Source: an uncultured Muribaculaceae bacterium (GTDB lineage Bacteria; Bacillota_I; Bacilli_A; RF39; UBA660). From it: a stretch of DNA of 64,000 bases. Made by a program: the position numbers and the translations under genes. The stretch covers positions 13,578-77,577 of the forward strand of contig CAZELY010000002.1 in assembly GCA_964513345.1 (NCBI GenBank). Direction: 5' to 3'. Shown in pieces: positions 1-64,000 of the stretch; within the stretch, counting starts at the first letter, position 1, and each line of letters begins with the position of its first letter. The notes beneath the pieces were generated by a model. It had not been told where the DNA came from and did no database searches. It was given only the letters and a program-made list of their open reading frames with translations.

Positions 1-1107
1 TTTTAATATATTTACTTTAGCCCCGTGTTTATGCAAGAAATTATTAATTCTGGTTTCGGCTTGAACTGATAAGAAATCACCACCGCTAATAATATATTTC
101 AATTGAGACATATCAACAGAATTAAATTTTTTATTAGACATCATACCTTCCCATAAGGTAGGAACACCTAAAATAACGTGAGGTTTATCATATTTCCATA
201 TTTTATAAAATCTATTAGCATCGTACTCAGGCATTAATATAGTTTCTACTCGAAGACAAATTGGCGTATGAACACAAATTCCAAGTCCAAAACCATGGAA
301 AATTGGTAAAATAGTCACAATTTTATCTTTAGGACGAACATCAATAACGTTAACGCCACTCTGCTGAGCAATGGCATTAAAGCTATAGTTAGAAATCATT
401 ATACCTTTTGGAGTGCCGGTAGTGCCCCCGCTATGTAAAATTAAAGCTAAATCTTCACTTTTAACATCAGCATGGTATTCTCTAACATTAGACATACCAT
501 AATTTAAAAACTCTTTCCAAGACATATAAGCAGTATCACTAAGTTTTGGTTTTTTTGTTTTAATGCTTCTAGTTAATGTATAACCAACATTAAGCATCAG
601 TGGCATGCTTTCTTTTGGTGAAATCAGAATAGTTTTATAAACTAATGTCTCTTCAATGCAATCTTTAAGTTTTTCATAGTTAAAATCTACTAAAAATAAA
701 TATCTTGATTTTGATTCGTTTAAGTAAAATTTAACTGATTCAGGACTAGATAATGGATGAATAATATCGGCTACTGCGCCTATTTTATTAATTGCATAAA
801 AAGCGTATATAGCTTCTGGCATATTAGGAAGACAAATAGTAACAACGTCGCCTTCTTTAACACCAAACTCTCTTAAAGCGCGTGCGCAAATATTAATTTT
901 ATTTAGAAAATCATTGTAGCTTATTCTGTTTTCAAAATAGTTTAAACAAATAAAATCTTTGTCATTTCCAACCTCATCAATCATGTAATCATATATTGAT
1001 TTGTCAGTAAATTTAATTTTTCTTTCTTTTCTTGAATAATAATCTAGCCATGGTCTTTCGGTTTTCTCTTTGAAAAGTTTAAAAAAGAAATCACTTATTT
1101 TCCCCAT
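1..1107 (-). CDS. AMP-dependent acyl-CoA synthetase/ligase, N-terminal 369 codons (C-terminus lies beyond the window start)
   Basis: My own reverse-strand translation from the ATG at 1107-1105 gives MGKISDFFFKLFKEKTERPW... The in-frame AMP-binding motif HSGGTTGTPKGIMIS is encoded at about 435-391. The ORF is absent from the track because it runs off the window. Confidence 0.8.
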   Translation of the reverse strand, partial: MGKISDFFFKLFKEKTERPWLDYYSRKERKIKFTDKSIYDYMIDEVGNDKDFICLNYFENRISYNDFLNKINICARALREFGVKEGDVVTICLPNMPEAIYAFYAINKIGAVADIIHPLSSPESVKFYLNESKSRYLFLVDFNYEKLKDCIEETLVYKTILISPKESMPLMLNVGYTLTRSIKTKKPKLSDTAYMSWKEFLNYGMSNVREYHADVKSEDLALILHSGGTTGTPKGIMISNYSFNAIAQQSGVNVIDVRPKDKIVTILPIFHGFGLGICVHTPICLRVETILMPEYDANRFYKIWKYDKPHVILGVPTLWEGMMSNKKFNSVDMSQLKYIISGGDFLSVQAETRINNFLHKHGAKVNILK

Positions 1108-1110
1108 AAT

Positions 1111-1695
1111 CTACCTTCTTTCTATAATCATTTCGTTAATTATACTTCGAAGTTTTTCATTTTCTCTTGTAACATCATCGGATACTTTATAAGGTTTTCC
1201 AAAAGAAATAGTTAGTTTACCAAATGGAGTGTATTTACCAGTGATGGCAAAAGGGACAATATTAGAATTAGTCTCGTTTGCCATACGGACGGCGCCAGTT
1301 TTAAATTTTATTGTTGGCTCTTTTGTCTTATTTACCGTACCTTCTGGGAAAACACCAATTAATAAATTATTGTTTAAGCAATCAATGGCTGCCGGCATAA
1401 CAGTTTTATCTTTAATTTGCCTATTTACTGGGACAATGCCCATGTGTTTGTAACCTATTCCTAAAGGACTATTAATAAGTTCGATTTTTGCTAGAAAATG
1501 TACTGTTCTTTTAGTTAAGCTAAGTATGAAAACAGGATCTAAAATATTAGTATGATTACCTGCTAAAACAGCTCGCCCTTCTTTAGGAATATTTTCTTTT
1601 CCAATTACTTTTGGATGAAAAATTATTTTTATTAGTATTGTTAAAATCGGTCTTAAAAATCTGTATAATCCTTCTTTGCACATTTTAACCACCAT
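1111..1695 (-). CDS. plsC: 1-acyl-sn-glycerol-3-phosphate acyltransferase
   Basis: 194-aa ORF with the acyltransferase motifs NHTNILD (HX4D) and FPEGT. It lies directly upstream of the acyl-CoA ligase on the same strand. Confidence 0.8.
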   Translation of the reverse strand: MVVKMCKEGLYRFLRPILTILIKIIFHPKVIGKENIPKEGRAVLAGNHTNILDPVFILSLTKRTVHFLAKIELINSPLGIGYKHMGIVPVNRQIKDKTVMPAAIDCLNNNLLIGVFPEGTVNKTKEPTIKFKTGAVRMANETNSNIVPFAITGKYTPFGKLTISFGKPYKVSDDVTRENEKLRSIINEMIIERR

Positions 1696-1874
1696 ATTAA
1701 TTATACCTTAAAAAAGGATATCTTTCAATCTAATGGTGAAAAAGTCTCATATAAAGGTTAAAAGCAAAATACCTTTTAATTTCAAAGAAAGAAGACGTTT
1801 TTTTGTTGGGCCATATATTGACAAAAAAGTCATTTTCCTCTAAAATTAAATTATAATGAAAGAGGGGATACTTT

Positions 1875-2198
1875 ATGTATCAAGAAAGAATTGTTCTTAC
1901 TCCCAAAGATATACTAGAAAAAGAGTTTAAAATCGATACTCGAGGTTACAGACCACAAGAAGTAGACAAATTTTTAGACACAGTTATTAGTGATTATGAA
2001 GAGATGTTTGAACTATTGAAAGAAAGTGACCAAGAGAAGAAAGATTTAATTGACGAAAACATGCGTTTAAAAGGCGAAATTAGAAGTTTACGTACTAAAT
2101 TAGAAGTTCTACGCGATACTGGCGGAGCTGAAGTAAATAATTCAGATTTACTTCGTCGTTTATCTAATTTAGAAAAAATTATTTATGGCGAAAAATAA
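1875..2198 (+). CDS. gpsB: GpsB/DivIVA-domain cell-division protein
   Basis: 107 aa with a DivIVA N-terminal domain (LTPKDILEKEFKIDTRGYRPQEVDKFLD) and a short coiled coil. It sits next to rnpB, as in Bacillus. Confidence 0.8.
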   Translation: MYQERIVLTPKDILEKEFKIDTRGYRPQEVDKFLDTVISDYEEMFELLKESDQEKKDLIDENMRLKGEIRSLRTKLEVLRDTGGAEVNNSDLLRRLSNLEKIIYGEK

Positions 2199-2211
2199 TA
2201 TTTTGACAAAC

Positions 2212-2542
2212 GCTGCATTTTTATAATGTAGAGGAAAGTCCATACTTGCACTATCTGTGATGATAGTAGTGTTTGTGCTTAGGGAAAAAATAACCTAAGG
2301 TAGCTTTGGCTAACGACGCCTGATGACCTAAGGGAAACTATGGTCTGGGGCATAAAGTGCCGCAGAGACGAGCTTTTCAGAAATGAAAAGGTGAAACGTG
2401 GTAAACTCCGCAAGCAAGAAACCCAAATTATGGTAGGGGAACCCAGAAAAGAAGAATTAGAATTCTTGAGGGACTGATTTTCAGTAGATAAATGTTTGTC
2501 GCCTCTTATGAGGTACAGAATATGGCTTATAAAATATTATGA
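2212..2542 (+). ncRNA. rnpB: RNase P RNA (bacterial, compact low-GC form); ends approximate
   Basis: The conserved P4-forming blocks GAGGAAAGTCC (2231-2241) and ACAGAATATGGCTTA (2515-2529) are both present. TTTTATAA (2219-2226) can pair with TTATAAAA (2527-2534) as a terminal stem. The region is non-coding and lies between gpsB and the next gene. Confidence 0.8.
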
Positions 2543-2558
2543 ATTTTAAGGAGAATAT

Positions 2559-3026
2559 ATGGATGAAATAGGAAAACAACTAAAAAATGCCAGAGAAAGT
2601 ATGAACATATCAATCGAAGAAGTAGCCGAAGATTTAAAAATCAGGCCTTCACAAATAGAAAATTTAGAAGCTGGAAATAGAGAAGCTTTTGAAGATGTAT
2701 TCTATTTAAAATATTTTATTCGTGACTATGCTAAATATTTGGGTCTGAATAAAGATGATATGGTTGATGAATTTAATGAATATTTATTTGACGTAACTTC
2801 GAGACTCTCATTAGATGATATAAAAGCTGCGAAAAAAGAAAGCAAACGCGCTAAAACTGTAAAATCGCCATATACTATGGCTAAGAAAAAGAAGAGTTTT
2901 TTCGTTCCTTTTATCATTTATATGGTTGTTGTAATTTTAGCAGTAGCAATTGTATATTTTATCGTTAATTTAAATAAAAGTGATGATAGTTTTGATGAAG
3001 GAACTGTCATATCCGAAAATAAGTAG
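2559..3026 (+). CDS. RodZ-like HTH membrane protein
   Basis: N-terminal XRE-type helix-turn-helix (ISIEEVAEDLKIRPSQIENLEAGN), a basic linker, and a single C-terminal TM (FFVPFIIYMVVVILAVAIVYFIV). Confidence 0.6.
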   Translation: MDEIGKQLKNARESMNISIEEVAEDLKIRPSQIENLEAGNREAFEDVFYLKYFIRDYAKYLGLNKDDMVDEFNEYLFDVTSRLSLDDIKAAKKESKRAKTVKSPYTMAKKKKSFFVPFIIYMVVVILAVAIVYFIVNLNKSDDSFDEGTVISENK

Positions 3027-3035
3027 GAGGTATTT

Positions 3036-3629
3036 ATGAACACACCTAACAAATTAACAATGCTTAGAATATTTTTAACTATTATTATTGTAGCGGTATT
3101 ATTATTTCCGTTTTCCGCTGTTGGTATAGATATACCACAACTATTTGTCAATGAACTTATTGTTGTTGATATTAAATATATTATCGCCGGCATCTTGTTT
3201 ATAATCGCATCATTAACTGATTTTATTGATGGAAGAATGGCTAGAAAATATAACTTAGTAACTGATTTTGGAAAACTTATGGACGCCGTTGCTGATAAAA
3301 TACTAGTGAATGCCGTTTTGATCATATTATGTGCGCAAGGATTTATTCATCCGATTATTACAGTTGTAATTATTATGCGTGATACATTTGTCGATTCAAT
3401 TAGAATGGTTGCGAGCTCGAAAGGAAAAGTTATCCCAGCCGGTAATTTAGGCAAAGTTAAAACAGCTTGTATGATGGTTGGTTTAACGCTAACATTATTT
3501 TATAATTTGCCATTCGAAATATGGAATTTAAAAATTTCTGACTTCTTATTAATATTAGCTACAATTTTTTCAGTAATTTCAGGGATTGAATATTATACGG
3601 CTAATAGAATGTATTTTAGCGAAAAATAA
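3036..3629 (+). CDS. pgsA: CDP-diacylglycerol--glycerol-3-phosphate 3-phosphatidyltransferase
   Basis: Carries the CDP-alcohol phosphatidyltransferase motif DFIDGRMARKYNLVTDFGKLMDAVADK. The protein is polytopic and about 197 aa. Confidence 0.85.
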   Translation: MNTPNKLTMLRIFLTIIIVAVLLFPFSAVGIDIPQLFVNELIVVDIKYIIAGILFIIASLTDFIDGRMARKYNLVTDFGKLMDAVADKILVNAVLIILCAQGFIHPIITVVIIMRDTFVDSIRMVASSKGKVIPAGNLGKVKTACMMVGLTLTLFYNLPFEIWNLKISDFLLILATIFSVISGIEYYTANRMYFSEK

Positions 3630-3661
3630 ACTTTAATAGTTTATTTTTTTAGGGGGATTTT

Positions 3662-3991
3662 ATGAATCAAACATTAAAAAACTTTTTTATAGGACAAAAT
3701 ATATATGATGAAGAATTTGAAGCATTTATGGAAGGTAAGGTTTTAATCGTGCCAAATACGACAGATTTGTCGTGGTATGGATGCTTTCCTATTGTTAAGG
3801 ATAATGTATTAACTGATATACGTTTACTGGTTCCAGAAATTGAAAATGATCAAGATCTTTTAATTAATATTCACGAATATGCCCATGCATTAGAGTTATA
3901 TAGTGAACTTGGCAAAATTTATGAAGACAAAGTGGAACTTAGAGAAAGCCGCGCTAGAGAGATGGAAAAAGTATATTTAAAAAGTAATTAG
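3662..3991 (+). CDS. small hypothetical protein with HExxH motif
   Basis: 109-aa ORF with a GGGGA RBS-like stretch upstream. The only motif I can see is NIHEYAHALE (HExxH). Confidence 0.45.
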   Translation: MNQTLKNFFIGQNIYDEEFEAFMEGKVLIVPNTTDLSWYGCFPIVKDNVLTDIRLLVPEIENDQDLLINIHEYAHALELYSELGKIYEDKVELRESRAREMEKVYLKSN

Positions 3992-4021
3992 GTATACTTT
4001 TTTTATGAAAAAACGTAAAAT

Positions 4022-4035
4022 TGAACAAATGTTCG
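4022..4035. promoter_or_regulatory. LexA (Cheo/SOS) box upstream of recA
   Basis: tGAACaaatGTTCg matches the Gram-positive LexA operator core GAAC-N4-GTTC. It lies just upstream of the recA -35 element. Confidence 0.7.
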
Positions 4036-4044
4036 CAAAAAGTA

Positions 4045-4073
4045 TTGACATTGCTTTTTTTATGTTATAGAAT
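4045..4073 (+). promoter_or_regulatory. recA sigma-A type promoter
   Basis: TTGACA (4045-4050), a 17-nt spacer, then TAGAAT (4068-4073), about 35 nt before the recA start. Confidence 0.6.
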
Positions 4074-4107
4074 AAAATTGTAGGAGCATTATATAAGGAG
4101 GAAAAAA

Positions 4108-5118
4108 ATGACAAAATCTACTAATGATAGTAATCTATCACAAGTCCTTTCAGATATTGAAAAACAATTTGGAAAAGGCTCAATAATGCGTTTAGGAGAT
4201 AATGAAAAAAGAGAAATTGATGTAATCCCTAGTGGAAGTATTGCGTTAGATGTAGCACTTGGTATCGGCGGTTATCCTAAGGGACGCATCATCGAAATAT
4301 ATGGACCGGAATCAAGCGGTAAAACAACCTTTGCTTTGCACGCAATTGCTGAAGCGCAAAAATTAGGTGGTAAAGTAGCTTTTATCGATGCCGAAAATTC
4401 ACTTGATCCACAATATGCAGAACGTTTAGGAGTTAATATAAATGATTTACTTTTATCACAACCTGATAATGGTGAACAAGCTTTAGAAATTACTGAAGCC
4501 TTAGTGAGAAGTGGCGCAATTAGTGTAATTGTAATTGATTCGGTAGCTGCATTAGTACCTCAAGCGGAAATCGAAGGCGAAATGGGCGATGCTCATGTTG
4601 GACTTCAAGCAAGACTTATGAGTCAGGCATTAAGAAAATTGGCCGGTGTTATTAATAAAACTGGGACAGTTGCAATCTTTATAAATCAACTACGTGAAAA
4701 AGTAGGCGTTATGTTTGGAAATCCTGAAGTGACACCAGGCGGAAGAGCGTTAAAGTTTTATTCATCAATTAGATTAGAAATTAGAAGAAGTGAGCAAATT
4801 AAATTAGGAACCGATATTATTGGTAACAAAACCACTGTAAAAGTTGTTAAAAACAAAATGGCGCCACCTTTTAAAACTTGCTCAGTTGATATCATGTATG
4901 GAACAGGGATTTCAGCCGAAGGCGAGCTTATTGATTTAGGTAGCGATGCTAATATATTAGAAAAATCTGGCGCTTGGTATGCATACAAAGGCGAAAAAAT
5001 TGGTCAAGGAAAAGAAAATGTTAAAGAATATTTGAAGGCCAATCCAAAAATAAAGGACGAGATTTTAAAGAAAGTTCGTGAGCATTATAAAGTAACTATA
5101 AAAGAAACCAAAAATTAA
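4108..5118 (+). CDS. recA: recombinase RecA
   Basis: Full-length RecA-like sequence with Walker [10 protein letters not shown], plus [10 protein letters not shown] and [17 protein letters not shown]. Confidence 0.97.
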
Positions 5119-5132
5119 TTGGTTTCTTTTTT
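5102..5132 (+). terminator. rho-independent terminator after recA
   Basis: AAGAAACCA (5102-5110) pairs with TGGTTTCTT (5120-5128), followed by a T-run. Confidence 0.7.
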
Positions 5133-5188
5133 ATACACTTGATATTTAAATTAAAAACCTTTATACTTATTATATACTAGGTGATAGA

Positions 5189-5851
5189 ATGAATAAACAA
5201 AAAAGAAATCGAATAATTATTATTATTTCTTTCATTACTTTTGTTGCCGGTTTTACGATTTTGTCTTACAACTATTTTATTGAAAAAAGAAACTTGGCAT
5301 TTGAAAAAATTAATTTGCAAATTAATGGTAATAAAGAAACTGAAAACAAAAGTGATGATGTTGTTGTTGAAAGTAATCAGCAAAAAACGGAAAGTGTTGA
5401 AAATTCTTCAGCTAAAACCACACCAATAATTCCTGATAAGGACTATATTGGCACTTTAGAGATTCCGAAGATTAATTTAACCAAAGGTTTTGTTGATGTA
5501 AATTCACCACATAATACTGTTGATTACAATATTCAAATTATTCAGCCATCTAGTTATCCTGATGTAAATGGCGGCAATTTGATTTTTGCGTCACATTCAG
5601 GAAGCAGTAATATTAGTTATTTTAAACATTTATATAAACTTTCACGTGGTGATTTAGTATATATTCATTATAAAAATACAAAATATACTTATGAAATTGT
5701 TAATATTTATGAACAACCTAAAAACGGATATGTTGACATATACCGTGATATTAATGCGACAACGGTTACACTGATAACGTGTACTAAAAATAATGATAAT
5801 ACGCAAACTGTGTATATATGTAATTTAAAAAACAAAGAAAAAGAAGGATGA
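5189..5851 (+). CDS. sortase family transpeptidase
   Basis: N-terminal TM, a conserved His context (FASHSG) and the active-site motif TLITCT. It is adjacent to a candidate pilin substrate. Confidence 0.8.
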   Translation: MNKQKRNRIIIIISFITFVAGFTILSYNYFIEKRNLAFEKINLQINGNKETENKSDDVVVESNQQKTESVENSSAKTTPIIPDKDYIGTLEIPKINLTKGFVDVNSPHNTVDYNIQIIQPSSYPDVNGGNLIFASHSGSSNISYFKHLYKLSRGDLVYIHYKNTKYTYEIVNIYEQPKNGYVDIYRDINATTVTLITCTKNNDNTQTVYICNLKNKEKEG

Positions 5852-5855
5852 TTAC

Positions 5856-6494
5856 ATGCAAGGCTTTTCTATTTGGGAAATGATTAAGACAATTGCCAAT
5901 TTAGTTTTATCGACACCAATATTTTTAGTGTCTTTTGTCGTTGGTGTAATTTTATTAATCGCGATGATTGTTTCAATGAAGAAAAGCAAAAAATTTACCA
6001 AAGCCTTAATGATACTAATATATGTATTTTTAATAGCGTTTGTAGTTATTTATTATAATTCATTCTTATATAACATATTAGATAATTTTATGAACACCTT
6101 ATTTACACAATTATTTTTCCCAAATTTAGCGACATTTTCTTTGATGATCTTTATAACGTTAGTAATATTATTTTATTCTTTATTTAGTCAAAAACTATCA
6201 AAAGCGTTGAAAGGCATTAATATGGTTATATCATCGTTAATTATATTTTTGTTTATTTTAACTTTAGATAAAATCGTTACATTAAAAATTAATATTTATG
6301 AGCCACTAACAATTTACTCAGATAAAACGCTTTTAACGCTAATAGAGTTCATTATGATTATTTTTTCACTTTGGATTTTATTACTTTTGAGTGTTAAAAT
6401 CATTAAAAAATTGATAAAAAAGAGTGATGCCAAGGTAGTTAAAGAATTTTTGGATAATAACCAAAACGAAAATTCAGAAACACTTAAATTATAA
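5856..6494 (+). CDS. polytopic membrane protein, unknown function
   Basis: 212 aa with about 5-6 hydrophobic helices. It sits between the sortase and the pilin-like gene. Confidence 0.5.
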   Translation: MQGFSIWEMIKTIANLVLSTPIFLVSFVVGVILLIAMIVSMKKSKKFTKALMILIYVFLIAFVVIYYNSFLYNILDNFMNTLFTQLFFPNLATFSLMIFITLVILFYSLFSQKLSKALKGINMVISSLIIFLFILTLDKIVTLKINIYEPLTIYSDKTLLTLIEFIMIIFSLWILLLLSVKIIKKLIKKSDAKVVKEFLDNNQNENSETLKL

Positions 6495-6565
6495 AGAAAT
6501 TGTTAATTGACATTTATGTTAAAAGTTGATACACTATAGTTAATATAATAGAAAGTAGGGAAAAT

Positions 6566-8005
6566 ATGAAAAAACTAAAGTATGTTGTGCTAACATTCGT
6601 ATTGAGTTTTGCATTTATTATTGGTGCTAAAGCTGCACTTTCAGATGACATTGCGGCTGCTGAGGCAAATGGCGCTGATTTAAACCAATCAGGTGTTGCA
6701 CAAATTGATAAAATTATTTCGTCAGACTATAGTTTTGCATTAGGACAGACTAATGAGTTGGATGGTGAGTACTTTGGACAATCACCAGCCGCTGACATTT
6801 CCAGTGCTAAAAGTGCTTGGGGAGAAAATGCGTTAGGCTATTTGAATATAGTAACGACGCCGATGGCGTTAGCTACTAACAATGCAAAAAACACTTATGG
6901 TGTAAGATATAAGAATGTTGGTATTTATAATAATCAATATGTTGATATTAAGGCAACTGTTACTGATTTTGAAACAGCTTCTAGTTCACCTAAAACTCCA
7001 ATTATTGCTTTGAATGGCACAAGCATTGATAACTATTCAATTGGGCTTAAATGGATGAAAATTAAATATGAATTTTTCAAAGCCGGCACTAATATTCCAA
7101 TTGTCGTCAAAGGAAATATTACGTATAATCTTACTGATGGTAAAGGTGTTTTATTACATGACAATACTGTTAATATATTTACTAGCACCGGAAACACCTT
7201 AAAAACTGCCACTGTCGGTGGTAAAACCATTGTGTTTGCTGCTGAGAGTTCTAGCAATCCCAAAGGTGGCCTTATGGCTAGCAGCGGATCATCTATTCTT
7301 ACATCATTTACTGAAACTTTCGAAGGTGATTCAATAACAAGAACTTATCAATATGGTAATTTATCTGATTCTACAATTGGTACTGAGGCAAGCGGTGTAA
7401 CGACTACGCCAAAAGCGGTTACTGAGGTTGAGATACCAGAACCTGTGAAAGGTGTTAACAAATCTAAAGTAACTATGGGCGAAGAATTTACTTATACAAT
7501 TACTCAAGTGGTTCCTGCAGTGACAGCTGATAATAGGTACGATGTGTTTGTAATGGATGATACTCTTGCAGACTGCTTAACAGTTGATGCCAGTAAAGTT
7601 ACTATTAAAGATGAAAACGGACATGATGTTACAACCAAATTTGCCATATCTAATGAGGGACAGATGATTATAATGACCTTGAAAAATACGGACGATGATA
7701 GTTTTTATGGACATACTTATAATGCTAGCATTAAAACAAGCATCAAGTCTGGATTCAATATGAGCAAATATAAGGTTGGTAACAAATATACTATTACTAA
7801 TAAAGCTAACGTAATGAAGAATACAGTTATAAAGTGTAGCAATTATGTGAACATTGAATACTCTACTGAAACAATAAAAAATGTTCCAAAAACTTTTGCT
7901 GGCACACCATTTTATGTTATTATGGTAGGCATTATGCTTTTTATCATGAGTCTAGGTACTTTATATTATACGGTAATGAATGGAAAAGAAGAAAGTGGTG
8001 AATAA
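6566..8005 (+). CDS. secreted isopeptide-domain (pilin/adhesin-like) surface protein with atypical C-terminal sorting signal
   Basis: Signal peptide MKKLKYVVLTFVLSFAFIIGAKA. It carries a pilin-like Ig-fold signature (EIPEPVKGVNKSKVTMGEEFTYTI...YTITNKANV). The C-terminus is VPKTFAG, then a hydrophobic helix, then a short tail. Confidence 0.7.
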   Translation: MKKLKYVVLTFVLSFAFIIGAKAALSDDIAAAEANGADLNQSGVAQIDKIISSDYSFALGQTNELDGEYFGQSPAADISSAKSAWGENALGYLNIVTTPMALATNNAKNTYGVRYKNVGIYNNQYVDIKATVTDFETASSSPKTPIIALNGTSIDNYSIGLKWMKIKYEFFKAGTNIPIVVKGNITYNLTDGKGVLLHDNTVNIFTSTGNTLKTATVGGKTIVFAAESSSNPKGGLMASSGSSILTSFTETFEGDSITRTYQYGNLSDSTIGTEASGVTTTPKAVTEVEIPEPVKGVNKSKVTMGEEFTYTITQVVPAVTADNRYDVFVMDDTLADCLTVDASKVTIKDENGHDVTTKFAISNEGQMIIMTLKNTDDDSFYGHTYNASIKTSIKSGFNMSKYKVGNKYTITNKANVMKNTVIKCSNYVNIEYSTETIKNVPKTFAGTPFYVIMVGIMLFIMSLGTLYYTVMNGKEESGE

Positions 8006-8097
8006 CCACTTTTTTTATTTCTCTTGACTTATAAAAAAAATGCCGATACAATATATATGTAGATATAATTTCTACATTTTGATATGGAGGTAATAAG

Positions 8098-9651
8098 ATG
8101 ACAAATTCTATTTTCTCCATTTTGCTAGTTATATCTGGACTTTTTGTAGGTATTATCATAATGATAATATTCAATCATATTAAAGGTTTTACTGCTTCAA
8201 AAAAAGCTGAAAAAACTATTGAACAGGCTAAAAAAGAAGCTGAAAAAATAAAAAGAGATGGAGTTTTAGAAGCCAAAGAAGAATCACATAAATTAAAACT
8301 TGAATTAGATAAAGAAATTAAAGAAAAAAAGCAAGAGATAAAGGATTCTGAAGATAGACTTTTAGCACGCGAAGAAAGCATGGATCGCCGTGATCAAACA
8401 CTTCAAAATCGCGAGCAAATGCTTGAAGATAAAGAAAACAATTTAATAGATAAACAAAAAGACATTCAAAAGAAGCAAGTGGAGTTAGAAGAAGAAAAAG
8501 AAAAACAAATTAAAGAACTTGAAAAAATTTCTGGTTATTCTAAAAAAGAAGCCAAAGAAGTAATTATGAAACAAGTGGAACAAATGATGAATTTAGAAAT
8601 CGCGTCATATATTAAGGATCGCGAAAGTGAAGCAAAACTTGATGCCGATAAAAAAGCTAAATCATTGTTAGTTTCATCAATGCAAAAGTATGCCGCAGAT
8701 ATTGTTAGCGAACAAACCGTAACCGTAATTGACCTTCCAAATGAAGATATGAAAGGTCGTATTATTGGAAGAGAAGGACGTAATATTCGTACTATTGAAT
8801 CTGTTACTGGAGTAGATTTAATTATCGATGATACCCCAGAAGCAATTGTTATATCTAGCTTTGATCCTTATCGTAGAGAAATTGCTAGAGTAACTTTAGA
8901 AACTTTAATCAAGGATGGAAGAATTCATCCGGGACGTATTGAAGAAGTTTATGATAAAACAGTTAAAGAAATGAAGAGTAAATTAACTGAATACGGGGAT
9001 AATGCTTTATTTGAACTGGGCATTACAAAAATGGAACCAGAGTTAATTGAAATAATTGGTAAATTACAATTTAGAACTAGTTATGGACAAAATGCTTTGA
9101 AGCACTCAATGGAAGTTGCTAATTTAGCTGGTCTTTTAGCTGCTGAATTAGGCGAGAATGTTAATTTAGCAAAAAGAGCTGGATTATTACATGACATTGG
9201 AAAAGCTGTTGATCACGAAATCGAAGGAAGTCACGTAGAAATCGGTGTTAAAATAGCTTCTAAATTCAAAGAAAATGATGTGGTTATCAATGCGATTGCT
9301 TCGCATCATGGTGATACTGAGGCCACAAGTGTTATTTCAGTTATTGTAGCCATTGCTGATGCATTATCAGCATCAAGACCAGGTGCCCGCAATGATTCAT
9401 TGGAAAACTATATTCAAAGACTTACCGAGCTTGAAAATATCGGTAACGGAATTAAAGGTGTCGATAAAGCTTATGCAGTTCAAGCTGGTAGAGAACTTAG
9501 AGTAATTGTTAAGCCTGAAGAAATCGATGATTTAGAAAGCTTTAAAGTTGCTCGTGATGTAAAACAACAAATCGAAGAAAAGCTTCAATATCCAGGAACA
9601 ATTAAGGTTGTTGTTATTAGAGAAACAAGAGCTATTGAAGAAGCCAAATAG
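8098..9651 (+). CDS. rny: ribonuclease Y
   Basis: N-terminal TM, a long Lys/Glu coiled coil, a KH domain ([26 protein letters not shown]) and an HD domain (LLHDIGKA...ASHHGD). Confidence 0.95.
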
Positions 9652-10000
9652 GCTTCTTTTAATGTGAAAAAACGCAGAACAAAAAAGCGAACATTTTATT
9701 TTTATATAAATTAAAATAAAAAGGTAACATTTATCTTCAATAATTTCTTTTTTTTAAAAATATTCTTTTTTGAAAAAACATTATTTTTCAAAAAAACAAA
9801 AAAATCAAAATTACCAAATCTTTCCTTTGGCCTTTAAAATAAAGAAAAAAGCTCTTTTCTCTGAAATGGTAATTTTTTCAAAAAATCAAAAATGTAAAGT
9901 TTATGCAAAATCAAAAAAATAATTTTTTTGATTTTTTGTTTAAAATAAAGGCTTAAAAAAAAGCACTATAAAAAACTCAAAAAAAGCGAACAAAATCTAT

Positions 10001-10029
10001 TGACCTTTTATAATAAAAGTGCCATAATG
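10001..10029 (+). promoter_or_regulatory. putative nrdD promoter
   Basis: TTGACC, a 17-nt spacer, then CATAAT, ending about 30 nt before the nrdD start. Confidence 0.4.
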
Positions 10030-10057
10030 AAATTACAGTAGGAAAGGACGTATATTT

Positions 10058-12361
10058 ATGACACAAACAAAAAAGAAATTAGAATCATTAACAGTCATTA
10101 AAAGAAATGGCAAGAAGGTAGAATGGAACGGCACCAAAGTGGCTGTAGCAATAAAAAAAGGCTTCGATAGTATTAAGACACCAGAAGATGAGCTTAAATA
10201 CACTGAAAAGGATATTAATAATGTTTATAATTCAGTAATAAAAAGAATAACAAAAGAATTTGTCGATAAAGATGCTGACAAAATTAAAATAGAACAAATT
10301 CAAGATTTAATCGAAGAGGAATTAAAAAACAAAGGCTATGAAGATGTTTATAAATCTTTTTCCGAATATAGAGAAAGAAGAAACACATCTAGACAAATGT
10401 TCTTTGGTGAAAAAAAGCAACATAAATTTTTAAAAGCTATTGAAAACTTAGGCTTAAAATCATCTTTAGAAGAAGATGGTAAAAGAGAAAATGCTAATGT
10501 CGATGGCGATACGGCGATGGGAACGATGCTTCAGTATGGTTCTACAGTATCAAAAGAATTTGCTAAATCATATTTAATGAAGCCAAAATTCGCTGAAGCT
10601 CATGATAGCGGTGATATTCATATTCATGACATGGATTTTATGCCAATGGGGACGACTACGTGTAACCAAATAGATTTAAGTAAATTATTTAGCGGTGGTT
10701 TTTCAACTGGACACGGTCATTTAAGAGAACCTAAAGATATAATGAGTTATGCAGCGTTAGCGGCTATTGCTATTCAATCTAACCAAAATGATCAACATGG
10801 TGGCCAAAGTGTTCCTGCTTTTGATTATTATATGGCACCAGGCGTGCTATGCACATTTAAAAAACAATTTAAACAAGCAGTTTGTGATTATATAGATTTT
10901 ATGGATTTAAATGATTACATTAATATGGATAAAATTGCTGCACATATCGATAAATTAAAATCAATCAAAGTTGATTTGGAAGAATTTAGTTCTTATTATA
11001 AAGAATCAGAACAATTAAAAAGAATGTTTGAAATAAGTTATGAAAAGGCTATGGCTAAAACCGATAGAACTACATATCAAGCCATGGAAGCATTTATTCA
11101 CAACTTAAATACTATGCATTCGCGCGCAGGAGCTCAAGTTCCATTTTCGTCAATAAATTTTGGGACTGATATTTCTCCTGAAGGACGCATGGTTATGGAA
11201 AATTATTTAAAAGCAACAGATGCTGGACTTGGACATCATGAAATACCAATTTTCCCAATTTCTATTTTTAAGGTTAAGGAAGGCGTTAACTATAATCCGG
11301 GGGATCCAAATTATGACTTATTTAAATTAGCGTGTGAAGTTTCAGCAAAGAGATTGTTCCCTAACTTTTCATTTATTGATGCGCCATTCAATATTTCTGA
11401 GTATGATCCAAATGATTTTCGTACAGAAGTTGGTTATATGGGATGCCGCACGCGTGTTTTAGTTGATGTCCACGGACCTTCTATTACGCCAGGAAGAGGT
11501 AATTTATCTTTTACTACCATAAATTTACCAAGGCTTGGTATTAAACATGGAATTGTTAGTGGAAAAACCGATTTAAAAGGTTTCTTTGATGAATTAGAAG
11601 AAAAGTTAGAACTTGTTAAAGATCAATTATTAGAAAGATTTGATATTCAATGTTCAAAACACGTTTATAATTTTCCGTTTTTATTAGGACAAGGCGTTTG
11701 GATGAACAGTGAAAAATTAGGCCTAAATGATAGACTTAGAAAAGTTTTGAAACATGGAACTTTAACTATCGGTTTTATTGGTCTTGCTGAATGTTTGAAA
11801 GCTTTAATCGGCAAACATCAAGGTGAAAGCGAAGAAGCTCAAAAACTAGGTTTAAAAATAGTTGAATTTATGCGCAAAAAAACAAATGAATTTACAAAAC
11901 AACACAATTTAAATATTACTCTAATTGCGACACCTGCTGAAGGTTTATCAGGAAGATTTACAAATATAGATAAGGCTATTTATGGAAAAATAAAAGGTGT
12001 TACAGATAGAGAATATTATACAAATTCATTCCATGTGCCAGTTTATTACAATATATCAGTAGCTAAAAAGTTGAAAATAGAAGGACCATATCATGCGCTT
12101 ACTAATGGTGGCCATATTAGTTATGTTGAACTAGATGGTGATACAGCTATGAACGTTGAGGCTTTTGAAAAAATTGTTAGACTAATGCACGATAATGGAA
12201 TTGGCTATGGAGCCATTAATCATCCGGTTGATCGTGATCCAGTGTGTGGATATACCGGTGTAATCGGGGATACATGCCCAGGTTGTGGCCGTAAAGAGGG
12301 TGAAGGTGTTCCTATTGAAAGAGTTAAAAACGCAAGTTTAAGTACTTGGGGTGGAAGATAA
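10058..12361 (+). CDS. nrdD: anaerobic ribonucleoside-triphosphate reductase, large polypeptide lacking the glycyl-radical motif
   Basis: N-terminal ATP-cone (VIKRNGKKVEWNGTKVAVAIKKG), an NrdD core and a C-terminal Zn-Cys cluster (CGYTGVIGDTCPGCG). It ends GEGVPIERVKNASLSTWGGR with no RxxGY motif. Confidence 0.9.
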   Translation: MTQTKKKLESLTVIKRNGKKVEWNGTKVAVAIKKGFDSIKTPEDELKYTEKDINNVYNSVIKRITKEFVDKDADKIKIEQIQDLIEEELKNKGYEDVYKSFSEYRERRNTSRQMFFGEKKQHKFLKAIENLGLKSSLEEDGKRENANVDGDTAMGTMLQYGSTVSKEFAKSYLMKPKFAEAHDSGDIHIHDMDFMPMGTTTCNQIDLSKLFSGGFSTGHGHLREPKDIMSYAALAAIAIQSNQNDQHGGQSVPAFDYYMAPGVLCTFKKQFKQAVCDYIDFMDLNDYINMDKIAAHIDKLKSIKVDLEEFSSYYKESEQLKRMFEISYEKAMAKTDRTTYQAMEAFIHNLNTMHSRAGAQVPFSSINFGTDISPEGRMVMENYLKATDAGLGHHEIPIFPISIFKVKEGVNYNPGDPNYDLFKLACEVSAKRLFPNFSFIDAPFNISEYDPNDFRTEVGYMGCRTRVLVDVHGPSITPGRGNLSFTTINLPRLGIKHGIVSGKTDLKGFFDELEEKLELVKDQLLERFDIQCSKHVYNFPFLLGQGVWMNSEKLGLNDRLRKVLKHGTLTIGFIGLAECLKALIGKHQGESEEAQKLGLKIVEFMRKKTNEFTKQHNLNITLIATPAEGLSGRFTNIDKAIYGKIKGVTDREYYTNSFHVPVYYNISVAKKLKIEGPYHALTNGGHISYVELDGDTAMNVEAFEKIVRLMHDNGIGYGAINHPVDRDPVCGYTGVIGDTCPGCGRKEGEGVPIERVKNASLSTWGGR

Positions 12362-12373
12362 GGAGGAAAAAAT

Positions 12374-12529
12374 ATGAAAGCAGATGAAAAGAAAATAGGC
12401 GAAGGCGTTAAATTTGAACGAATCAGAAGAATTACAGGATATCTTGTAGGTACTACTGACAGATTTAACAATGGTAAAAGAGCCGAAGAACGTGATAGAG
12501 TAAAACACAGCATTAAAGATGTGAAATAA
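12374..12529 (+). CDS. stand-alone NrdD glycyl-radical domain (51 aa), not in supplied ORF track
   Basis: My own translation is MKADEKKIGEGVKFERIRRITGYLVGTTDRFNNGKRAEERDRVKHSIKDVK. It contains the class III RNR glycyl-radical signature RRITGY. An AGGAGG RBS lies 7 nt upstream, and its stop overlaps the nrdG ATG (TAATG). Confidence 0.8.
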   Translation: MKADEKKIGEGVKFERIRRITGYLVGTTDRFNNGKRAEERDRVKHSIKDVK

Positions 12530-13080
12530 TGAAAATACGTTTAGCAAGTGATCTTCAAACAGACAGTATTGTCGATGGTGAAGGAATTCGAACTGTTATT
12601 TGGACGCAAGGGTGTTCTCATAACTGCAAGGGTTGCCACAATCCTTCAACCCATGACTTTAAAGGTGGTTTTGAGGTTGATGTGGAAGAAATCATCGATG
12701 ATTTATCACGTTTAGAAGGTCAATCAGGAATTACTTTTTCTGGCGGTGATCCGATGTTTCAAACAGAAGCTTGCACGCTAATCGCCAAAGAAGCCAAGAA
12801 ATTAGGTTTAGATATTTGGTGCTATACAGGATTTAGATTTGAAGAATTAGTTAGCATGCCAAAATTTAAAAACTTTTTAAAGGAAATTGATGTTTTAGTC
12901 GACGGAAAATTTATTGAAGAAGAAAAAAGTTTTAATTTAGACTTTAGAGGGTCACGTAATCAGAGAATTATCGATGTGAGGGAAAGTCTAAAACAAGGTG
13001 TCGTTGTTTTAGTTCCTAAATATCAAGGCGAAAGAATTGTCGATGTTAGTGTTTATCACAGGAAACATGTTTATGTATGA
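12529..13080 (+). CDS. nrdG: anaerobic ribonucleotide reductase activating protein (radical SAM)
   Basis: Carries the CSHNCKGCHN radical-SAM cluster motif (CX3CX2C) and GITFSGGDP. It lies immediately downstream of nrdD. Confidence 0.9.
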   Translation: MKIRLASDLQTDSIVDGEGIRTVIWTQGCSHNCKGCHNPSTHDFKGGFEVDVEEIIDDLSRLEGQSGITFSGGDPMFQTEACTLIAKEAKKLGLDIWCYTGFRFEELVSMPKFKNFLKEIDVLVDGKFIEEEKSFNLDFRGSRNQRIIDVRESLKQGVVVLVPKYQGERIVDVSVYHRKHVYV

Positions 13081-13110
13081 AACTATTTTTGCAAAAAAAT
13101 AGTTTTTTTG
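13081..13110 (+). terminator. AT-rich hairpin/terminator after nrdG
   Basis: AACTATTTTT (13081-13090) pairs with AAAAATAGTT (13095-13104), followed by a T-run. The stem is weak because it is entirely A/T. Confidence 0.45.
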
Positions 13111-13178
13111 TTGCAAAAAATGCTTCCTTTTTATTTGTTTTATGATATAATTAAATATGATAGGGAAGGGGCGTTCAC

Positions 13179-14783
13179 ATGATACTTAGAAAGCCATATG
13201 CATTTTTTATCAAGTACTTTAGAGTCATCAACTTAATTATGGCTGTTTTTATGGCAGTTCTTCTTTATCGCACACTTAAAATTGGGAATTATTTAACAAG
13301 TTATATAAAAGATTACATCATGGCTAGTGATGGATTCGTACTAGGCCAATATGTTAATTTTTATATTTATTTACTCACTTTTTTTGTTATTATTTTGTCA
13401 GTTTCAGTATTGTCAGTAATGATAGTAAAGAAGAAACCAAAGAAATTATATATTTTCAATTTGGCTATGTATATAGTTCTGTTAATCTTGTATATTGTTG
13501 ACTACAACGTCATGTTTGATATTTATGATAAAGTTTTAGATGTTCGTATATCAAAAGCATTGCGTGATGCTAATTACATAATTGTGGCTATGCAGGCTAT
13601 TAGCTTTATCATGACAGTGATAAGAGCTACGGGCTTTGATATCAAAGGTTTTGACTTTAACAAGGATTTACAAGAATTAGAAATTAACGTAAAAGATAAT
13701 GAGGAGTTTGAAGTCGCTGTTGAATTTGATCAAAACAAGCTTAAAAGAGGTTTGAGAAACAAATTCAGACAAGTTAAATATTTCTATTCTGATTATAAAT
13801 TTTTTATAAACATTGCTGCAGCTGCATTAATTGCTATTATAATTTTTAGTGCAATTATTACTGCTAGCATGTATAGCAAAAATTATAGTCAGAACAAGAT
13901 TTTTACTGCTAGCACACTGCAATTTAATATTAGAAATTCATATTTGACAACAACGGATCTATATGGCAAAACCATAGCGGATGATTATACATTAGTAGTT
14001 GTAAATTTTGATGTGCGAAAACTTTCGGATGACAAGAAAAAACTAAACACGGGGCTAATTACATTGAAAGTAGGGAAGAAATCTTATGGTCAAACAACCA
14101 AGTATAATGACTATTTGACTGACATAGGCGTACCTTACACTAATCAGAAACTAAACAATGAATTTGATAATTATATTTTAATCTTTTCAATTCCTAATAC
14201 TGAAGCCAAAAAAACTAAGAGATTGAAAATTAATGACAACATTAGTTATGTTAGGGGTCAAATGGGTGCGAAAAACAATTATGTTAAATTAAAAACAATT
14301 GATCTAACTAAAAAAGAAGATTTGATTCAAAATAAGATAAAAGATGAAGTTAGTTTTTCTGGCAGTTTATTAGGAGAAACCAATTTAACAATAAACAGCT
14401 ACGAAGTGGCCAATAAATTTAAATCTGAATATGAATTTTGCTCAAAAAAAGATAAATGCGTAACCTCTTATGAATATATTACACCGACGGCTACAGGCAA
14501 TTATTTTAAGACCTTACTTAAGCTGGATGGTGAATTTGAAGTGGATGAAAATACAAACTTGGAAATTGGTGATATGTTTTATTTTGTTAATGAATTTGCC
14601 AGTATTTATTATCAAATTGATGGTGTTTGGCATAATCATAAAATCAATTCGCAAAGGATTAAGCCAAAAATGAGCATAAATGATGTTACTTATATAGAAG
14701 TAAACAAAGATGTTGAAAAAGCTGATTCTATTTATTTATTATTTAATGTAAGAAATTATACTTACAAGTATGTTTTGAAATAA
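13179..14783 (+). CDS. membrane protein (about 5 N-terminal TM helices plus a large extracytoplasmic domain), first gene of the accessory cluster
   Basis: 534-aa ORF with an RBS (GGGAAGGGG). An extended -10, TATGATATAAT, lies at 13141-13151. I recognise no catalytic motif. Confidence 0.55.
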   Translation: MILRKPYAFFIKYFRVINLIMAVFMAVLLYRTLKIGNYLTSYIKDYIMASDGFVLGQYVNFYIYLLTFFVIILSVSVLSVMIVKKKPKKLYIFNLAMYIVLLILYIVDYNVMFDIYDKVLDVRISKALRDANYIIVAMQAISFIMTVIRATGFDIKGFDFNKDLQELEINVKDNEEFEVAVEFDQNKLKRGLRNKFRQVKYFYSDYKFFINIAAAALIAIIIFSAIITASMYSKNYSQNKIFTASTLQFNIRNSYLTTTDLYGKTIADDYTLVVVNFDVRKLSDDKKKLNTGLITLKVGKKSYGQTTKYNDYLTDIGVPYTNQKLNNEFDNYILIFSIPNTEAKKTKRLKINDNISYVRGQMGAKNNYVKLKTIDLTKKEDLIQNKIKDEVSFSGSLLGETNLTINSYEVANKFKSEYEFCSKKDKCVTSYEYITPTATGNYFKTLLKLDGEFEVDENTNLEIGDMFYFVNEFASIYYQIDGVWHNHKINSQRIKPKMSINDVTYIEVNKDVEKADSIYLLFNVRNYTYKYVLK

Positions 14784-14815
14784 AAATATGTTATAATAGG
14801 AAAGGAGGCTAAGCC

Positions 14816-15451
14816 TTGAAATCAAAAATTAAATATTTGTTAATAGTGTTGGGGTTTATGCTAACTTTCCCTTTAAATGTACATGCATCATGTGATTATG
14901 AAAGACAAGCTGAGCTTTCTAGAATAGCTTCTAATGTTCAGATAAATTATAGCTATGAAGTTGGCTGGGGTGCTGGTGCATTTTTTACAGCATATATAAC
15001 AAATGTTACTAACGACATATATATTACTGACAATTATGCGCATCGCTTCAGTGGAAATAAAGAGGGTTCTGCTTCTTATTTAGCTGGTAGCAAAGTTGAA
15101 TATACAATATATTCAAATGATAGTTCCTGTTACGGAGAAAAAATTGTAACGCAATATTTAGATATACCACACTATAATTCATATTCACAAAGCGATGATT
15201 GTAAGGAAAATCCGAATTTTAAATATTGTCAATTGTGGGATTATGTAATTGTTGATACGGCACAATTTAAAGAGGAACTAGAAAAATATAAGCAAGCAAA
15301 ACAAAGTGACGAACAAGGCGAAGAAGAAACAATAGGCGTTTTTGAACAAATAAAAAGCTTTATTGTTCAAAACTATGTTTACATTTTAATAGCGGTTGCT
15401 ACCTTAGGCGTTTTCATCATTGGATTTAAAATATATAGGAGGAGGCATTAA
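14816..15451 (+). CDS. secreted/type-I membrane-anchored protein, unknown function (TTG start)
   Basis: AAGGAGG RBS 7 nt upstream of the TTG. Signal peptide ...FPLNVHA/S, an acidic stretch, a C-terminal TM (YVYILIAVATLGVFIIGFKIY) and an RRRH tail. Confidence 0.55.
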   Translation: MKSKIKYLLIVLGFMLTFPLNVHASCDYERQAELSRIASNVQINYSYEVGWGAGAFFTAYITNVTNDIYITDNYAHRFSGNKEGSASYLAGSKVEYTIYSNDSSCYGEKIVTQYLDIPHYNSYSQSDDCKENPNFKYCQLWDYVIVDTAQFKEELEKYKQAKQSDEQGEEETIGVFEQIKSFIVQNYVYILIAVATLGVFIIGFKIYRRRH

Positions 15452-15452
15452 G

Positions 15453-18400
15453 ATGAAATATTTAAAAACTATATTCTTATCATGTTGCTTTTTGCTGCTT
15501 TTCACCATTGGTTCTGGTAATGCAAAAGCATATTGGGTAGAACATTCTGGAGCTGGTTCAACCAGCAGCTCTGGCTGGTCTAGTTATGGTGGCGGTTTTA
15601 GCGCCTATGTGTATGGCGTCAGAGCTACTTTGGTTGATAAGAATGGCGACAGATTAGGGTTTACACTACGAGATGGTCAACAACTTGTTAGTGATAGTAG
15701 AGATTTTTTTGACAAAAATGGTGGCACTAGCTTAAGTTTTTGTCAATCTGATACGCTCTGTGGAATTGATACTTGGAATTTTCATTCTCGTTGTACAAAG
15801 TCAAACGGGGAAAAAACTCTTTGTTACAAAAAGGATACGGCAGGGTCTTCTATGGAATTCGTTAATGATGGTTACTATGATGACCACTGGCACTATATTC
15901 AAAATTGGATGCCTAATTTGTGGATAGGAAATTATATTAAAAGTGGGTTCAGCGTTTCTGGCCAATTTAGCAAATTAGCTGAAGAAAAATATCGTGGTGA
16001 CCTTGAAAGTCTTTTCAAACGATTAATGGGGGAACCTTTGGAAACAATATTGAAGCAAAGTGGCGGGCATTGTAAAGAAAATAAGCAACAATTGGAAGAA
16101 GCATATCTTGTTTATGAAATTTTAACGTTCATGGGTTCTGATTATCCTAGCCCATTTGCTCAATATGATGATCCTAGATATTATGGTTTGGTTGGAACTG
16201 CCTCTGAGTTTTCAACATATTTTCCAAAAACAACCGGCAATCCTTGCTGGGAATGGCTGCCAAATCTAGATAGAGCTTTGTATATACCAATAAATCCTGG
16301 AAGCCTTGGTAATAATTACTTTTATGCACCACCGGAATGGGTGCCATATTCTAATTGTGGTTGGGGGTTTGCTAATGAGGCTGCAGATTCACACAAAGGA
16401 CATTTTATGGGAATTTTACATCTAACCTCATTACCTGAAGCTCACGAGCATGATTGGAGCTGTGATTGGAATTATAACATAGACGCTGCTTGTGATAATG
16501 ACAATTGTGACGCAATAACTAAAGATGGATCTTATTATATTCAGGATACGAACAACTGGGAAGCAATTGAAAAAAGTGTAGAATCTGATCTTCCTAATGT
16601 AAAAAGTTACTATAAAAAGACTTATGGTAATTGTACACTTTTCTGTAGAGAAGAATATAAAATTAAATTTCCAAACAAACAAAACTTTGTAACATTTAAT
16701 AATGAAACGGTTTTTAATGTGTCGACAGGTCGTTATTTTACAATAAATTTACCTGGCCAGCTGGCAGAAAATGGTATAGCTAATTTTGGACCTATATCTA
16801 TTGAAAAAATAAGACAATGTAAAACAACAGGCGATGCTAGCTGCTTGGATAATTTTGCCAAAAACGTTGGTGTAGGGCAAATGGGTACGATTCATTTGGA
16901 TTATAAAGAAACTAAAGGCAAACAATATAGCGTTTCTAAAGATCTTGTCGCCGATGGCAGTCGAACAAAAGTAGAAAAACCTACAAAAAGCAATAATATA
17001 ATTACTATGAAAAAAACCGAATATTATGTTTTGCCGGATAATGTATACCGATATTATAAGAATGGTACAGGAGAACCGGTTAATGGTAATTTTGCTGGCA
17101 ACAACAGCTATCAAGATTATTTGACATCGACTATTCCAGTTTCATTTAATAATACTCCTAGCAAAGGAGACAGACTTGGTGGCAATATAACTCTTACTTA
17201 CAAGATGGCAAGTAATGATTCTTATAGTAAAATGAATAAGGCATTTGCAAATCCCGATTACTTTCAAAATCGTGTAGGGTCTGAAAATGTTTACAAAAAG
17301 TATATTGATAAAAAAATTACAGAAGATGTAGATAAGAACGAGATTGCGAAGAGCTCGTGTGCTAAATTGTATGGCTATAGTGATTCTGCTTCTAGTAAAT
17401 TTTATAAGTGTGCACAATCAAGGCAAACAGATCCTACAAGCGAGTGCTATAAATCAATAACAGGTGCATATGTTTGTAAAGATTATACATGTGACTATGG
17501 TTATCCTGTTTGTCCTGATGGAACTTGCCCAGATAAGGAGGGTATCTGTCTAAATGGAGATAGTTGTACTAATCTAGGTGGAAATAAATGCCTTGTTACA
17601 ACGTGGTCAAACAAATCAGGAACTCAAACAAAAAAAGAGACAACATTTGCTTGTAATGATGATTATATACAAAATAAATACCCTGGGTGCAGTGGGTCAA
17701 CCAAGTGTCGTCTTGATTTGGCGACTAAAAAGTGTATTGTAGGTGGCAAAAAATATAATTGTGATGCAGAAAACAACAATGTAGATTCATACATCAAAAC
17801 AAATTATCCAACGTGTCCAAACACTAAAGGTGATTGCGAAATGGTTAAAACGTCAAAGACAAAGACTGTTAAAATCAATGGTGTAACAAAAACACTACCG
17901 GTATTTGAACATTTTAAAAACGGAAGACCGATTACTGAAGCTATTTATGATACGGACTGCACATGTAAAATATTAAGCAGTGATGAATTTCTTGATAGCA
18001 AGGGTGTATTAATTTATAGTTATAAACAATACCTTAAAGAATGTCAGCCTTGTCAAATAGTTACGACAAGTGACGGTGATTTAATATATTATGATAAAAA
18101 TAGACAAGCAGTTACATATACTGAATTCAAAAAACAATGTGGTAATTGCCCACCACCAGGATGTCCTAATCCTGGCTGTGCACCAGAGGATGAATGCCCT
18201 TGTGAAGGTGATGATTGTATAAATGGTGATCCATGTATTAAGTGTCCTAGTGGAGCATGCCCAATGCCTGGTGGGGTTTGTCCAGGAACAGGAAGGGAGA
18301 TTATTTATCGACCAATAGATTTAGACAATCCATTCCCAGGAATTGGCGGTTCATCTAGCAAGAGCCGTGAAACTGGTACTAACTGGTGTGAAAAAGATTT

Positions 18401-18725
18401 GACGAAAAATGTGTTACATTGTAGTGCTAGCACAAGTACAACACCTAATAAAGGAAATAAAGTTGTTCAAACGCAAATAACAAACAATAGGAAAGTTAAG
18501 ACTTATGAAGTATATACGAGAAGCCCATTGTATGAAGTTACTATTGATGCCAATGCTATCAAAACTATCCAAGACTATAATAAGAAACATCCATATGATG
18601 ATTGGAATATTACTTGTAAGGGAATTTCTGATTGTTCAAGTACCTTCTTGAAAAAGATAGGTGTTACAGGCGATTGCATGAAAAATTCAAAAACTTGTGC
18701 AGAATCAAAAGGGGGCGACGCTTAG
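15453..18725 (+). CDS. giant cysteine-rich secreted protein (about 1090 aa)
   Basis: I prefer the ATG at 15453, preceded by AGGAGGAGG, over the track start at 15420. Signal peptide MKYLKTIFLSCCFLLLFTIGSGNAKA. I hand-count about 55-60 Cys, including CPPPGCPNPGCAPEDECPCEGDDCINGDPCIKCPSGACPMPGGVCPG. Confidence 0.7.
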   Translation: MKYLKTIFLSCCFLLLFTIGSGNAKAYWVEHSGAGSTSSSGWSSYGGGFSAYVYGVRATLVDKNGDRLGFTLRDGQQLVSDSRDFFDKNGGTSLSFCQSDTLCGIDTWNFHSRCTKSNGEKTLCYKKDTAGSSMEFVNDGYYDDHWHYIQNWMPNLWIGNYIKSGFSVSGQFSKLAEEKYRGDLESLFKRLMGEPLETILKQSGGHCKENKQQLEEAYLVYEILTFMGSDYPSPFAQYDDPRYYGLVGTASEFSTYFPKTTGNPCWEWLPNLDRALYIPINPGSLGNNYFYAPPEWVPYSNCGWGFANEAADSHKGHFMGILHLTSLPEAHEHDWSCDWNYNIDAACDNDNCDAITKDGSYYIQDTNNWEAIEKSVESDLPNVKSYYKKTYGNCTLFCREEYKIKFPNKQNFVTFNNETVFNVSTGRYFTINLPGQLAENGIANFGPISIEKIRQCKTTGDASCLDNFAKNVGVGQMGTIHLDYKETKGKQYSVSKDLVADGSRTKVEKPTKSNNIITMKKTEYYVLPDNVYRYYKNGTGEPVNGNFAGNNSYQDYLTSTIPVSFNNTPSKGDRLGGNITLTYKMASNDSYSKMNKAFANPDYFQNRVGSENVYKKYIDKKITEDVDKNEIAKSSCAKLYGYSDSASSKFYKCAQSRQTDPTSECYKSITGAYVCKDYTCDYGYPVCPDGTCPDKEGICLNGDSCTNLGGNKCLVTTWSNKSGTQTKKETTFACNDDYIQNKYPGCSGSTKCRLDLATKKCIVGGKKYNCDAENNNVDSYIKTNYPTCPNTKGDCEMVKTSKTKTVKINGVTKTLPVFEHFKNGRPITEAIYDTDCTCKILSSDEFLDSKGVLIYSYKQYLKECQPCQIVTTSDGDLIYYDKNRQAVTYTEFKKQCGNCPPPGCPNPGCAPEDECPCEGDDCINGDPCIKCPSGACPMPGGVCPGTGREIIYRPIDLDNPFPGIGGSSSKSRETGTNWCEKDLTKNVLHCSASTSTTPNKGNKVVQTQITNNRKVKTYEVYTRSPLYEVTIDANAIKTIQDYNKKHPYDDWNITCKGISDCSSTFLKKIGVTGDCMKNSKTCAESKGGDA

Positions 18726-19148
18726 ATGAATAGAGCAATTTGGGGTGTTTTTGTAATAATGCTTGGAGTCACGGGAATTATTTTCATTACCTTGTTTCAA
18801 ACTATTACAAATAATGATGAACACAATTCACAAAAACTAAAAGAAGTAACTGAGGCTGCCATGTGGGATGCTGTAGATTATACTAAGTATCGTGCAAAAG
18901 GCTTAGTTACAATTAATAAGGAAAAATTTGCTGAAAATTTCATTCGTCGATTTGGTGAGGTTGCCAACAAATCTAATACATATAGAATTAGATTCTATGA
19001 TGTTAATGAAACGCCACCAAAGGTAAGTGTGGAAATCACAAGTACTATTGGTACGGGCTCACTTAGGGCCACAGTTAATGATGATGATATGGTTGATTCT
19101 ATTAGGACTAACCACAGAATAGATGCAATTTTGGAAACACCATATTAA
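18726..19148 (+). CDS. prepilin-like / pseudopilin-like small protein
   Basis: 140 aa. The N-terminus MNRAIWG/VFVIMLGVTGIIFITLF is a short leader ending in Gly followed by a hydrophobic helix. The start abuts the stop of the giant gene. Confidence 0.45.
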   Translation: MNRAIWGVFVIMLGVTGIIFITLFQTITNNDEHNSQKLKEVTEAAMWDAVDYTKYRAKGLVTINKEKFAENFIRRFGEVANKSNTYRIRFYDVNETPPKVSVEITSTIGTGSLRATVNDDDMVDSIRTNHRIDAILETPY

Positions 19149-19172
19149 AGAAATAAAAAGGAGGAAAAAAAT

Positions 19173-20246
19173 ATGAATCAATTTTTAGCTTCGGCGCAAA
19201 GAATAATTCGAAATAAAAATTTCGTAACAATTGTAGGCATAATACTTGTTTTGGCTTTATTATATTGGGGATACAGCAGTCAAATCAATAAAGCCGTTAA
19301 TCCTGTTTCTGTTCCAGTAGCAATAGAAACAATTCAACCACGCACGCAAATTACGGAGGACATGATTGAAATGGTAACTATGCCTGCTATTTCAGTGAGT
19401 GATAACGTTATCAAAAATAAAGACTCAATTATAGGGAAATATACTGCTGTTAACACAGTGGTTCCAGCTGGCAGCATGTTTTATACAGACACAGTCATTG
19501 ATCAAAGTCAATTACCAGATTCTGTATTTGTCAAGGTGAAAAAAGGAGAAGTTGTTTATAATTTCCCAGTTGATATGGAAACAACTTATGGTAATTCAAT
19601 ATATCCAGGAAATAAAATTGACATTTACATGAAAACTGGTGATGGTTCTGCAGAAAAAGTCATGCTTGGTAAATTGGTTGAAAATGTTGAAGTTTTGGCT
19701 GTAAAAGATTCTGCTGGTAGAGATGTGTTTGAAAATAGTAGTGAATCAAGAACTCCAGATATGATTATATTTGGTGTTCCGGAAGAAATAGGTTTATTAC
19801 TTAGAAAAGCATCTTATATGTCCGCTATTGGTGTTGAATTATTCCCAGTGCCACATGGCGGTAGCGTATCTACTGTTGGTGCTACGGAAGTTTCTACACA
19901 ACAACTTGCAGATTATATTGAGGCTCATGCTGTAAATATTCCAATTCCGAAAAAAGAAACTACTGATGAATTGTTACCAACATTTACACAAAAGAACAAT
20001 ACTGTAACTATTACATTCCCTAAAGGTTGCGGAACTAAATATACATGTACCTATTCTAAAGATGGAGCTTTACCAATAACTGTAACAAAAGCAACTCAAA
20101 AAGTTAATTTTACAGCAACTGGCAAATTAACAGCTACGTTAAAAGAAAAAGATGGTACAGAGCATATAGCTAACCAAGATGTTAAAATCGAAGCTAGTCA
20201 ATCAACTAATTCAACTACAAATCAAACTCAAAATGCAGGTGCATAA
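19173..20246 (+). CDS. cpaB: Flp/Tad pilus assembly protein CpaB/RcpC-like (SAF domain)
   Basis: N-terminal TM, a SAF-like segment (VPVAIETIQPRTQITEDMIEMVTMP...VVPAGSMFYTDTVI) and an RcpC-like segment (GNSIYPGNKIDIYM...VENVEVLAV...LLLRKASYM). A Thr-rich C-terminal extension follows. Confidence 0.7.
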   Translation: MNQFLASAQRIIRNKNFVTIVGIILVLALLYWGYSSQINKAVNPVSVPVAIETIQPRTQITEDMIEMVTMPAISVSDNVIKNKDSIIGKYTAVNTVVPAGSMFYTDTVIDQSQLPDSVFVKVKKGEVVYNFPVDMETTYGNSIYPGNKIDIYMKTGDGSAEKVMLGKLVENVEVLAVKDSAGRDVFENSSESRTPDMIIFGVPEEIGLLLRKASYMSAIGVELFPVPHGGSVSTVGATEVSTQQLADYIEAHAVNIPIPKKETTDELLPTFTQKNNTVTITFPKGCGTKYTCTYSKDGALPITVTKATQKVNFTATGKLTATLKEKDGTEHIANQDVKIEASQSTNSTTNQTQNAGA

Positions 20247-20248
20247 TT

Positions 20249-21562
20249 ATGCATGAGAGCATGTTTGAGCAGATTGATTTTGGCCCGTTAAAAGAGTTTT
20301 TAGAAAATGACGACATAACCGATATTTCATATGATAATGGTGGACAAATTCATTTAAAAACGTTATCTAGAGGTATTTATCGAATTGAAAAACCAGAAAT
20401 AAACAATGCTTTTATGGAAAAATTAGCCTTTCAGTGTTCAAATGTTATGGGTAAGACATTTAACATGGCTCATCCATTTCTGGATGCTGAAAGCGCAGAA
20501 CTCCGTTTAAATTTTGTTCATGATTCAATTGCTACAAATGGCATTGCATGCGTTATTCGTAAAACACCAGCCAAAATCAGATTACAAAAAGAAAAAATAA
20601 TAGCTGAAAAGTATATTGAGCCTGATATTCATGATTTCCTTGAATACTGTGTCAAAGGACACTGTAATATAATTGCTTGTGGTGAAACGGGCTCAGGTAA
20701 AACCGAATTAGTTAAATATTTGGCTTCTAAAATAGCAGAAGATGAGAAAATAATTACAATAGAAGATACATTGGAGCTTCACTTAGATAGAATTTTTCCA
20801 CACAGGGATATTGTTTCTATGAAAACTAATAATATTGCTTCGTATAGTGATGTATTAGTAACTTGTATGCGACAAAATCCGAAATGGATTTTACTATCAG
20901 AAGTTCGTAGTGCTGAAGCGGTTCTAGCCGTAAGAAATTCAATTTCTTCTGGTCACTATATCTTATCAACAATTCATGCCGATAAAGCCTCTTCAATACC
21001 AAATCGTATGTATAGTTTGCTTGAAACTAGTCAAAATATCGAACAATTTTTGAAAACAATTCATCGATATGTTCAAATTGGTATATATGTAAGAGGTTAT
21101 ACCGATAAAGCAACTCACAATTTTGTTCGTGAGATTGCCGAAGTTACCGAGTTTTATGTTGATGAAAATAATGAAGCTAAGAGTAATACTATATATAGAA
21201 AAACGGCCAATGGGACTGTTAATAGAAAAAATCCTTCTAAATATTTAGTTGATTATTTAGAAGTTCAAGGTGTGTATTTACCGAAGGAAATGCTTTTGTT
21301 AGGAGAAAATGTTCCATTATCAGAGGCTGAAGGAAAAATAAAGGAAAACAGTAATGGAAGAATTCCAATTATTGATACTTCAGCTGGAACAAAAACGTTA
21401 GAACCGGCTTCTTCACAAGTAAAGGTAGAAACTCCACAACCGCCGGTTGTAGGATCTAAACCTGAACCTAAGGTAGTACCTGAACAGCCAGTGCCAATTG
21501 TAAAAGTAGCACAACCTGTTCAGATGCCTGTAGGACAAGCTCCTATAGTAAATAATGAATAA
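20249..21562 (+). CDS. cpaF: CpaF/TadA-type secretion ATPase (VirB11/T2SE superfamily) with Pro-rich C-terminal tail
   Basis: Walker A CGETGSGKTE, Asp box ITIEDTLELHL, Walker B region RQNPKWILLSEVR and His box GHYILSTIHA. The tail is VETPQPPVVGSKPEPKVVPEQPVPIVKVAQPVQMPVGQAP. Confidence 0.8.
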   Translation: MHESMFEQIDFGPLKEFLENDDITDISYDNGGQIHLKTLSRGIYRIEKPEINNAFMEKLAFQCSNVMGKTFNMAHPFLDAESAELRLNFVHDSIATNGIACVIRKTPAKIRLQKEKIIAEKYIEPDIHDFLEYCVKGHCNIIACGETGSGKTELVKYLASKIAEDEKIITIEDTLELHLDRIFPHRDIVSMKTNNIASYSDVLVTCMRQNPKWILLSEVRSAEAVLAVRNSISSGHYILSTIHADKASSIPNRMYSLLETSQNIEQFLKTIHRYVQIGIYVRGYTDKATHNFVREIAEVTEFYVDENNEAKSNTIYRKTANGTVNRKNPSKYLVDYLEVQGVYLPKEMLLLGENVPLSEAEGKIKENSNGRIPIIDTSAGTKTLEPASSQVKVETPQPPVVGSKPEPKVVPEQPVPIVKVAQPVQMPVGQAPIVNNE

Positions 21563-21574
21563 AGGAGGGAAAAT

Positions 21575-22477
21575 ATGACATTTATAATATTTGCAATAGT
21601 TCTGGCTATTTGCATTTTCGTTGTTGTTTATCGCAGCGACAGAAAAACAAATGCTTATAAATTTATTAATGAAAAAATAACTTTTGTTTATAACAAATAT
21701 ACTCCTTATTCATTTAGAATGATAAGGGAAAAAGTTAAAGAATTGGGTCAGGAATATACCCCAAGACAATATTTTATTCAAATTGTTGTTTTTGCAGCAG
21801 GATCCGCAACAATTACATATTTATATTTCTATAGTATACCTATTTCGTTGATGTATTCAGCAGCATCAATTTTGGTAATTCCAGTATTAACTTATTGGCG
21901 CTGCAAAAGAGTATATAGTGAGTTCATATTTGAACAAATACAAGTATATACAACTAATACCATTATGGAATTTAATACAACCCAAGCGTTTGTTAAAGCT
22001 TTGGAAGGAGTTTATGAATCTAATGTCTTAGAGGATCCAGTTAAGCAAGATGTTAAGACGATGATTGATATGGCTTATGAAAACGGAACCATTGAATCAT
22101 CGATAGAATTCTTTAATGCAAAATATGATTATTATATCGTTAGAAATATGCATCAATTGTTTTTACAAATTACTAATGAAGGTTCGAGAGATTCAGGAGA
22201 AGCCTTAGAAAACATGAGCCAGGATATTGATATGCTTGTTGAAGCTGTTTATAGAGATCGTATCGATAGAGCTGGTTTCCATAAAAAGTTTTTACAATTT
22301 GGTATTGTCTTATATTTAATGGTTATGTTGGTTCAATTTTTACTTGGTGTTGAAACTTATAACCAAATGCTAGAAAGTTTATGGGTGAGGCTTTTACTTC
22401 ATGGAATTATTTTGCTAAATACATTTTTTATCCTAAATGGGGAAAAATACTATAATGAAGATGTGGGGGCGGAATAA
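21575..22477 (+). CDS. tadB: TadB-like pilus platform membrane protein (T2SSF-like)
   Basis: Topology is TM, TM pair, a soluble domain of about 110 aa, then C-terminal TMs. Its position immediately after the CpaF-type ATPase supports the call. The assignment rests on architecture and context. Confidence 0.6.
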   Translation: MTFIIFAIVLAICIFVVVYRSDRKTNAYKFINEKITFVYNKYTPYSFRMIREKVKELGQEYTPRQYFIQIVVFAAGSATITYLYFYSIPISLMYSAASILVIPVLTYWRCKRVYSEFIFEQIQVYTTNTIMEFNTTQAFVKALEGVYESNVLEDPVKQDVKTMIDMAYENGTIESSIEFFNAKYDYYIVRNMHQLFLQITNEGSRDSGEALENMSQDIDMLVEAVYRDRIDRAGFHKKFLQFGIVLYLMVMLVQFLLGVETYNQMLESLWVRLLLHGIILLNTFFILNGEKYYNEDVGAE

Positions 22478-23274
22478 TGGAAATAAGTACAGGTATGTTA
22501 TTTATATTTATTGGAATTATTGCTATTGCTATATTTGAGGCTAATAACCATTTCAATAGTAAAAAATTTGTTAATGACGCTTATCCGTATTTTAAATTTT
22601 TAATGGAAGATGATTATAAATTTTTGTTAAATGTTAAATATGGTGACGTTGATCTTAATAAAATGTTTTCAATTCGTATTAGAAATGGATTGATTGTTAT
22701 TGTGTTTGTATTTTTCTTGTTTCTATCAAGATTATCATTCTTATACATATTAGCATCAGTATTAGCTGGATTTGCGATGTTTAAATTACCATATATTCAA
22801 TTAAAAAATTTTTACAAAGCAAATTTACATCGAATAAATTTGCTGCTACCATATTATTTAAAATCACTAGAAATTTTGGCACAACACTATACAATTCCGG
22901 TGGCAATTTCAAGATCGGTTGTTACAGCACCAGATATATTCAAACCAGGCTTGGAAAGATTAATTCAAAAAATTGATGAAGGTGATTCAAGTGTTCAACC
23001 ATATATGGATTTTGCAAATGAATATCCGGTAAGAGACTCTATGAGAATGATGAGACTTCTTTATCGTTTAAGCTTAGGTAGTCAAGAGAATAAACAGGAA
23101 CAGCTGTTAACATTTTCAAGGACAATTTCGGCACTTCAAAACAAGGCTCGTGAACAAAAATATCAAGAGCGATTGGATAAGATGGAAAAGAAAACAATGA
23201 TTATGTTATTTGGAACAGGTGGAGGTATTATAGTATTTCTAATGCTTTCAATGATGCAAATGATGAACTTATAG
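22477..23274 (+). CDS. tadC: TadC-like pilus platform membrane protein (T2SSF-like)
   Basis: Same architecture as the previous gene, with an ATGA-type start/stop overlap to it. The soluble domain reads LLPYYLKSLEILAQHYTIPVAISRSV... Confidence 0.6.
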   Translation: MEISTGMLFIFIGIIAIAIFEANNHFNSKKFVNDAYPYFKFLMEDDYKFLLNVKYGDVDLNKMFSIRIRNGLIVIVFVFFLFLSRLSFLYILASVLAGFAMFKLPYIQLKNFYKANLHRINLLLPYYLKSLEILAQHYTIPVAISRSVVTAPDIFKPGLERLIQKIDEGDSSVQPYMDFANEYPVRDSMRMMRLLYRLSLGSQENKQEQLLTFSRTISALQNKAREQKYQERLDKMEKKTMIMLFGTGGGIIVFLMLSMMQMMNL

Positions 23275-23328
23275 ACAAATTAAAAAAAATAAAGTATAAT
23301 TATATATATAATAAAGGGAGGTGAGACT

Positions 23329-23511
23329 GTGAAAGAAGCTGCAGGTGAAGCTAATATGACTGTAATTACAATTGTTTTAATTGGTATCGTCTTGGCTATT
23401 GGTACAATCGTTGTTACTAATATGATGAATAGTACACAAAATAGAACTAATTGTATTAATCAAGGCAAGACATGGACAAATGGTAAATGTGTTGCTGGAG
23501 CAAATCATTAA
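23329..23511 (+). CDS. small Flp-like/type IV-like major pilin candidate (GTG start)
   Basis: 60 aa with a GGGAGGTGA RBS. The sequence MKEAAG/EANMTVITIVLIGIVLAIGTIVVTNMM is followed by a short C-terminal region with two Cys. Confidence 0.5.
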   Translation: MKEAAGEANMTVITIVLIGIVLAIGTIVVTNMMNSTQNRTNCINQGKTWTNGKCVAGANH

Positions 23512-23533
23512 TTTATTGAAAGAAGGATAGTAT

Positions 23534-24031
23534 ATGCGTCAAGGAATAGGTGCGATTGGAACATTTAATATAATAATTATTTATATAATGGTAGTTTTTG
23601 GCCTGTTAATTGGCGCTATTAACTACTATAAGGCCTATAAAATTAATTCTAGAGTTCTAGACATTATCGAAAAATATGAAGGTTATAATAGCCTTGCAGT
23701 TAGTGAAATCGATGATTTCATGGGAAGCATTGGGTATGTCCAAGGTAATAAGGGATGCGAAAATACAAGCCATGGAGCTAATCTAGTGACTAAAAAAAAT
23801 GGCGGTCATGATATGGATCAAAACTACGATTATTGTGTGTATTTTCATCCGGCTGATGGCACTAAGAAAGACATCAACGGAACAAAAACCTATTATAATT
23901 ACAGTGTAGTAACTTATATTTATATTGATTTACCAGGATTTAATCAAATGAATGGTGGCCATGGCATACCGGTTTATACTAAAGGCGAAAGGACCTATAA
24001 ATTTGGGACTAAAAACCCAGCAAGTGGTTGA
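23534..24031 (+). CDS. TadE/TadF-like pseudopilin candidate (paralog 1)
   Basis: MRQGIG/AIGTFNIIIIYIMVVFGLLIG leader and helix. It shares YxKAxKxNxR, Y[DE]YCVY and TY[IM]Y[IV]D[LF]P blocks with the next ORF. Confidence 0.5.
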   Translation: MRQGIGAIGTFNIIIIYIMVVFGLLIGAINYYKAYKINSRVLDIIEKYEGYNSLAVSEIDDFMGSIGYVQGNKGCENTSHGANLVTKKNGGHDMDQNYDYCVYFHPADGTKKDINGTKTYYNYSVVTYIYIDLPGFNQMNGGHGIPVYTKGERTYKFGTKNPASG

Positions 24032-24047
24032 TAAGGAGTGATAAAAC

Positions 24048-24560
24048 ATGAATGAAGCATTAGGGAATGCCTTACTTTTTAAATTAGCTATTGGTTTTAT
24101 TCTTATTCTGTCGGCCATTTTTTTAGGATCTTTTGCCTATTCAAAGGCCTTTAAAGTCAATAATAGAATAATTGAGGAAATAGAAAAAAATGGCGAAACA
24201 AGTGGGCGACAAACAACGACTTTAGCGAACGCACTTAGTGCCTATAATAACGATGTGGCTGCTGAAATAGAAAGATGGCTAGTTAGCGGTGACAATAATC
24301 GTGGCATTGGCTATCGAGTTAGTTCAGGCAAAGCTCATTGTAACTATGATAAACCAGGTGCAGTATTAATGGATGGTATTAACAATAATTATGAGTACTG
24401 TGTTTATCAGATTAACACTTGTCATGCTGATGGTTCAAAAGAACGCTGCGGAGTTTATTATCACGTTATTACATATATGTATGTTGATTTTCCGCTGTTG
24501 GAGTTGTTTTTAATACCAGTGCATGGTGAAACAAGAACATTTGAAGTTTTAAATAGTTAA
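24048..24560 (+). CDS. TadE/TadF-like pseudopilin candidate (paralog 2)
   Basis: MNEALG/NALLFKLAIGFILILSAIFLG leader and helix. It is a paralog of 23534..24031. Confidence 0.5.
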   Translation: MNEALGNALLFKLAIGFILILSAIFLGSFAYSKAFKVNNRIIEEIEKNGETSGRQTTTLANALSAYNNDVAAEIERWLVSGDNNRGIGYRVSSGKAHCNYDKPGAVLMDGINNNYEYCVYQINTCHADGSKERCGVYYHVITYMYVDFPLLELFLIPVHGETRTFEVLNS

Positions 24561-24571
24561 GGAGGTGCTAA

Positions 24572-25573
24572 ATGAACGTAATTGTTGCTAATAAATATCG
24601 CGATGCTCTAGCGACTTTAGACATCGACGTTATTAAAAAATTAGATGGTGAATTCACTGTCGAAGAAATCATTGAATCATTCAAAAATTTCTTCTTTCAA
24701 AGAATGATTTTGGATGTTACCGCTTTGAAAGATTATAAGGATATTAAAACAATTCAAAAACTTTCTTTAGCGTTAGATATGGATAGACTTATATTACTTT
24801 TAGATGGCTCTCCTGAAGTAACAAATCCAGAATATTTATCAGACTTAATATCAATGCGAATATATAATTTTACGATGAATGTTGAAGGAGTTATGTATTT
24901 ATACAATAATCCTAACAGTTATCGTGATGTTGCCCAATATCACCAATTGGATACTTATCACGATGTTAATGCACCAGTTGCCCCAGCTCCAACAATGGAA
25001 TTTGGTTCTAATTCTTGCAGAGTTATTGGAATTAAAAACATTACTGATGGTGCCGGAGCTACAACATTAACTTACATTATGAAAAAGCAATTAGAAAGAA
25101 ATTATTCAGTTGTTGCTTTAGAAATAGGCAAGCGTGATTTTGTTTATTTCGGTGATGAAAAAATGTATAGTATTACTGATGGTGAACTTGGCAACAATAT
25201 TTCAAAATATAATTCAAATGATGTTATTTTGGTAGATATCAATAATAGTATTTCTGCTGAAGGATTAGTTGATGACATGTTATATTTGGTAGAACCCTCA
25301 AAGATAAAACTAAATAAACTTTTATCTAAAAATATGAATGCTTTTACTAAATATAAAAACAAGAAAATTGTTTTAAACAAGAGTCTACTAAACAAACAAG
25401 ATGTAATGGATTTTGAATATGAAACTAAAACGACGACGTTTTATAATGTTCCACCATTATATGATCAAGAAAACTCCAATAGTAGCCTTGATAAGTTGTT
25501 GTCTAAATTAGGCTTTGCTAAACAAAGCGATGAGAATCCTTCAGATAAAAAAGGATTATTTGGAAAACTATAA
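24572..25573 (+). CDS. tadZ: TadZ/CpaE-like protein (pseudo-receiver plus degenerate ParA/MinD ATPase domain)
   Basis: The C-terminal half follows the ParA/MinD layout, but the P-loop reads GIKNITDGAGATTLT with no Walker Lys. The N-terminal ~130 aa are receiver-like. It is the last gene of the Tad-like operon. Confidence 0.55.
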   Translation: MNVIVANKYRDALATLDIDVIKKLDGEFTVEEIIESFKNFFFQRMILDVTALKDYKDIKTIQKLSLALDMDRLILLLDGSPEVTNPEYLSDLISMRIYNFTMNVEGVMYLYNNPNSYRDVAQYHQLDTYHDVNAPVAPAPTMEFGSNSCRVIGIKNITDGAGATTLTYIMKKQLERNYSVVALEIGKRDFVYFGDEKMYSITDGELGNNISKYNSNDVILVDINNSISAEGLVDDMLYLVEPSKIKLNKLLSKNMNAFTKYKNKKIVLNKSLLNKQDVMDFEYETKTTTFYNVPPLYDQENSNSSLDKLLSKLGFAKQSDENPSDKKGLFGKL

Positions 25574-25602
25574 TATACAAGCGAAACTTGTATATTTTTT
25601 CT
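25573..25602 (+). terminator. rho-independent terminator closing the Tad-like operon
   Basis: ATATACAAG (25573-25581) pairs with CTTGTATAT (25587-25595), followed by a T-run. Confidence 0.7.
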
Positions 25603-25632
25603 TTGTTTTTTAAACCTTTTTACCTATGGTTA

Positions 25633-25661
25633 TTGACAAAAAACCATTTTTAAAGTATCAT
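25633..25661 (+). promoter_or_regulatory. putative promoter of the T4SS module
   Basis: TTGACA (25633-25638), a 17-nt spacer, then TATCAT (25656-25661). Confidence 0.5.
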
Positions 25662-25688
25662 TATATCATAAGGAGAAGGAGGAAGAAT

Positions 25689-26081
25689 ATGGGATTAATT
25701 AACATATTAGAAGACATCAGTTGTAGTATGGGAGGAACTGATTCAATTACAATACCTGGCGGTGTTGCTGGAATAATTCATTTTATTATTTTAGTTATCC
25801 AAGTTGCTGTTCCTATCATGCTTATTATTTGGGGAATGATTGATTTTGCCAAATCTACAATCGGTGGTAGTGAAGATGACATTAAGAAAGGGCAAAAAGT
25901 ATTTGTAAAAAGACTTATCGCAGCTATTATTGTTTTCTTAATTATTACTGTTACACAATTAATTATCACAACTGTTGGTACTGCTACTAAAGATGAAGGC
26001 GGAACTAGTGATGCTGGAAATGCTTGGAAATGTGCTTGTAAAATAATTAAGAATAACAATACTGCTTGTGAAAAATATTAA
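25689..26081 (+). CDS. VirB2/TrbC-like T4SS pilin-like hairpin protein (short form 1)
   Basis: I prefer the ATG at 25689, preceded by GGAGAAGGAGGAAG. There are two hydrophobic helices around a charged loop: IIHFIILVIQVAVPIMLIIWGMIDFAKSTIGGSEDDIKKGQKVFVKRLIAAIIVFLIITV. Confidence 0.55.
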   Translation: MGLINILEDISCSMGGTDSITIPGGVAGIIHFIILVIQVAVPIMLIIWGMIDFAKSTIGGSEDDIKKGQKVFVKRLIAAIIVFLIITVTQLIITTVGTATKDEGGTSDAGNAWKCACKIIKNNNTACEKY

Positions 26082-26098
26082 AGAAAGAAGGAATATAA

Positions 26099-26500
26099 AT
26101 GCTTAATATATTAGATACAGCTAACACAACAATTTGTGCTGGTATAGAAGTGCCAGACGAATTATTTAATTTAGTTGCAACTATTATTAGAATAATCAAA
26201 ATTGTTGTTCCAATACTTTTAATTATTTGGGGAATGATTGATTTTGCTAAATCAATTGTAGCTAAAAAAGAAGATGATATAAAAGCTTATCGTAAAGCAT
26301 TTATATCTCGATTAATTTCAGCTGTTTTAGTATTTTTAGTAATAACTATTGTTCAACTTACAGTAGGCTTAGTATCCGGAGTTGAAAAGCAGTCACATAT
26401 TGAAGGTCAAACCACTGGTGATATTTGGGCATGCAGTAAGAAATTCATCAATGGTGTTGCTACTGAAGATAAAAAAGACACTGAAGAAACATCAAATTAA
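26099..26500 (+). CDS. VirB2/TrbC-like T4SS pilin-like hairpin protein (short form 2)
   Basis: Paralog of the previous ORF: IIKIVVPILLIIWGMIDFAKSIVAKKEDDIKAYRKAFISRLISAVLVFLVITI. Confidence 0.55.
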   Translation: MLNILDTANTTICAGIEVPDELFNLVATIIRIIKIVVPILLIIWGMIDFAKSIVAKKEDDIKAYRKAFISRLISAVLVFLVITIVQLTVGLVSGVEKQSHIEGQTTGDIWACSKKFINGVATEDKKDTEETSN

Positions 26501-26537
26501 CGAAAGGGGCAATAAATTATTTATTGCTTTCTTTTTT

Positions 26538-26548
26538 TATGGTATAAT
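26538..26548 (+). promoter_or_regulatory. extended -10 promoter of cassette A
   Basis: TATGGTATAAT (TGnTATAAT) lies directly after the hairpin and T-run that follow 26099..26500. Confidence 0.5.
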
Positions 26549-26582
26549 GTGCATAGTTGAAGTATGCTAGAGGAGTGGTATT

Positions 26583-27644
26583 GTGAATAGTAAATTAAAA
26601 AAAATGTTATTTACAAGTATAATATTGTTTTTCGGTATGTTTTTTGCAAACATCAATTTAGCATATGCGGAAGATGTTTGTGATGGTACTAATCCTAATG
26701 ATGTTTGCGACGGGGACGGTCATGGATTTGCCAAGTGTATATATGATTTCGAAAGTGTTTATGAGGATTCAGGAAGCCCTACAAATGGAGATAGTTCCTA
26801 TGAGTTAAGTGACTATGCCAAATATTATAGGCCTTATAGAATAGGCATGGTTGTTTATAAAAAAAATGATGGTCACTTTTATGGCTGGGGTGACATTGGC
26901 TGTGGTGCATGGGAAAAAGAAACTGATGAATATCATTATTCTGACACTGTTACAGGCACGTGTTTTATAGATAACTATAATAGTAATTTTACTAATTTTG
27001 ATGGTGGCACCTGGGAAAATTTTGTATCTAATGGTGATAAGGATAACCCTAAATGGACTTGCCCAGACAAAATATATATAGATATGGATAAAGCAGCAAA
27101 CGACCATCTTTCTATGCACTTTGTGAAATCAGCATGCACTAACGGAGTATGTCAATATGAGGTTTTATTATCAAATAATTTGAGCCAGCAAAATGGCCAA
27201 CCAGGGCAATTAAATGTTAGTGGTAAAAAAAGAGAAGGTAAAGATGATGGTTATGGAAGAGCGATTGATTATAAAAATGGAAAAAGTGAAACAAATTCTA
27301 ACTCAAAATATGATATAACCATTCCTTCAATTATAGCGGCATTTGCGGATCCATTGAAGGCGTATAAAGCCTCAAAAGGTGATGTGGATTGCGGTTTGAT
27401 TCCCGATTCCATCATGATAATTGTTAACAATGCAATTTTAATACTACAAGTTGTTGGTATTTTAGCGTTAGTTATTTTAACAATTATTGAATTTGTTAAA
27501 GTAATAACTACTGCCGAAGAAGATGGCTTAAAAGGCGCAATAAAAAACACCTTTAGAAGAATAATAATGGTAATTTTATTATTAATAGTTAGGCCGATAA
27601 TTATTTGGATTTTAGCTTTAATAAATTTGAGAAGTTGTATGTAA
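26583..27644 (+). CDS. secreted variable-ectodomain protein fused to a VirB2-like C-terminal hairpin (cassette A; GTG start)
   Basis: Signal peptide ...ANINLAYA/ED and a Cys-containing unique ectodomain of about 240 aa. The conserved module DCGLIPDSIMIIVNNAILILQVVGILALVILTIIEFVKVITTAEEDGLKGAIKNTFRRIIMVILLLIVRPIIIWILALINLRSCM follows. Confidence 0.65.
   Translation: MNSKLKKMLFTSIILFFGMFFANINLAYAEDVCDGTNPNDVCDGDGHGFAKCIYDFESVYEDSGSPTNGDSSYELSDYAKYYRPYRIGMVVYKKNDGHFYGWGDIGCGAWEKETDEYHYSDTVTGTCFIDNYNSNFTNFDGGTWENFVSNGDKDNPKWTCPDKIYIDMDKAANDHLSMHFVKSACTNGVCQYEVLLSNNLSQQNGQPGQLNVSGKKREGKDDGYGRAIDYKNGKSETNSNSKYDITIPSIIAAFADPLKAYKASKGDVDCGLIPDSIMIIVNNAILILQVVGILALVILTIIEFVKVITTAEEDGLKGAIKNTFRRIIMVILLLIVRPIIIWILALINLRSCM
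27387..27644 (+). repeat. conserved 3-prime module, copy A (most divergent)
   Basis: Encodes DCGLIPDS...RSCM and aligns by eye with 28469..28726 and 29304..29561. Confidence 0.8.
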
Positions 27645-27690
27645 AAATTTATGGATGAAAATAATAAAGCATTTATTATTTTCTTTTTTT

Positions 27691-27701
27691 TATGATATAA
27701 T
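27691..27701 (+). promoter_or_regulatory. extended -10 promoter of cassette B
   Basis: TATGATATAAT. The surrounding 27-nt stretch CTTTTTTTTATGATATAATATATTTGT is identical to the one upstream of cassette C. Confidence 0.55.
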
Positions 27702-27733
27702 ATATTTGTTGAGATTTACAGAGGAGTGATACT

Positions 27734-28726
27734 ATGAATAGCAAGACGTTAAAGACATTGTTTATGTGTTTAGTATTATTTTTTAGTATATTCTTTATCA
27801 ATACCGGCCACATTATAGCCGATTCTGGAGGTACTGGAATGGCAGATGATACGGCTAGAAATAAAGGAACCGATAGAAATAAAACCAATAATTCTGGCGA
27901 AACTACTACGACGTCTGATGCCCATGGGTCAACAAATAGTGGGGTTTGTTACTATGAGTGGAACGTTGATGGTGACCCATATTTATTACAAATAACGTTT
28001 ATGAAATCATCTCAGAGTTATAAATCCTTTAAGGCGGTTACAAAATTTGAAAACAAAAAAACAAAATCAGCCGCAAAAATCACCAATTTTAGTGATATTT
28101 TTTCTGCTTACAATATTGGTGCCCATTGGGTTCCATATTTAACGAATGCTGGAACCGGCGGCGATTGTTTAACTGATGCATTATACAAAAAAGATACTGG
28201 AGGCTGTGGAAGTATAACCTGGAATTGTCCGGACAGTGTATTCTATAAATATGAAGGGGACAATAAGTTTAGCTTACATTATACAGAAAAAGAAGGGTAT
28301 ACAAATGGCGATTGGACATCTGAATATAAGGCATCTGACGAGGCTAAAGATATATATGGTAATGATGAAGATTGGGATCAAACGGAAGATGAAAAATCCA
28401 AAGCTGGCTGGGATATAAATATATCCGATATCGCCTTTGATGATTATTCTCAGAATGCTGGCGACAAGGATTGTGGTCTAATCCCCAATTCAATAATTAA
28501 ATTTTTGAACAATTTATTTTTAATTATTCAAGTGATAGGCATTTTATTATTAGTTGTTTTAACGATAGTAGAATTTGTCAAAGTAATAACCACGGCAGCT
28601 GAAGATGGTTTAGGTGGAGCAATTAAAAACACTTTCAGAAGAATAATAATGGTTATCTTATTGTTGATAATTAGACCTTTGATTATATGGATATTAGGTT
28701 TAATAAGCGTTCGAAGTTGCATGTGA
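27734..28726 (+). CDS. secreted variable-ectodomain protein fused to a VirB2-like C-terminal hairpin (cassette B)
   Basis: Signal peptide MNSKTLKTLFMCLVLFFSIFFINTGHIIA, a unique ectodomain, and the conserved C-terminal module from DCGLIPNSII to RSCM. Confidence 0.65.
   Translation: MNSKTLKTLFMCLVLFFSIFFINTGHIIADSGGTGMADDTARNKGTDRNKTNNSGETTTTSDAHGSTNSGVCYYEWNVDGDPYLLQITFMKSSQSYKSFKAVTKFENKKTKSAAKITNFSDIFSAYNIGAHWVPYLTNAGTGGDCLTDALYKKDTGGCGSITWNCPDSVFYKYEGDNKFSLHYTEKEGYTNGDWTSEYKASDEAKDIYGNDEDWDQTEDEKSKAGWDINISDIAFDDYSQNAGDKDCGLIPNSIIKFLNNLFLIIQVIGILLLVVLTIVEFVKVITTAAEDGLGGAIKNTFRRIIMVILLLIIRPLIIWILGLISVRSCM
28469..28726 (+). repeat. conserved 3-prime module, copy B
   Basis: Positions 28491-28637 match 29326-29472 with a single mismatch by eye. 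Many synonymous and non-synonymous differences appear after that point. Confidence 0.85.
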
Positions 28727-28785
28727 AAAACAACAATAAATTTCTTGCTAAAAAAAGGCAATAAAACTTTAATATTGCTTTTTTT

Positions 28786-28796
28786 TATGATATAAT
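28786..28796 (+). promoter_or_regulatory. extended -10 promoter of cassette C
   Basis: TATGATATAAT preceded by a hairpin and T-run. It sits in the same 27-nt context as cassette B. Confidence 0.55.
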
Positions 28797-28832
28797 ATAT
28801 TTGTAAAAAAGTATACTAGGAGAGTGTGTCCT

Positions 28833-29561
28833 ATGCATAAGAAAAACATAAAACTATTGATTGTGGGTTTTTTATTGGTTTTCGGGACTTTTTTTGTGAA
28901 TTTTGATAGTGTTAGTGCCGAAAAATGCACTTCCTATGGTAACAAAACTGAAGCTATATGTGAATCACATCAAGAAAATGGATATATGTGTAAATGGAAT
29001 TCTAGCGCAAAAGGTGGCGGACGATGCAAAAAGAGTCGCCAACCTGCACCTGCACTTAAGGAATCAGTGAAAAGTTGCACTGAAATTAAATCATCAAATG
29101 TTTGTAGCAACAGCATAGTTGATGGAAAAGAATGCATTTGGAGACAAGGAGCCTGCTATGCGACTGAAGATGATGGGACTGACAAAACTATTATTGCTGG
29201 TAGTCGTGAAGAGAGACATAGTGAAGAAGTTAAATTGGATAGCATTACGATAGACCAAATAACGACGGCATATAGTGTCACAGATGCAGATCCCGGTGAT
29301 ACGGATTGCGGTTTAATTCCCGATTCAATAATTAAATTTTTGAACAATTTATTTTTAATTATTCAAGTAATAGGCATTTTATTATTAGTTGTTTTAACGA
29401 TAGTAGAATTTGTCAAAGTAATAACCACGGCAGCTGAAGATGGTTTAGGTGGAGCAATTAAAAACACTTTTAGAAGAATTATTATGGTCGTTTTACTATT
29501 AATACTTCGACCGTTAATCATGTGGATACTTAATTTAATAGATTTAAGTGACTGTATGTAA
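28833..29561 (+). CDS. secreted variable-ectodomain protein fused to a VirB2-like C-terminal hairpin (cassette C)
   Basis: I prefer the ATG at 28833 (GGAG RBS) over the track start at 28824. Signal peptide ...NFDSVSA/EK, a short Cys-rich unique ectodomain, and the conserved C-terminal module ending SDCM. Confidence 0.65.
   Translation: MHKKNIKLLIVGFLLVFGTFFVNFDSVSAEKCTSYGNKTEAICESHQENGYMCKWNSSAKGGGRCKKSRQPAPALKESVKSCTEIKSSNVCSNSIVDGKECIWRQGACYATEDDGTDKTIIAGSREERHSEEVKLDSITIDQITTAYSVTDADPGDTDCGLIPDSIIKFLNNLFLIIQVIGILLLVVLTIVEFVKVITTAAEDGLGGAIKNTFRRIIMVVLLLILRPLIMWILNLIDLSDCM
29304..29561 (+). repeat. conserved 3-prime module, copy C
   Basis: See copy B. Confidence 0.85.
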
Positions 29562-29578
29562 AACAAGGAGGTAGAAAG

Positions 29579-31807
29579 ATGGCATTATTATGGGAAGCTC
29601 TTAGACAGGTAGCATTTCTTTTAGATAAAGTTGCGTATGGGTTTATACCTGCCGTTTACGAGTTGATATTCTATTTGGCAAATGTAAATCTAGCAAATCA
29701 AGATATTTTTGTAGCAATTATTGAGAGAATATATCTTTTGCTTGGTATTTTTATGCTATTTAGAGTTAGTTTTTCAATATTACAATATATTGTTGATCCT
29801 GGTTCATTTAGTGATAAATCTAAAGGATTTGGTAAATTGGTTACTAATACATTAGTAGTAATTATTCTTTTGGCAGCAACACCATGGATATTTAGTACAG
29901 CTTACGATTTGCAAAACAAAATAATAATGAGTAACGTTATACCAAGATTAATACTGGGTGATACCAGTTATGTTGATAATTCCGGTATGACAGCTGATAG
30001 TATTAATAAGGATGCAATCAAAGATCAACAAGCTAGCGTTCATTCGATGGCTGTAGATCTTCAGTTCGCTATATATGGCGCTTTCTTCACGTTAAATGTC
30101 GATCCTGGCAATAAAGCTGGCTATGAAGATACTTTATGTGATCCAAAGAAACTTGAAAAGGACGGAACTCCACATCCAAATGCAAATGCCTTTGGTTCAA
30201 AAGATATGGTTGATTCTGGATGTTTAGGCGAGATAGAAGAAGATCTATCAAAGGAATTAACTAGTCATGGTGCTAAATTGAGTGGCTTATACAAATATTA
30301 TGATGCCGATGATGAAGATAGCAATAGTGAAGGAATAGTGGATCACCGTGATTTTAATACATTTGGTAGTTTGCTATGGTGGCGAAAAAATGGAGGCGAT
30401 GGGCTTTCAGATTTTACAATTAATTATATGCCAATTGTTTCAGCATTTGTTGGAATATATTTATTGTTTTTATTAATAGCATTTGCTATTGATATTGCTG
30501 TTCGTGTATTCAAACTTATGTTTTTACAAGCAGTTGCCCCAATAGCTATAGTATCTTATATAGATCCAAAAGAAAGTGCTTCGAACGGAAGACTTCATAA
30601 TTGGGGAATGGAATGCTTAAGGACATATTTTTCATTGTTCTTACGACTTGCAATCATTTATTTGGCGATATTCCTAGTAAAATTATTAATATCAGTGTTT
30701 ATTGATACAGCACTAGAAGGACAATCAACTATGTACTACAATGGAATAGCACCAGAAGGAAATTTAAATATATTTGTATTTATCATGTTAGTTCTTGGTA
30801 TATTCACATTTGCTAAAAAAGTTCCACAAATGATTGAAGGTATCTTTGGAATCAAGATGAGTGGTGAATTAAGTTTAAATCCATTAAAAGCAATAGGGGG
30901 TAATGCTGGTGTAAAATTAGGATTGGGTGCCGCTGGAATTGCTGCTACGGGAGTCGCAGCCGGTCTTGGAACCGCAGCAGCATCTGCATATAAAGCTAAA
31001 CATGATTTAGGTCAGACAGCTCCTCGTGCGGCATTGAGTGCTTTAGGTGGTATGTTTGTTGGTGCCGGAAGAGGTGTAGTTGGTGGAGTGAAAGGTAAAG
31101 GTAAATTTTCTATGTCAGCAGTTCAAAATTCGGCAGGACGCTCAATGCGTAACATGGATGTAAGAAGCAAAACTCAAGGATGGTCCGGTGCACCAGCTAG
31201 AGTAGCAGATAGAGTTCGTTATTCAATTGGTGCCGCAAGTGATTATGAAACTCTAGAACTGAATGCATCTATGCATGATAATACCGCTGCTAAATTTAAA
31301 GCAGTTCAAGATAGAGTAAGTAGTGAAGTAGCTACAACTGGTGCTGGCAAATATCTTGCTGAATATCGAAAACGAGCTGATAAAATGGCTGCGGAAGGAC
31401 GTATTGATGATGCAATGGAAATGAGGAGACAGGCAGACGCTGCTGAAAGAGCACTGCGTGATGAGTATATTAGCTATAATGGACGATATTTTAATGCTGA
31501 TGCAATAACTAATGGAACCTTTAATGCTGATGGAACGTTTACACTTAAAGGCTCATATGATTACGACAAAGATGGAAATGATTTGGTACTACAAACAGCA
31601 AAACAAGCTGCCAGTGTAGCATATAAAGAAAGTACACACAATGATCTTGATGCAACCGCATTCATCACTTATAAAAGCGCCGGTGATGTTAAGAAGTCTG
31701 CTGAGCAGGAAGCAGCTGGAATTCGTTCAACCAGAGAATATAATGATGCTAAAGACCGACACGAAAATATTCAAGCACAAGCTAAACAAGGACATATTAA
31801 AAGATAA
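29579..31807 (+). CDS. VirB6/TrbL-like polytopic T4SS channel protein with Gly/Ala-rich segment and coiled-coil tail
   Basis: 742 aa with at least 6 TM helices and a large loop after TM3. It has the segment GGNAGVKLGLGAAGIAATGVAAGLGTAAASAY and a charged C-terminal tail. It lies between the pilin-like genes and VirB3/VirB4. The assignment rests on architecture and context. Confidence 0.6.
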   Translation: MALLWEALRQVAFLLDKVAYGFIPAVYELIFYLANVNLANQDIFVAIIERIYLLLGIFMLFRVSFSILQYIVDPGSFSDKSKGFGKLVTNTLVVIILLAATPWIFSTAYDLQNKIIMSNVIPRLILGDTSYVDNSGMTADSINKDAIKDQQASVHSMAVDLQFAIYGAFFTLNVDPGNKAGYEDTLCDPKKLEKDGTPHPNANAFGSKDMVDSGCLGEIEEDLSKELTSHGAKLSGLYKYYDADDEDSNSEGIVDHRDFNTFGSLLWWRKNGGDGLSDFTINYMPIVSAFVGIYLLFLLIAFAIDIAVRVFKLMFLQAVAPIAIVSYIDPKESASNGRLHNWGMECLRTYFSLFLRLAIIYLAIFLVKLLISVFIDTALEGQSTMYYNGIAPEGNLNIFVFIMLVLGIFTFAKKVPQMIEGIFGIKMSGELSLNPLKAIGGNAGVKLGLGAAGIAATGVAAGLGTAAASAYKAKHDLGQTAPRAALSALGGMFVGAGRGVVGGVKGKGKFSMSAVQNSAGRSMRNMDVRSKTQGWSGAPARVADRVRYSIGAASDYETLELNASMHDNTAAKFKAVQDRVSSEVATTGAGKYLAEYRKRADKMAAEGRIDDAMEMRRQADAAERALRDEYISYNGRYFNADAITNGTFNADGTFTLKGSYDYDKDGNDLVLQTAKQAASVAYKESTHNDLDATAFITYKSAGDVKKSAEQEAAGIRSTREYNDAKDRHENIQAQAKQGHIKR

Positions 31808-31824
31808 TAAAAGGAGGCTAAAAA

Positions 31825-32139
31825 ATGGACTATTTAATACCGGCAAACTCGAAGAAATCTTTACTGATTTTTGGGTTATTTACGGAATTTGACTTAATAT
31901 TATTTGGTACGGGAGTGGGAGCAACAATATTATTATTGCTGCTCATTAGTCCGTCCACACTGCTGGGTGCAGTCATTGATTTAGCCCCTGGCTTAATCAC
32001 AGGATTTTTGGTATTACCGATACCAAATTATCACAATTCATTAACACTAATAAAAGAAGTATATACATTTTATACAAGAAGGCAAAGATTTGTATGGAAA
32101 GGGTGGTGCGTGAAAGATGGCTTCAAAGACACAAAATAG
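31825..32139 (+). CDS. PrgI/VirB3-like small T4SS membrane protein
   Basis: 104 aa. MDYLIPANSKKSLLIFGLFTEFDLILFGTGVGATILLLLL plus a second TM helix. It lies directly upstream of VirB4. Confidence 0.55.
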   Translation: MDYLIPANSKKSLLIFGLFTEFDLILFGTGVGATILLLLLISPSTLLGAVIDLAPGLITGFLVLPIPNYHNSLTLIKEVYTFYTRRQRFVWKGWCVKDGFKDTK

Positions 32140-32668
32140 AAGTAAATACACTAGCGATTTTGTTCCGGTAAAAGCAATAACAAACGGAATGATAATTTTA
32201 GATAATAATGAGAAGGTAACAGGAGTAAAAATATTTCCAAGAAACATTGGTATATTAGAAGCTGATTTACAATATTCAATTATTAATAATTTAAGAAATG
32301 TTTATAACATGATTGATTATGAATTTTGGATAATTGCGGCTGATCGACCTGTTGATATTACGGCTTACCTATCACAATTACAACTTCTTTATAATTCGCA
32401 GCAAAATCCAATTAAAAGAAAATTAATCGTTGAGGATATAGAAAAAGCAAATATGTTTACAAATAATAATGTTGTTGATACTGAATTTTACTTGTTATTT
32501 AAAGATACAGATCCAGAAAGAATTAATAAAAGAATAAGAAATTTAATTCAATCTTTTGCAGCAGCTGGATTAAATACAAAACAAACATCAAATGAAGATT
32601 TAAGAGTTATTTTGGATAATTTCTTAAACGGTGGACAAACTACTAAATTTGGGGCGGTGATGAGCTAA
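32117..32668 (+). CDS. VirB4 N-terminal domain encoded as a separate ORF
   Basis: 183 aa. SDFVPVKAITNGMIILDNNEKVTGVKIFPRNIGIL... resembles the N-terminus of Firmicute VirB4/TraE-type ATPases. Its stop overlaps the next ATG (TAATG). Confidence 0.55.
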   Translation: MASKTQNRSKYTSDFVPVKAITNGMIILDNNEKVTGVKIFPRNIGILEADLQYSIINNLRNVYNMIDYEFWIIAADRPVDITAYLSQLQLLYNSQQNPIKRKLIVEDIEKANMFTNNNVVDTEFYLLFKDTDPERINKRIRNLIQSFAAAGLNTKQTSNEDLRVILDNFLNGGQTTKFGAVMS

Positions 32669-34452
32669 TGGATATAAAGTCACAAATTGCTCCTAAGGGG
32701 CTAGAATTTAGACCAAGTGAATTTGTTGTATCTGATAAGTATGCGACAATTTTAACTGCTATATCTTATCCTAAATATGTTCCAGTTGGATTTTTATCTA
32801 ACTTAACAAGTATGAGTGGTATCAAAATGGTAATTAAACATATACCAATGCAATTTGATGTTATTACAAAAATGATTAATAAAGAAGTTGCTGATTTAAA
32901 AATGCGTTATCAAGAAGAACACGATATTACTATTCAAGAACGTATTCGTCAGGACTATGAATCTTTAGAACAATTTATTAAGCAATTAGCAGCTTCACAA
33001 ACAAAAATATATGACTTTCAATTACATGTCATGATTACAGCTGATTCTATGGATGAGCTTACAAGTAAAAAATTACAATTAAAAGGTTATTTGGAAGCTA
33101 TGGATATTAGAGCGATCCCTCTTCGTTTTGAGCAGGAAAAAGTTCTAAAATCAATGTTACCAATTTTCCCTAAACAAGATATCGAAGATCGAATTGGTAC
33201 GCCGATTCCAGCTTCGACTATTGCGGCAACTTATCCATTTGTATTTGACAGTATCAAAGACCCAGGGTTATCTACGTTATTAGGTGTAGACTTTTCTGGA
33301 GGAGTTGTATTATTTAACCAATTCTTATATCAAATACAAAAGGAACATAATCGTAACAACGCTAATATGATTATTTTAGGTACGTCTGGTTCTGGTAAAT
33401 CAACAGCAGCTAAATTGATGGTTAGATCACATATTAGAAATGATCATCAAATAGTTATTATCGATCCAGAAGGCGAATTTGAAGATATGACTAGATTATA
33501 TGGTGGAGATTATATCGACCTTGGAAAAGGTGGAGAATTTGGTATGATCAATCCATTAGAAGTTATTGTCGATGCCGATGAAGAAGAAATTAAGCAAGGT
33601 CAAGGATATGCTGTTTTAACAAGAACATTACAAACAATTAAAGCCTTTATGAAATATTATGATCCATCTATTACTGAAGATGTATTAAATGTCTTTAGTG
33701 AAATGGTTCAAGAAACATATCGAAGATTTGGCGTGGATTTTGAAACAGATTTTACTAAACTTAAATCACAAGATTATCCAACATTTAAAGACGTTTATGC
33801 AACAGTTAAAGGTAAAATCACAGCTATGCCAGATCAAAATAAAGAACGCGATATTTTAGAACAGCTTGAATTAAAATTAAGACCAATAATTAAAGAATTA
33901 AGATATTATTTTGATGGAACAACAACGATTTCACCAAAGAGTAATTTTATAGTGTTCAATATTAAAGAATTAATGAATGCTGATTTAAATATTAGAAATG
34001 CACTTTTCTTTAATACATTGAAATATTCATGGAGTTTAACATTAAATCCTAGTATTAATACAGTACTTATGGTAGATGAGGCTCACGTACTACTTTCAGG
34101 AAACAATACTTTAGGTGCTGATTTCTTGGCACAAGTTCAAAGACGTGCACGTAAGTACAATACAGGAACAATTATTATTACACAACAACCAACAGATTTT
34201 AGTGATCCAAAAGTTATTACGCAAGGTAAAGCGATTTTTGATAACTCTTCATATTATCTTGTTATGGGACTTAGGAAACAAGCTGTTGAGGATTTAAGTA
34301 AATTAATTGATTTAAATGATAACGAAAGAGAAAATATTAAACAATTTACACAAGGTGAAGCATTATTTGTCTGCGGCAGCAAACGTATGACAATTAATGT
34401 TCAAGTTACCGAACAAGAACTAGATTCCTTCGGAAGTGGAGGCGGACTATAA
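32668..34452 (+). CDS. virB4: VirB4-like T4SS ATPase (ATPase core)
   Basis: Walker A GTSGSGKST and Walker B VLMVDEAH, plus the arginine-rich region RRARKYNTGTIIITQQPTDF. 594 aa. Confidence 0.8.
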   Translation: MDIKSQIAPKGLEFRPSEFVVSDKYATILTAISYPKYVPVGFLSNLTSMSGIKMVIKHIPMQFDVITKMINKEVADLKMRYQEEHDITIQERIRQDYESLEQFIKQLAASQTKIYDFQLHVMITADSMDELTSKKLQLKGYLEAMDIRAIPLRFEQEKVLKSMLPIFPKQDIEDRIGTPIPASTIAATYPFVFDSIKDPGLSTLLGVDFSGGVVLFNQFLYQIQKEHNRNNANMIILGTSGSGKSTAAKLMVRSHIRNDHQIVIIDPEGEFEDMTRLYGGDYIDLGKGGEFGMINPLEVIVDADEEEIKQGQGYAVLTRTLQTIKAFMKYYDPSITEDVLNVFSEMVQETYRRFGVDFETDFTKLKSQDYPTFKDVYATVKGKITAMPDQNKERDILEQLELKLRPIIKELRYYFDGTTTISPKSNFIVFNIKELMNADLNIRNALFFNTLKYSWSLTLNPSINTVLMVDEAHVLLSGNNTLGADFLAQVQRRARKYNTGTIIITQQPTDFSDPKVITQGKAIFDNSSYYLVMGLRKQAVEDLSKLIDLNDNERENIKQFTQGEALFVCGSKRMTINVQVTEQELDSFGSGGGL

Positions 34453-34471
34453 AAGGTTAGGTGGTGATTAG

Positions 34472-35143
34472 ATGTGGGGTAAAATAGCATCAGTAGCTAA
34501 AAAATTCGCAGTTGATAAAGCAAAAAATGCAGTTAAAGATAAAGCAATAGAAGAAGCCAATACAAAAGGTATAGGCAAGGTTTTAGCAACCATGGGAATG
34601 GCTGGAGTTGCCGCTGTTGCTGTTGTTCCAATTGCTGTGATTTTGCTTTTAATTGCCCCGCTTCTTGTTATTCATCAATCTTTTAGCTCAATTTTTATTA
34701 TCCAAGGATTAGATAAAGCTTATGCTGATACGGGGAAAAGTGCGTCAGTTTCATCGGCTTCTTCAGTAGTAGAATGTGCAAAAGAACAGATAGGAAAACC
34801 TTATATTTGGGGTGCCGAAGGACCTGATTCTTTTGATTGTTCAGGGTTAGTTACTTATTGCTATAGAGAAGCGTTAGGTGTTAATGTACCACACCAAACA
34901 GGCTCAATTTACACAAGCCCATTATTTGAACAAGTCACTTTTTCTGAACTTGCTGCTGGCGATTTAATTCAATTTGGCGGATCTAATCTAACAGGTCACG
35001 TAGGCATTTATACTGGTGAAAACACGGTTATTGAAGCTCCTGGGTGGATTGTGCCAGGTTGGGGTAATAATGTAGTAGAAACACCCGTTGAAAATTTTAC
35101 TAATAGTAATGCGGGACCATATTATTTAAAATATGTTGGATAA
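34472..35143 (+). CDS. membrane-anchored NlpC/P60 peptidoglycan endopeptidase
   Basis: TM helix followed by GKPYIWGAEGPDSFDCSGLV (catalytic Cys) and GHVGIYTGENTVIEAP (His). Confidence 0.8.
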   Translation: MWGKIASVAKKFAVDKAKNAVKDKAIEEANTKGIGKVLATMGMAGVAAVAVVPIAVILLLIAPLLVIHQSFSSIFIIQGLDKAYADTGKSASVSSASSVVECAKEQIGKPYIWGAEGPDSFDCSGLVTYCYREALGVNVPHQTGSIYTSPLFEQVTFSELAAGDLIQFGGSNLTGHVGIYTGENTVIEAPGWIVPGWGNNVVETPVENFTNSNAGPYYLKYVG

Positions 35144-35158
35144 AATGGGGTGTCTTAT

Positions 35159-35836
35159 ATGAAACGAATATTTTTAATAGCACTTTTGTTTGTTATTACA
35201 GGATGCACTGTTGATTATGATTTAAATATTGATAGTGATTATATAGATGAAAAAGCAAATATCAATTTATTGGATGATGATTTTTCTGATTCCGCTGAAG
35301 TTGAAGAACAGTTAGATTACAAAAAAAGAGTTTATAATGATAATAATTTTTATTACAACAACAAAGTATTAGCAACAGCTGATGGTTATGAGGCTACATA
35401 TAGTTACAAGCATGACGTTGATAACTATGGTCAATCGTCATTTGTTGAAAAATGCTATGGCCAAAAAACTATTACAACTACAGATGATTTAATTAAGATA
35501 AATACTAATCCAGTATTCTATTGTCTAATTATGGAAGATGGATTTTATGCTGATGCAGTAGATATAAATATTACTACGCAATTAAAAGTTCAAGACCATA
35601 ATGCTGATGAAGTAATTGGCAATACATATAAATGGCACATTGATGAAAGCAATTATCAAAACAAACCAATAAACATGGTTTTGAAAAAAGATAAAACGGC
35701 ACAAGAAATTGCACAAAATATTGTTGATAAAATACCAAATAAAGAAATAATATATGTTTGTTTATTTATATTGCTAATGACAGTAATTATTTATGTGTTT
35801 GTAAAGCATAGACAAAAAATTAAGAATGAAATTTAA
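35159..35836 (+). CDS. lipoprotein with C-terminal TM, unknown function
   Basis: I prefer the ATG at 35159. Lipobox MKRIFLIALLFVITG/C and a C-terminal helix IIYVCLFILLMTVIIYVFV. Confidence 0.55.
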   Translation: MKRIFLIALLFVITGCTVDYDLNIDSDYIDEKANINLLDDDFSDSAEVEEQLDYKKRVYNDNNFYYNNKVLATADGYEATYSYKHDVDNYGQSSFVEKCYGQKTITTTDDLIKINTNPVFYCLIMEDGFYADAVDINITTQLKVQDHNADEVIGNTYKWHIDESNYQNKPINMVLKKDKTAQEIAQNIVDKIPNKEIIYVCLFILLMTVIIYVFVKHRQKIKNEI

Positions 35837-35850
35837 AGGCGGTGATAAAA

Positions 35851-37833
35851 ATGAAAACAAAAAAATTTAAGCTTTTTGTTTTTATCATGGCTTTTTTTAT
35901 TATGGTAACATTTTCGATATTAATATCGAAAGTTGAAGCTTCTTCAGATTGTCCAATTTGTACAGGCGATAAATCAACTTATCCAATGGAAAAACAATTT
36001 TATGAAAGAATTCAAGCTTTAAAAGATAAGTATGGCAAAAATAAAATTGATGAAATCGCGTTAGCTGCTACTGTTTTACATCGAGAAAATTTTAATCAGG
36101 CTGCAAGAGCAAGGTACAATAAAGACTATAGCAGAAGTAGTTTTTCATCAGCTTTTTCTGCTGCTGAATCAGGCGAAGTATCAGACAATAAGGAAGAAAG
36201 CGAAAAACTTGGATTAACCGAAACTCAAGTTGACAAGCTTACAGCAGCTGCCATAATTATGGCGGCCTCAGCTGGTAGTGGCAGCTATAACGAAGATAAA
36301 TATAAAGAAGCTTTGGCTAACGAAAATTTCTTTGGCGATCATGAAAATATATTGTGCGGAGTTGCAGCACTTCACGGGTTATTTAGTGGTGAAAGCGACA
36401 GCGATTCCGAGGAAGCTATTAAGTGGACTAATCGTGAAAACATTTGTAAATATGGTTATGTTGGAACGGTATATAATTTAACTGAAATCGAAGATGATGA
36501 TGTAAGACACATCAGAGAAGAACGATCAGCACAAGAAATAATTGATTTTATTCATTATTACTATAAATTAACAAATAAAAAAAGGGACATGTGTGCAATA
36601 GCGACATCAGGTGATTTTGCCACTTGGAAACAATATGGCGAAACTTGGAGTTCTGTCATTATGGGCGGTGGAGGTTCAATTGCTAAATATGGTTGCTATG
36701 TCACATCAATAGCGATTCAAGCGGCTCGTTCTGGAACTGCGGTTGTTGATTTACCTAGTGGTTATGATAGCTTTAATCCAGGGGCCTTTGTTACATCTCT
36801 AAATCAAAATGGGGGCCTTGATGATAATTCTAATTTTACTGGCACTGGCTTTCAAAAAATCATCCCAAATTGGAAGTTACAAGGTAATTATTCCCTGGGA
36901 ACAGGCAGCAAATCAGTTTTAGCAAAAAAATTATCTGATGTACTATCTACAGGTGTTCCTGGTGATGGTGGTAAAGAATATCAAAAATTTCTTGTCTTAC
37001 AAATTCACCATTATAATAGCGATCAGCATTGGGTTGCTGTTGATTCAGTGACTGGTAATGAGGTAACAATTTTTGATCCAGGAGCTCAGGGTAATACTTT
37101 AGATGATAATTATAGTGGATGGTATGTCGATTCATATTCAGTTTTCTATGCAACAGACATTGAATTTGGGAAGACAGGAACATCAACGTCTGGACTTGCA
37201 AGTTGCGGTGCAGGCACTTTAGAGGACCTGATGACATTTATTAATAACTTTGAAGGTGGTACAACTTGTAACGATGGTACTGGTTATACTACTTCGACGT
37301 TACCAAATGATCCAGGAGGATTGACAGCATCAAATGGTGTTACGTTAGGAACAGCAAAATATTATCAAAGTGCGGCTGGTATTTCCGATATTGAAAGTGA
37401 ATATGCTACAGGATGTCCAAATAAAGAAAAGATGGATAAAATTAAAATGGCAATATTACAATCGATGTATGATGAAGTTGGTGCCAGCGCAGAAGAAAAA
37501 GGAGTTACATTAAGTGAACAAGAACATTTAGCACTTACTAGTGTTCGCTATGGTGGATATGGTATGGACAGGGATATTATGGATCAAATAAAGCAATTCG
37601 GTCATGATAGTTATGAAGTTTTCCACTGTTTTGTATCATTAGGCTGTGGCTTTGGTAATGCTTCATATATGGATGGACTTGCTAATAGACGTGCAGGTGA
37701 ATATGAGTTATTCAGAACCGGTAATACTAATGTACACAACGTTGGTAAAGGTTATAGTTATTATCAAGCAATTACAAATAAAGCACAGTTAGAACATTAC
37801 ATGCAAACAGATTGGCCAACTGGAAGTGCATAG
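35851..37833 (+). CDS. secreted multidomain cell-wall hydrolase candidate (papain-like Cys peptidase plus lysozyme-like C-terminal domain)
   Basis: I prefer the ATG at 35851. It has a signal peptide. The Cys-His-Asp arrangement is AKYGCYVTSIA ... DQHWVAVDS ... IFDPG (C39-like/CHAP-like). The C-terminal FINNFEGGTTCNDGTGYTT resembles a lysozyme catalytic-Glu region. Confidence 0.5.
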   Translation: MKTKKFKLFVFIMAFFIMVTFSILISKVEASSDCPICTGDKSTYPMEKQFYERIQALKDKYGKNKIDEIALAATVLHRENFNQAARARYNKDYSRSSFSSAFSAAESGEVSDNKEESEKLGLTETQVDKLTAAAIIMAASAGSGSYNEDKYKEALANENFFGDHENILCGVAALHGLFSGESDSDSEEAIKWTNRENICKYGYVGTVYNLTEIEDDDVRHIREERSAQEIIDFIHYYYKLTNKKRDMCAIATSGDFATWKQYGETWSSVIMGGGGSIAKYGCYVTSIAIQAARSGTAVVDLPSGYDSFNPGAFVTSLNQNGGLDDNSNFTGTGFQKIIPNWKLQGNYSLGTGSKSVLAKKLSDVLSTGVPGDGGKEYQKFLVLQIHHYNSDQHWVAVDSVTGNEVTIFDPGAQGNTLDDNYSGWYVDSYSVFYATDIEFGKTGTSTSGLASCGAGTLEDLMTFINNFEGGTTCNDGTGYTTSTLPNDPGGLTASNGVTLGTAKYYQSAAGISDIESEYATGCPNKEKMDKIKMAILQSMYDEVGASAEEKGVTLSEQEHLALTSVRYGGYGMDRDIMDQIKQFGHDSYEVFHCFVSLGCGFGNASYMDGLANRRAGEYELFRTGNTNVHNVGKGYSYYQAITNKAQLEHYMQTDWPTGSA

Positions 37834-37834
37834 A

Positions 37835-37862
37835 AAAACATTCTAATTTATTAGAATGTTTT
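37835..37862. terminator. bidirectional terminator between convergent genes
   Basis: A perfect 12-bp stem, AAAACATTCTAA (37835-37846) with TTAGAATGTTTT (37851-37862), and a 4-nt loop. An A-run lies upstream and a T-run downstream. Confidence 0.75.
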
Positions 37863-38414
37863 TTATATTTTTTTTGACTTTTTAGTGGTAAATAAATTAT
37901 TTATTTTTGCTTTTTTTATAATATTATTTATTTCACCCGAAAATACAATTGCTTCTTCTTTGATCCGCGGGCACATCAATTTATAATCGCCCTTTGCTTT
38001 AAGTATTTTGCAATCAAAAGTTTTAGTTTTAATATTGTATGTTGCACTTTGAGAAATTGCATAATAGTTTGGTGAAAAGCTTTCTGAATAATATGAAATT
38101 TCGACGTCGTTTGTGCCGTCATATTTTAAAATAATAGTTTCATATATATTTTTTATATTTTTTGTAAACTTGTTTGCTTTAATTGAAAAAATATAGTTAA
38201 TAGTTGAATTCATGTCACCACTTTCAGTTACAGTTTTATAAAATACACCATTTTTATTTTTATATTCATGTTTTTGCAAATAATTTTCAAGTCTATTTTC
38301 ATTAGAGCTTTTTCCAATTACAAAAATTAACAAAATAGTAGCAATTAAAATTATGCTGCAAATAAAAACCCATTTAAATTTTTTAATCACATTAAATACA
38401 CCTGTGTCTTCCAC
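37863..38414 (-). CDS. bitopic membrane protein (N-terminal TM plus a domain of about 150 aa), only minus-strand gene in the cluster
   Basis: 183-aa ORF with TM WVFICSIILIATILLIFVI. Its size and topology are compatible with a VirB8/NTF2-like component, but no motif supports that. Confidence 0.45.
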   Translation of the reverse strand: MEDTGVFNVIKKFKWVFICSIILIATILLIFVIGKSSNENRLENYLQKHEYKNKNGVFYKTVTESGDMNSTINYIFSIKANKFTKNIKNIYETIILKYDGTNDVEISYYSESFSPNYYAISQSATYNIKTKTFDCKILKAKGDYKLMCPRIKEEAIVFSGEINNIIKKAKINNLFTTKKSKKI

Positions 38415-38531
38415 TTTACCACCTTCTATTTTAAATTATATCAATAACAAAAATATTATGCAATAAAAAACAAAAAAATAATTGACTATTGATTTTTAAC
38501 TTTATATAATGATAATAGGAGGCTGGATAAT

Positions 38532-39311
38532 ATGGATGGTGAAAGAGAAAAGACTATCAAACTGCTAGTTTGGTCGGCTATTATTTTCATAATTATAATT
38601 TTTGCTGCAGTAGTATATAATATTTTTATCAAAGATGATGGGGCAAAAACATCAGACAAATATATTCTTTTTGGAAATTATTTAATTTTGCAAAAAACAA
38701 ATTTTTCGTATCAACAAATAAAAACTCTGGATGATAAAATTTTACAGTATGATTATATTGTTACAGATGGTAAAAATACAAGAAACGATGTAAAAATACA
38801 ATTTTTAAATAACAAGTGGTATTTATTTGATAAAGAATATAATGAAATTAAGATGAATACTATGCGAATGGCTACCCATAATTTTAAAGCAACGCTTGTA
38901 AATTATTTGAGAAATACACATATCATGGCTTCTGATGATCAACGTATTCATGAATTTTTAGAGAATGATTCTGCAAGAAAGCCAGATAGTTATTTTTTCA
39001 CTAAAATATCTACAGACTTAGATAATGATGGCCAAGAAGAAAATCTTTATACACTAAATAATAATTCACTGGCTGCAGTCAATTATCCAGTTAAAGGATT
39101 TCTATTGATGGAAAAAGATAGTAATCTAATAAAAATTGCTGAAGCTGAAAATCAACCATTCACAATTATGGAGATAGTTGATTTGGAAAGTGATGGTACT
39201 TATGAAATGATTGTTAATAAAGGTGATGTTGATCTTAAATCATTTGATAGCTGCTATCAAATATATAGTTTTAAAGACGGAAAATTTGAATTAGTAAAAG
39301 ATTGTAAGTAA
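38532..39311 (+). CDS. bitopic membrane protein with DxDxDG-type (FG-GAP/VCBS-like) motifs
   Basis: A TTGACT-17-TATAAT promoter lies upstream. It has an N-terminal TM and the motifs DLDNDGQEEN and DLESDGTYEM. Confidence 0.45.
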   Translation: MDGEREKTIKLLVWSAIIFIIIIFAAVVYNIFIKDDGAKTSDKYILFGNYLILQKTNFSYQQIKTLDDKILQYDYIVTDGKNTRNDVKIQFLNNKWYLFDKEYNEIKMNTMRMATHNFKATLVNYLRNTHIMASDDQRIHEFLENDSARKPDSYFFTKISTDLDNDGQEENLYTLNNNSLAAVNYPVKGFLLMEKDSNLIKIAEAENQPFTIMEIVDLESDGTYEMIVNKGDVDLKSFDSCYQIYSFKDGKFELVKDCK

Positions 39312-39373
39312 TATTTTAAATATTACTTTTTTGTGCTATAATATGGTTGTTGTTGATAAAAAGGAGAATTAGT

Positions 39374-41641
39374 ATGAAATTAAAATTTACAGCTGACTCA
39401 AAAGATTGGATGATGTTCGGTATATATGCCGTTGTTTTATTATATTTTGTAGCAATCGCAGTTTTAAATATTGCCCAATTTGCGGCTGGTGATATAGATC
39501 ATCCATTCCATGGATTAAATCCATTTCCAGCGTTTTCTAAAAACTTTATTGCAACCACAATTATTTTATATATAATTGCACTAGTTGCGAGTCTTTTAAG
39601 TGTTTCCGATAGGTTTTTTGATATGGAAACTGGTATTGGTTTTTCTTCTAAAAAGAAAAAAGAAAAAGGTTATTCTAAATGGTTAGATGCTAGAGAATTA
39701 AAAAAAGATCGTGGTGTTGCCATGAGTTTGATAAATTCTGAAACTAGCGAAGCCGGTGGATTACCACTTTTCTACGAAGGTAAGAAAGTATGGGTTGATA
39801 ATGGCGAAGGACATACAATGATTATGGGTTCTTCTGGATCTGGTAAAACCCAAATGATTGCTTTCCCAATGGTTAAGAATTTAGCAAAACATGATGAATC
39901 TATGATTATAACTGACCCTAAGGGTGAAATTTATGAAGGCACTCATAAAATGCTTGAAGAAAGAGGTTATAATGTTGTTCTTTTAAATTTCCGTAATCCA
40001 CAAAATGGTAGTGGTTGGAATCCACTACATCTTCCTTACCAGTACTATAAAAATGGTAATATCGATAAAGCTAACGAATTAGTTGATGACTTAGGTGTTA
40101 ATATTATTTATGAAGAAAACGCTCAAAACCAAGACCCATTCTGGGAAAAAACTTCAGCTAACTACTTTGCGGGATTATGTTTAGCGTTATTTGAAGATGC
40201 TAAAGAAGAAGAAATAAATAAAAATATTATAAATATGTTTACACCAATTGGTGAAGAAATAGCAGGTCCAAACACAACTTATGTTAATGAATACTTTAAA
40301 ACCAAAGACCAAAACTCTTCAGCTTATGTATCAGCATCATCAACACTAATTGCGCCTAATGATACAAAAGGTAGTATTTTATCTGTCTTTAAAGAAAAAT
40401 TAAGACTATTTGCTTCACGTGAAAACATGTCAGAAATGCTTTCACATAGTGATTTCGAATTTGAAGATATTGGTAAAAAGAAAACAGCAGTATTTATTAT
40501 CATTCAAGATGAAAAAACAACATATCACTCATTAGTTACAATATTTATTAAACAATGTTATGAAACATTAATTGACTATGCTCAAAAATGCGGTGGAAAA
40601 CTTCCATATAGAACTAACTTTATTCTAGATGAGTTTGCCAATATGCCGCCACTTAAGGACGTAGAAACAATGGTATCAGCAGCGAGAAGCCGTAATATGA
40701 GATTTACTTTCATTATTCAAAACTTCGCGCAATTATCTGGTAAATATGGTAAAGATACAGCCGATACAATTAGAGGTAACTGTACTAATACGATATACTT
40801 AATTTCAACAGAACTTGCTGCCTTAGAAGAAATCAGCAAACTATGTGGGGAAATTAAAGTAAAAAGTGGCAAAGGTGAAAAAGAAAAAGAAGAAACAAGG
40901 CCACTTGTTACAGTTAGTGATTTACAAAAAATGCCGTTTGGTGAAATAATATTGCTTCGTCAAAGGCTAGATCCATTTAAAACAAAATTGAGGTTTGATT
41001 ATGAAATGAATTGGCCAGATTTATTTAAAAATCAAGATTCTAAAGATGCCGTTTACCCACATCGTGAAAAAGAACCAGTTCATATATTTGATTTAAAAGC
41101 TTACGTTAATAAGAAAAAAGAAGAAAAAATTCAAGAATTAATCAGCAACGGCATGAATAAACCAAACTCACCAGGTCTTCCTAATATTCCAGGCTTGCCA
41201 ACAGCAAAACCAAAGGGTTTGAATGTCAATGATTTGGTTCAACGTATTGATAAGCGTTTAGCAGAATTAGAAGAGGAAGAAAAGAAAGAAAAAGAAAACT
41301 TAAATATCAAGGCTAAAGGTGGTGCTTCTAAAGAGCCGACTATATCTTCAGCAACAACAGTAGATGAAATTCAAAAACAAATAACTGATGAACAAATTGA
41401 TAATAAGATTGCTGGAGAACCTGTAGTACAAAAACCAGTTGTTCCAGCCAAACCTAGAAGCGAAAGAAAGATAAATAAAACAGATTTAGCTGCTAAGATT
41501 ACTAGTAGAGTTAATGAGACTGCTAAACCAAAGCCAGATTTATTGAAGCCAATGGAACCATCTGAAGTGGAAAAGCCACAAAATGACTATGTCACCGATG
41601 ATCAATTCTTTGATGATTTCTTTGCTGACGATGATGAATAA
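39374..41641 (+). CDS. virD4: VirD4/TraG-type type IV coupling protein
   Basis: I prefer the ATG at 39374 (AAGGAG RBS). Two N-terminal TMs, Walker A GSSGSGKTQ and Walker B FILDEFANMP. A long low-complexity C-terminal extension ends DDQFFDDFFADDDE. Confidence 0.8.
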   Translation: MKLKFTADSKDWMMFGIYAVVLLYFVAIAVLNIAQFAAGDIDHPFHGLNPFPAFSKNFIATTIILYIIALVASLLSVSDRFFDMETGIGFSSKKKKEKGYSKWLDARELKKDRGVAMSLINSETSEAGGLPLFYEGKKVWVDNGEGHTMIMGSSGSGKTQMIAFPMVKNLAKHDESMIITDPKGEIYEGTHKMLEERGYNVVLLNFRNPQNGSGWNPLHLPYQYYKNGNIDKANELVDDLGVNIIYEENAQNQDPFWEKTSANYFAGLCLALFEDAKEEEINKNIINMFTPIGEEIAGPNTTYVNEYFKTKDQNSSAYVSASSTLIAPNDTKGSILSVFKEKLRLFASRENMSEMLSHSDFEFEDIGKKKTAVFIIIQDEKTTYHSLVTIFIKQCYETLIDYAQKCGGKLPYRTNFILDEFANMPPLKDVETMVSAARSRNMRFTFIIQNFAQLSGKYGKDTADTIRGNCTNTIYLISTELAALEEISKLCGEIKVKSGKGEKEKEETRPLVTVSDLQKMPFGEIILLRQRLDPFKTKLRFDYEMNWPDLFKNQDSKDAVYPHREKEPVHIFDLKAYVNKKKEEKIQELISNGMNKPNSPGLPNIPGLPTAKPKGLNVNDLVQRIDKRLAELEEEEKKEKENLNIKAKGGASKEPTISSATTVDEIQKQITDEQIDNKIAGEPVVQKPVVPAKPRSERKINKTDLAAKITSRVNETAKPKPDLLKPMEPSEVEKPQNDYVTDDQFFDDFFADDDE

Positions 41642-41669
41642 AACAATTCCTAAGGAATTGTTTTTTTTA
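41642..41669 (+). terminator. rho-independent terminator after virD4
   Basis: AACAATTCC (41642-41650) pairs with GGAATTGTT (41654-41662), followed by a T-run. Confidence 0.7.
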
Positions 41670-41724
41670 GACTAAAATAAAACCATAATTAATTATTTTT
41701 CATATAATAAACTGAGGTGATACT

Positions 41725-42003
41725 TTGGAAATTACAATTGAAAATTTAAAAAAAATAAATAATCCTAATATAATTGATATTCGAAGTAGTGATAGCTACA
41801 ATAAAGGTCATATACAAGACTCTAAAAACATTATATATAACAGTCTAGTATTAAAGCCGCAACTATTTTTAAACAAAACTAAAACATATTATATTTATTG
41901 TGATTATGGCAACACATCATTAGGATTATGTAAAATTTTAAGAGGTCAAGGATATGATGTATATAGTATTAAAGGAGGGTATTCTAAATTAACAAACCGC
42001 TAA
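41725..42003 (+). CDS. single-domain rhodanese-like protein (TTG start)
   Basis: GAGGTGA RBS. IIDIRSSDSYNKGHIQDS and the active-site loop YCDYGNTS. Confidence 0.65.
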   Translation: MEITIENLKKINNPNIIDIRSSDSYNKGHIQDSKNIIYNSLVLKPQLFLNKTKTYYIYCDYGNTSLGLCKILRGQGYDVYSIKGGYSKLTNR

Positions 42004-42068
42004 CATATGTAACGAACAGCGACACCAAAAGTCTTTTAAAATATGGGAAAATATAGTTGGTGGTTAAT

Positions 42069-42329
42069 ATGACATTTAATCGTAATGATGAAAATTATGT
42101 TTATGATTTTGTCGGTAAAAACATACGGAAATATCGTCTACAAAAAGGATGGACACAAAAGAAATTAGCCGAAGAAACTCGTTATTCAAAACAGTTTATA
42201 TCAAATATTGAAAACAATGTTCATCAAACATTTTCACTAGGAACTTTATGGAAAATAGCCATGGTTTTAGAAGTGGAAATGGCCGAATTATGTAAAGAAG
42301 AAAAAGAAGAAGAAAACACATATTATTAA
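42069..42329 (+). CDS. XRE-family HTH transcriptional regulator
   Basis: VGKNIRKYRLQKGWTQKKLAEETRYSKQFISNIENN. I prefer the ATG at 42069 over the upstream TTG. Confidence 0.7.
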   Translation: MTFNRNDENYVYDFVGKNIRKYRLQKGWTQKKLAEETRYSKQFISNIENNVHQTFSLGTLWKIAMVLEVEMAELCKEEKEEENTYY

Positions 42330-42389
42330 ATAAACCAAAAGGTTTATTTTTTTCTTTTTATAAGCTATAATAATATAGGAGGTTACAGT

Positions 42390-43457
42390 ATGGAATATAT
42401 AATAATCGGATTACTAGTAGTAATATTAATAATTAGTGTAATAGCTTTAACAAAAAATGTTAATGAATCTAATATCACTGAAAGACTTGGCAAACTAGAA
42501 ACAGAAGTTGTTAAAGAGTTAGGTGAATTTAAAAGTGATTTAGCTGATAACACTAATAATAATTTTAACACTTTAAATGATAAAATGGAGAAAAAGCTTA
42601 GTTTAATTAATGATAAAGTAAATGAAAGATTAGATCAAAATTTCGAAAAGACCAATAAAACGTTTGCTTCTGTTTTAGAAAGAATTTCAAAAATAGATGA
42701 AGCCCAAAAGAAAATAGATAGCCTATCAAACGATATTGTTTCATTGCAAACAGTTTTAACTGACAAAAAAACAAGAGGAATCTTTGGAGAAGTTAATTTG
42801 CAACATATTCTAGAAAATGTTTTTGGAGTCAACAACAAAAAAATATATCAACTTCAATACACTTTAGAAAATGGTACTATTGCTGATAGTGTTATTTTTG
42901 CACCTGAACCTTTGGGTTTAATTGCGATTGACTCAAAATTTCCTTTGGAAAACTTTAGAGCGATGGTTGATAAAGAAAACAAAAGAAAAAGCGAAGCAGA
43001 AAAACTATTTAAAAGCGACATGAAAAAACACATCGATGCGATTGCTAGTAAATACATAATTCCTGGTCAAACTTCTGATCAAGCTATGCTATTTTTACCA
43101 GCTGAAGCCATATTCGCTGAAGTTACTGCTTATCATCCAGAAATAATGGATTATGCTTATAAAAAAAGAGTTTGGATTACTGGTCCTACTACTTTGATGA
43201 GCACTTTAACAACTTTACAGGTGATTATGAAAAACATTGAAAGAGATAAATACGCTAAAGTTATTCACCAAGAATTAAAACTATTAGATGAAGAATTTAT
43301 TCGTTATAAAGATAGATGGGACAAATTATCTAGAAGTATTGATACTGTAAGCAAAGATGTTAAAGATATTCATACAACAACTGAAAAAATAACAAAAAGA
43401 TTTAATTCTATCAATCAAGTTGAAATGGAGAGCATAACACATGAAGACAATAAATAA
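42390..43457 (+). CDS. rmuC: DNA recombination protein RmuC
   Basis: N-terminal TM, a coiled coil, and the RmuC-type core (KTRGIFGEVNLQHILENVFG ... LFLPAEAIFAE). Confidence 0.8.
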   Translation: MEYIIIGLLVVILIISVIALTKNVNESNITERLGKLETEVVKELGEFKSDLADNTNNNFNTLNDKMEKKLSLINDKVNERLDQNFEKTNKTFASVLERISKIDEAQKKIDSLSNDIVSLQTVLTDKKTRGIFGEVNLQHILENVFGVNNKKIYQLQYTLENGTIADSVIFAPEPLGLIAIDSKFPLENFRAMVDKENKRKSEAEKLFKSDMKKHIDAIASKYIIPGQTSDQAMLFLPAEAIFAEVTAYHPEIMDYAYKKRVWITGPTTLMSTLTTLQVIMKNIERDKYAKVIHQELKLLDEEFIRYKDRWDKLSRSIDTVSKDVKDIHTTTEKITKRFNSINQVEMESITHEDNK

Positions 43458-44010
43458 ACTACTAATTATTTTCACTATACTTTTAGCATATATTCACATT
43501 TTAATATATTCAATTTTAAATTTTGATGGTGATGGTAATCAAATAGTTATAATTTTAAAAGACGCTAGTATTGCTTTGACAATAACGCTACCTTATATTT
43601 TTGAAAAGGTATTTAAAATTAAAATTGATGAAAGTTTTAAGCTATGCTGGATTATATTTATTTTTATGGCTCACTATGTAGGTGTAATTTTAGAAGTGTT
43701 TTTTATAACTGAAGGCTTTGATAAAGTTACACATACTTTATCAGGAGTTATAAGCGCCTATGTAGCATTACTAATTCTTAATCATAATAAAATTAAAAAT
43801 AAAGTAATAAATATATTATTTATCATTGCTTTTTCAGCATTATGTGCAGTATGCTGGGAAATATTTGAATATGTCTGCAATATCCTATTTGGCGGCGATG
43901 CTCAAATGGTTGAAAAAACAGGCGTTAATGACACAATGCTCGATATGATAGTGGCGCTTATTGGTGCTTTGTGTTTTAGTGTTTGGTATAAAATTAAGAA
44001 GACGTCTTGA
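43441..44010 (+). CDS. polytopic membrane protein (YjdF-like?)
   Basis: 189 aa with about 5 TM helices and the segments FDKVTHTLSG, CWEIFEY and DTMLDMIVALIG. The family call is tentative. Confidence 0.4.
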   Translation: MKTINKLLIIFTILLAYIHILIYSILNFDGDGNQIVIILKDASIALTITLPYIFEKVFKIKIDESFKLCWIIFIFMAHYVGVILEVFFITEGFDKVTHTLSGVISAYVALLILNHNKIKNKVINILFIIAFSALCAVCWEIFEYVCNILFGGDAQMVEKTGVNDTMLDMIVALIGALCFSVWYKIKKTS

Positions 44011-44087
44011 CGTCTTTTTTACTATGAAAACAATAAATTACTATATTTTTAAAGGAATATATATTATAATAAATATAAGGTGGTTAC

Positions 44088-46208
44088 ATGGAAGAAAAAA
44101 TTTTAAGCATAATTGAAAATAGTAATAAAGCTCTTACGTATGAAGAAATTTGGGAAAAATTAGATGATCAAGAGCAAGAAGAATTAGGACAAATTTTAGT
44201 TAAACTTCAAAAGGATTTAAAAATTCGTACAACTAACAAAGGTAAATATGAAAAATTCAATGACAGAAGACAAAAATTAGGTGTTTTAATATTTAATCCT
44301 AAAGGCTTTGGTTTCGTTGAAGTAGATGGTGAAGACGATTACCATATAGCTAAAGAAAACATTAATGGGGCTATTGATGGTGATAAAGTATTAATTAATG
44401 TTGTCGACGAAGGTAAAAGAGAAGCTATTATCAAAGATATTATCGAAAGAAAATTAAAAGACCAATTAGTTGGTGAATTTTACGTTAAGGATGGTCAAAA
44501 CTTTGTTAAATTAGAAGATGAACGCTTAAATATTATTGTTGAAATAAGCCCAGAAAAAAGTAATGGCGCAGTTACTGGGCACAAAGTAATAGTTAAATTA
44601 GATAAAAATGTTGAAAATACTAATTATTATCAAGGTGAAGTAATAAGGATAATCGGTCACAAAGATGATCCTGGTGTTGATATTTTGACAATAGCTGCGA
44701 AATACGAAATATATGATATTTTTCCAGACGAGGTTATAAATCAACTGAAAGATATTCCGCAAGAAGTAAAAGAAGACGAGTATAAAGATAGAAGAGACTT
44801 ACGCGATGAGATGATTTTCACTATTGATGGTGATGATACTAAAGATATTGATGACGCGATTAGTATTAAAAAGTTGGAAAATGGTAATTTTGAATTAGGT
44901 GTTCACATTGCCGATGTATCATATTACGTTAAAGAAGGAAGCCCATTGTATGAAGAAGCTTATACAAGAGGGACCAGTTCTTATTTAGCTGATACCGTTA
45001 TCCCAATGCTTCCACATCAACTTTCAAATGGCATTTGTTCTTTAAATCCTAATGTTGATAGACTCGCAATGTCATGTGTTATGGAAATTGATAGTGATGG
45101 TAATACAGTGTCTTCTGATATTTTTGAAAGTGTCATTAAATCAAGAATTCAAATGACTTATAAAAACGTTAATAAAATTATTGAAGAAGATATTATTCCA
45201 GAAGGTTATGGAGAGTATGCAGAAACTTTAAAATTAATGCATGAATTAGCTAAAATTTTAAGGAAAAACAAAATTTCAAAAGGTTATATTGACTTTGACT
45301 TAGAGGAGCCCAAAATAATAGCTGATGAAAATGGCAAAGCTATTGATGTTAAAAAACGCGAGCGCGGTGAAGGCGAGAAATTAATTGAGGACTTTATGAT
45401 TGCGGCAAACGAAGCCGTTGCTAGTACAATTACATATATGGATTTACCATTTATATATCGTATTCATGGTGAACCAGATAAAGAAAAAATTGATAGTTTC
45501 TTAAATTTTCTTGGTGTTTTAGGTTATAAAGTAAAAGCCAATTTAAATAAAATAACCCCACAAACTATTCAAAGTATTTTAAATCAATTAAAAGATAAAG
45601 AAGAATATGAAATTTTATCTTCAATGCTTTTAAGAAGTATGCAAAAGGCCGTATATGATGTTAATAACATTGGACACTTTGGATTAGGAAGCAAGTGTTA
45701 TACCCATTTCACTTCGCCAATCAGAAGATTTCCAGATTTAAACGTTCATAGATTACTTCGTACATATTTATTTAAGCATAGTATTAATAATGATACTATT
45801 ACGTATTTTAATAACACTTTACCAGACATCACTAAACAATCATCAGAACGTGAACGCGCCGCTGTGGATTGTGAAAGAGATGTTACGGATATGAAAATGG
45901 CTGAATATATGGAATCACATATTGGCGAGACATTTAAAGGGATTATTAATACGGTTACTAATTATGGTTTTTATGTTGAACTACCTAATTTAATTGAGGG
46001 TTTGGTCAGAGTTGATGATCTTACCGATGACTACTATTTTTACCAAGAAAACACTTTCAGTTTAATAGGTCAAAGAAGTAAAAAACGTTATACCTTAGGA
46101 AGCAAAATAGAAGTTATCGTCGATAGTGTTGATAAGGATCAAGGCCTAATTAATTTTAAACCAATAAAAAAAGGTGATAATAATGGAAATAAACAACAGG
46201 AAAGCTAA
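44088..46208 (+). CDS. rnr: ribonuclease R
   Basis: RNB catalytic region ([16 protein letters not shown]), OB-fold domains and a C-terminal S1 domain. It lies upstream of smpB, as is usual. Confidence 0.95.
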
Positions 46209-46617
46209 ATATGATTATGAAATAATAGAAACTATCGAAGCTGGGATTGCCTTAACTGGAACTGAAATCAAATCAATTAGAAATGGTAAAGCTAATTTAA
46301 AAGATAGTTATGCTACTATAAAAAAAGGTGAAGCATTACTTTTAAATATGCATATAAGTCCATATAAACAAGGTAATATTTTTAATCATGATGAAACAAG
46401 AACGAGAAAACTTCTTCTTCATAAAAAAGAAATACTTAAATTAAATGACAAAATTAGATTAGAAGGTTATACGTTAGTACCTATAAAATTGTATTTCAAA
46501 GGCAATAAAGCTAAAATATTATTAGGTGTAGCTAAAGGTAAAAAAACATATGATAAAAGAGAGGCTATTAAAAAAAGAGATATTGAAAGAGATATTAAAG
46601 CTAGAATGAAATTCTAA
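46183..46617 (+). CDS. smpB: SsrA-binding protein SmpB
   Basis: [29 protein letters not shown]...[10 protein letters not shown] prefer the ATG at 46183. It overlaps the rnr 3-prime end. Confidence 0.93.
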
Positions 46618-46658
46618 TTTTACAAAGAGTCTAAAATTTGCTATAATACCTCTTACTT

Positions 46659-47017
46659 GGGGTCGCTTTGGTTTCGACAGATATATGGAGATTAAAATTG
46701 CAAGTCGAGGGTACTCGTAAAAATACACAGTTAAATATAACTGGAAATACTGATAAGTCCTCTTTGGGCAAACTTGCTTTCGCCTAATAATGAGCGAAGC
46801 GCTTCTTTTAATCTTTTTCCCACGGAGATTTGAAGAGGCTCACTTTTAGTGGGATATATTGCTTTTAAGCCTAGGAAAAGCAATGAATAATCTAGGCTTA
46901 CTAATAAATTGGTTGTTAGCTACTTTATTTATTAGGACATATTTTAGCTAACTAAACTTGTAGATATTTTTTTGGAAGTATATTTGGACAGGAGTTCAAT
47001 TCTCCTCGGCTCCACCA
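46659..47017 (+). ncRNA. ssrA: tmRNA (SsrA)
   Basis: The 5-prime end is GGGGTCGCTTTGGTTTCGAC and the 3-prime end is GGACAGGAGTTCAATTCTCCTCGGCTCCACCA (tRNA-like T-arm plus ACCA). The tag reading frame at 46743-46790 encodes GNTDKSSLGKLAFA followed by TAATAA. Confidence 0.93.
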
Positions 47018-47173
47018 TTTGAAAATAAGCACACACATTTTAATGCGTGTGTTTTTAAATATGTACAATTGTAAATAAATGTATGATGTAAAAAATAACA
47101 CTCTAACATGGTATATTTAAATTGACATTTACCCTTAATATGGTTATAATAAAAGCAGTTAGGGAGTGGTTTA

Positions 47174-49108
47174 ATGACACTAGAAGAATTAATGCGTCAA
47201 TTAATGGAACAAGAAGGATTATCTGAAGCAGAAGCTAGAAGAAGAGCTGAAGCAGAAATACGTCAGAGATTATCTGAAATTTCCACGGAGAGAACTAATC
47301 AAATTAATGAAGCCGCCAGTACATTTGGAGCAAACGCTACCGATATAGATCTTGGCACTAGCGAGGAAAGACAAAGATTAGAAGGCGAACTTAATCAATT
47401 ATTAGAAGATCAAAGAAACGAATTTGAAACTAATAGACAAGCAAGAATTGATGCCGATAGACAAAGAAGAGAAGAAAGAGCTGCTGAAATAAATAGAAAT
47501 GGTCAATTAGAACAAGCGTATAAATTTTTTACTTATTTAGATACAGCTACCACGCAGGGATATAATCTAGATGGTTTAAGCGAAGATGAAATCATTGAAA
47601 TGTATAATGATTTTATGACAAAACCAGAGTATGAACAAATACGAAGAGAGACTTTAGATAAGGCTGCAAGAAATGATAGAGAGGTAGTAATTCCTGAGAC
47701 GAGACAAGCGGCAGAAGTAACTGTAGATCGTCAAAAAGAATTATCTGATCGTGAAGCAGAAATACGTCAAAGATTATCCGAAATTGCTAATGAAAGAACA
47801 GCTAGTATGAATGAGGCTGCTAGCGTGTATGGGGTCAATGCCACGGATATTGATCTTGGAGCTAGTGAAGAACGCCAAAACTTAGAATCAGAACTCGAAC
47901 AAATTCATAAAGATCAACAAGCAATATTTGAGGGAAACAGACAAGAAAAAATTGCTGCTGATAAACAAAGAAGAGAAGAAAGAACTACTGAAATAAATAG
48001 AAATGGTAAATTAGAACAAGCATATAAATTTTTTACTTATTTAGACACAACCACTACGCAGGGATATAATCTAAATGGTTTAAGTGAGGATGAAATACTT
48101 GCGTTATATGATGATTTTCAAACAAAGCCTGAATATGAACAAATAAAAAAAGAAACTCAAGAAAGAATGGCTAAGGGTGATCGTGAAGTAGTGATTCCTA
48201 ATCAACAAACCAAAGAAGAGCCAGTTATTGCTGGACCAGCGTTGGAAACAGACGAGGAAATAGAACAAACCCCTGAAGAAGCTTTGCGAGAACTAGAAGA
48301 AATGCAGGCCAAAGGCAAAGGTCAGCACATAGATTATGAAGCTGAGAAAAAGAAATTAGAAGCTCAAATTGCTGCCAACAAATTTGCTGCAGCCGCAGCC
48401 GCTACTTTAACTGCTGATGAAATTGGAAATTTTACTTCACATAAACCTACAAAAGAAACAACGGCAATAGTACCTGATGGTGTAGAAGATACAGCTGTTA
48501 CAAATTTGCCAGCAGATGTTCAAAAAGGAAAAACAAGCGCTGCCCCAGCCACATTAGTTGCCAAAGCTAAAGAGTGGATTAAAAACAATAAAGGAAAAGC
48601 TATCGCAATTGCTACTGCACTTGCCGCTGGCTTGATTGTAGCAGGCATAGCTGCATATTCGGCATTAACTGGTGATACCGCTGCTGCTTCGCAAGACCCT
48701 AATACACTTGCTTCTGTAGCTACGGATATTGTTAATCAAGGATTAAATGCTATTGATTTATCGGCAGTTGATCCTTCTGTAACACAAGCAGCTGACCCAA
48801 CTACTGTACAAGCATTTGATCCTAGCGTTTTTAGTGGTTCAGATCAAATAGTCCATCAAACTGCTCAAGATGCTATTAATAATACTAATGGTGTAGTAAC
48901 AAATGAATACTATCAAATAGATGGTGGCTACGTACAAAATTATGTAACGGGTGATAATATTGATACTGCTGGTATGACAAGGGAACAAATTATTGATACT
49001 TTGAATAGTGGCACATATGATTATGTACCTACTCATGATGGTGTTGCTATGTCACATATGTCTGCTGATGAATTTGAGGCAATTAGTCAAGGAGGTCGCA
49101 ATTTATAA
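47174..49108 (+). CDS. membrane-anchored protein with two long tandem repeats
   Basis: 644 aa. Two units of about 150 aa, spaced 168 aa apart, are followed by an Ala-rich segment, a TM (AIAIATALAAGLIVAGIAAYSAL) and a C-terminal domain. Confidence 0.6.
   Translation: MTLEELMRQLMEQEGLSEAEARRRAEAEIRQRLSEISTERTNQINEAASTFGANATDIDLGTSEERQRLEGELNQLLEDQRNEFETNRQARIDADRQRREERAAEINRNGQLEQAYKFFTYLDTATTQGYNLDGLSEDEIIEMYNDFMTKPEYEQIRRETLDKAARNDREVVIPETRQAAEVTVDRQKELSDREAEIRQRLSEIANERTASMNEAASVYGVNATDIDLGASEERQNLESELEQIHKDQQAIFEGNRQEKIAADKQRREERTTEINRNGKLEQAYKFFTYLDTTTTQGYNLNGLSEDEILALYDDFQTKPEYEQIKKETQERMAKGDREVVIPNQQTKEEPVIAGPALETDEEIEQTPEEALRELEEMQAKGKGQHIDYEAEKKKLEAQIAANKFAAAAAATLTADEIGNFTSHKPTKETTAIVPDGVEDTAVTNLPADVQKGKTSAAPATLVAKAKEWIKNNKGKAIAIATALAAGLIVAGIAAYSALTGDTAAASQDPNTLASVATDIVNQGLNAIDLSAVDPSVTQAADPTTVQAFDPSVFSGSDQIVHQTAQDAINNTNGVVTNEYYQIDGGYVQNYVTGDNIDTAGMTREQIIDTLNSGTYDYVPTHDGVAMSHMSADEFEAISQGGRNL
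47249..48200 (+). repeat. intragenic tandem duplication (unit 1 at 47249-47697, unit 2 at 47753-48200; period 504 nt)
   Basis: GAAGCAGAAATACGTCA[GA]AGATTATC[TC]GAAATT starts both units. Protein blocks such as NRNG[QK]LEQAYKFFTYLDT and TTQGYNL[DN]GLSEDEI are repeated. Confidence 0.85.
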
Positions 49109-49398
49109 TGAATAACGAAGAATTTAAAGTGGTTGAATTAGCTGATGGAACAAAATGGTTTGTTTTATCAGAAATAGTATATGATAAAGGACTTTATAGA
49201 TATGTAGTAGGTGTTGAAAATGATGATCTTACAGACAAATTTCAAGTATTACGTGTTTACTTCAGTGAGGGCGAAGAATATTTTCAAACGGTAAAAGATC
49301 AAGAAATTTTAAAACAAGTTATTCCTTTGTTGATGCCAGACACTAAAGACTATATAGATAATCAAGATAAATTGAAAGAACTAATGGAACAAAATTAG
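49108..49398 (+). CDS. small acidic protein (DUF1292-like?)
   Basis: 96 aa. The start overlaps the upstream stop (TAATG). The family call is tentative. Confidence 0.4.
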   Translation: MNNEEFKVVELADGTKWFVLSEIVYDKGLYRYVVGVENDDLTDKFQVLRVYFSEGEEYFQTVKDQEILKQVIPLLMPDTKDYIDNQDKLKELMEQN

Positions 49399-49584
49399 TT
49401 CTTTTTTTTGTTAAAAAATGTAAAAAAATCAAAATTTTTTCCGGAATCAAAAATCGAAAATATTACCTTTTAATTAATATATTTATATCAAAAGTTTAAT
49501 GTCAACAATATGTAAGTAAAATATGTGTAAAATTATATTTTAATAAAGTCTTTTAATATGATACAATAATAATTAGGTGATAAT

Positions 49585-52500
49585 ATGCATGATAAATTAG
49601 AATTACTTTTAACCAAAATAGAACTATCAAAAGATAACTATCAGTACTTTGAAGAAGGAAAACTTACTAAAATCGTTTGCAATAAATCAAAAGATAATTC
49701 TGTTTTTTATATTAAACTTAACCGTGTTTTACCATTAGATGTTTATCTTGATTTTAACAAAAAATTAAAAAAACATTTTAAAACATCCAGTAAAGTTTCA
49801 TCCAAAATTAGTTGTGAAAATTTTGAACTAGAAATTCTAGAAGAATATTATCGCTATTATTTAAAAGACTATAGTAAAAATGCGCCATTACTAGAAATAT
49901 TTATTAATAGTCCATTGAAAATCGATGATAATGATTTAGAAATAGAAATAAGTAATAAGGCTGAAAAGATGAAATTTAAAAGCATTCATAAGGAACTAGA
50001 AGAAAAACTAAAAAATGCGGGATTTAATCTTAAAATTAAATTAAAAATAAACGAAACAAAAGCTGAAGAAATAATAAAAGAAATAGAATCGGAAAAAGAA
50101 GTAAAAATAACTAAAAAACCAAAAAAAGAAAATCCAATTATTATGGGTAATGAAATCAAAACAAAAAGCATGGATATAAGCGCTATTACATTTGAAATGG
50201 ATAATGCAACTATTGAAGCTAAGATTTTTGATAAAGAAGTTAGGAATACCAAAAGTGGTATGCAGATAATATTATTAAAGGTCTACGACGGAACAGATAG
50301 CATGGAATGTAATATTTTTTGTCGTGAAGAAGATGAATTTAAAAAGTATGATAAAGCCTTAAAAGAAGGCAATTACTATAAAATAAAAGGCTATACTAAA
50401 AACAATAAATATTCTGGTGATATTGTTTTAAATCCAAGAGATATTAATTTATCTGATAAAAAAGATGAAGTTAGAATGGATGAAGCCAAAGAAAAAAGAG
50501 TTGAACTTCATGCCCATACGAAAATGAGCCAAATGGACGGCATATGTGATGCCAAAAAATTAATTGAAACAGCATACAATTGGGGTCATAAAGCAATTGC
50601 TATTACCGATCACAATGGTGTTCAATCTTTTCCAGATGTATATCACACAATATGTGACCTAAATTGCAACAAAGAAGGCGATCCTTTTAAAGCATTATAT
50701 GGCACCGAATTAGTGATGATTGATGACAGATTAGACATTGTTATTAGACCAACGGATGATGATTTATTAGAAACTACTTATGTTGTTTTCGACTTTGAAA
50801 CAACAGGTTTTAATGCTGGTGGCGCCGACTCCATTATTGAAGTTGGAGCTGTTAAAATAAAAAATGGTGAGATTATTGATCGCTTTGATGAATTAATTGA
50901 CCCAAAAAGAAAACTACCAGCTAAAATAATTGAACTTACTAATATAACTGATGAAATGTTAGAAGGCAAAGATGATGAAGAAACTGTTGTTAAAAGATTT
51001 CAAGACTGGTATGGTGATTTGCCATTAGTTGCCCACAATGCTAAATTTGATACATCATTCTTACAAATGGCTTACCAAAAATATAATTTAGGTGAACTTA
51101 CAAATACAATCATCGATACCCTTGAATTATCAAGAACTTTAGATAATAATTATGCTAGACATAGTTTATCAGCATTAGTGAAACGTTATGAAATCCCATG
51201 GGATGAAGATGCCCATCATAGGGCTGATTATGACGCAGAGGGTACAGCATTAGTATTTCACAAAATGTTACAAAAATTATCAGCGCGTAATTTTGAAAAA
51301 ATATCTGATTTTAATAAATTAGTATCAAAAGATGAAATTCATAAATACGGAACAGCATACCACATTAATTTAATAGCCTTAAATAGAGAAGGGCTAAAAA
51401 ATATATTTAAATTAGTATCACTTGCCAATACTAAATACTTATATAAAACCCCAAGAATTTTAAGAAGCGAAATAACTAAACATAGAGAAGGACTACTTGT
51501 TGGTAGTGGCTGCTATGAAAGTGAAATATTTAAACAAGCTTCCAGTAAATCAGATGAAGAATTATCTAATTTAATTAATTTTTATGATTACGTTGAGGTT
51601 CAATCACCAGAAGTATATGATCATTTAATTCAAACTAATGATTTTGGCAGCAAAGCTGAATTAATTGAACACTTAAAAAAAATTATTCGTGTTACTAAAG
51701 ATTCAGGAAAACTTATTGTGGCCACAGGTGATGTGCATCATATAAATAAGGAAGATAAAATTTATCGCGAAATAATCGTTAATCAAAAAGTTCCTGGTGG
51801 TGGAAGGCATCCACTAGCGAGAAAAAATATTTCGCAAATCCCTAATCAATATTTTAGAACTACTGAAGAAATGCTTGATGATTTTAATTTTTTGGATAAA
51901 GAAGAAGCGAAGGAGATTATCATCGATAATCCTAATAAAATAGCTGATATGGCTGAAGTCATTGAAGTTATTATTGAAACTGGCGGCATCCCTTTTGCGC
52001 CAAAAATAGAAAATTCAGTTAGGCAAACATTGGATTTAGTATATACTAATGCCCAAAAAATATATGGTAATCCACTTCCATATTTAATCGAAGAAAGATT
52101 ATCCAGTGAATTATACGGTGAAGAGCCATTTAAAATAATAAAAGAAATGAACCCTAGGGGAGATTTACAAGAAGAAGAGTATAATAGAAAAATTTATAGT
52201 GACTTGCATGATGTAATGATTAAAGGCGATGAAGCTGTTAGAAAATTAGTTTCCGATTATATTCAAAAGATAAGCGACAAAAAATTATCAAAAGAAGAAA
52301 TTGAAAAGGAAGTTAATAAAAAATTAACCGCAATTATCGGTGCTAATTTTGATGTCATCTACTTGATCGCTCAGAAATTGGTTAAAAAATCAAATGATGA
52401 TGGTTATTTGGTTGGTTCAAGAGGTTCAGTAGGATCTTCCTTAGTTGCTACTATGATGGGAATATCTGAAGTTAATCCACTACCACCACATTATGTATGT

Positions 52501-54114
52501 CCGAAGTGCAAAAAAACATTATTTGAAAAAGATGGTGTTTCTTTAGGTAGCATATATGGTAGTGGTTACGATATGCCAGATATAAAATGTCCAGAATGCA
52601 ATACAAAGATGAAAAAAGATGGACATGATATGCCATTTGCCACTTTCCTTGGGATTCATGCCGATAAAGTTCCTGATATTGATTTAAATTTTTCTGACTT
52701 AAATCAAGCGGCTGCTCATGAATATACTAAAGTTTTGTTTGGTGAAGATAACGTGTATCGTGCAGGAACAATTGGTACAGTCGCTGATAAAACCGCCTTC
52801 GGTTTTGTTAGAGGTTATTGCGAAGATAAAGGTATCATGATGCGTAAGGTTGAGATGGAACGCTTAGCTAAAGGGTGTACAGGAGTCAAAAGAACAACCG
52901 GCCAACACCCCGGTGGAATAGTTGTTATTCCAAATTATATGGAAGTATTTGATTTTACACCATTCCAATATCCGGCTGATGATGTGAATTCGGCATGGAG
53001 AACTACACATTTCGATTATCATGCAATCGATCAAGATGTTTTAAAATTGGATATTTTAGGTCATTCTGGTCCAACGAAATTGCGCATGATTCAGGATATA
53101 ACTGGAATTGATGTAAGAGAAGTACCTTTAGATGACAAAGAAACTATGGGGATATTTACATCTACTAAGCCTTTAGGAGTTACTCCTGAGCAAATTATGT
53201 GTAATACAGGGACTTTAGGAATTCCTGAATTTGGAACATCATTTACTTTGAAAATGGTTGAAGAGACTAAACCGAAAACATTTGCCGAACTTACAAAAAT
53301 TTCAGGACTTTCGCACGGTACTGATGTTTGGAATGGAAATGCTCAAGATTTGATTAATAATAATATTGTTCCTTTCTCAGAAGTTATTGGTTGTCGTGAT
53401 GACATTATGGTTTACTTGATGTATAAAGGGCTTCCAGCAATTAAAGCATTTACGATTATGGAATTTGTCCGTAAAGGTAAACCTAGTAAAGAACCAGAAA
53501 AATGGGCCGAATTCCGCAAGGAATTAGAAGAAGTTGGCGTTGAAAATTGGTATATAGAATCATGTGAAAAAATTAAATACATGTTTCCAAAAGCTCACGC
53601 GGTGGCCTATGTTATTAATGCATTTAGATTAGCTTATTTTAAAGTTCACCGCCCAGGAGTATATTATGCTTCTCAATTTTCAGTCGAATATACAGACTTT
53701 GATATTGACTCTATGATAAAAGGTTATAATTCTGTCAAACAAAAAATGGCGGAAATTGCTGACAAAGGTTTTGAAGCTTCTAATAAAGAAGTGAACATCT
53801 TGGAATGTTTAAAAGTAGCTCTAGAAGCACTAGCTCGTGACATAAAATTTGCGCCAATTGATCTTAATAAAAGCGAAGCTTTAAACTTTGTTTTGTCAGA
53901 TGATGAAAAAACTTTAATTCCACCTTTTAGAACCATCGATGGGCTAGGTGATGTCGTAGCTAAAAAGATAGTTGAAGAAAGAAATAAGGCACCATTTTTG
54001 AGCATCGAAGATTTACAAAAAAGAGCTAAGATTTCCAGTACATTAATTGAAAAATTAAGGTCAATGGGGATTTTAGACAACTTGGATGAATCAAGCCAAT
54101 TAAGTTTATTTTAA
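49585..54114 (+). CDS. polC: DNA polymerase III PolC-type (alpha subunit with proofreading exonuclease)
   Basis: 1509 aa with a PHP region (VELHAHTKMSQMDG), a DnaQ-like exonuclease (YVVFDFETTG...AHNAKFDTSFL) and the PolC Zn motif CPKC...CPEC. Confidence 0.97.
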   Translation: MHDKLELLLTKIELSKDNYQYFEEGKLTKIVCNKSKDNSVFYIKLNRVLPLDVYLDFNKKLKKHFKTSSKVSSKISCENFELEILEEYYRYYLKDYSKNAPLLEIFINSPLKIDDNDLEIEISNKAEKMKFKSIHKELEEKLKNAGFNLKIKLKINETKAEEIIKEIESEKEVKITKKPKKENPIIMGNEIKTKSMDISAITFEMDNATIEAKIFDKEVRNTKSGMQIILLKVYDGTDSMECNIFCREEDEFKKYDKALKEGNYYKIKGYTKNNKYSGDIVLNPRDINLSDKKDEVRMDEAKEKRVELHAHTKMSQMDGICDAKKLIETAYNWGHKAIAITDHNGVQSFPDVYHTICDLNCNKEGDPFKALYGTELVMIDDRLDIVIRPTDDDLLETTYVVFDFETTGFNAGGADSIIEVGAVKIKNGEIIDRFDELIDPKRKLPAKIIELTNITDEMLEGKDDEETVVKRFQDWYGDLPLVAHNAKFDTSFLQMAYQKYNLGELTNTIIDTLELSRTLDNNYARHSLSALVKRYEIPWDEDAHHRADYDAEGTALVFHKMLQKLSARNFEKISDFNKLVSKDEIHKYGTAYHINLIALNREGLKNIFKLVSLANTKYLYKTPRILRSEITKHREGLLVGSGCYESEIFKQASSKSDEELSNLINFYDYVEVQSPEVYDHLIQTNDFGSKAELIEHLKKIIRVTKDSGKLIVATGDVHHINKEDKIYREIIVNQKVPGGGRHPLARKNISQIPNQYFRTTEEMLDDFNFLDKEEAKEIIIDNPNKIADMAEVIEVIIETGGIPFAPKIENSVRQTLDLVYTNAQKIYGNPLPYLIEERLSSELYGEEPFKIIKEMNPRGDLQEEEYNRKIYSDLHDVMIKGDEAVRKLVSDYIQKISDKKLSKEEIEKEVNKKLTAIIGANFDVIYLIAQKLVKKSNDDGYLVGSRGSVGSSLVATMMGISEVNPLPPHYVCPKCKKTLFEKDGVSLGSIYGSGYDMPDIKCPECNTKMKKDGHDMPFATFLGIHADKVPDIDLNFSDLNQAAAHEYTKVLFGEDNVYRAGTIGTVADKTAFGFVRGYCEDKGIMMRKVEMERLAKGCTGVKRTTGQHPGGIVVIPNYMEVFDFTPFQYPADDVNSAWRTTHFDYHAIDQDVLKLDILGHSGPTKLRMIQDITGIDVREVPLDDKETMGIFTSTKPLGVTPEQIMCNTGTLGIPEFGTSFTLKMVEETKPKTFAELTKISGLSHGTDVWNGNAQDLINNNIVPFSEVIGCRDDIMVYLMYKGLPAIKAFTIMEFVRKGKPSKEPEKWAEFRKELEEVGVENWYIESCEKIKYMFPKAHAVAYVINAFRLAYFKVHRPGVYYASQFSVEYTDFDIDSMIKGYNSVKQKMAEIADKGFEASNKEVNILECLKVALEALARDIKFAPIDLNKSEALNFVLSDDEKTLIPPFRTIDGLGDVVAKKIVEERNKAPFLSIEDLQKRAKISSTLIEKLRSMGILDNLDESSQLSLF

Positions 54115-54190
54115 AAGCCAGCAAAAGTTGGCTTTTTATCTTTAAAAAATAATTGAGATATAGTATAATATATATAATGGAGAGGATGTT

Positions 54191-55798
54191 ATGAACATAA
54201 GCGAGAGGAAAAAGAAATATGGTACGATATTACTCATTATTTTTATTGTAATGGTAATATTTATATCATTAATTGTTAAAGCTGGCCAAAGTGTCATTGA
54301 TTATTTTGGTGACGCTGATTTTAAGCTATTGCTTAGTACTGAGAACAAGGATTTGGAACCAGTGATTAAAGACTACTTTAAAGAAAAAAATCTTAAAGTT
54401 GATATCGATTATGCAGGCACCATTGAAATTATGGACAAGTTAAATAGTAATGAAGACTACAATGCAGTATGGGCTTCAAATTCTATTTGGGTTTATATGT
54501 TGGAAAACAGTTATAAAATTACTAATTCTAAATCGACATCTATTAATCCAGTAGTCTTTGGTATAAAAAAATCTGTTGCTGATAAATTAGGATTTGTTGG
54601 TAAAAATGTTTATACAAAGGACATACTAAAAGCTATAAATGATGGTGATTTAAAATTTATTATGTCATCGGCTACACAAACAAACACTGGAGCCAGCGCT
54701 TATTTAGGATTCTTGCAAACGCTATCAGGCAATCCGGAAGTTCTTACTAAAGAGCACTTAGAAAATCCTGAACTTGTAACAAACATTACTAATTTATTAA
54801 ATGGCGTAACGAGAACGAGCGGTAGTGATGAATTTTTAGAAGACGTTATGAAAAAGGGCGACTACGATGCCGCTATTACCTATGAATCATCATTAATCAA
54901 TTTAAATAAAGAATTAGTTAGTAAAAACAAAGAACCATATTATATCGTATATCCAGTTGATGGAGTAACAATTTCAGATTCTCCACTTGCTTATGTTGCT
55001 AATGAAAATAGTGATGCTGAAAAAATAATTTTCGATGAATTTCAAGCTTATATATTAAGCAAAGAAGGCCAAAAAAAATTAGAAGAATATGGAAGACGAA
55101 CTTGGTATGGTGGAATAAACAAAAATGTCGACAAAGACACCTTCAATAGTGATTGGGGTATTGATACCACTAAATATATTTCTCCAATTAAATATCCGTC
55201 ATCAAGCATTATAAAAGAAGCTTTAATTTTATATCAAACGGAATTTAGAAAACCGACGCATACGATATTCTGTTTAGATTATTCCGGAAGTATGTATGGC
55301 GAAGGCAACAAACAATTGGTGGCAGCCATGAAATACATTTTAACTGAGGAAGAGGCATCTAAAAATTTAGTGCAGTTTTCGAAAAAAGATAAAATTTCGG
55401 TTATTACTTTCGATGATGAACTGATGCACGGATTTAAAACCGATAGTGGAACAAACACAGAAAAAATGATTGAAGCTATTGAAAATGAAGAAGTCGATGG
55501 CGGAACAAATTTATATGATCCACTTATAAAAGCTATGGATATTTTAGAAGCTGAAAATCCAAATGAATATAATTTATCCATAATTTTAATGACAGATGGT
55601 CAAGGAAATAGTGGAAGTTATTATACGTTCAAAGATAAATATAATAGTTTGAAACAAGAAATTCCAATTTATGCAATTATGTTTGGTTATGCTGAGGAGT
55701 ATCAATTAGAACAAATAACTAGTATAGCGAATGGTAAAGTTTTTGATGGTCGAACTAATTTACTTGAAGCTTTTAAAGAAGTGCGAGGTTATAACTAA
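54191..55798 (+). CDS. membrane-anchored solute-binding-like plus von Willebrand A domain protein
   Basis: N-terminal TM. The vWA MIDAS motif is FCLDYSGSMYGEG, followed by GGTNLYDP and ILMTDGQ. Confidence 0.7.
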   Translation: MNISERKKKYGTILLIIFIVMVIFISLIVKAGQSVIDYFGDADFKLLLSTENKDLEPVIKDYFKEKNLKVDIDYAGTIEIMDKLNSNEDYNAVWASNSIWVYMLENSYKITNSKSTSINPVVFGIKKSVADKLGFVGKNVYTKDILKAINDGDLKFIMSSATQTNTGASAYLGFLQTLSGNPEVLTKEHLENPELVTNITNLLNGVTRTSGSDEFLEDVMKKGDYDAAITYESSLINLNKELVSKNKEPYYIVYPVDGVTISDSPLAYVANENSDAEKIIFDEFQAYILSKEGQKKLEEYGRRTWYGGINKNVDKDTFNSDWGIDTTKYISPIKYPSSSIIKEALILYQTEFRKPTHTIFCLDYSGSMYGEGNKQLVAAMKYILTEEEASKNLVQFSKKDKISVITFDDELMHGFKTDSGTNTEKMIEAIENEEVDGGTNLYDPLIKAMDILEAENPNEYNLSIILMTDGQGNSGSYYTFKDKYNSLKQEIPIYAIMFGYAEEYQLEQITSIANGKVFDGRTNLLEAFKEVRGYN

Positions 55799-56430
55799 TG
55801 AATAATCGATATATATTTTCAGGATTAGTTGGTGGTGCATTTTTTGCTTCAACTTATTTAGCTTTAAACATAGGACTTGTTCCATCGCTAGTAAGCGCTT
55901 CAGTAGCTTTCGCAGCTTCAGCACTAGCTACTAAAGGAACCAATCTAGATACCTTAGGCAACAAAAATTTAAAAAATTATATTAATCTCCTAGAAAAAAG
56001 TAAAGAAGACATTAAAAACTTAAAAAGAATTATTCCAAGCATTGATAATTTAGAAATAAAAAAAGATGTTACGGAAATAACCAAAACATCAGAAAAAATT
56101 ATTAAGCGACTGGAAACAACACCAAAAAAAATCTCGCAGGCTACAAACTTTTTAAACTATTATTTACCAATCACTTTAAAAATTATGAAAAAATATAATG
56201 AAATTGAAGATGAAAAACTAACTAGTAAAGAAGTTAAAAATTTTAATGAAAGAATTTTGAATTTAACTGATAGTATTAATAATGCATTTAATACCCAGCT
56301 TAATAATTTATATAGTACTGATATGATTGACATCGATGCTGAAATGAAAGTTTTTGAATCAGTATTAAAAGCTGATGGATTATTAGGCGAAACTATCAAA
56401 ACAAAAGGCGGTGATAAAAATGGACACTAA
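55798..56430 (+). CDS. XpaC-like (5-bromo-4-chloroindolyl phosphate hydrolysis family) membrane protein
   Basis: Two N-terminal TM helices and a helical cytoplasmic domain. Its position next to a TelA-family gene matches B. subtilis xpaC-yaaN. The family call is partly contextual. Confidence 0.5.
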   Translation: MNNRYIFSGLVGGAFFASTYLALNIGLVPSLVSASVAFAASALATKGTNLDTLGNKNLKNYINLLEKSKEDIKNLKRIIPSIDNLEIKKDVTEITKTSEKIIKRLETTPKKISQATNFLNYYLPITLKIMKKYNEIEDEKLTSKEVKNFNERILNLTDSINNAFNTQLNNLYSTDMIDIDAEMKVFESVLKADGLLGETIKTKGGDKNGH

Positions 56431-57529
56431 AAAATTAGGAATAGGGATTTTAATATTTCTAGTAGTTATTTTAGGAACAATTGGAATCAAAAATCTAAAC
56501 CTAACTAAAAACAAAGTAACAACCATTTATGGCGCCGTAGGAGGCGGAAAAGAAAATCTTTTAGCTGATGAAGAATTTGTTAATATTTTAAACAAGAAAT
56601 ATAAAATTGATGTTGTTAATGATACGTGGAGTAATGGGAAATTAATCGTTAATGATGTAGTTAGAGAAGATGGTAGTAATTATGATTTTATCTTTTTCTC
56701 AGATCAAAGGTTTTATGATTATTATAAAATTGCCCCTGATGAAGCAAAAGGTGAAGCCAAGAGATATACCGTTAAAAAAGGTAGTTTAACTTTAAATACT
56801 CCTGTTGTTATTTATAGTTGGGATACAGTAACGGATGCTTTAATTAAAGAGGGTATTGTTACCGAAAAAGATGGTGTATATTTTATAACCGACATGAATA
56901 AATTATTAAATTATATTTTAGCTGGTAAATCATGGAAAGATTTAGGATTGGATTTATATGGCAATATAAATATTGATTCTACAGATCCAGTTACATCTTC
57001 ACCAGGTGCTACATACTATGGATTGCTTGCCTCTATCATGGGTGGTGGTAAAGTAACTGATGAAAACATTGATGAAATTTTACCGAAATTAAAAGAATTT
57101 TATAAAAAATCAGGATATATGAATAATACGCCTGCTGATTTGTTCCAACTATATTTAAAAACTGGCGTTGGAGCTAAACCAATGATCGTCGATTATGAAA
57201 AAAGTATTATTGACTTTGCTAACGCTGATCCAGAAGGATATAAATCAGTAAAAGATAAAATTAGAATATTATATCCAAGTCCAACTATTTGGAATTCACA
57301 TTGTATTGCTTCATTAAGCGATAATGGTAATATTTATTATGATGTATTTGAAGACAAAAATGTTCAGCAATTAGCTTGGGAAAAATATGGTTTCAGAACA
57401 GGAGTAACCGGTGGAAACTATGATGTTTCTAAAGTTATTGTTAAAGGTATACCACAAAGTATAGATGGGGCCGTTTCTAGTTTAAAAATGAATATTTATG
57501 AAAAAATGATAGAAAGTTTAAAAAATTAG
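56420..57529 (+). CDS. membrane-anchored solute-binding-like protein (paralog of the N-terminal half of 54191..55798)
   Basis: I prefer the ATG at 56420. It has an N-terminal TM and a layout similar to the SBP-like part of the vWA protein. Confidence 0.5.
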   Translation: MDTKKLGIGILIFLVVILGTIGIKNLNLTKNKVTTIYGAVGGGKENLLADEEFVNILNKKYKIDVVNDTWSNGKLIVNDVVREDGSNYDFIFFSDQRFYDYYKIAPDEAKGEAKRYTVKKGSLTLNTPVVIYSWDTVTDALIKEGIVTEKDGVYFITDMNKLLNYILAGKSWKDLGLDLYGNINIDSTDPVTSSPGATYYGLLASIMGGGKVTDENIDEILPKLKEFYKKSGYMNNTPADLFQLYLKTGVGAKPMIVDYEKSIIDFANADPEGYKSVKDKIRILYPSPTIWNSHCIASLSDNGNIYYDVFEDKNVQQLAWEKYGFRTGVTGGNYDVSKVIVKGIPQSIDGAVSSLKMNIYEKMIESLKN

Positions 57530-57539
57530 GAGGGATAAT

Positions 57540-58688
57540 ATGGAAAATAAAATTGAACTTAAAACTATCGACACTTTAGATCTAGAGGAGATCAAAAATA
57601 CAATTGACAAAGGAAATGAAGTTACTGAAGAAAAGGTCGAAAAAACTTTAGATTACAACAAACTAACGAAAGAAGAACAGGAAGCGATTGATGAGTTCGT
57701 AGGCAAAATCGACGCTACTAGTACAAATGAAATAATCACGTTTGGTGCACCTGCTCAAACAAAAATTACGCAATTTTCAGATGAAGTTTTAGAAAATGTT
57801 AAAACTAGAAGTCTAGGTGAAGTAGGGGATTTACTTGCTGATTTAACTTCTGAAATTAAATCATTTGATGCGACAGTCAATCCAAACATTAAACCAGGTT
57901 TATTTAGTTCTTTGAAAAAACAACTTGCTAAAATAATTGCGAAATTTAGTAAAGTTGAAACTAACATTAATGAAATTGAAAAGAAATTAGAATCACATAA
58001 AATTCAAATGATGAAAGATATTGAAATCTTTGATCAAATGTATTTAAAAAATCTAGAATACTTTAAAGAATTATCACTTTATATTATCGCTGGTATGAAA
58101 AAAATTGAAGAGATGAAAACTAAAGTATTACCAGAATTAGAGCATATTGCTAAAGAATCTGGTGAAGAAACCGATGTTCAAAAAGTAAATGATATGAATA
58201 ATTTAATTGACAGATTTGAAAAGAAAATTTATGATTTAAAAACAACGAGAATCATTTCTATTCAAATGGCTCCACAAATTAGACTAATTCAAAATAATGA
58301 TGCCGAATTAGTTGATAAAATTCAATCATCAATTACTAATACAATTCCACTATGGAAAAACCAAATGGTTATTGCTTTAGGTATTTCAAATGCTAAACAA
58401 GCTTTAAACGCTCAAAAAGAAGTAACAGAATTAACTAATGAAATGCTTAAGAAAAATAGTGAAACTTTAAAACAAGGCTCAATTGAAATTGCCAAAGAAA
58501 GCGAAAGAGCTATTGTTGATTTAGAAACACTTAAGAAAACAAATGCTGATTTGATTACTACTTTGGATGAAATCGTAAGAATTCACGCTGAAGGCAGAAA
58601 ACAAAGAGAAGAAGCTGAAGTTGAGCTTAATAAAATTGAACTTGAACTTAAAAACAAATTAATTAATTTAAAAGAACAAGCTGAATAA
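57540..58688 (+). CDS. telA: TelA-family toxic anion resistance protein
   Basis: 382 aa and all-helical. TFGAPAQTKITQFSDEVLENVKTRSLGEVGDLLADL is typical of TelA/YaaN. Confidence 0.75.
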   Translation: MENKIELKTIDTLDLEEIKNTIDKGNEVTEEKVEKTLDYNKLTKEEQEAIDEFVGKIDATSTNEIITFGAPAQTKITQFSDEVLENVKTRSLGEVGDLLADLTSEIKSFDATVNPNIKPGLFSSLKKQLAKIIAKFSKVETNINEIEKKLESHKIQMMKDIEIFDQMYLKNLEYFKELSLYIIAGMKKIEEMKTKVLPELEHIAKESGEETDVQKVNDMNNLIDRFEKKIYDLKTTRIISIQMAPQIRLIQNNDAELVDKIQSSITNTIPLWKNQMVIALGISNAKQALNAQKEVTELTNEMLKKNSETLKQGSIEIAKESERAIVDLETLKKTNADLITTLDEIVRIHAEGRKQREEAEVELNKIELELKNKLINLKEQAE

Positions 58689-58702
58689 AAAGGAGTAAGA
58701 AA

Positions 58703-59929
58703 ATGAGAAAAGTAAGATATTTGCTGTTAGCTTTCCTATTAACATTTACACTAACAGGATGTGTTAAATACAATGTTAATATGGACATAAAAAAAGATAA
58801 ATCTATGGACACATCAATAATTATGGCTTTTGACAAATCATTAGTTCAAGATGAGGAAATATTAGAAGAGGAAGATGTAAAAACCTTACAAAGTAAAGGC
58901 TATACTGTTAAAGATTATAGCGAAGGCAATATGAAAGGCTTTACGGTAACTAAAAAAATCAAAAATATTGATGACGTTAGTACTACTAAAAAAGTAGAAT
59001 ATAATTTGTCCGGAATAATGGATGAAAAAACTAAAGACGATCAGATATTTCAAGTAAAAAAAGGATTTTTTAAAAACACTTATATAGCGAATTTTAAATT
59101 TGAAAGTACTGATAATAATTTAGAAGGTTTAACAGAAGATACAACTACTGAAGGTACCGAAGAAGATGACACTTTACTTAGTGATGAAAATGAAGAAAGC
59201 GAAACTTTAGTAGGTGAAGAAGAAACAACTTTGGATGAGGAAGTAGATACGACACTAGATGAGGATGCAAAAGAAGAATCTGAAACTACTGAGGACGAAG
59301 CGATTGAAGAAACTGAAGAAGAGACTACTGGAGCAACATCATTAGATGATATGGATTTATCAAACATGTCAGCTATGGATATAAGTTTTAATATAACGTT
59401 ACCTTATCCAGCTAAAAATGAAAACGCATCGAAAGTTAGCAAGGATGGGAAAGAATTAACTTGGGATAAATCTTCAAATCAAGAAGGTAATGTTAAATTT
59501 GAATTTGAAATGTATAATATGACAAATATTTATATTTGTGCCGGTGTTGCCACATTATTAATAATTATACTAATTATTATTATTCTAAAGGGAAAAGGTA
59601 AAAAAGCAAAAAAGACTGAAGCACCAAGTGAACAGCCAATAGCTCCAGCACCAGTTGAGCCAACACAACCGATTGAACCTGTTCAACCAGTAATGCAAGA
59701 GCAATCACAACCTGTCGCGCCAGAAGTTTCAGTAGAAATAAAACCAGAAATAAATATTGAAACTACACCAGCGCAAGAAACGCCAATTGCACCGGAACCA
59801 GTTCAACCAGAAATGCCTGCAGAAACAGCTGATATACCACAGCCAGCAGCAGAACCAGCACCAATTGAACAAACGCCGGTTACTCCGGTGGAAACACCAG
59901 TTGAGCCGCAAAATAATCAACAACAATAA
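58703..59929 (+). CDS. lipoprotein with acidic Thr/Glu-rich region, TM and Pro-rich tail
   Basis: Lipobox LTFTLTG/C, an ETTLDEEVDTTLDED low-complexity region, TM ICAGVATLLIIILIIIIL, and a PxxP-rich C-terminus. Confidence 0.6.
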   Translation: MRKVRYLLLAFLLTFTLTGCVKYNVNMDIKKDKSMDTSIIMAFDKSLVQDEEILEEEDVKTLQSKGYTVKDYSEGNMKGFTVTKKIKNIDDVSTTKKVEYNLSGIMDEKTKDDQIFQVKKGFFKNTYIANFKFESTDNNLEGLTEDTTTEGTEEDDTLLSDENEESETLVGEEETTLDEEVDTTLDEDAKEESETTEDEAIEETEEETTGATSLDDMDLSNMSAMDISFNITLPYPAKNENASKVSKDGKELTWDKSSNQEGNVKFEFEMYNMTNIYICAGVATLLIIILIIIILKGKGKKAKKTEAPSEQPIAPAPVEPTQPIEPVQPVMQEQSQPVAPEVSVEIKPEINIETTPAQETPIAPEPVQPEMPAETADIPQPAAEPAPIEQTPVTPVETPVEPQNNQQQ

Positions 59930-59952
59930 ATCCGTTTATAACGGATTTTTGT
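59930..59952 (+). terminator. rho-independent terminator
   Basis: An ATCCGTT tata AACGGAT hairpin followed by a T-run. Confidence 0.65.
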
Positions 59953-60045
59953 TTATTAAAAAAGAAAATCAATATGTTAGTGCAGATCAACGAATAATTA
60001 CGATAGTTTATACAATAATATGATATAATAAATATAGGTGATTTT

Positions 60046-62628
60046 ATGAAAAAAATAATTCTTGTAGATGGTAATAATTTATTATTTAGAAGTTACTACG
60101 CAACAGCTTATAATGGTAATTTTATGAATAATAGTAAAGGTTTCCCGACAAATGCTTTATTTGGCTTTACTAACATGATAAACAAAATTGTCAATGAAGA
60201 AAAACCTGAATATATAATTGTTGCTTTTGATAAAGGGAAAACATTTAGACACGACAAATATAAAGAATATAAAGATGGTCGAACTGAAACACCTAAAGAA
60301 CTAAAACTACAATTTCCAATCGCTAAAGAATTGTTAACTGCTATGGGTATTAAATATTATGAAATCGATAATTATGAAGCTGATGATATTATTGGTACTT
60401 TCAGTATGTACTGCGATAAAGAATCGGAATACATTGGCACAATTATTAGTAGTGACAAAGATTTACTGCAATTAATTAGTGATGATGTTGATATTAAATT
60501 ATTGAAACAAAAAGATTATATCAGATACAATAAGGATAATTTTAAAAAAGAATGGGGTATTGATCCAATTAATATAATCGATTTAAAAGCTCTAATGGGC
60601 GACTCTTCAGATAATATTCCCGGTGTTAAAGGTGTTGGTGAAAAAACAGCTTTAAAACTTTTACAAGAATATAAAACATTGGATGGCATTTATGAAAATA
60701 TCGATAGTATCAAAGGAAAATTACAAGAAAAATTAATTAATGATAAAGAAAATGCTTACATGAGTTATGACTTGGCAACAATTATTAAAGATGTTCCAAT
60801 GGATATAGATATTAATGATATAAGAATTAAAAATGCTGATAATGATAAATTAAATCATCTATATGAAGAATTAGAATTTTATTCTTTCCTTAAAAAAAAT
60901 AAAAAAGAAAATATTAAAACTGAATTAAATGTTAAAATTATAAGTAGCATTGATGAGATAAATATTCAAGATAAAGTAGCTATTCATTTAGAAGTTTTTG
61001 GCGATAATTATCATACATCAGAAATAATTGGTATGGGTGTTTATAATGAAAAAACAAATTATTTTATACCAGTTGAAATATTGAAACAAAAACCAAAATT
61101 TTTAAAAGAAATACCTAAATATACATATGACTCTAAAAAAATAATTGCTTCATTAAAATATTTAAATATTGAAATTGATAACATAGTTTTTGACACGATG
61201 ATTGCGGCATCATTACTTGATTATAACGTTAAAGATGATATTGCTTATTTAGCTAATGAACAGGGATATAATATTGAATTTTATGAAAATATTTATGGGA
61301 AAGGCAAACACATGCTTTTGCCAGAAATTAAATTAATAGCTAAATCAATGGTTGAACGTGCGCGTTTTATTTATGAGACTAAAGATAGTTTTGAAGAAAA
61401 ACTTAAAGAAGATGAACAACATGAATTATTTACAAATATAGAAATGCCTTTAGCTAGAGTTTTAGCTGATATGGAATATACTGGTGTAAAAGTTGATCAG
61501 GAAAAACTAAATGAAATGGGCGAAAAAATCAAAATTAAAATTGAATTATTAACTAAAGATATTTATAACATGGCTGGATGTGAATTTAATATCGCATCGC
61601 CTCAACAACTTTCCGAGGTGTTGTTTGAAAAATTAGAACTTCCACATGGAAAGAAAAAAACCAATGGTTATTCAACAGCCGCTGATGTGCTTCATAAGAT
61701 AAAAGACAAGCACCCAATCATTAACTTGATTTTAGAATATCGTGCTTTAGCTAAACTATATAATACATATATTGAAGGCATGAAATCTTATATTCATGAT
61801 GATTTAATTCATACTGTTTATACACAAAACTTAACTCGAACTGGAAGGCTTTCATCAACAGAACCTAATTTACAAAATATTCCAGTTAGAGAAGAACTAG
61901 GTAGATCTATAAGAAAAGCTTTTATCCCAGTTAATGATTATATTGTCAGTGCTGATTATTCGCAAATTGAACTTCGTATTTTAGCACATATGGCCGATGT
62001 TGAAGCCTTAAGAAAAGCTTTTAATGAGGATAAAGATATTCATGCAAAGACAGCTAGTGATATTTTTGATGTACCAATTGACTTAGTTACACCACATATG
62101 CGAAGGGTAGCGAAGGCTGTTAATTTTGGAATTATATATGGTATCAGCGGTTTTGGCCTAGGTGAAAACTTGGACATTAATATGAATGATGCCAAAAAAT
62201 TTATCGATACATATTTAGAAACATATCCAGGCATTGGTGAATATATGGATGCGACAATTAAAACGGCCAAAGAAAATGGCTATGTTCGTACTTTGTTTAA
62301 TCGTAAACGAAATATTCCTGAATTAAATAACCCAGCATACATGATTAGACAAAGTGGTGAGCGAATGGCTTTAAACACACCAATTCAGGGAACTAGCGCT
62401 GACATTATAAAAATCGCTATGGTTAAAGTGTATGAAGCCTTTAAAGAAAATAATATTAAAAGTAAAATGATTATTCAAGTGCATGATGAATTAATATTCG
62501 ACACTAAAAAAGAAGAATTAGAAAAAGTCATAACCATTGTTAAAGAAGTTATGGAAAATGTTTGTAAATTATCAGTTCCTTTAAAAGTGGATATTAATTA
62601 CGGTAAAAACTGGTTCGAAGCAAAATAG
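60046..62628 (+). CDS. polA: DNA polymerase I
   Basis: 5-prime nuclease domain (ILVDGNNLLFRSYYA), polymerase motif A (DYSQIELRILAH), motif B (RRVAKAVNFGIIYG) and motif C (QVHDEL). Confidence 0.97.
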   Translation: MKKIILVDGNNLLFRSYYATAYNGNFMNNSKGFPTNALFGFTNMINKIVNEEKPEYIIVAFDKGKTFRHDKYKEYKDGRTETPKELKLQFPIAKELLTAMGIKYYEIDNYEADDIIGTFSMYCDKESEYIGTIISSDKDLLQLISDDVDIKLLKQKDYIRYNKDNFKKEWGIDPINIIDLKALMGDSSDNIPGVKGVGEKTALKLLQEYKTLDGIYENIDSIKGKLQEKLINDKENAYMSYDLATIIKDVPMDIDINDIRIKNADNDKLNHLYEELEFYSFLKKNKKENIKTELNVKIISSIDEINIQDKVAIHLEVFGDNYHTSEIIGMGVYNEKTNYFIPVEILKQKPKFLKEIPKYTYDSKKIIASLKYLNIEIDNIVFDTMIAASLLDYNVKDDIAYLANEQGYNIEFYENIYGKGKHMLLPEIKLIAKSMVERARFIYETKDSFEEKLKEDEQHELFTNIEMPLARVLADMEYTGVKVDQEKLNEMGEKIKIKIELLTKDIYNMAGCEFNIASPQQLSEVLFEKLELPHGKKKTNGYSTAADVLHKIKDKHPIINLILEYRALAKLYNTYIEGMKSYIHDDLIHTVYTQNLTRTGRLSSTEPNLQNIPVREELGRSIRKAFIPVNDYIVSADYSQIELRILAHMADVEALRKAFNEDKDIHAKTASDIFDVPIDLVTPHMRRVAKAVNFGIIYGISGFGLGENLDINMNDAKKFIDTYLETYPGIGEYMDATIKTAKENGYVRTLFNRKRNIPELNNPAYMIRQSGERMALNTPIQGTSADIIKIAMVKVYEAFKENNIKSKMIIQVHDELIFDTKKEELEKVITIVKEVMENVCKLSVPLKVDINYGKNWFEAK

Positions 62629-62638
62629 GAGTAAAAAT

Positions 62639-63616
62639 ATGGAAGATAATTTTAAGCAAAAAGATTTGAGTTTGGAAAAACTAGAGGAATTTTTTACTTA
62701 TGATATTGAGGTAAAAAAGAAACTATATCAACTAGGAAGCATTCCCACTTCACATGAAGAACTTATTGAATATACAGATATCTTATGGAAATCAACCGAA
62801 AGCATTAGATCGAAATTAATAAAAATATGTAAGTTGTTTGATATTAATATTGCTGTTCCGATCGTTGAGAACCTTATTAAAAATTGTCAGCAACGCATTA
62901 TTAATACAAATTACAGCTATCAAGATATTCAATCAATTTACAATGATTTGTTTGCTAAAATGAACGAAGAAACAATAAGCTTAATTCAAGAAAATATTTT
63001 TGGTTATTCAGATAAAACAATGGAGGACTTTGGTCTGATTTTAAATAAATGTGCATCATGCAATGAATTTTTGCATGCCCTACATAGCTATGTAATTAGA
63101 AACGAAAGTATTTTGCAATCAATACCGGAAATAAAAAGCATACCAATAGGAACTAGTAAGTGGGTAAAAATATCACTAAGAGGTGATCAAAATCAATTAG
63201 CTGAAGATATTTTCGATAAATTGGTTGAGCAAAATGCTGATGTTTCAAGCGAAGCCAGATTTCATGCGGTTGGCAACACGGATATAGTTGCTATAAACAA
63301 AAGCAATAAAATTTTAATCATGGCTAGGGATAAAGGCCATAGTTTAACTATCGAAACAAAATTAGAAGAAGATGGAAATTATGGCGTAGAGTATTATATG
63401 CCTAAATCAATATCGTATAATTTAACCAGCAAGCTTCGTGGTATTACTAACTATAATGATGGTGATGATTTTGCGATTGGATCATTTTTGACAGAACCTG
63501 GTTGTTTTGTTAATGATATTGTTGATTTGATAAATAGTGTACCTACAGATTGTAACTTGTCATGGACGAACGAAACTATGTATTCATATTTGAATGATCA
63601 AGCTTACCATAGGTAA
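62639..63616 (+). CDS. hypothetical protein
   Basis: 325-aa ORF with a GGAG RBS, tightly following polA. I recognise no motif. Confidence 0.45.
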   Translation: MEDNFKQKDLSLEKLEEFFTYDIEVKKKLYQLGSIPTSHEELIEYTDILWKSTESIRSKLIKICKLFDINIAVPIVENLIKNCQQRIINTNYSYQDIQSIYNDLFAKMNEETISLIQENIFGYSDKTMEDFGLILNKCASCNEFLHALHSYVIRNESILQSIPEIKSIPIGTSKWVKISLRGDQNQLAEDIFDKLVEQNADVSSEARFHAVGNTDIVAINKSNKILIMARDKGHSLTIETKLEEDGNYGVEYYMPKSISYNLTSKLRGITNYNDGDDFAIGSFLTEPGCFVNDIVDLINSVPTDCNLSWTNETMYSYLNDQAYHR

Positions 63617-63640
63617 TGCATAAAATATATTGGTGGTATT

Positions 63641-64000
63641 ATGAAAAAAATAACAAAAGTTTTATTAAAAAGTTTTATAACAAATATTTTGCTTTCAGCG
63701 ATTAAAATAATAACTGGAATAATTGGTGCTTCAGGAGCGTTAATAGCTGATGGACTTCACTCATTAAGCGATACAGTAACTGATGTTGTAGCCATTGTTG
63801 GTAGCAAACTATCAGCTAAACCTGCAGATTCCAAACATCCTTATGGGCATGGCAAGATCGAATACATTACGTGTATTATAATTGGTATTGCGGTTTTTAT
63901 GGTAGGAATTTCTATTATTTATAGTGCGATATATAAAGAAATAACAGTTCCAGATTTTATTACAGCTATTATTGCCTTAGTCGTTATATTAGCTAAAATA
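63641..64000 (+). CDS. cation diffusion facilitator family transporter (N-terminal 120 codons; continues past window end)
   Basis: My own translation is MKKITKVLLKSFITNILLSAIKIITGIIGASGALIADGLHSLSDTVTDVV...HPYGHGKIEY, a typical CDF TM1-TM2 signature. Confidence 0.75.
   Translation, partial: MKKITKVLLKSFITNILLSAIKIITGIIGASGALIADGLHSLSDTVTDVVAIVGSKLSAKPADSKHPYGHGKIEYITCIIIGIAVFMVGISIIYSAIYKEITVPDFITAIIALVVILAKI

Follow-up and report, generated by a model that had tools for sequence, protein, structure and literature searches.

The block at positions 13179-41641 of the window (the whole 64-kb stretch of DNA analysed here) probably represents a domesticated cell-envelope machine that RF39 inherits vertically, and not an integrated conjugative element, and its gene content is best read as that of a contact-dependent transfer machine. 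Its two modules, a Tad-like one (13179-25573) and a T4SS one (25626-41641), are physically joined and co-inherited, and their distribution indicates a conserved chromosomal feature of RF39 rather than a recently acquired mobile element. The lineage-wide spread and the strong purifying selection reported below were missed in the preliminary description of this DNA.

The ORF list of the window places 27 ORFs of at least 60 aa in the block, 26 of them on the + strand, which agrees with the same-strand run described earlier; the sole - strand ORF is 37863-38414. Terminator hairpins and core genes delimit the block on both sides (recA, rny and nrdDG on one; rhodanese, rmuC, rnr, smpB, tmRNA and polC on the other). 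The features are as follows.

13079-13110 (approximately), +, nrdG terminator hairpin with T-run, upstream boundary, read in the sequence
~13112-13155, +, promoter-like TTGCAA...TGATATAAT, 3' of the nrdG hairpin, read in the sequence
13179-14783, +, ORF1, first gene of the block, 534-aa membrane protein, five TM segments in its N-terminal part, large domain outside the cytoplasm
14816-15451, +, ORF2, 211 aa, signal peptide, four Cys, C-terminal TM anchor
15420-18725, +, giant secreted Cys-rich protein, 54 Cys, signal peptide
18726-19148, +, DUF5411 protein (PF17424, E 2.5e-47), short M-K-E-x-x-W-G leader, N-terminal TM
19173-20246, +, CpaB/RcpC-like bitopic protein (PF16976)
20249-21562, +, CpaF/TadA-VirB11-family secretion ATPase, Walker A GETGSGKT, Pro-rich C-terminal tail
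21575-22477, +, 300-aa polytopic membrane protein occupying the TadB position
22477-23274, +, 265-aa polytopic membrane protein occupying the TadC position
23329-23511, +, Flp-like small pilin, 60 aa (family alignment)
23534-24560, +, pair of minor-pilin-like paralogues of 165 and 170 aa, M(K/R)E-x-I-G/A leaders
24572-25573, +, TadZ-like two-domain protein (fold)
25573-25602, +, AT-rich terminator-like hairpin with T-run, between the modules
25633-25661, +, promoter-like TTGACA-17-TATCAT, 3' of the inter-module hairpin
25626-26500, +, two short VirB2-like hairpin proteins of T4SS_pilin type (PF18895, E 2.9e-5)
26583-29561, +, three VirB2-like paralogues with signal peptide, variable Cys-rich ectodomain and conserved C-terminal hairpin
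29579-31807, +, VirB6-like polytopic channel protein, 742 aa, long hydrophilic C-terminal part
31825-32139, +, PrgI/VirB3-like 2-TM protein (PF26592 PrgI_like, weak, precomputed Pfam)
32117-32668, +, TrsD/TraC-like protein corresponding to the VirB4 N-terminal domain (PF26593 TraC-like, precomputed Pfam)
32668-34452, +, VirB4 ATPase, 594 aa (P-loop_TraG; NF045975, E 1e-104)
34472-35143, +, membrane-anchored NlpC/P60 peptidoglycan endopeptidase (PF00877, E 1e-18)
35150-35836, +, lipoprotein, lipobox ITGC, C-terminal TM, conserved in 59 loci
35842-37833, +, secreted 663-aa hydrolase-like protein, C39-like from the domains of its relatives
37863-38414, -, bitopic 183-aa protein, the single opposite-strand gene, position and orientation conserved
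38532-39311, +, bitopic 259-aa protein (topology)
39347-41641, +, VirD4 coupling protein with two TMs and a long, acidic tail of low complexity, Walker A GSSGSGKT
41642-41668, +, terminator hairpin with T-run after virD4, downstream boundary, read in the sequence

The core-gene flanks and the internal terminator-like hairpin followed by a promoter-like sequence are as the preliminary description gave them, and its statements on composition, repeats and mobility genes also stand: GC is 0.27-0.38 throughout the window with no shift at the block, no border repeat exceeds a 12-nt A/T run, and domain scans of the ORFs across the 64 kb returned no relaxase, Rep or recombinase domain.

HMM searches bore out the earlier assignments of CpaB, CpaF and most of the T4SS parts, and gave no support to the TadB/TadC, TadE-like and TadZ labels, either in the window or among 68 relatives. 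The CpaB/RcpC-like protein scores 32.5 bits with PF16976 (GA 28.8) and 45 bits, below cutoff, with TIGR03177. The CpaF-type ATPase matches T2SSE (E 4e-28), with CpaF 8rkd as its best PDB match (E 3e-18), and is 66-85% identical across the lineage (dN/dS about 0.1). Neither polytopic protein downstream of it matches T2SSF; their TadB/TadC labels are taken from topology, and the putative prepilin labels from topology and a common leader motif. The TadB-position protein has N-terminal TMs, a helical cytoplasmic domain and two C-terminal TMs and is conserved at 60-89%; its AF2 model (pLDDT 52) gave no significant Foldseek match. Three of the four prepilin-like proteins claimed earlier do lie between the TadC and TadZ positions, the fourth being the putatively minor-pilin-like DUF5411 protein upstream. 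The Flp-like protein and the three minor pilin-like proteins have in common a short M-K/R-E-x-x-G leader, and HMM and structural searches lent no support to these labels or to those of the platform proteins. In the family alignment, the Flp-like pilin shows an invariant MKEA(A/S)G-EAN(M/L)TV leader lacking the canonical Flp G/xxxxEY signature, a hydrophobic helix and a Cys-paired C-terminal part, while the two minor-pilin-like families between it and TadZ are paralogous (hhalign probability 100%) and have no TadE Pfam match. For the TadZ-like protein, which also has no HMM match, the label is suggested by the modelled fold (AF2 pLDDT 73, C-domain about 90): a receiver-like N-domain and a ParA/MinD-fold C-domain with a degenerate Walker A, DGAGATT, with Foldseek matches (E about 1e-5 in each case) to HypB/ParA/MinD and to 3fkq, which also has two domains. 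No prepilin peptidase was found in the 64-kb window.

Upstream of these genes, ORF1 has no Pfam or NCBIfam match and is present in 27 of the 28 relatives with enough upstream sequence, family comparison revealing the invariant motifs MILRKPYAFFIK and RATGFDIKxFDF; ORF2 is conserved at 23-48% identity. The giant protein likely starts at 15453, giving the length of about 1090 aa reported previously. It is hypervariable, being recognisable just in the closest relatives (29-34% identity), and matches nothing in Pfam or PDB; its slot in relatives is filled by a gene of comparable size, and the giant is a candidate adhesin.

In the T4SS module, the VirB2-like label given earlier is upheld by T4SS_pilin matches in the window protein (24.5 bits, below GA) and in 11 family members; the first VirB2-like gene probably starts at 25689, not 25626, judging by the gene call in related locus L001. 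The three paralogues with ectodomains have a common 251-nt 3' module (74-88% identity), match Mycoplasma ICE Mbov_0396/MMCAP2_0566 weakly and differ in copy number between related loci L001 and L002. The VirB6-like protein matches NF045848 (E 3.9e-7), and TrbL_4 is found in 7/10 family members. The PrgI/VirB3-like gene is present in 79/82 loci, and the TrsD-like protein, which matches positions 96-276 of NF045975, in 80/82. What was described as a split VirB4 is the conserved TrsD+VirB4 arrangement, which pGO1-type and Patescibacteria systems also have (PMC12102498). The two genes overlap as TAATG and are translationally coupled, both halves occur in essentially all 82 loci, and all 120 VirB4 homologues among the matches listed have a length of exactly 594 aa, with identities of 84% or more. 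The NlpC/P60 protein is a predicted functional analogue of VirB1, Peptidase_C39_2 is found in relatives of the 663-aa protein, alone or accompanied by SpoIID, M23, CHAP or amidase domains, and the 259-aa bitopic protein may have a VirB8-like role. VirD4 is identified by PF02534 (202 bits, E 1.6e-59) and NF045973 (conju_CD1115; 321 bits, above the 250 cutoff).

RF39 is an uncultured gut order of small-genome Bacilli. The VirB4 of the block is carried by at least 561 species-representative genomes, and the same gene order extends across 160 related loci; two closed genomes measure about 1.5 Mb. Acholeplasma sp. CAG:878 and Firmicutes bacterium CAG:822 are among the relatives, and GTDB assigns their genera to RF39 (PMC8035907). 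Between species, VirB4 identity is 75-90%, dS is saturated (>1) and dN/dS is about 0.05-0.1, and in the same loci median identity to the window is 79% for VirB4 and 78% for CpaF against 74% for RmuC and 57% for RNase R; these values indicate strong purifying selection on the block throughout the lineage. The surface-exposed proteins show hypervariable sequences and differing copy numbers, as expected of contact organelles. The T4SS is preceded by Tad-like genes in 54/57 species loci, with T4SS genes downstream of the Tad-like genes in 29/31, rhodanese or rmuC following the block in 49/55. In 3/57 loci, the T4SS operon stands without Tad genes beside grpE-dnaK-dnaJ or other housekeeping genes, and in 2/31 the Tad module has no T4SS genes downstream. 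The only recurring domains in unassigned ORFs of the related loci are cell-wall hydrolases; no relaxase or recombinase recurs in the 160. Since the modules are joined and recognisable DNA-processing and integration genes are absent from the 64 kb and the relatives' neighbourhoods, both explanations against which the preliminary description had set its proposal, accidental adjacency and an ordinary ICE, are rejected.

The earlier premise that characterised Gram-positive T4SSs are not known to carry a CpaF-type machine is contradicted by pLS20-family and pAW63-type plasmids. These encode a VirB11/CpaF-family ATPase and, next in order, two membrane proteins whose topology is that of the pair in the block (PMC8557374, PMC9673590). 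Identity between the ATPase of the block and the pZB18 'CpaF/VirB11' protein is 31.6%, and the 22477-23274 protein matches the pLS20 gene-39 family (hhalign probability 76%, E 2.4e-5). Three secretion ATPases are indeed present, as claimed, but they correspond to the classical VirB4/VirB11/VirD4 trio. The nearest VirB4s outside the lineage (31-36% identity) belong to ordinary conjugative elements that lack a Tad module and carry a MobL relaxase or serine recombinase.

In the proposed machine, the first transcription unit (13179-25573) would form a Tad-like fibre or pseudopilus: the CpaF-type ATPase, placed by the TadZ-like ParA-fold protein, would power the two platform proteins, which would assemble the Flp-like pilin and three minor pilin-like proteins, with the CpaB-like protein crossing the wall and the hypervariable giant serving as adhesin. 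The second unit (about 25689-41641) would build a Gram-positive-type T4SS, with VirB6, VirB3 and TrsD plus VirB4 as channel and motor, the NlpC/P60 and C39-type hydrolases opening the cell wall, five VirB2-like membrane hairpins, three of them presenting variable ectodomains, and VirD4 selecting the substrate. Acting together, the modules would contact a second cell, into which they would export a macromolecule. DNA is the favoured substrate, with protein delivery a close second; the former would imply chromosomal exchange without a linked relaxase, by analogy with the ICE-driven chromosomal transfer of Mycoplasma (PMC12857230). The absence of a relaxase holds for the 64-kb window, and one could sit elsewhere in the 1.5-Mb genome.

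The closest analogue of the block, on the best reading, would be the relaxase-less chromosomal T4SS of Patescibacteria, which is growth-essential and includes pilin paralogues, TrsD and hydrolases (PMC12102498, PMC10633639). A Patescibacteria-like lifestyle, in which RF39 attaches by the Tad-like fibre to bacteria or host cells and the T4SS delivers effectors or extracts nutrients to offset auxotrophies, with protein and not DNA as substrate, is rather unlikely. The part list is the same as in the essential Saccharibacteria T4SS (VirB2-like paralogue cluster, PrgI, TrsD+VirB4, downstream peptidase/lysozyme-type hydrolases), both loci being chromosomal, lineage-wide and free of a nearby relaxase (PMC12102498, PMC10633639); the core parts are strongly conserved against hypervariable surface parts, and RF39 genomes are described as reduced, with numerous auxotrophies, in PMC12306168 (citing Nayfach 2019). 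However, the analogy is imperfect because the coupling protein is tightly linked in the RF39 block (53/55 loci) and usually unlinked and non-essential in Patescibacteria. The nearest named VirB4 relatives belong to elements of Erysipelotrichales and Mycoplasmatota and not to Patescibacteria, the analysis yielded no effector candidates, and nothing in the searched literature shows RF39 to be epibiotic.

It is doubtful that the modules are two functionally independent systems, a Tad-like adhesion or biofilm pilus and a remnant or repurposed T4SS, adjacent by shared ancestry. The terminator-like hairpin and new promoter between them may allow independent action, and the loci with a single module and the outgroup T4SSs without Tad genes fit such a separation; yet a comparable hairpin occurs in just 18/92 relatives by a crude scan, the modules have stayed linked in about 94% of species although synonymous divergence is saturated, one Mycoplasmatota plasmid likewise pairs a T4SS with a Tad module and giant protein, and the homologous ATPase/membrane-protein sub-cluster of the pLS20 family lies within the conjugation operon.

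A DNA-uptake (competence) or DNA-release machine, comparable to Tad-dependent transformation in Micrococcus, ComB in Helicobacter or the gonococcal GGI, is improbable. The lack of a linked relaxase, the retractile-type pilus ATPase family and the possible reliance of small genomes on nucleotide scavenging would suit it, but VirD4 is conserved here, and DNA uptake is listed among the functions of T4SSs without VirD4 (FEMS review, PMC12857230). Moreover, the window has no ComEC, ComEA or DprA, and there is no evidence for a retraction ATPase.

Least probable of all, and already largely refuted, is an ordinary ICE with its integrase, relaxase and oriT either a short way beyond the window or diverged past recognition: its T4SS core (VirB6-VirB3-TrsD-VirB4-hydrolase, VirD4) is of the type found in real ICEs, and tmRNA genes are classic hotspots of integration, one being found 5 kb downstream and followed by two ORFs of no known family, but in addition to the recombinase, relaxase, repeats and composition shift missing from the 64 kb, the core genes rhodanese, rmuC, rnr and smpB intervene before the tmRNA gene and are syntenic in relatives, and the block occupies the same site in the at least 561 species with saturated dS.

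The block at window positions 13179-41641, a Tad-like operon followed by a type IV secretion system (T4SS) operon of Gram-positive type, contains 27 ORFs of at least 60 aa, of which only that at 37863-38414 lies on the minus strand. The window has a G+C content of 27-38%, a steadily climbing cumulative GC skew and a majority of its ORFs on the plus strand. The gene run, its borders and the internal hairpin and promoter, as given in the preliminary description, were borne out by the ORF map and by reading of the sequence. The features delimiting the block are as follows.

Upstream flank: core genes (RNase P RNA, recA, sortase with surface protein, rny, nrdD, nrdG)
~13079-13110: nrdG terminator, hairpin with T-run, upstream limit of the block
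25573-25602: inter-module terminator-like element, AT-rich hairpin with T-run
25633-25661: promoter-like TTGACA-17-TATCAT, 3' of the internal hairpin
41642-41668: virD4 terminator, hairpin with T-run, downstream limit of the block
Downstream flank: core genes (rhodanese, HTH protein, rmuC, DUF2238, rnr, smpB, tmRNA, polC, polA)
46659-47017: tmRNA gene, tag peptide GNTDKSSLGKLAFA

The decisive result is that the locus is lineage-wide, syntenic and under strong constraint. In a scan with one genome per species, relatives of VirB4 were found in at least 561 genomes, the best 80 of these being 75-90% identical. The VirB4-bearing relatives include Acholeplasma sp. CAG:878, proteins of CAG:822 are also among the matches, and both genera belong to the order RF39, family CAG-822, in GTDB (PMC8035907). 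The window itself matches gut-metagenome contigs, and two closed chromosomes carrying VirB4 are of 1.52 and 1.54 Mb. Mapping of each window protein over 160 related loci revealed a single conserved gene order: ORF1 (13179-14783, the first gene of the block), ORF2, a variable Cys-rich secreted giant (15420-18725), DUF5411, CpaB, CpaF, two membrane proteins, pilin, two minor pilins, TadZ-like, two VirB2-like genes, variable fusion paralogues, VirB6, VirB3, TrsD, VirB4, hydrolases, lipoprotein and, after an interval, VirD4, rhodanese, rmuC, DUF2238 and rnr. The Tad-like genes lie 5' of the T4SS in 54 of 57 loci and the T4SS genes 3' of CpaF in 29 of 31; VirD4 is present in 53 of 55, rhodanese or rmuC is found downstream in 49 of 55, and ORF1 lies upstream in 27 of 28. 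Median identities to the window in the same loci are 79% for VirB4 and 78% for CpaF, whereas RmuC reaches 74% and RNase R 57%; dN/dS lies at 0.05-0.1, synonymous sites being saturated.

The surface parts are hypervariable, the giant being recognisable in the closest relatives only. The number of fusion paralogues (ectodomain-VirB2 hairpin proteins) differs even between two near-identical contigs; loci L001 and L002 encode an identical 594-aa VirB4 yet carry five and four VirB2-like genes, respectively. The three fusion paralogues of the window (26583-29561) have a common 251-nt 3' module of 74-88% identity. Such a pattern suggests that copy number changes by cassette-like gain and loss or by gene conversion.

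Departures from the common arrangement were observed in a few loci. In L016, L019 and L031, grpE-dnaK-dnaJ or other housekeeping genes precede the T4SS operon and no Tad-like operon is found there, while in L106 and L133 the Tad-like operon is without T4SS genes downstream; these five arrangements indicate that the two modules can be uncoupled. The Tad-like order is rearranged in L147 and L162 (DUF5411, minor pilins, CpaB, CpaF, platform proteins, TadZ-like), with the small pilin gene located 5' of ORF1 in L162 and none detected in L147.

On the evidence of the window and the related loci, the block is not an integrative and conjugative element (ICE). Domains of relaxases, Rep proteins and tyrosine, serine or DDE recombinases are absent from the ORFs scanned in the 64-kb window, where the earlier claim that DNA-processing and mobility genes are missing therefore holds, and no relaxase is recurrent in the related loci. 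Among 91 representatives of the related-locus ORFs that have no window homologue, the recurrent domains are cell-wall hydrolases, Transpeptidase and HD, a survey that speaks for recurrent domains, one-off families having been partly inspected. In at least 49 of 55 species the block lies at the same chromosomal site. The block edges share only A/T-rich 11-12-mers and G+C content is uniform, in agreement with the earlier statement that border repeats are absent and that base composition resembles that of the flanks.

The nearest VirB4s outside the lineage, in contrast, sit in classical mobile elements, which argues that the T4SS core was derived from conjugative elements and then fixed in RF39. 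The nearest named relatives are those of Thomasclavelia/Coprobacillus, Solobacterium and a Mycoplasmatota plasmid, i.e. Erysipelotrichales and Mycoplasmatota. The Thomasclavelia ramosa locus (VirB4 36% identical) carries SSB, a Toprim primase, a serine recombinase and sortase pili, and two metagenomic contigs (VirB4 31-33%) carry a MobL relaxase, VirD4 and ArdC-type proteins; no T2SS-E ATPase was found within 10 kb of the outgroup VirB4s. The nearest sister VirB4 clusters (40-43% identity) are on contigs of just 2-6 kb that lack gene context.

In the T4SS module, VirB4 carries P-loop_TraG and AAA_10 and matches NF045975 (E 1e-104) and NF045971 (E 5e-50), its 351 bits against NF045975, the Mycoplasma ICE equivalog, lying below the cutoff of 590 bits; it consists of separate 183-aa and 594-aa parts, as against the ~890-aa fused protein of that family. 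The 'split' VirB4 of the preliminary description proved to be a conserved TrsD+VirB4 arrangement rather than a lesion, since the two ORFs overlap as TAATG, the best 120 homologues of the C-terminal part are all exactly 594 aa, both halves occur in essentially all 82 loci, and outgroup conjugative elements likewise have a 200-230-aa protein followed by a 606-620-aa VirB4. At the family level the 'TraC-like' (TrsD-like) protein is the counterpart of the VirB4 N-terminal part, and the TrsD+VirB4 architecture is known from pGO1-type and Patescibacteria systems (PMC12102498). VirD4 matches PF02534 (202 bits) and NF045973 (conju_CD1115; 321 bits, above the cutoff of 250); the protein (39347-41641) has a long, low-complexity, Lys/Glu/Pro-rich C-terminal tail that ends DDFFADDDE. 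VirB6 is supported by TrbL_4 in seven of ten family members and by the NF045848/Mycoplasma MMCAP2_0566 family, and VirB3 by a weak PrgI_like match. For the five hairpin proteins, PF18895 (T4SS_pilin) falls just under threshold in a window protein and is matched by 11 lineage members. The NlpC/P60 cell-wall hydrolase, a VirB1 analogue, was confirmed by Pfam. A 663-aa secreted protein, for which a profile search found nothing among PDB sequences, has relatives carrying Peptidase_C39_2 and, in some, SpoIID, M23, CHAP or amidase domains. The bitopic proteins at 38532-39311 and 37863-38414 are candidate VirB8-like components.

In the Tad-like module, the Pfam assignment of DUF5411 is firm and the RcpC/CpaB protein scores above the Pfam GA. 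The ATPase belongs to T2SSE (Pfam, E 4e-28) and its best PDB matches are the Caulobacter CpaF structures 8rkd and 9e24 (E ~3e-18), ahead of archaeal GspE/FlaI and of VirB11; it lies below every NCBIfam equivalog cutoff. This CpaF (20249-21562) ends in a long, low-complexity, Pro/Val-rich tail, which appears to be less conserved, as metagenome matches mostly end at residues ~344-400 of the 437-aa query. Searches with Pfam and NCBIfam gave no relevant match to TadB, TadC, TadE, TadZ or Flp in the window proteins and 68 lineage homologues. The two platform-position proteins (21575-22477 and 22477-23274) have a TadB/TadC-like topology but no match to T2SS-F (PF00482) in the window and 20 relatives, and hhalign of one family against the other found no similarity, so that they are not detectable paralogues. 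A profile search with the first retrieved nothing among PDB sequences; its AF2 model has a pLDDT of 52, all sequences in the underlying alignment being at least 78% identical, and a Foldseek search with this model gave no significant match (OutF at rank 21, E 9). The TadB and TadC labels proposed earlier thus fit the topology and find no backing from HMMs, profiles or models.

In four small families a hydrophobic helix is preceded by a short M-K/R-E-x-x-G/A leader. Members of the pilin-like family are of 56-88 aa with this arrangement, and the N-terminus MKEA(A/S)G-EAN of the 60-aa pilin is invariant across its family. The pilin-like family shows neither the E+5/Y+6 of the G/xxxxEY motif nor a Flp match in Pfam, and an identity of the pilin-like proteins as TadE or Flp found no backing from HMMs, profiles or models in the window and the lineage homologues. 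The TadZ-like protein, ORF12 (24572-25573), gave neither an HMM match nor, in a profile search, any hit among PDB sequences, so that its label stands on the predicted fold: the AF2 model (pLDDT 73, with ~90 in the C-terminal domain) resembles, at E ~1e-5, folds of the HypB/ParA/MinD kind and 3fkq, a TadZ of two domains (E 9.5e-6), with low TM-scores. The Walker A motif of ORF12 is degenerate. The giant likewise had no match among PDB sequences in a profile search. No A24 (TadV/CpaA) prepilin peptidase was detected among the ORFs scanned in the 64-kb window. ORF1, whose family alignment contains the invariant motifs MILRKPYAFFIK and RATGFDIKxFDFxxDL, was considered as the missing enzyme, GFDIK faintly resembling the A24 GxGDxK; it has no A24 match, and both invariant Asp residues flank one TM helix, a geometry that looks wrong, leaving the candidate unsupported.

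The interpretation of the locus as a composite of Tad and T4SS was partly backed, by linkage and conservation; its premise, that Gram-positive T4SSs are not known to carry a CpaF machine, does not stand. That a CpaF/VirB11-family ATPase can accompany a Gram-positive T4SS is known from the pLS20-family and pAW63-type plasmids (PMC8557374, PMC9673590), and tblastn located genes labelled 'CpaF/VirB11 family' on numerous plasmids of Bacillus, Enterococcus and Lactococcus. The window ATPase and its pZB18 counterpart share 31.6% identity. Next to the ATPase, both pZB18 and pBamB1895 encode two membrane proteins with sizes and topologies as in the window pair, and 3' of these come small N-terminal-TM proteins, a hairpin protein with 2 TM segments, VirD4, VirB6 and VirB4. 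The second window membrane protein is weakly homologous to the pLS20 gene-39 family (hhalign probability 76%, E 2.4e-5), while the first gave no significant hhalign alignment with its pLS20-type counterpart. The pLS20/pZB18/pAW63-type systems further resemble the locus in their CD1115-family VirD4, VirB6, VirB3-like protein, VirB4 and wall hydrolase; they differ in being plasmids with MOBP relaxases and regulation modules, in lacking CpaB/RcpC, a TadZ-like protein, pilin-ectodomain fusions and a Cys-rich giant, and in where VirD4 stands with respect to VirB4. In layout, the sub-cluster of the pLS20 family (gene 36, VirB11, genes 38 to 41; L164, L168) resembles a minimal Tad-like assembly module, and the VirB11 and two-membrane-protein sub-cluster of these plasmids, unexplained so far, may be a cryptic one. 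A TrbC/VirB2 gene is annotated in pZB18, while the pLS20 paper denies any VirB2 homologue in the family.

The best plasmid match of VirB4 (30%) is the zrk4 plasmid of a Mycoplasmatota bacterium (CP074574.1, 97.9 kb; L163/L173), whose cluster comprises TrsD-like and VirB4 proteins, SAF/CpaB, an AAA ATPase, CpaF, a T2SS-F family protein, four small proteins and a 1650-aa giant. Its annotation contains no relaxase or VirD4; the plasmid, typed 'non-mobilizable', also carries ParM, topoisomerase and primase genes. It differs from the RF39 locus in being plasmid-borne, in its reversed module order (T4SS, Tad, giant), in an ATPase less like that of the window than the pZB18 ATPase is, and in a platform protein recognisable as T2SS-F, which the window pair is not (hhalign probability 0.5-0.6% against the annotated T2SS-F protein and at most 10.8% against the zrk4 platform-position proteins). 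The RF39 composite may have a mobile relative in the zrk4 plasmid. Together with the CpaF ATPases of the pLS20-type plasmids, it indicates that the pairing of T4SS and Tad predates RF39 and occurs on replicons. The RF39 additions are chromosomal fixation, the CpaB- and TadZ-like parts, the pilin-ectodomain fusions and lineage-wide conservation. The locus is best read as a monoderm T4SS that has pilin paralogues, has been domesticated and, in RF39, is coupled to a Tad-like operon.

The chromosomal T4SS of Patescibacteria appears to be the closest functional analogue. It is relaxase-less, comprises PrgI, TrsD, VirB4, VirB6, several VirB2-like pilins and downstream peptidase/lysozyme genes, and is required for the epibiotic growth of Southlakia (PMC12102498, PMC10633639); Patescibacteria have been reviewed as unique among monoderms in having chromosomal T4SSs with VirB2-like pilins (PMC12857230). 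As in Patescibacteria/Saccharibacteria, the RF39 system is monoderm, MPF_FATA-derived, chromosomal and lineage-wide in small genomes, with a cluster of divergent VirB2-like (PF18895) paralogues, PrgI/VirB3, a TrsD-like gene before VirB4, VirB6, peptidase-type hydrolases 3' of virB4 and no relaxase nearby. It differs in having VirD4 within the operon, in the fusion of three pilin paralogues to large Cys-rich ectodomains, in the attached Tad-like operon, where Saccharibacteria have separate type IVa pilus loci, and in phylum (Bacillota), its nearest named VirB4s being those of Erysipelotrichales and Mycoplasmatota. The Mycoplasma ICE module (CDS5/13/15/16/17) supplies the best NCBIfam models for VirB4 (NF045975), the VirB6-like protein (NF045848) and the hairpins (NF045889/NF045849), all scores being under the family cutoffs. 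We know of no canonical relaxase described for these ICEs, which differ from the RF39 locus in being mobile, with a fused VirB3/B4-type 890-aa ATPase and neither wall hydrolases nor a Tad module. They are minimal systems moving chromosomal DNA, and in PAPI-1 and IncI R64 a type IV-class pilus cooperates with VirB4/VirD4 in transfer (PMC12857230); the latter two are Gram-negative, relaxase-encoding mobile elements with type IVb pili. With the Tad/type IVc systems (Caulobacter Cpa, Aggregatibacter Tad) the locus shares a CpaF-type ATPase, an RcpC/CpaB domain, a two-domain ParA-fold TadZ-like protein, a small pilin with a short Gly-ended leader, two platform-position proteins and two to three minor-pilin-like proteins. 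It departs from them in the missing T2SS-F/TadE/Flp HMM matches and G/xxxxEY motif, in having no prepilin peptidase in the locus and in the absence of a secretin, which fits a monoderm.

Beyond the directly observed part list, linkage, conservation and local absence of mobility genes, a mechanism may be proposed in which the first unit would form a short Tad-like fibre bearing a variable adhesin, the second would use VirB2-like hairpins and hydrolases in building a T4SS channel across the wall, and VirD4 would feed a cytoplasmic substrate into it. Such feeding would make export into the contacted cell likelier than uptake. We lean towards DNA as the substrate, with chromosomal exchange as the outcome; protein delivery, or a parasitic role like that in Patescibacteria, follows close behind. 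It is also possible that the two modules are functionally independent, as the internal terminator-like hairpin and their separation in ~6% of loci would favour; the hairpin, however, is not clearly conserved, a comparable element being found by a crude scan in just 18 of 92 relatives, a number on which conservation of the terminator cannot be claimed. A more far-reaching proposal, which we consider rather unlikely, is that RF39 is contact-dependent and that the Tad-T4SS locus is a near-essential organelle for partner attachment and macromolecule exchange, an independently arisen Bacillota counterpart of the Patescibacteria epibiotic T4SS, the product of domesticating a conjugation machine to which a Tad-type pilus had already been joined. 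If true, contact dependence would account for the resistance of RF39 to axenic culture.

RF39 occurs widely in the guts of humans and animals and ranks among the most prevalent of the uncultured gut lineages; its genome is of ~1.5 Mb, it has many auxotrophies, and in everything retrieved it is represented by uncultured MAGs only. A machine of 28 kb, ~2% of the genome, whose conservation is as tight as that of housekeeping genes probably has a central part in the biology of the lineage. In the literature searched, no publication was found tying RF39 to T4SS, pili or conjugation, nor any on a CpaF+VirB4 composite in Gram-positives, which is suggestive, though no proof, that the RF39 locus is so far undescribed. 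Its significance lies in a Patescibacteria-like design in a Bacillota lineage, with the addition of a Tad-like pilus operon and VirD4. The conserved ATPases, as inhibition targets, and the variable adhesins, for partner finding, provide experimental handles for deciding between a life by contact, one by chromosomal 'sex' and a combination of the two in RF39.

Two regions of the flanks are also of interest. The tmRNA gene is a classic integration site, and ORFs of 644 and 96 aa (47174-49398) lie directly 3' of it, with no Pfam match and a 34-aa match to NF038105 as the sole NCBIfam signal. The recA-rny interval (5189-8005) encodes a sortase, a 212-aa protein of no assigned family and a 479-aa antigen I/II C2-domain protein, which would give this small genome a second surface adhesin system, one dependent on sortase.

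Follow-up and report, generated by a model that had tools for sequence, protein, structure and literature searches.

Tandem two-helix hairpin proteins, three of them with N-terminal heads, beside T4SS genes in an RF39-order gut bacterium

What are five neighbouring plus-strand genes doing between Tad-like genes and T4SS genes in an uncultured gut bacterium of the RF39 order (gut Bacilli, single membrane)? The array spans positions 25689-29561 of the window, by which we mean the whole stretch of 64,000 nucleotides analysed. A preliminary description had proposed that all five encode a VirB2-like hairpin, preceded in the longer three by unrelated secreted domains. An ORF check bore out the two short and three longer reading frames with their sizes, as well as the position immediately 5' of the VirB6-like (29579), VirB3-like (31825) and VirB4 (32117 plus 32668) genes, and the signal peptides claimed for P3-P5 were found. 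The features are:

19173-25573, 5' of the array: Tad-like genes (Flp-like at 23329, TadE-like at 23534 and 24048)
25633-25661, upstream of P1: promoter-like site TTGACA-17-TATCAT
25689-26081, + strand: P1, short hairpin protein (short1), 130 aa from the gene-caller ATG
26099-26500, + strand: P2, short hairpin protein (short2), 133 aa
26506-26548 (approximate), + strand: AT-rich stem-loop and T-run, then extended -10 box (TGGTATAAT), upstream of P3, read from sequence
26583-27644, + strand: P3, long headed hairpin protein, 353 aa
26583-26672, + strand: signal peptide, part of P3
26673-27251, + strand: P3 beta-rich head (AlphaFold2)
27252-27386, + strand: P3 disordered linker, residues 224-268 (AlphaFold2)
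27387-27641, + strand: P3 hairpin with Cys270 and Cys352 (AlphaFold2)
27660-27709, + strand: stem-loop and T-run, then TGATATAAT, upstream of P4, similar to the P3 element
27734-28726, + strand: P4, long headed hairpin protein, 330 aa
28469-28723, + strand: P4 hairpin
28745-28804, + strand: stem-loop and T-run, then TGATATAAT, upstream of P5 (TTAATA-16-TATAAT with TG)
28824-29561 (GTG) or 28833-29561 (ATG), + strand: P5, long headed hairpin protein, 245 or 242 aa
29304-29558, + strand: P5 hairpin
29579-31807, + strand: VirB6-like polytopic membrane protein, 742 aa (NCBIfam MMCAP2_0566 conjugal transfer family, E 3.9e-7, below cut-off)
31825-32139, + strand: VirB3/PrgI-like protein, 104 aa (Pfam PF26592 PrgI_like, weak)
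32117-34452, + strand: VirB4, two translationally coupled ORFs (N domain 32117-32668, ATPase 32668-34452)

The array and its common hairpin

All five proteins contain helix 1, [DE]F[AV]K, E[DE][DG], K, R[LI]I and helix 2, with P, L, F, K, E, D, K, R, I and C invariant across P1-P5. P2 and P4 give an ungapped BLASTP match of 76 residues (E 2e-4), and the profile of the short homologues (P1, P2) aligns with the long-type (P3-P5) hairpin profile at an hhalign probability of 98.1% (E 1e-13), where the reversed-sequence control gives 35%. Motif, BLASTP and profile comparison thus bear out one homologous, predicted two-helix hairpin of Pfam T4SS_pilin type in all five. The hairpin DNA of P3, P4 and P5 forms a 251-nt repeat (74-88% identical), and the junction DCGLIP[DN]SI noted earlier is present in these three; their dN/dS of 0.09-0.15 at a dS of 0.5-1.6 indicates old duplicates under purifying selection. 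The K/R-rich loop between the helices and the signal peptides before the heads fit a topology with both termini outside, as do the Big_2 Ig-like domains after helix 2 in some relatives (P0167). The description of the hairpin as a conserved module of a T4SS locus, with variable parts that face outward, is supported.

P1 lacks a signal peptide. Its outer N-tail of 25 aa, which has one Cys, is followed by the two helices with a charged loop between them, and the outer tail after helix 2 has three Cys, the conserved Cys among them. For P5 the gene callers take the 242-aa form, starting at the ATG at 28833. Each long paralogue appears to be preceded by its own promoter-like element, and a 30-nt repeat (D4) recurs at 97% identity in two of these, copy 1 (27680-27709) in the P4 element and copy 2 (28775-28804) in the P5 element.

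Downstream, the VirB6-like gene is kept between the pilin-like and VirB3-like genes in 29 loci and encodes the presumed assembly platform, while the VirB3/PrgI-like protein has 67% mean identity in 25 loci. The two VirB4 ORFs, whose stop and start overlap as TAATG, match NCBIfam VirB4_plasma (E 2e-15 and 1e-104) and PF26593 (TraC-like), and the split is kept in all loci and two plasmids. A Mycoplasmatota plasmid likewise carries a short hairpin protein and a 791-aa protein made of signal peptide, ectodomain and hairpin upstream of VirB6, VirB3 and split VirB4. The Tad-plus-T4SS island occupies a fixed chromosomal site; no relaxase was found in the regions searched, and no cyclase or TraF-like gene was recognised in the window.

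Variable heads, conserved cysteines

The AlphaFold2 model of P3 (140 sequences, mean pLDDT 78) contains a head at about 90, a linker below 50 and helices at residues 275-309 and 314-352; the long proteins are composed of a signal peptide, a folded beta-rich domain, a disordered linker and the hairpin. The claim that the heads are mutually dissimilar holds for P5 only. Between the P3 and P4 heads there is a weak match (E 0.001), and a head profile from the long genes of other genomes recognises both P3 (E 1.6e-11) and P4 (E 6e-9) but not P5 (E 1.8). The P3 and P4 heads belong to a single, highly divergent family of at least 140 members. The P5 head consists of two Cys-rich repeats of another kind, a type also found, with three repeats, in P0142 (E 7e-37). 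A structure search with the confidently predicted, beta-rich fold of the P3-type head gave no significant match in the PDB or in a viral structure library.

Short-short-long is the usual arrangement in 38 fully bounded loci from gut Bacilli of the RF39 order, and many species keep the order short, short, long(s), VirB6-like, VirB3-like, VirB4. The P1 orthologue is the first array gene in 39 loci, and P2 is the best-conserved member (63-79% identity to orthologues). Long copies vary from none to three between species, the three in the window being the largest number seen; the survey thus agrees with the expected variation in copy number, rather than with an invariant single copy. A set of interchangeable adhesins, as envisaged earlier, does not describe the usual case, in which a genome has a single long gene; no long gene was detectable in 4 of the 38 bounded arrays, so the head is not obligatory. 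The long family comprises 122 cluster representatives at E <= 1e-30, and among the best 150 matches nearly all have 280-400 aa with head and hairpin. The combination of a conserved hairpin with a variable head was confirmed in 29 orthologues, in which the head has a mean pairwise identity of 17% with 46% indel positions, against 48% and 1% for the hairpin; whole long proteins are 26-46% identical to their orthologues versus 84-90% for VirB4. Purifying selection acts on the hairpin, whereas the head diverges rapidly and varies in copy number.

A new point is a pair of cysteines that flank the hairpin, one ahead of helix 1 and the other beyond helix 2. Of 221 family members, 216 have both, and the pair is lost only jointly: the two intact exceptions have neither. 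All 140 long proteins keep the pair, as do 39 + 39 short proteins (100% in short1 and in short2), and C270, R326 and C352 (P3 numbering) are invariant in the 140 sequences. The near-universal presence and joint loss of the pair suggest a putative disulfide staple.

The long proteins end in RSCM (P3, P4) or SDCM (P5). These Cys-Met endings, reported earlier, are indeed present in P3-P5 but are not conserved in relatives, where 20-25 extra residues precede the Cys and variable tails follow it, and the terminal Cys-Met was rejected as a conserved processing signal. The organisms are gut anaerobes, a circumstance counted against a disulfide.

Relation to known pilins and transfer systems

The hairpin appears to belong, at borderline scores, to the T4SS_pilin family (PF18895), its sole family link. 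P2 scores 24.5 bits (E 2.9e-5), below the cut-off of 26.6, and no protein of the window reaches the gathering score; PF18895 matches 76 of 81 short homologues at E <= 0.01 and one long orthologue at residues 352-419 of 432 with 28.5 bits, above the cut-off. Of the two Pfam pilin models proposed as a check, this one matched at such scores while PF04956 (VirB2/TrbC) matched neither the five proteins nor the short homologues. Similarity to VirB2 of the Agrobacterium type and to TrbC was likewise searched for and not found; against 120 VirB2 sequences hhalign gave probabilities of 0.1-0.8%, equal to reversed controls. PrgF/Maff2, the pBMB67 two-helix protein and Mycoplasma pilin-like proteins showed no similarity above reversed-sequence controls, a PDB sequence search gave no match for these proteins, and VirB2-type pilins were not returned by Foldseek, for which a helical hairpin is a poor query.

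PF18895 is among the profiles by which VirB2-like pilins and pilin arrays have been called in Patescibacteria (PMC12102498). Like the present locus, those of Southlakia epibionticum ML1 and TM7x match PF18895 (borderline here), comprise tandem divergent two-helix proteins beside VirB6, VirB3 and VirB4 of a single-membrane, MPF-FATA-like T4SS, and lie on the chromosome of a reduced genome that also has a type IV filament system, with no relaxase close by. The host there is a patescibacterium and here a Bacillota lineage, and those arrays are described as small pilins, with no mention of a fused ectodomain in the descriptions consulted. In the present RF39 arrays the hairpin is flanked by the Cys pair and the genes run short-short-long.

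In pCF10, small two-helix VirB2-like proteins encoded beside virB6 are essential for conjugation; among representative conjugative plasmids of Gram-positive bacteria, 95% are predicted to encode such proteins, and no VirB5-like tip was found in those systems (bioRxiv 10.64898/2025.12.18.695078). That survey took in proteins of 50-150 aa only (bioRxiv 10.64898/2025.12.18.695078), so that headed forms would have been missed. PrgF-type proteins share with the hairpin two helices, a short charged loop with an acidic pair and basic residues, a gene just upstream of virB6, virB3 and virB4, and a proposed assembly, there on a VirB6 pentamer. However, PrgF has no detectable sequence similarity to the hairpin and leans to Pfam Maff2 rather than T4SS_pilin, and its systems are those of conjugative plasmids with relaxases, not a fixed chromosomal site where no relaxase was found.

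VirB2/TrbC pilins (T-pilin and P-pilin; PF04956) are trimmed and cyclised head to tail. They too are two-helix hairpins with both ends outside, and although they are not homologous here by sequence or profile test, their mature ends are joined outside, and a disulfide of the Cys pair would give the same closed topology. VirB5-type proteins (VirB5, TraC, CagL) are helical, soluble proteins in their own right rather than fusions to a pilin; they resemble the long proteins in proposed role only, as minor target-binding components at the filament end or outside, the head here being beta-rich with no structural match. Modular type IV pilins such as PilB and PilC of Streptococcus sanguinis fuse a pilin module to a functional module. 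They share the design logic of a polymerising module joined to an adhesive or functional domain beside plain pilins, but belong to the type IV superfamily, with the functional module C-terminal to a single helix with a prepilin leader, whereas the present heads lie on the N-terminal side of a two-helix hairpin and depend on a Sec-type signal peptide for export. The order pilin-like protein, membrane protein, ATPase, named earlier for Mycoplasma ICEs, agrees with the NCBIfam names Mbov_0395 (pilin-like), 0396 (membrane protein) and 0397 (ATPase). The VirB4 of the window is closest to the NCBIfam model for the last of these (E 1e-104, below cut-off), the 0396 and MMCAP2_0566 models gave 16-18 bits against cut-offs of 70-90, and none of the five proteins matched the Mbov_0395 model; those elements are mobile, while the present locus is not obviously so.

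A probable pilin-like subunit set and its alternatives

On balance, the five gene products are probably the set of pilin-like subunits of a chromosomal T4SS, in which two short proteins make up a conduit or pilus and headed long proteins co-assemble; we infer that these proteins may form a pilus. In the membrane, the charged loop of each hairpin would face the cytoplasm and its two ends the outside; as has been proposed for VirB2 and PrgF, the T4SS would draw the hairpins out and onto the VirB6-like platform. Across the wall, the short pair would form a conduit or short pilus. A long protein would co-assemble via the same hairpin, which would place its head at the outside or tip, in contact with the target cell, in the VirB5-like role not found in Gram-positive systems. 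A disulfide of the Cys pair might close the outer hairpin end, a chemical alternative to the head-to-tail cyclisation of TrbC/VirB2, and three long paralogues with different heads would broaden or vary the target range. The head-before-hairpin layout has not been described before for T4SS pilins of such kind, and headed pilin-like proteins suggest how DNA or protein transfer machines may pick target cells. A domain of 130-240 aa per subunit might not fit a helical pilus lattice, which was counted against this assembly.

Possible, if doubtful, is a hairpin acting as membrane anchor and T4SS docking module with no pilus, the short proteins being channel or accessory components and the long ones tethered adhesins or wall-spanning scaffolds by the VirB6-like protein. 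The hairpin has no sequence link to any pilin proven to polymerise, but the T4SS_pilin family is taken as pilins in Patescibacteria. Although no conjugative pilus has yet been observed by electron microscopy on a Gram-positive cell (bioRxiv 10.64898/2025.12.18.695078), position and topology are as in PrgF-type proteins, whose labelling supports membrane extrusion. The long disordered linker (residues 224-268) would suit a wall-crossing tether, and the large enzyme-like or Ig-like domains downstream of helix 2 in some relatives would be bulky for a lattice subunit, whereas the two strongly conserved short paralogues with their conserved outer tails (short2 63-79%) resemble lattice subunits.

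The array lies between the Tad-like (19173-25573) and T4SS genes, and the two clusters always occur together, plasmids included, but it is very unlikely that the five proteins belong to the Tad-like (type IVc) pilus, for example as pseudopilins or accessory proteins: the Tad cluster has its own Flp-like (23329) and TadE-like (23534, 24048) genes, the five proteins match T4SS_pilin and have no prepilin-type leader, their two-helix hairpin is C-terminal or the whole protein rather than an N-terminal single helix, and in two plasmids the Tad genes lie beyond VirB4 while the hairpin genes remain beside VirB6. A polymorphic antagonism system, with long effectors or toxins carrying a conserved membrane-insertion tail and short immunity-like partners, could account for a fast-diverging head on a conserved module and for tandem paralogues each with a promoter-like element, yet it is hardly credible, as domain searches matched no toxin, enzyme or immunity family in any head and the short proteins are homologous to the tail of the long ones, not to immunity proteins. 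Across species the heads form one family with conserved Cys and CP motifs, not shuffled toxin domains, and the short-short-long order is fixed at the T4SS pilin position.

The hairpin gene block

The open reading frames of window region 25689-29561 comprise five plus-strand genes, P1 to P5, of which the first two encode short proteins (short1 and short2) and the remaining three encode long proteins with a secreted head in front of the hairpin.

Genes of the hairpin array
P1, from 25689 (ATG), plus strand: short hairpin protein, 130 aa, start also chosen by gene callers
P2, plus strand: short hairpin protein, 133 aa
P3, plus strand: long protein, 353 aa, Sec-type signal peptide
P4, plus strand: long protein, 330 aa, Sec-type signal peptide
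P5, plus strand: long protein, 245 or 242 aa, Sec-type signal peptide

A P1 start at 25626 was rejected in favour of 25689, which is the start used by gene callers and the one that fits a promoter-like site, and small minus-strand ORFs within the array region were set aside for lack of support. Upstream of P3, P4 and P5 alike lies an AT-rich stem-loop carrying a T-run, together with an extended -10 box. An Rfam search of the whole window returned RNase P and tmRNA alone, and nothing in the array.

The preliminary description held that all five ORFs contain one two-helix hairpin, and this is borne out by alignment, BLAST and profile comparison. Two long hydrophobic helices and a charged loop align in P1-P5, with P, L, F, K, E, D, K, R, I and the C-terminal Cys invariant; P2 matches P4 without gaps over 76 residues (E 2e-4), and the short-hairpin and long-hairpin profiles align in hhalign with a probability of 98.1% (E 1e-13), compared to 35% for the reversed control. 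The likeness among the five hairpins is thus more than a generic membrane-helix effect. Among all family matches, 221 of 228 possess the two hydrophobic segments. The hairpin-coding DNA of P3-P5 forms a 251-nt repeat, and as dS between the three hairpins is 0.5-1.6 and dN/dS 0.09-0.15, these are old duplicates under purifying selection. The DCGLIP[DN]SI junction and the Cys-Met endings noted earlier for P3-P5 are likewise present.

Read from the sequence, P1 and P2 lack a signal peptide and have a K/R-rich loop and short outer tails, while the signal peptides of P3-P5 end in AYA, IIA and VSA. The long proteins keep the hairpin and its topology and are not small, since a head of 130-240 aa is attached. 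Signal peptides, loop charge and the Big_2 domains of a relative suggest that both hairpin ends lie outside. In that relative, the protein P0167, two Big_2 Ig-like domains follow helix 2, and further extracellular domains, unassigned, lie beyond helix 2 in P0156, P0160, P0180 and P0182 (all five proteins 606-799 aa). Such domains support the topology with both ends outside, and imply that the hairpin can bear cargo at either end.

Relation to known pilins and the cysteine pair

The comparison with the T4SS_pilin family (PF18895, gathering score 26.6 bits), proposed in the preliminary description, gave borderline scores. P2 scores 24.5 bits (E 2.9e-5), under the gathering score, and P1, P3, P4 and P5 give no match at E <= 1. 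Among the homologues, 76 of 81 short proteins match at E <= 0.01, the long orthologue L038 (432 aa) exceeds the gathering score with 28.5 bits over residues 352-419, and a 791-aa plasmid protein reaches 19.3 bits over residues 718-777. The family is defined by approximately 70 residues arranged as two transmembrane helices with a short loop, and the AlphaFold2 model of P3 has helices at 275-309 and 314-352 (pLDDT 85-91). A borderline T4SS_pilin membership appears supported by these profile matches. PF18895 is one of the profiles by which VirB2-like pilins, and arrays of them, have been called in Patescibacteria (PMC12102498).

Similarity of the hairpin to VirB2/TrbC, on the other hand, was sought without success. 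PF04956 (VirB2/TrbC) gives no match for P1-P5 at E <= 1 or for the 81 homologues at E <= 0.01, and both hairpin profiles, short and long, were compared in hhalign with 120 VirB2 sequences, all of the Agrobacterium/Rhizobium clade and aligned from a Ti-plasmid VirB2 query 98% identical to a natural sequence, with resulting probabilities of 0.1-0.8%, the same as the reversed controls. Neither P1-P5 nor the 81 homologues match Maff2 (PF12750), the scores of PrgF against three hairpin HMMs are no better than those of reversed PrgF, and the hairpin HMMs give no signal with VirB2 or with the 126-aa protein of plasmid pBMB67. The five proteins do not match the Mycoplasma ICE Mbov_0395 pilin-like model (NF045849), and the models NF045889 (Mbov_0396) and NF045848 (MMCAP2_0566) yield 9-18 bits, for which the cut-offs are 70 and 90. 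The sole hairpin-HMM signal among the outsiders compared comes from the hairpins of a Mycoplasmatota plasmid (11-13 bits, versus 2 when reversed). Two family profiles, A2 and A6, found nothing meaningful among PDB sequences. P1-P5 were also considered as Tad/Flp pilins or pseudopilins and rejected as such: Tad/Flp pilins have a prepilin leader and a single N-terminal helix, whereas P1-P5 have a two-helix hairpin and no such leader, and the Flp-like and TadE-like genes are separate and located upstream.

Gene order and family matches confirm that the array lies directly upstream of VirB6-like, VirB3-like and VirB4 genes, and hairpin genes adjoin virB6/virB3/virB4 in the window, in 38 bounded loci and on two plasmids. 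The hairpin proteins may accordingly work in a VirB2-like manner, a case made by position, topology and precedent rather than by demonstrated homology to VirB2 proper. The main rival explanation is that the hairpin is a membrane anchor and docking module only, without any filament. As to precedent, a preprint of December 2025 shows that pCF10 cannot conjugate without PrgF, a small two-helix protein encoded 5' of PrgH (VirB6), and that PrgF acts like a pilus subunit lining the lumen. It considers small VirB2-like proteins to be the rule on Gram-positive plasmids, 95% of the representative ones having them; its search covered only proteins of 50-150 aa and met no VirB5-like tip (bioRxiv 10.64898/2025.12.18.695078). 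Until 2025 the T4SSs of single-membrane bacteria were described as pilin-free, and Patescibacteria have been called unique among such bacteria in their conjugative-pilus potential and VirB2-like pilin arrays, the pilin array being essential (2025 review; PMC12857230). Single-membrane bacteria are now known to have VirB2-like arrays. In the papers searched, no description was found of a T4SS_pilin hairpin carrying a large, fast-evolving secreted head, of the flanking Cys pair, or of a core RF39-related Tad-plus-T4SS island.

Two conjugative-type plasmids carry the same module. Bacillus thuringiensis pBMB67 encodes a relaxase, VirD4, a signal-peptide two-helix protein, TrbL, PrgI, a split VirB4 and Tad-like genes. 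CP074574.1, a 98-kb plasmid of a cold-seep Mycoplasmatota bacterium which also has Tad-like genes, encodes at 3640-6439 (locus L044) a 112-aa hairpin protein and the 791-aa protein, composed of signal peptide, ectodomain and hairpin, 5' of VirB6, VirB3 and a split VirB4. Both of these hairpin proteins lack the Cys pair. The headed form hence also occurs beyond the RF39-like genomes sampled. A tblastn search of 72,556 plasmids with P2 gave no match.

In every hairpin class a Cys precedes helix 1 by a short distance and a second Cys follows helix 2. The two residues show 100% conservation among the orthologues of short1 (39) and short2 (39), are invariant in 140 long proteins, and are both present in 216 of the 221 hairpin proteins from all loci compared, the exceptions being two intact proteins with neither Cys, two end-cut ORFs and one likely false match. 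The two positions fall at the same outer end of the antiparallel hairpin, and as they are conserved together and lost together they may form a disulfide, within or between subunits. The idea that the Cys-Met ending is a conserved C-terminal processing site, as in the cyclic T-pilins and P-pilins, fails: this ending is confined to the present genome and close relatives, the Cys alone being conserved, and a processing motif was rejected because orthologues differ both before the Cys, where they have about 20-25 additional residues of the form G.V.IG.DG..FC, and after it, where their tails vary. The near-universal outer Cys pair offers a testable alternative to pilin cyclisation.

Heads of the long proteins

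The heads of P3-P5 had been taken as mutually unrelated, which is true of P5 and untrue of P3 and P4. The latter two match a single profile made from the heads of other genomes (E 1.6e-11 for P3 and 6e-9 for P4), in contrast to P5 (E 1.8), whose head is built of two Cys-rich repeats (window 28914-29180; pattern C-x(6-10)-C-x(6-10)-GY.C.W-x(3-10)-C), of which a three-repeat version with Ser/Thr-rich linkers between the repeats is found in P0142, a protein of another organism (E 7e-37); apart from a weak match to a Paramecium surface antigen family, the repeats match no family. With the long-protein profile, 4896 representatives match at E <= 1e-3, of which 122 do so even at E <= 1e-30, and nearly all of the best 150 matches are 280-400 aa long and align from the signal peptide through the hairpin. 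In P3 numbering, C270, R326 and C352 are invariant and C52, Y54 and C160 nearly invariant in 140 long proteins. Among 29 orthologues, mean identity is 17% in the head, with 46% indel positions, compared to 48% and 1% in the hairpin, which, together with the low hairpin dN/dS, agrees with the earlier proposal of a variable head on a conserved hairpin.

Structure prediction, also proposed earlier, gave a beta-rich fold for the head and no known relative of it. With only 10 sequences the AlphaFold2 model of P3 reached a pLDDT of 46, and an alignment of 140 sequences was used instead, from which a confident beta-rich head (pLDDT about 90) and a disordered linker (224-268) were predicted. A Foldseek search with the full model against the PDB and a viral structure library returned nothing at E < 0.001, the best matches being RAD52 and LptE (E about 0.2); the P3 head is thus without known fold relative and the hairpin uninformative. 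VirB5-type tip adhesins are separate secreted proteins with a helical bundle and a globular appendage, whereas the head here is predicted to be beta-rich, and the two have only a proposed role in common. A polymorphic toxin system was rejected, as none of P1-P5 matches a toxin or immunity family in Pfam/NCBIfam and the heads represent one conserved family plus one Cys-repeat type. With the T4SS_pilin hairpin as its C-terminal module, this large secreted family provides a concrete candidate for target recognition; its heads are obvious surface antigens and strain markers, and it constitutes a natural modelling test of whether a VirB2-type lattice can carry bulky cargo.

The island, its relatives and a possible role

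The window is chromosomal, encoding RNase P, RecA, RNase Y, NrdD/G, RmuC, RNase R, SmpB, tmRNA, PolC and PolA, and the array is part of an island.

The island and its main parts (window positions)
13179-41641: 28-kb island, between NrdD/NrdG and rhodanese/HTH/RmuC
19173-25573: Tad-like (type IVc) set, including RcpC/SAF, Flp-like (23329) and TadZ-like (24572, from sequence reading)
32117-34452: VirB4, split into an N domain (183 aa) and an ATPase (594 aa), which are in different frames and share a TAATG stop/start overlap

In order, the island holds two large proteins without family and a 211-aa ORF, then DUF5411; the Tad-like set RcpC, CpaF, TadB/C-like, Flp-like, two TadE-like and TadZ-like; P1-P5, VirB6-like, VirB3/PrgI-like and VirB4 as two coupled ORFs; and finally NlpC/P60, further no-family proteins and VirD4. 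A frameshift pseudogene was rejected for VirB4 given the TAATG overlap and the presence of the same split in all related loci and on plasmids pBMB67 and CP074574, so that the split is the normal form for such T4SSs. The Tad-like set lies directly 5' of the array, its synteny with the T4SS extends to more than 30 species, and Tad-like genes are found near VirB4 on both plasmids (an AAA ATPase and a protein with a SAF domain, accompanied on one plasmid by CpaF and TadB/C-like), which suggests joint operation of the two machines. Neither a relaxase nor an integrase was found in the regions searched, and the pBMB67 MobP3 relaxase had no BLAST or phmmer match in the window or any of the loci compared.

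The hairpin profile retrieves 643 proteins from a public collection, headed by short proteins of uncultured gut Bacilli or 'Tenericutes', and 43 species-level genome loci. Two of these are named Firmicutes bacterium CAG:822 and Candidatus Coprosoma, which belong to GTDB order RF39, family CAG-822 (PMC8035907). The island is syntenic in about 25-31 of the 43 loci.

Identity of related proteins to those of the window
VirB4: 84-90%
CpaF: about 80%
short2: 63-79%
short1: about 48%
VirB6-like: 35-45%
Long proteins: 26-46%

A VirD4 scan adds 80 loci from other species; rhodanese comes next after VirD4 in 46 of them and RmuC in 44, and the island therefore occupies a fixed site and looks like a vertically inherited chromosomal T4SS rather than an ICE. 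The survey of copy number suggested in the preliminary description reveals that the number of long genes varies among relatives, the window holding the only ssLLL array.

Array make-up in 38 loci bounded by TadZ-like and VirB6-like genes (s, short; L, long)
ssL: 22
sL: 5
ss: 4
ssLL: 3
ssLLL (this window): 1
sssL: 1
s: 1
LLssL: 1

It is established that the five hairpins are homologous and occupy a T4SS position, that their proteins are modular, that head and hairpin evolve at different rates, and that there is a Cys pair as well as conservation among species; a mechanism may be sketched around these points. The short proteins would be drawn out of the membrane and, on the VirB6-like platform, stack into a conduit through the wall, with the Cys pair sealing the outer hairpin end. 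A long protein would join via the same hairpin and place its head outside or at the tip, in contact with the target, and the three heads of this genome would broaden or vary recognition. The T4SS as a whole may serve conjugation, uptake or contact-dependent exchange, the last having been suggested for Patescibacteria.

The RF39 bacteria are an uncultured lineage, widespread in the gut, with small, reduced genomes and many auxotrophies, and the literature searched contained nothing specific on RF39 and secretion or pili. The relatives, including RF39-order genomes (CAG-822), have the Tad-plus-T4SS island at a fixed chromosomal site with no relaxase seen, a parallel to the essential Patescibacteria T4SS which may inform on lifestyle. 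Taken as a whole, it is conceivable, if rather unlikely, that RF39 gut Bacilli possess a vertically inherited T4SS, apparently without relaxase and in one island with a Tad-like pilus, in which a disulfide-stapled VirB2-like filament is capped or decorated by headed pilins whose heads choose the partner cell. If true, this would be a Bacillota counterpart to the essential system of Patescibacteria, would imply a contact-dependent, possibly epibiotic or DNA/nutrient-acquiring life for a common human gut lineage, and would make the headed pilin the missing tip or adhesin of single-membrane T4SSs.

Several neighbouring genes were also observed. The two proteins at the island 5' end (13179-14783, 534 aa; 15420-18725, 1101 aa) have no Pfam/NCBIfam match, the larger being kept in 27 related loci at about 34% identity. 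After NlpC/P60, region 35150-37833 encodes a lipoprotein-like 228-aa protein (ITGC signal-peptide end, C-terminal membrane helix) and a secreted 663-aa protein, both conserved in 15-18 loci without family match; the latter, given a weak Peptidase_C39 match, may be a second wall hydrolase. Just 5' of VirD4, a 259-aa protein (38532-39311) has a single N-terminal membrane helix that weakly matches the Mbov_0395 pilin-like model (19 bits, cut-off 40), and could be the VirB8-like component, for which no other gene was recognised. Outside the island, the class B RNase P RNA (2198-2534), tmRNA with SmpB (46659-47017) and a sortase beside an AgI/II-C2-like surface protein (5189-8005) are ordinary features of a walled Bacillota chromosome.
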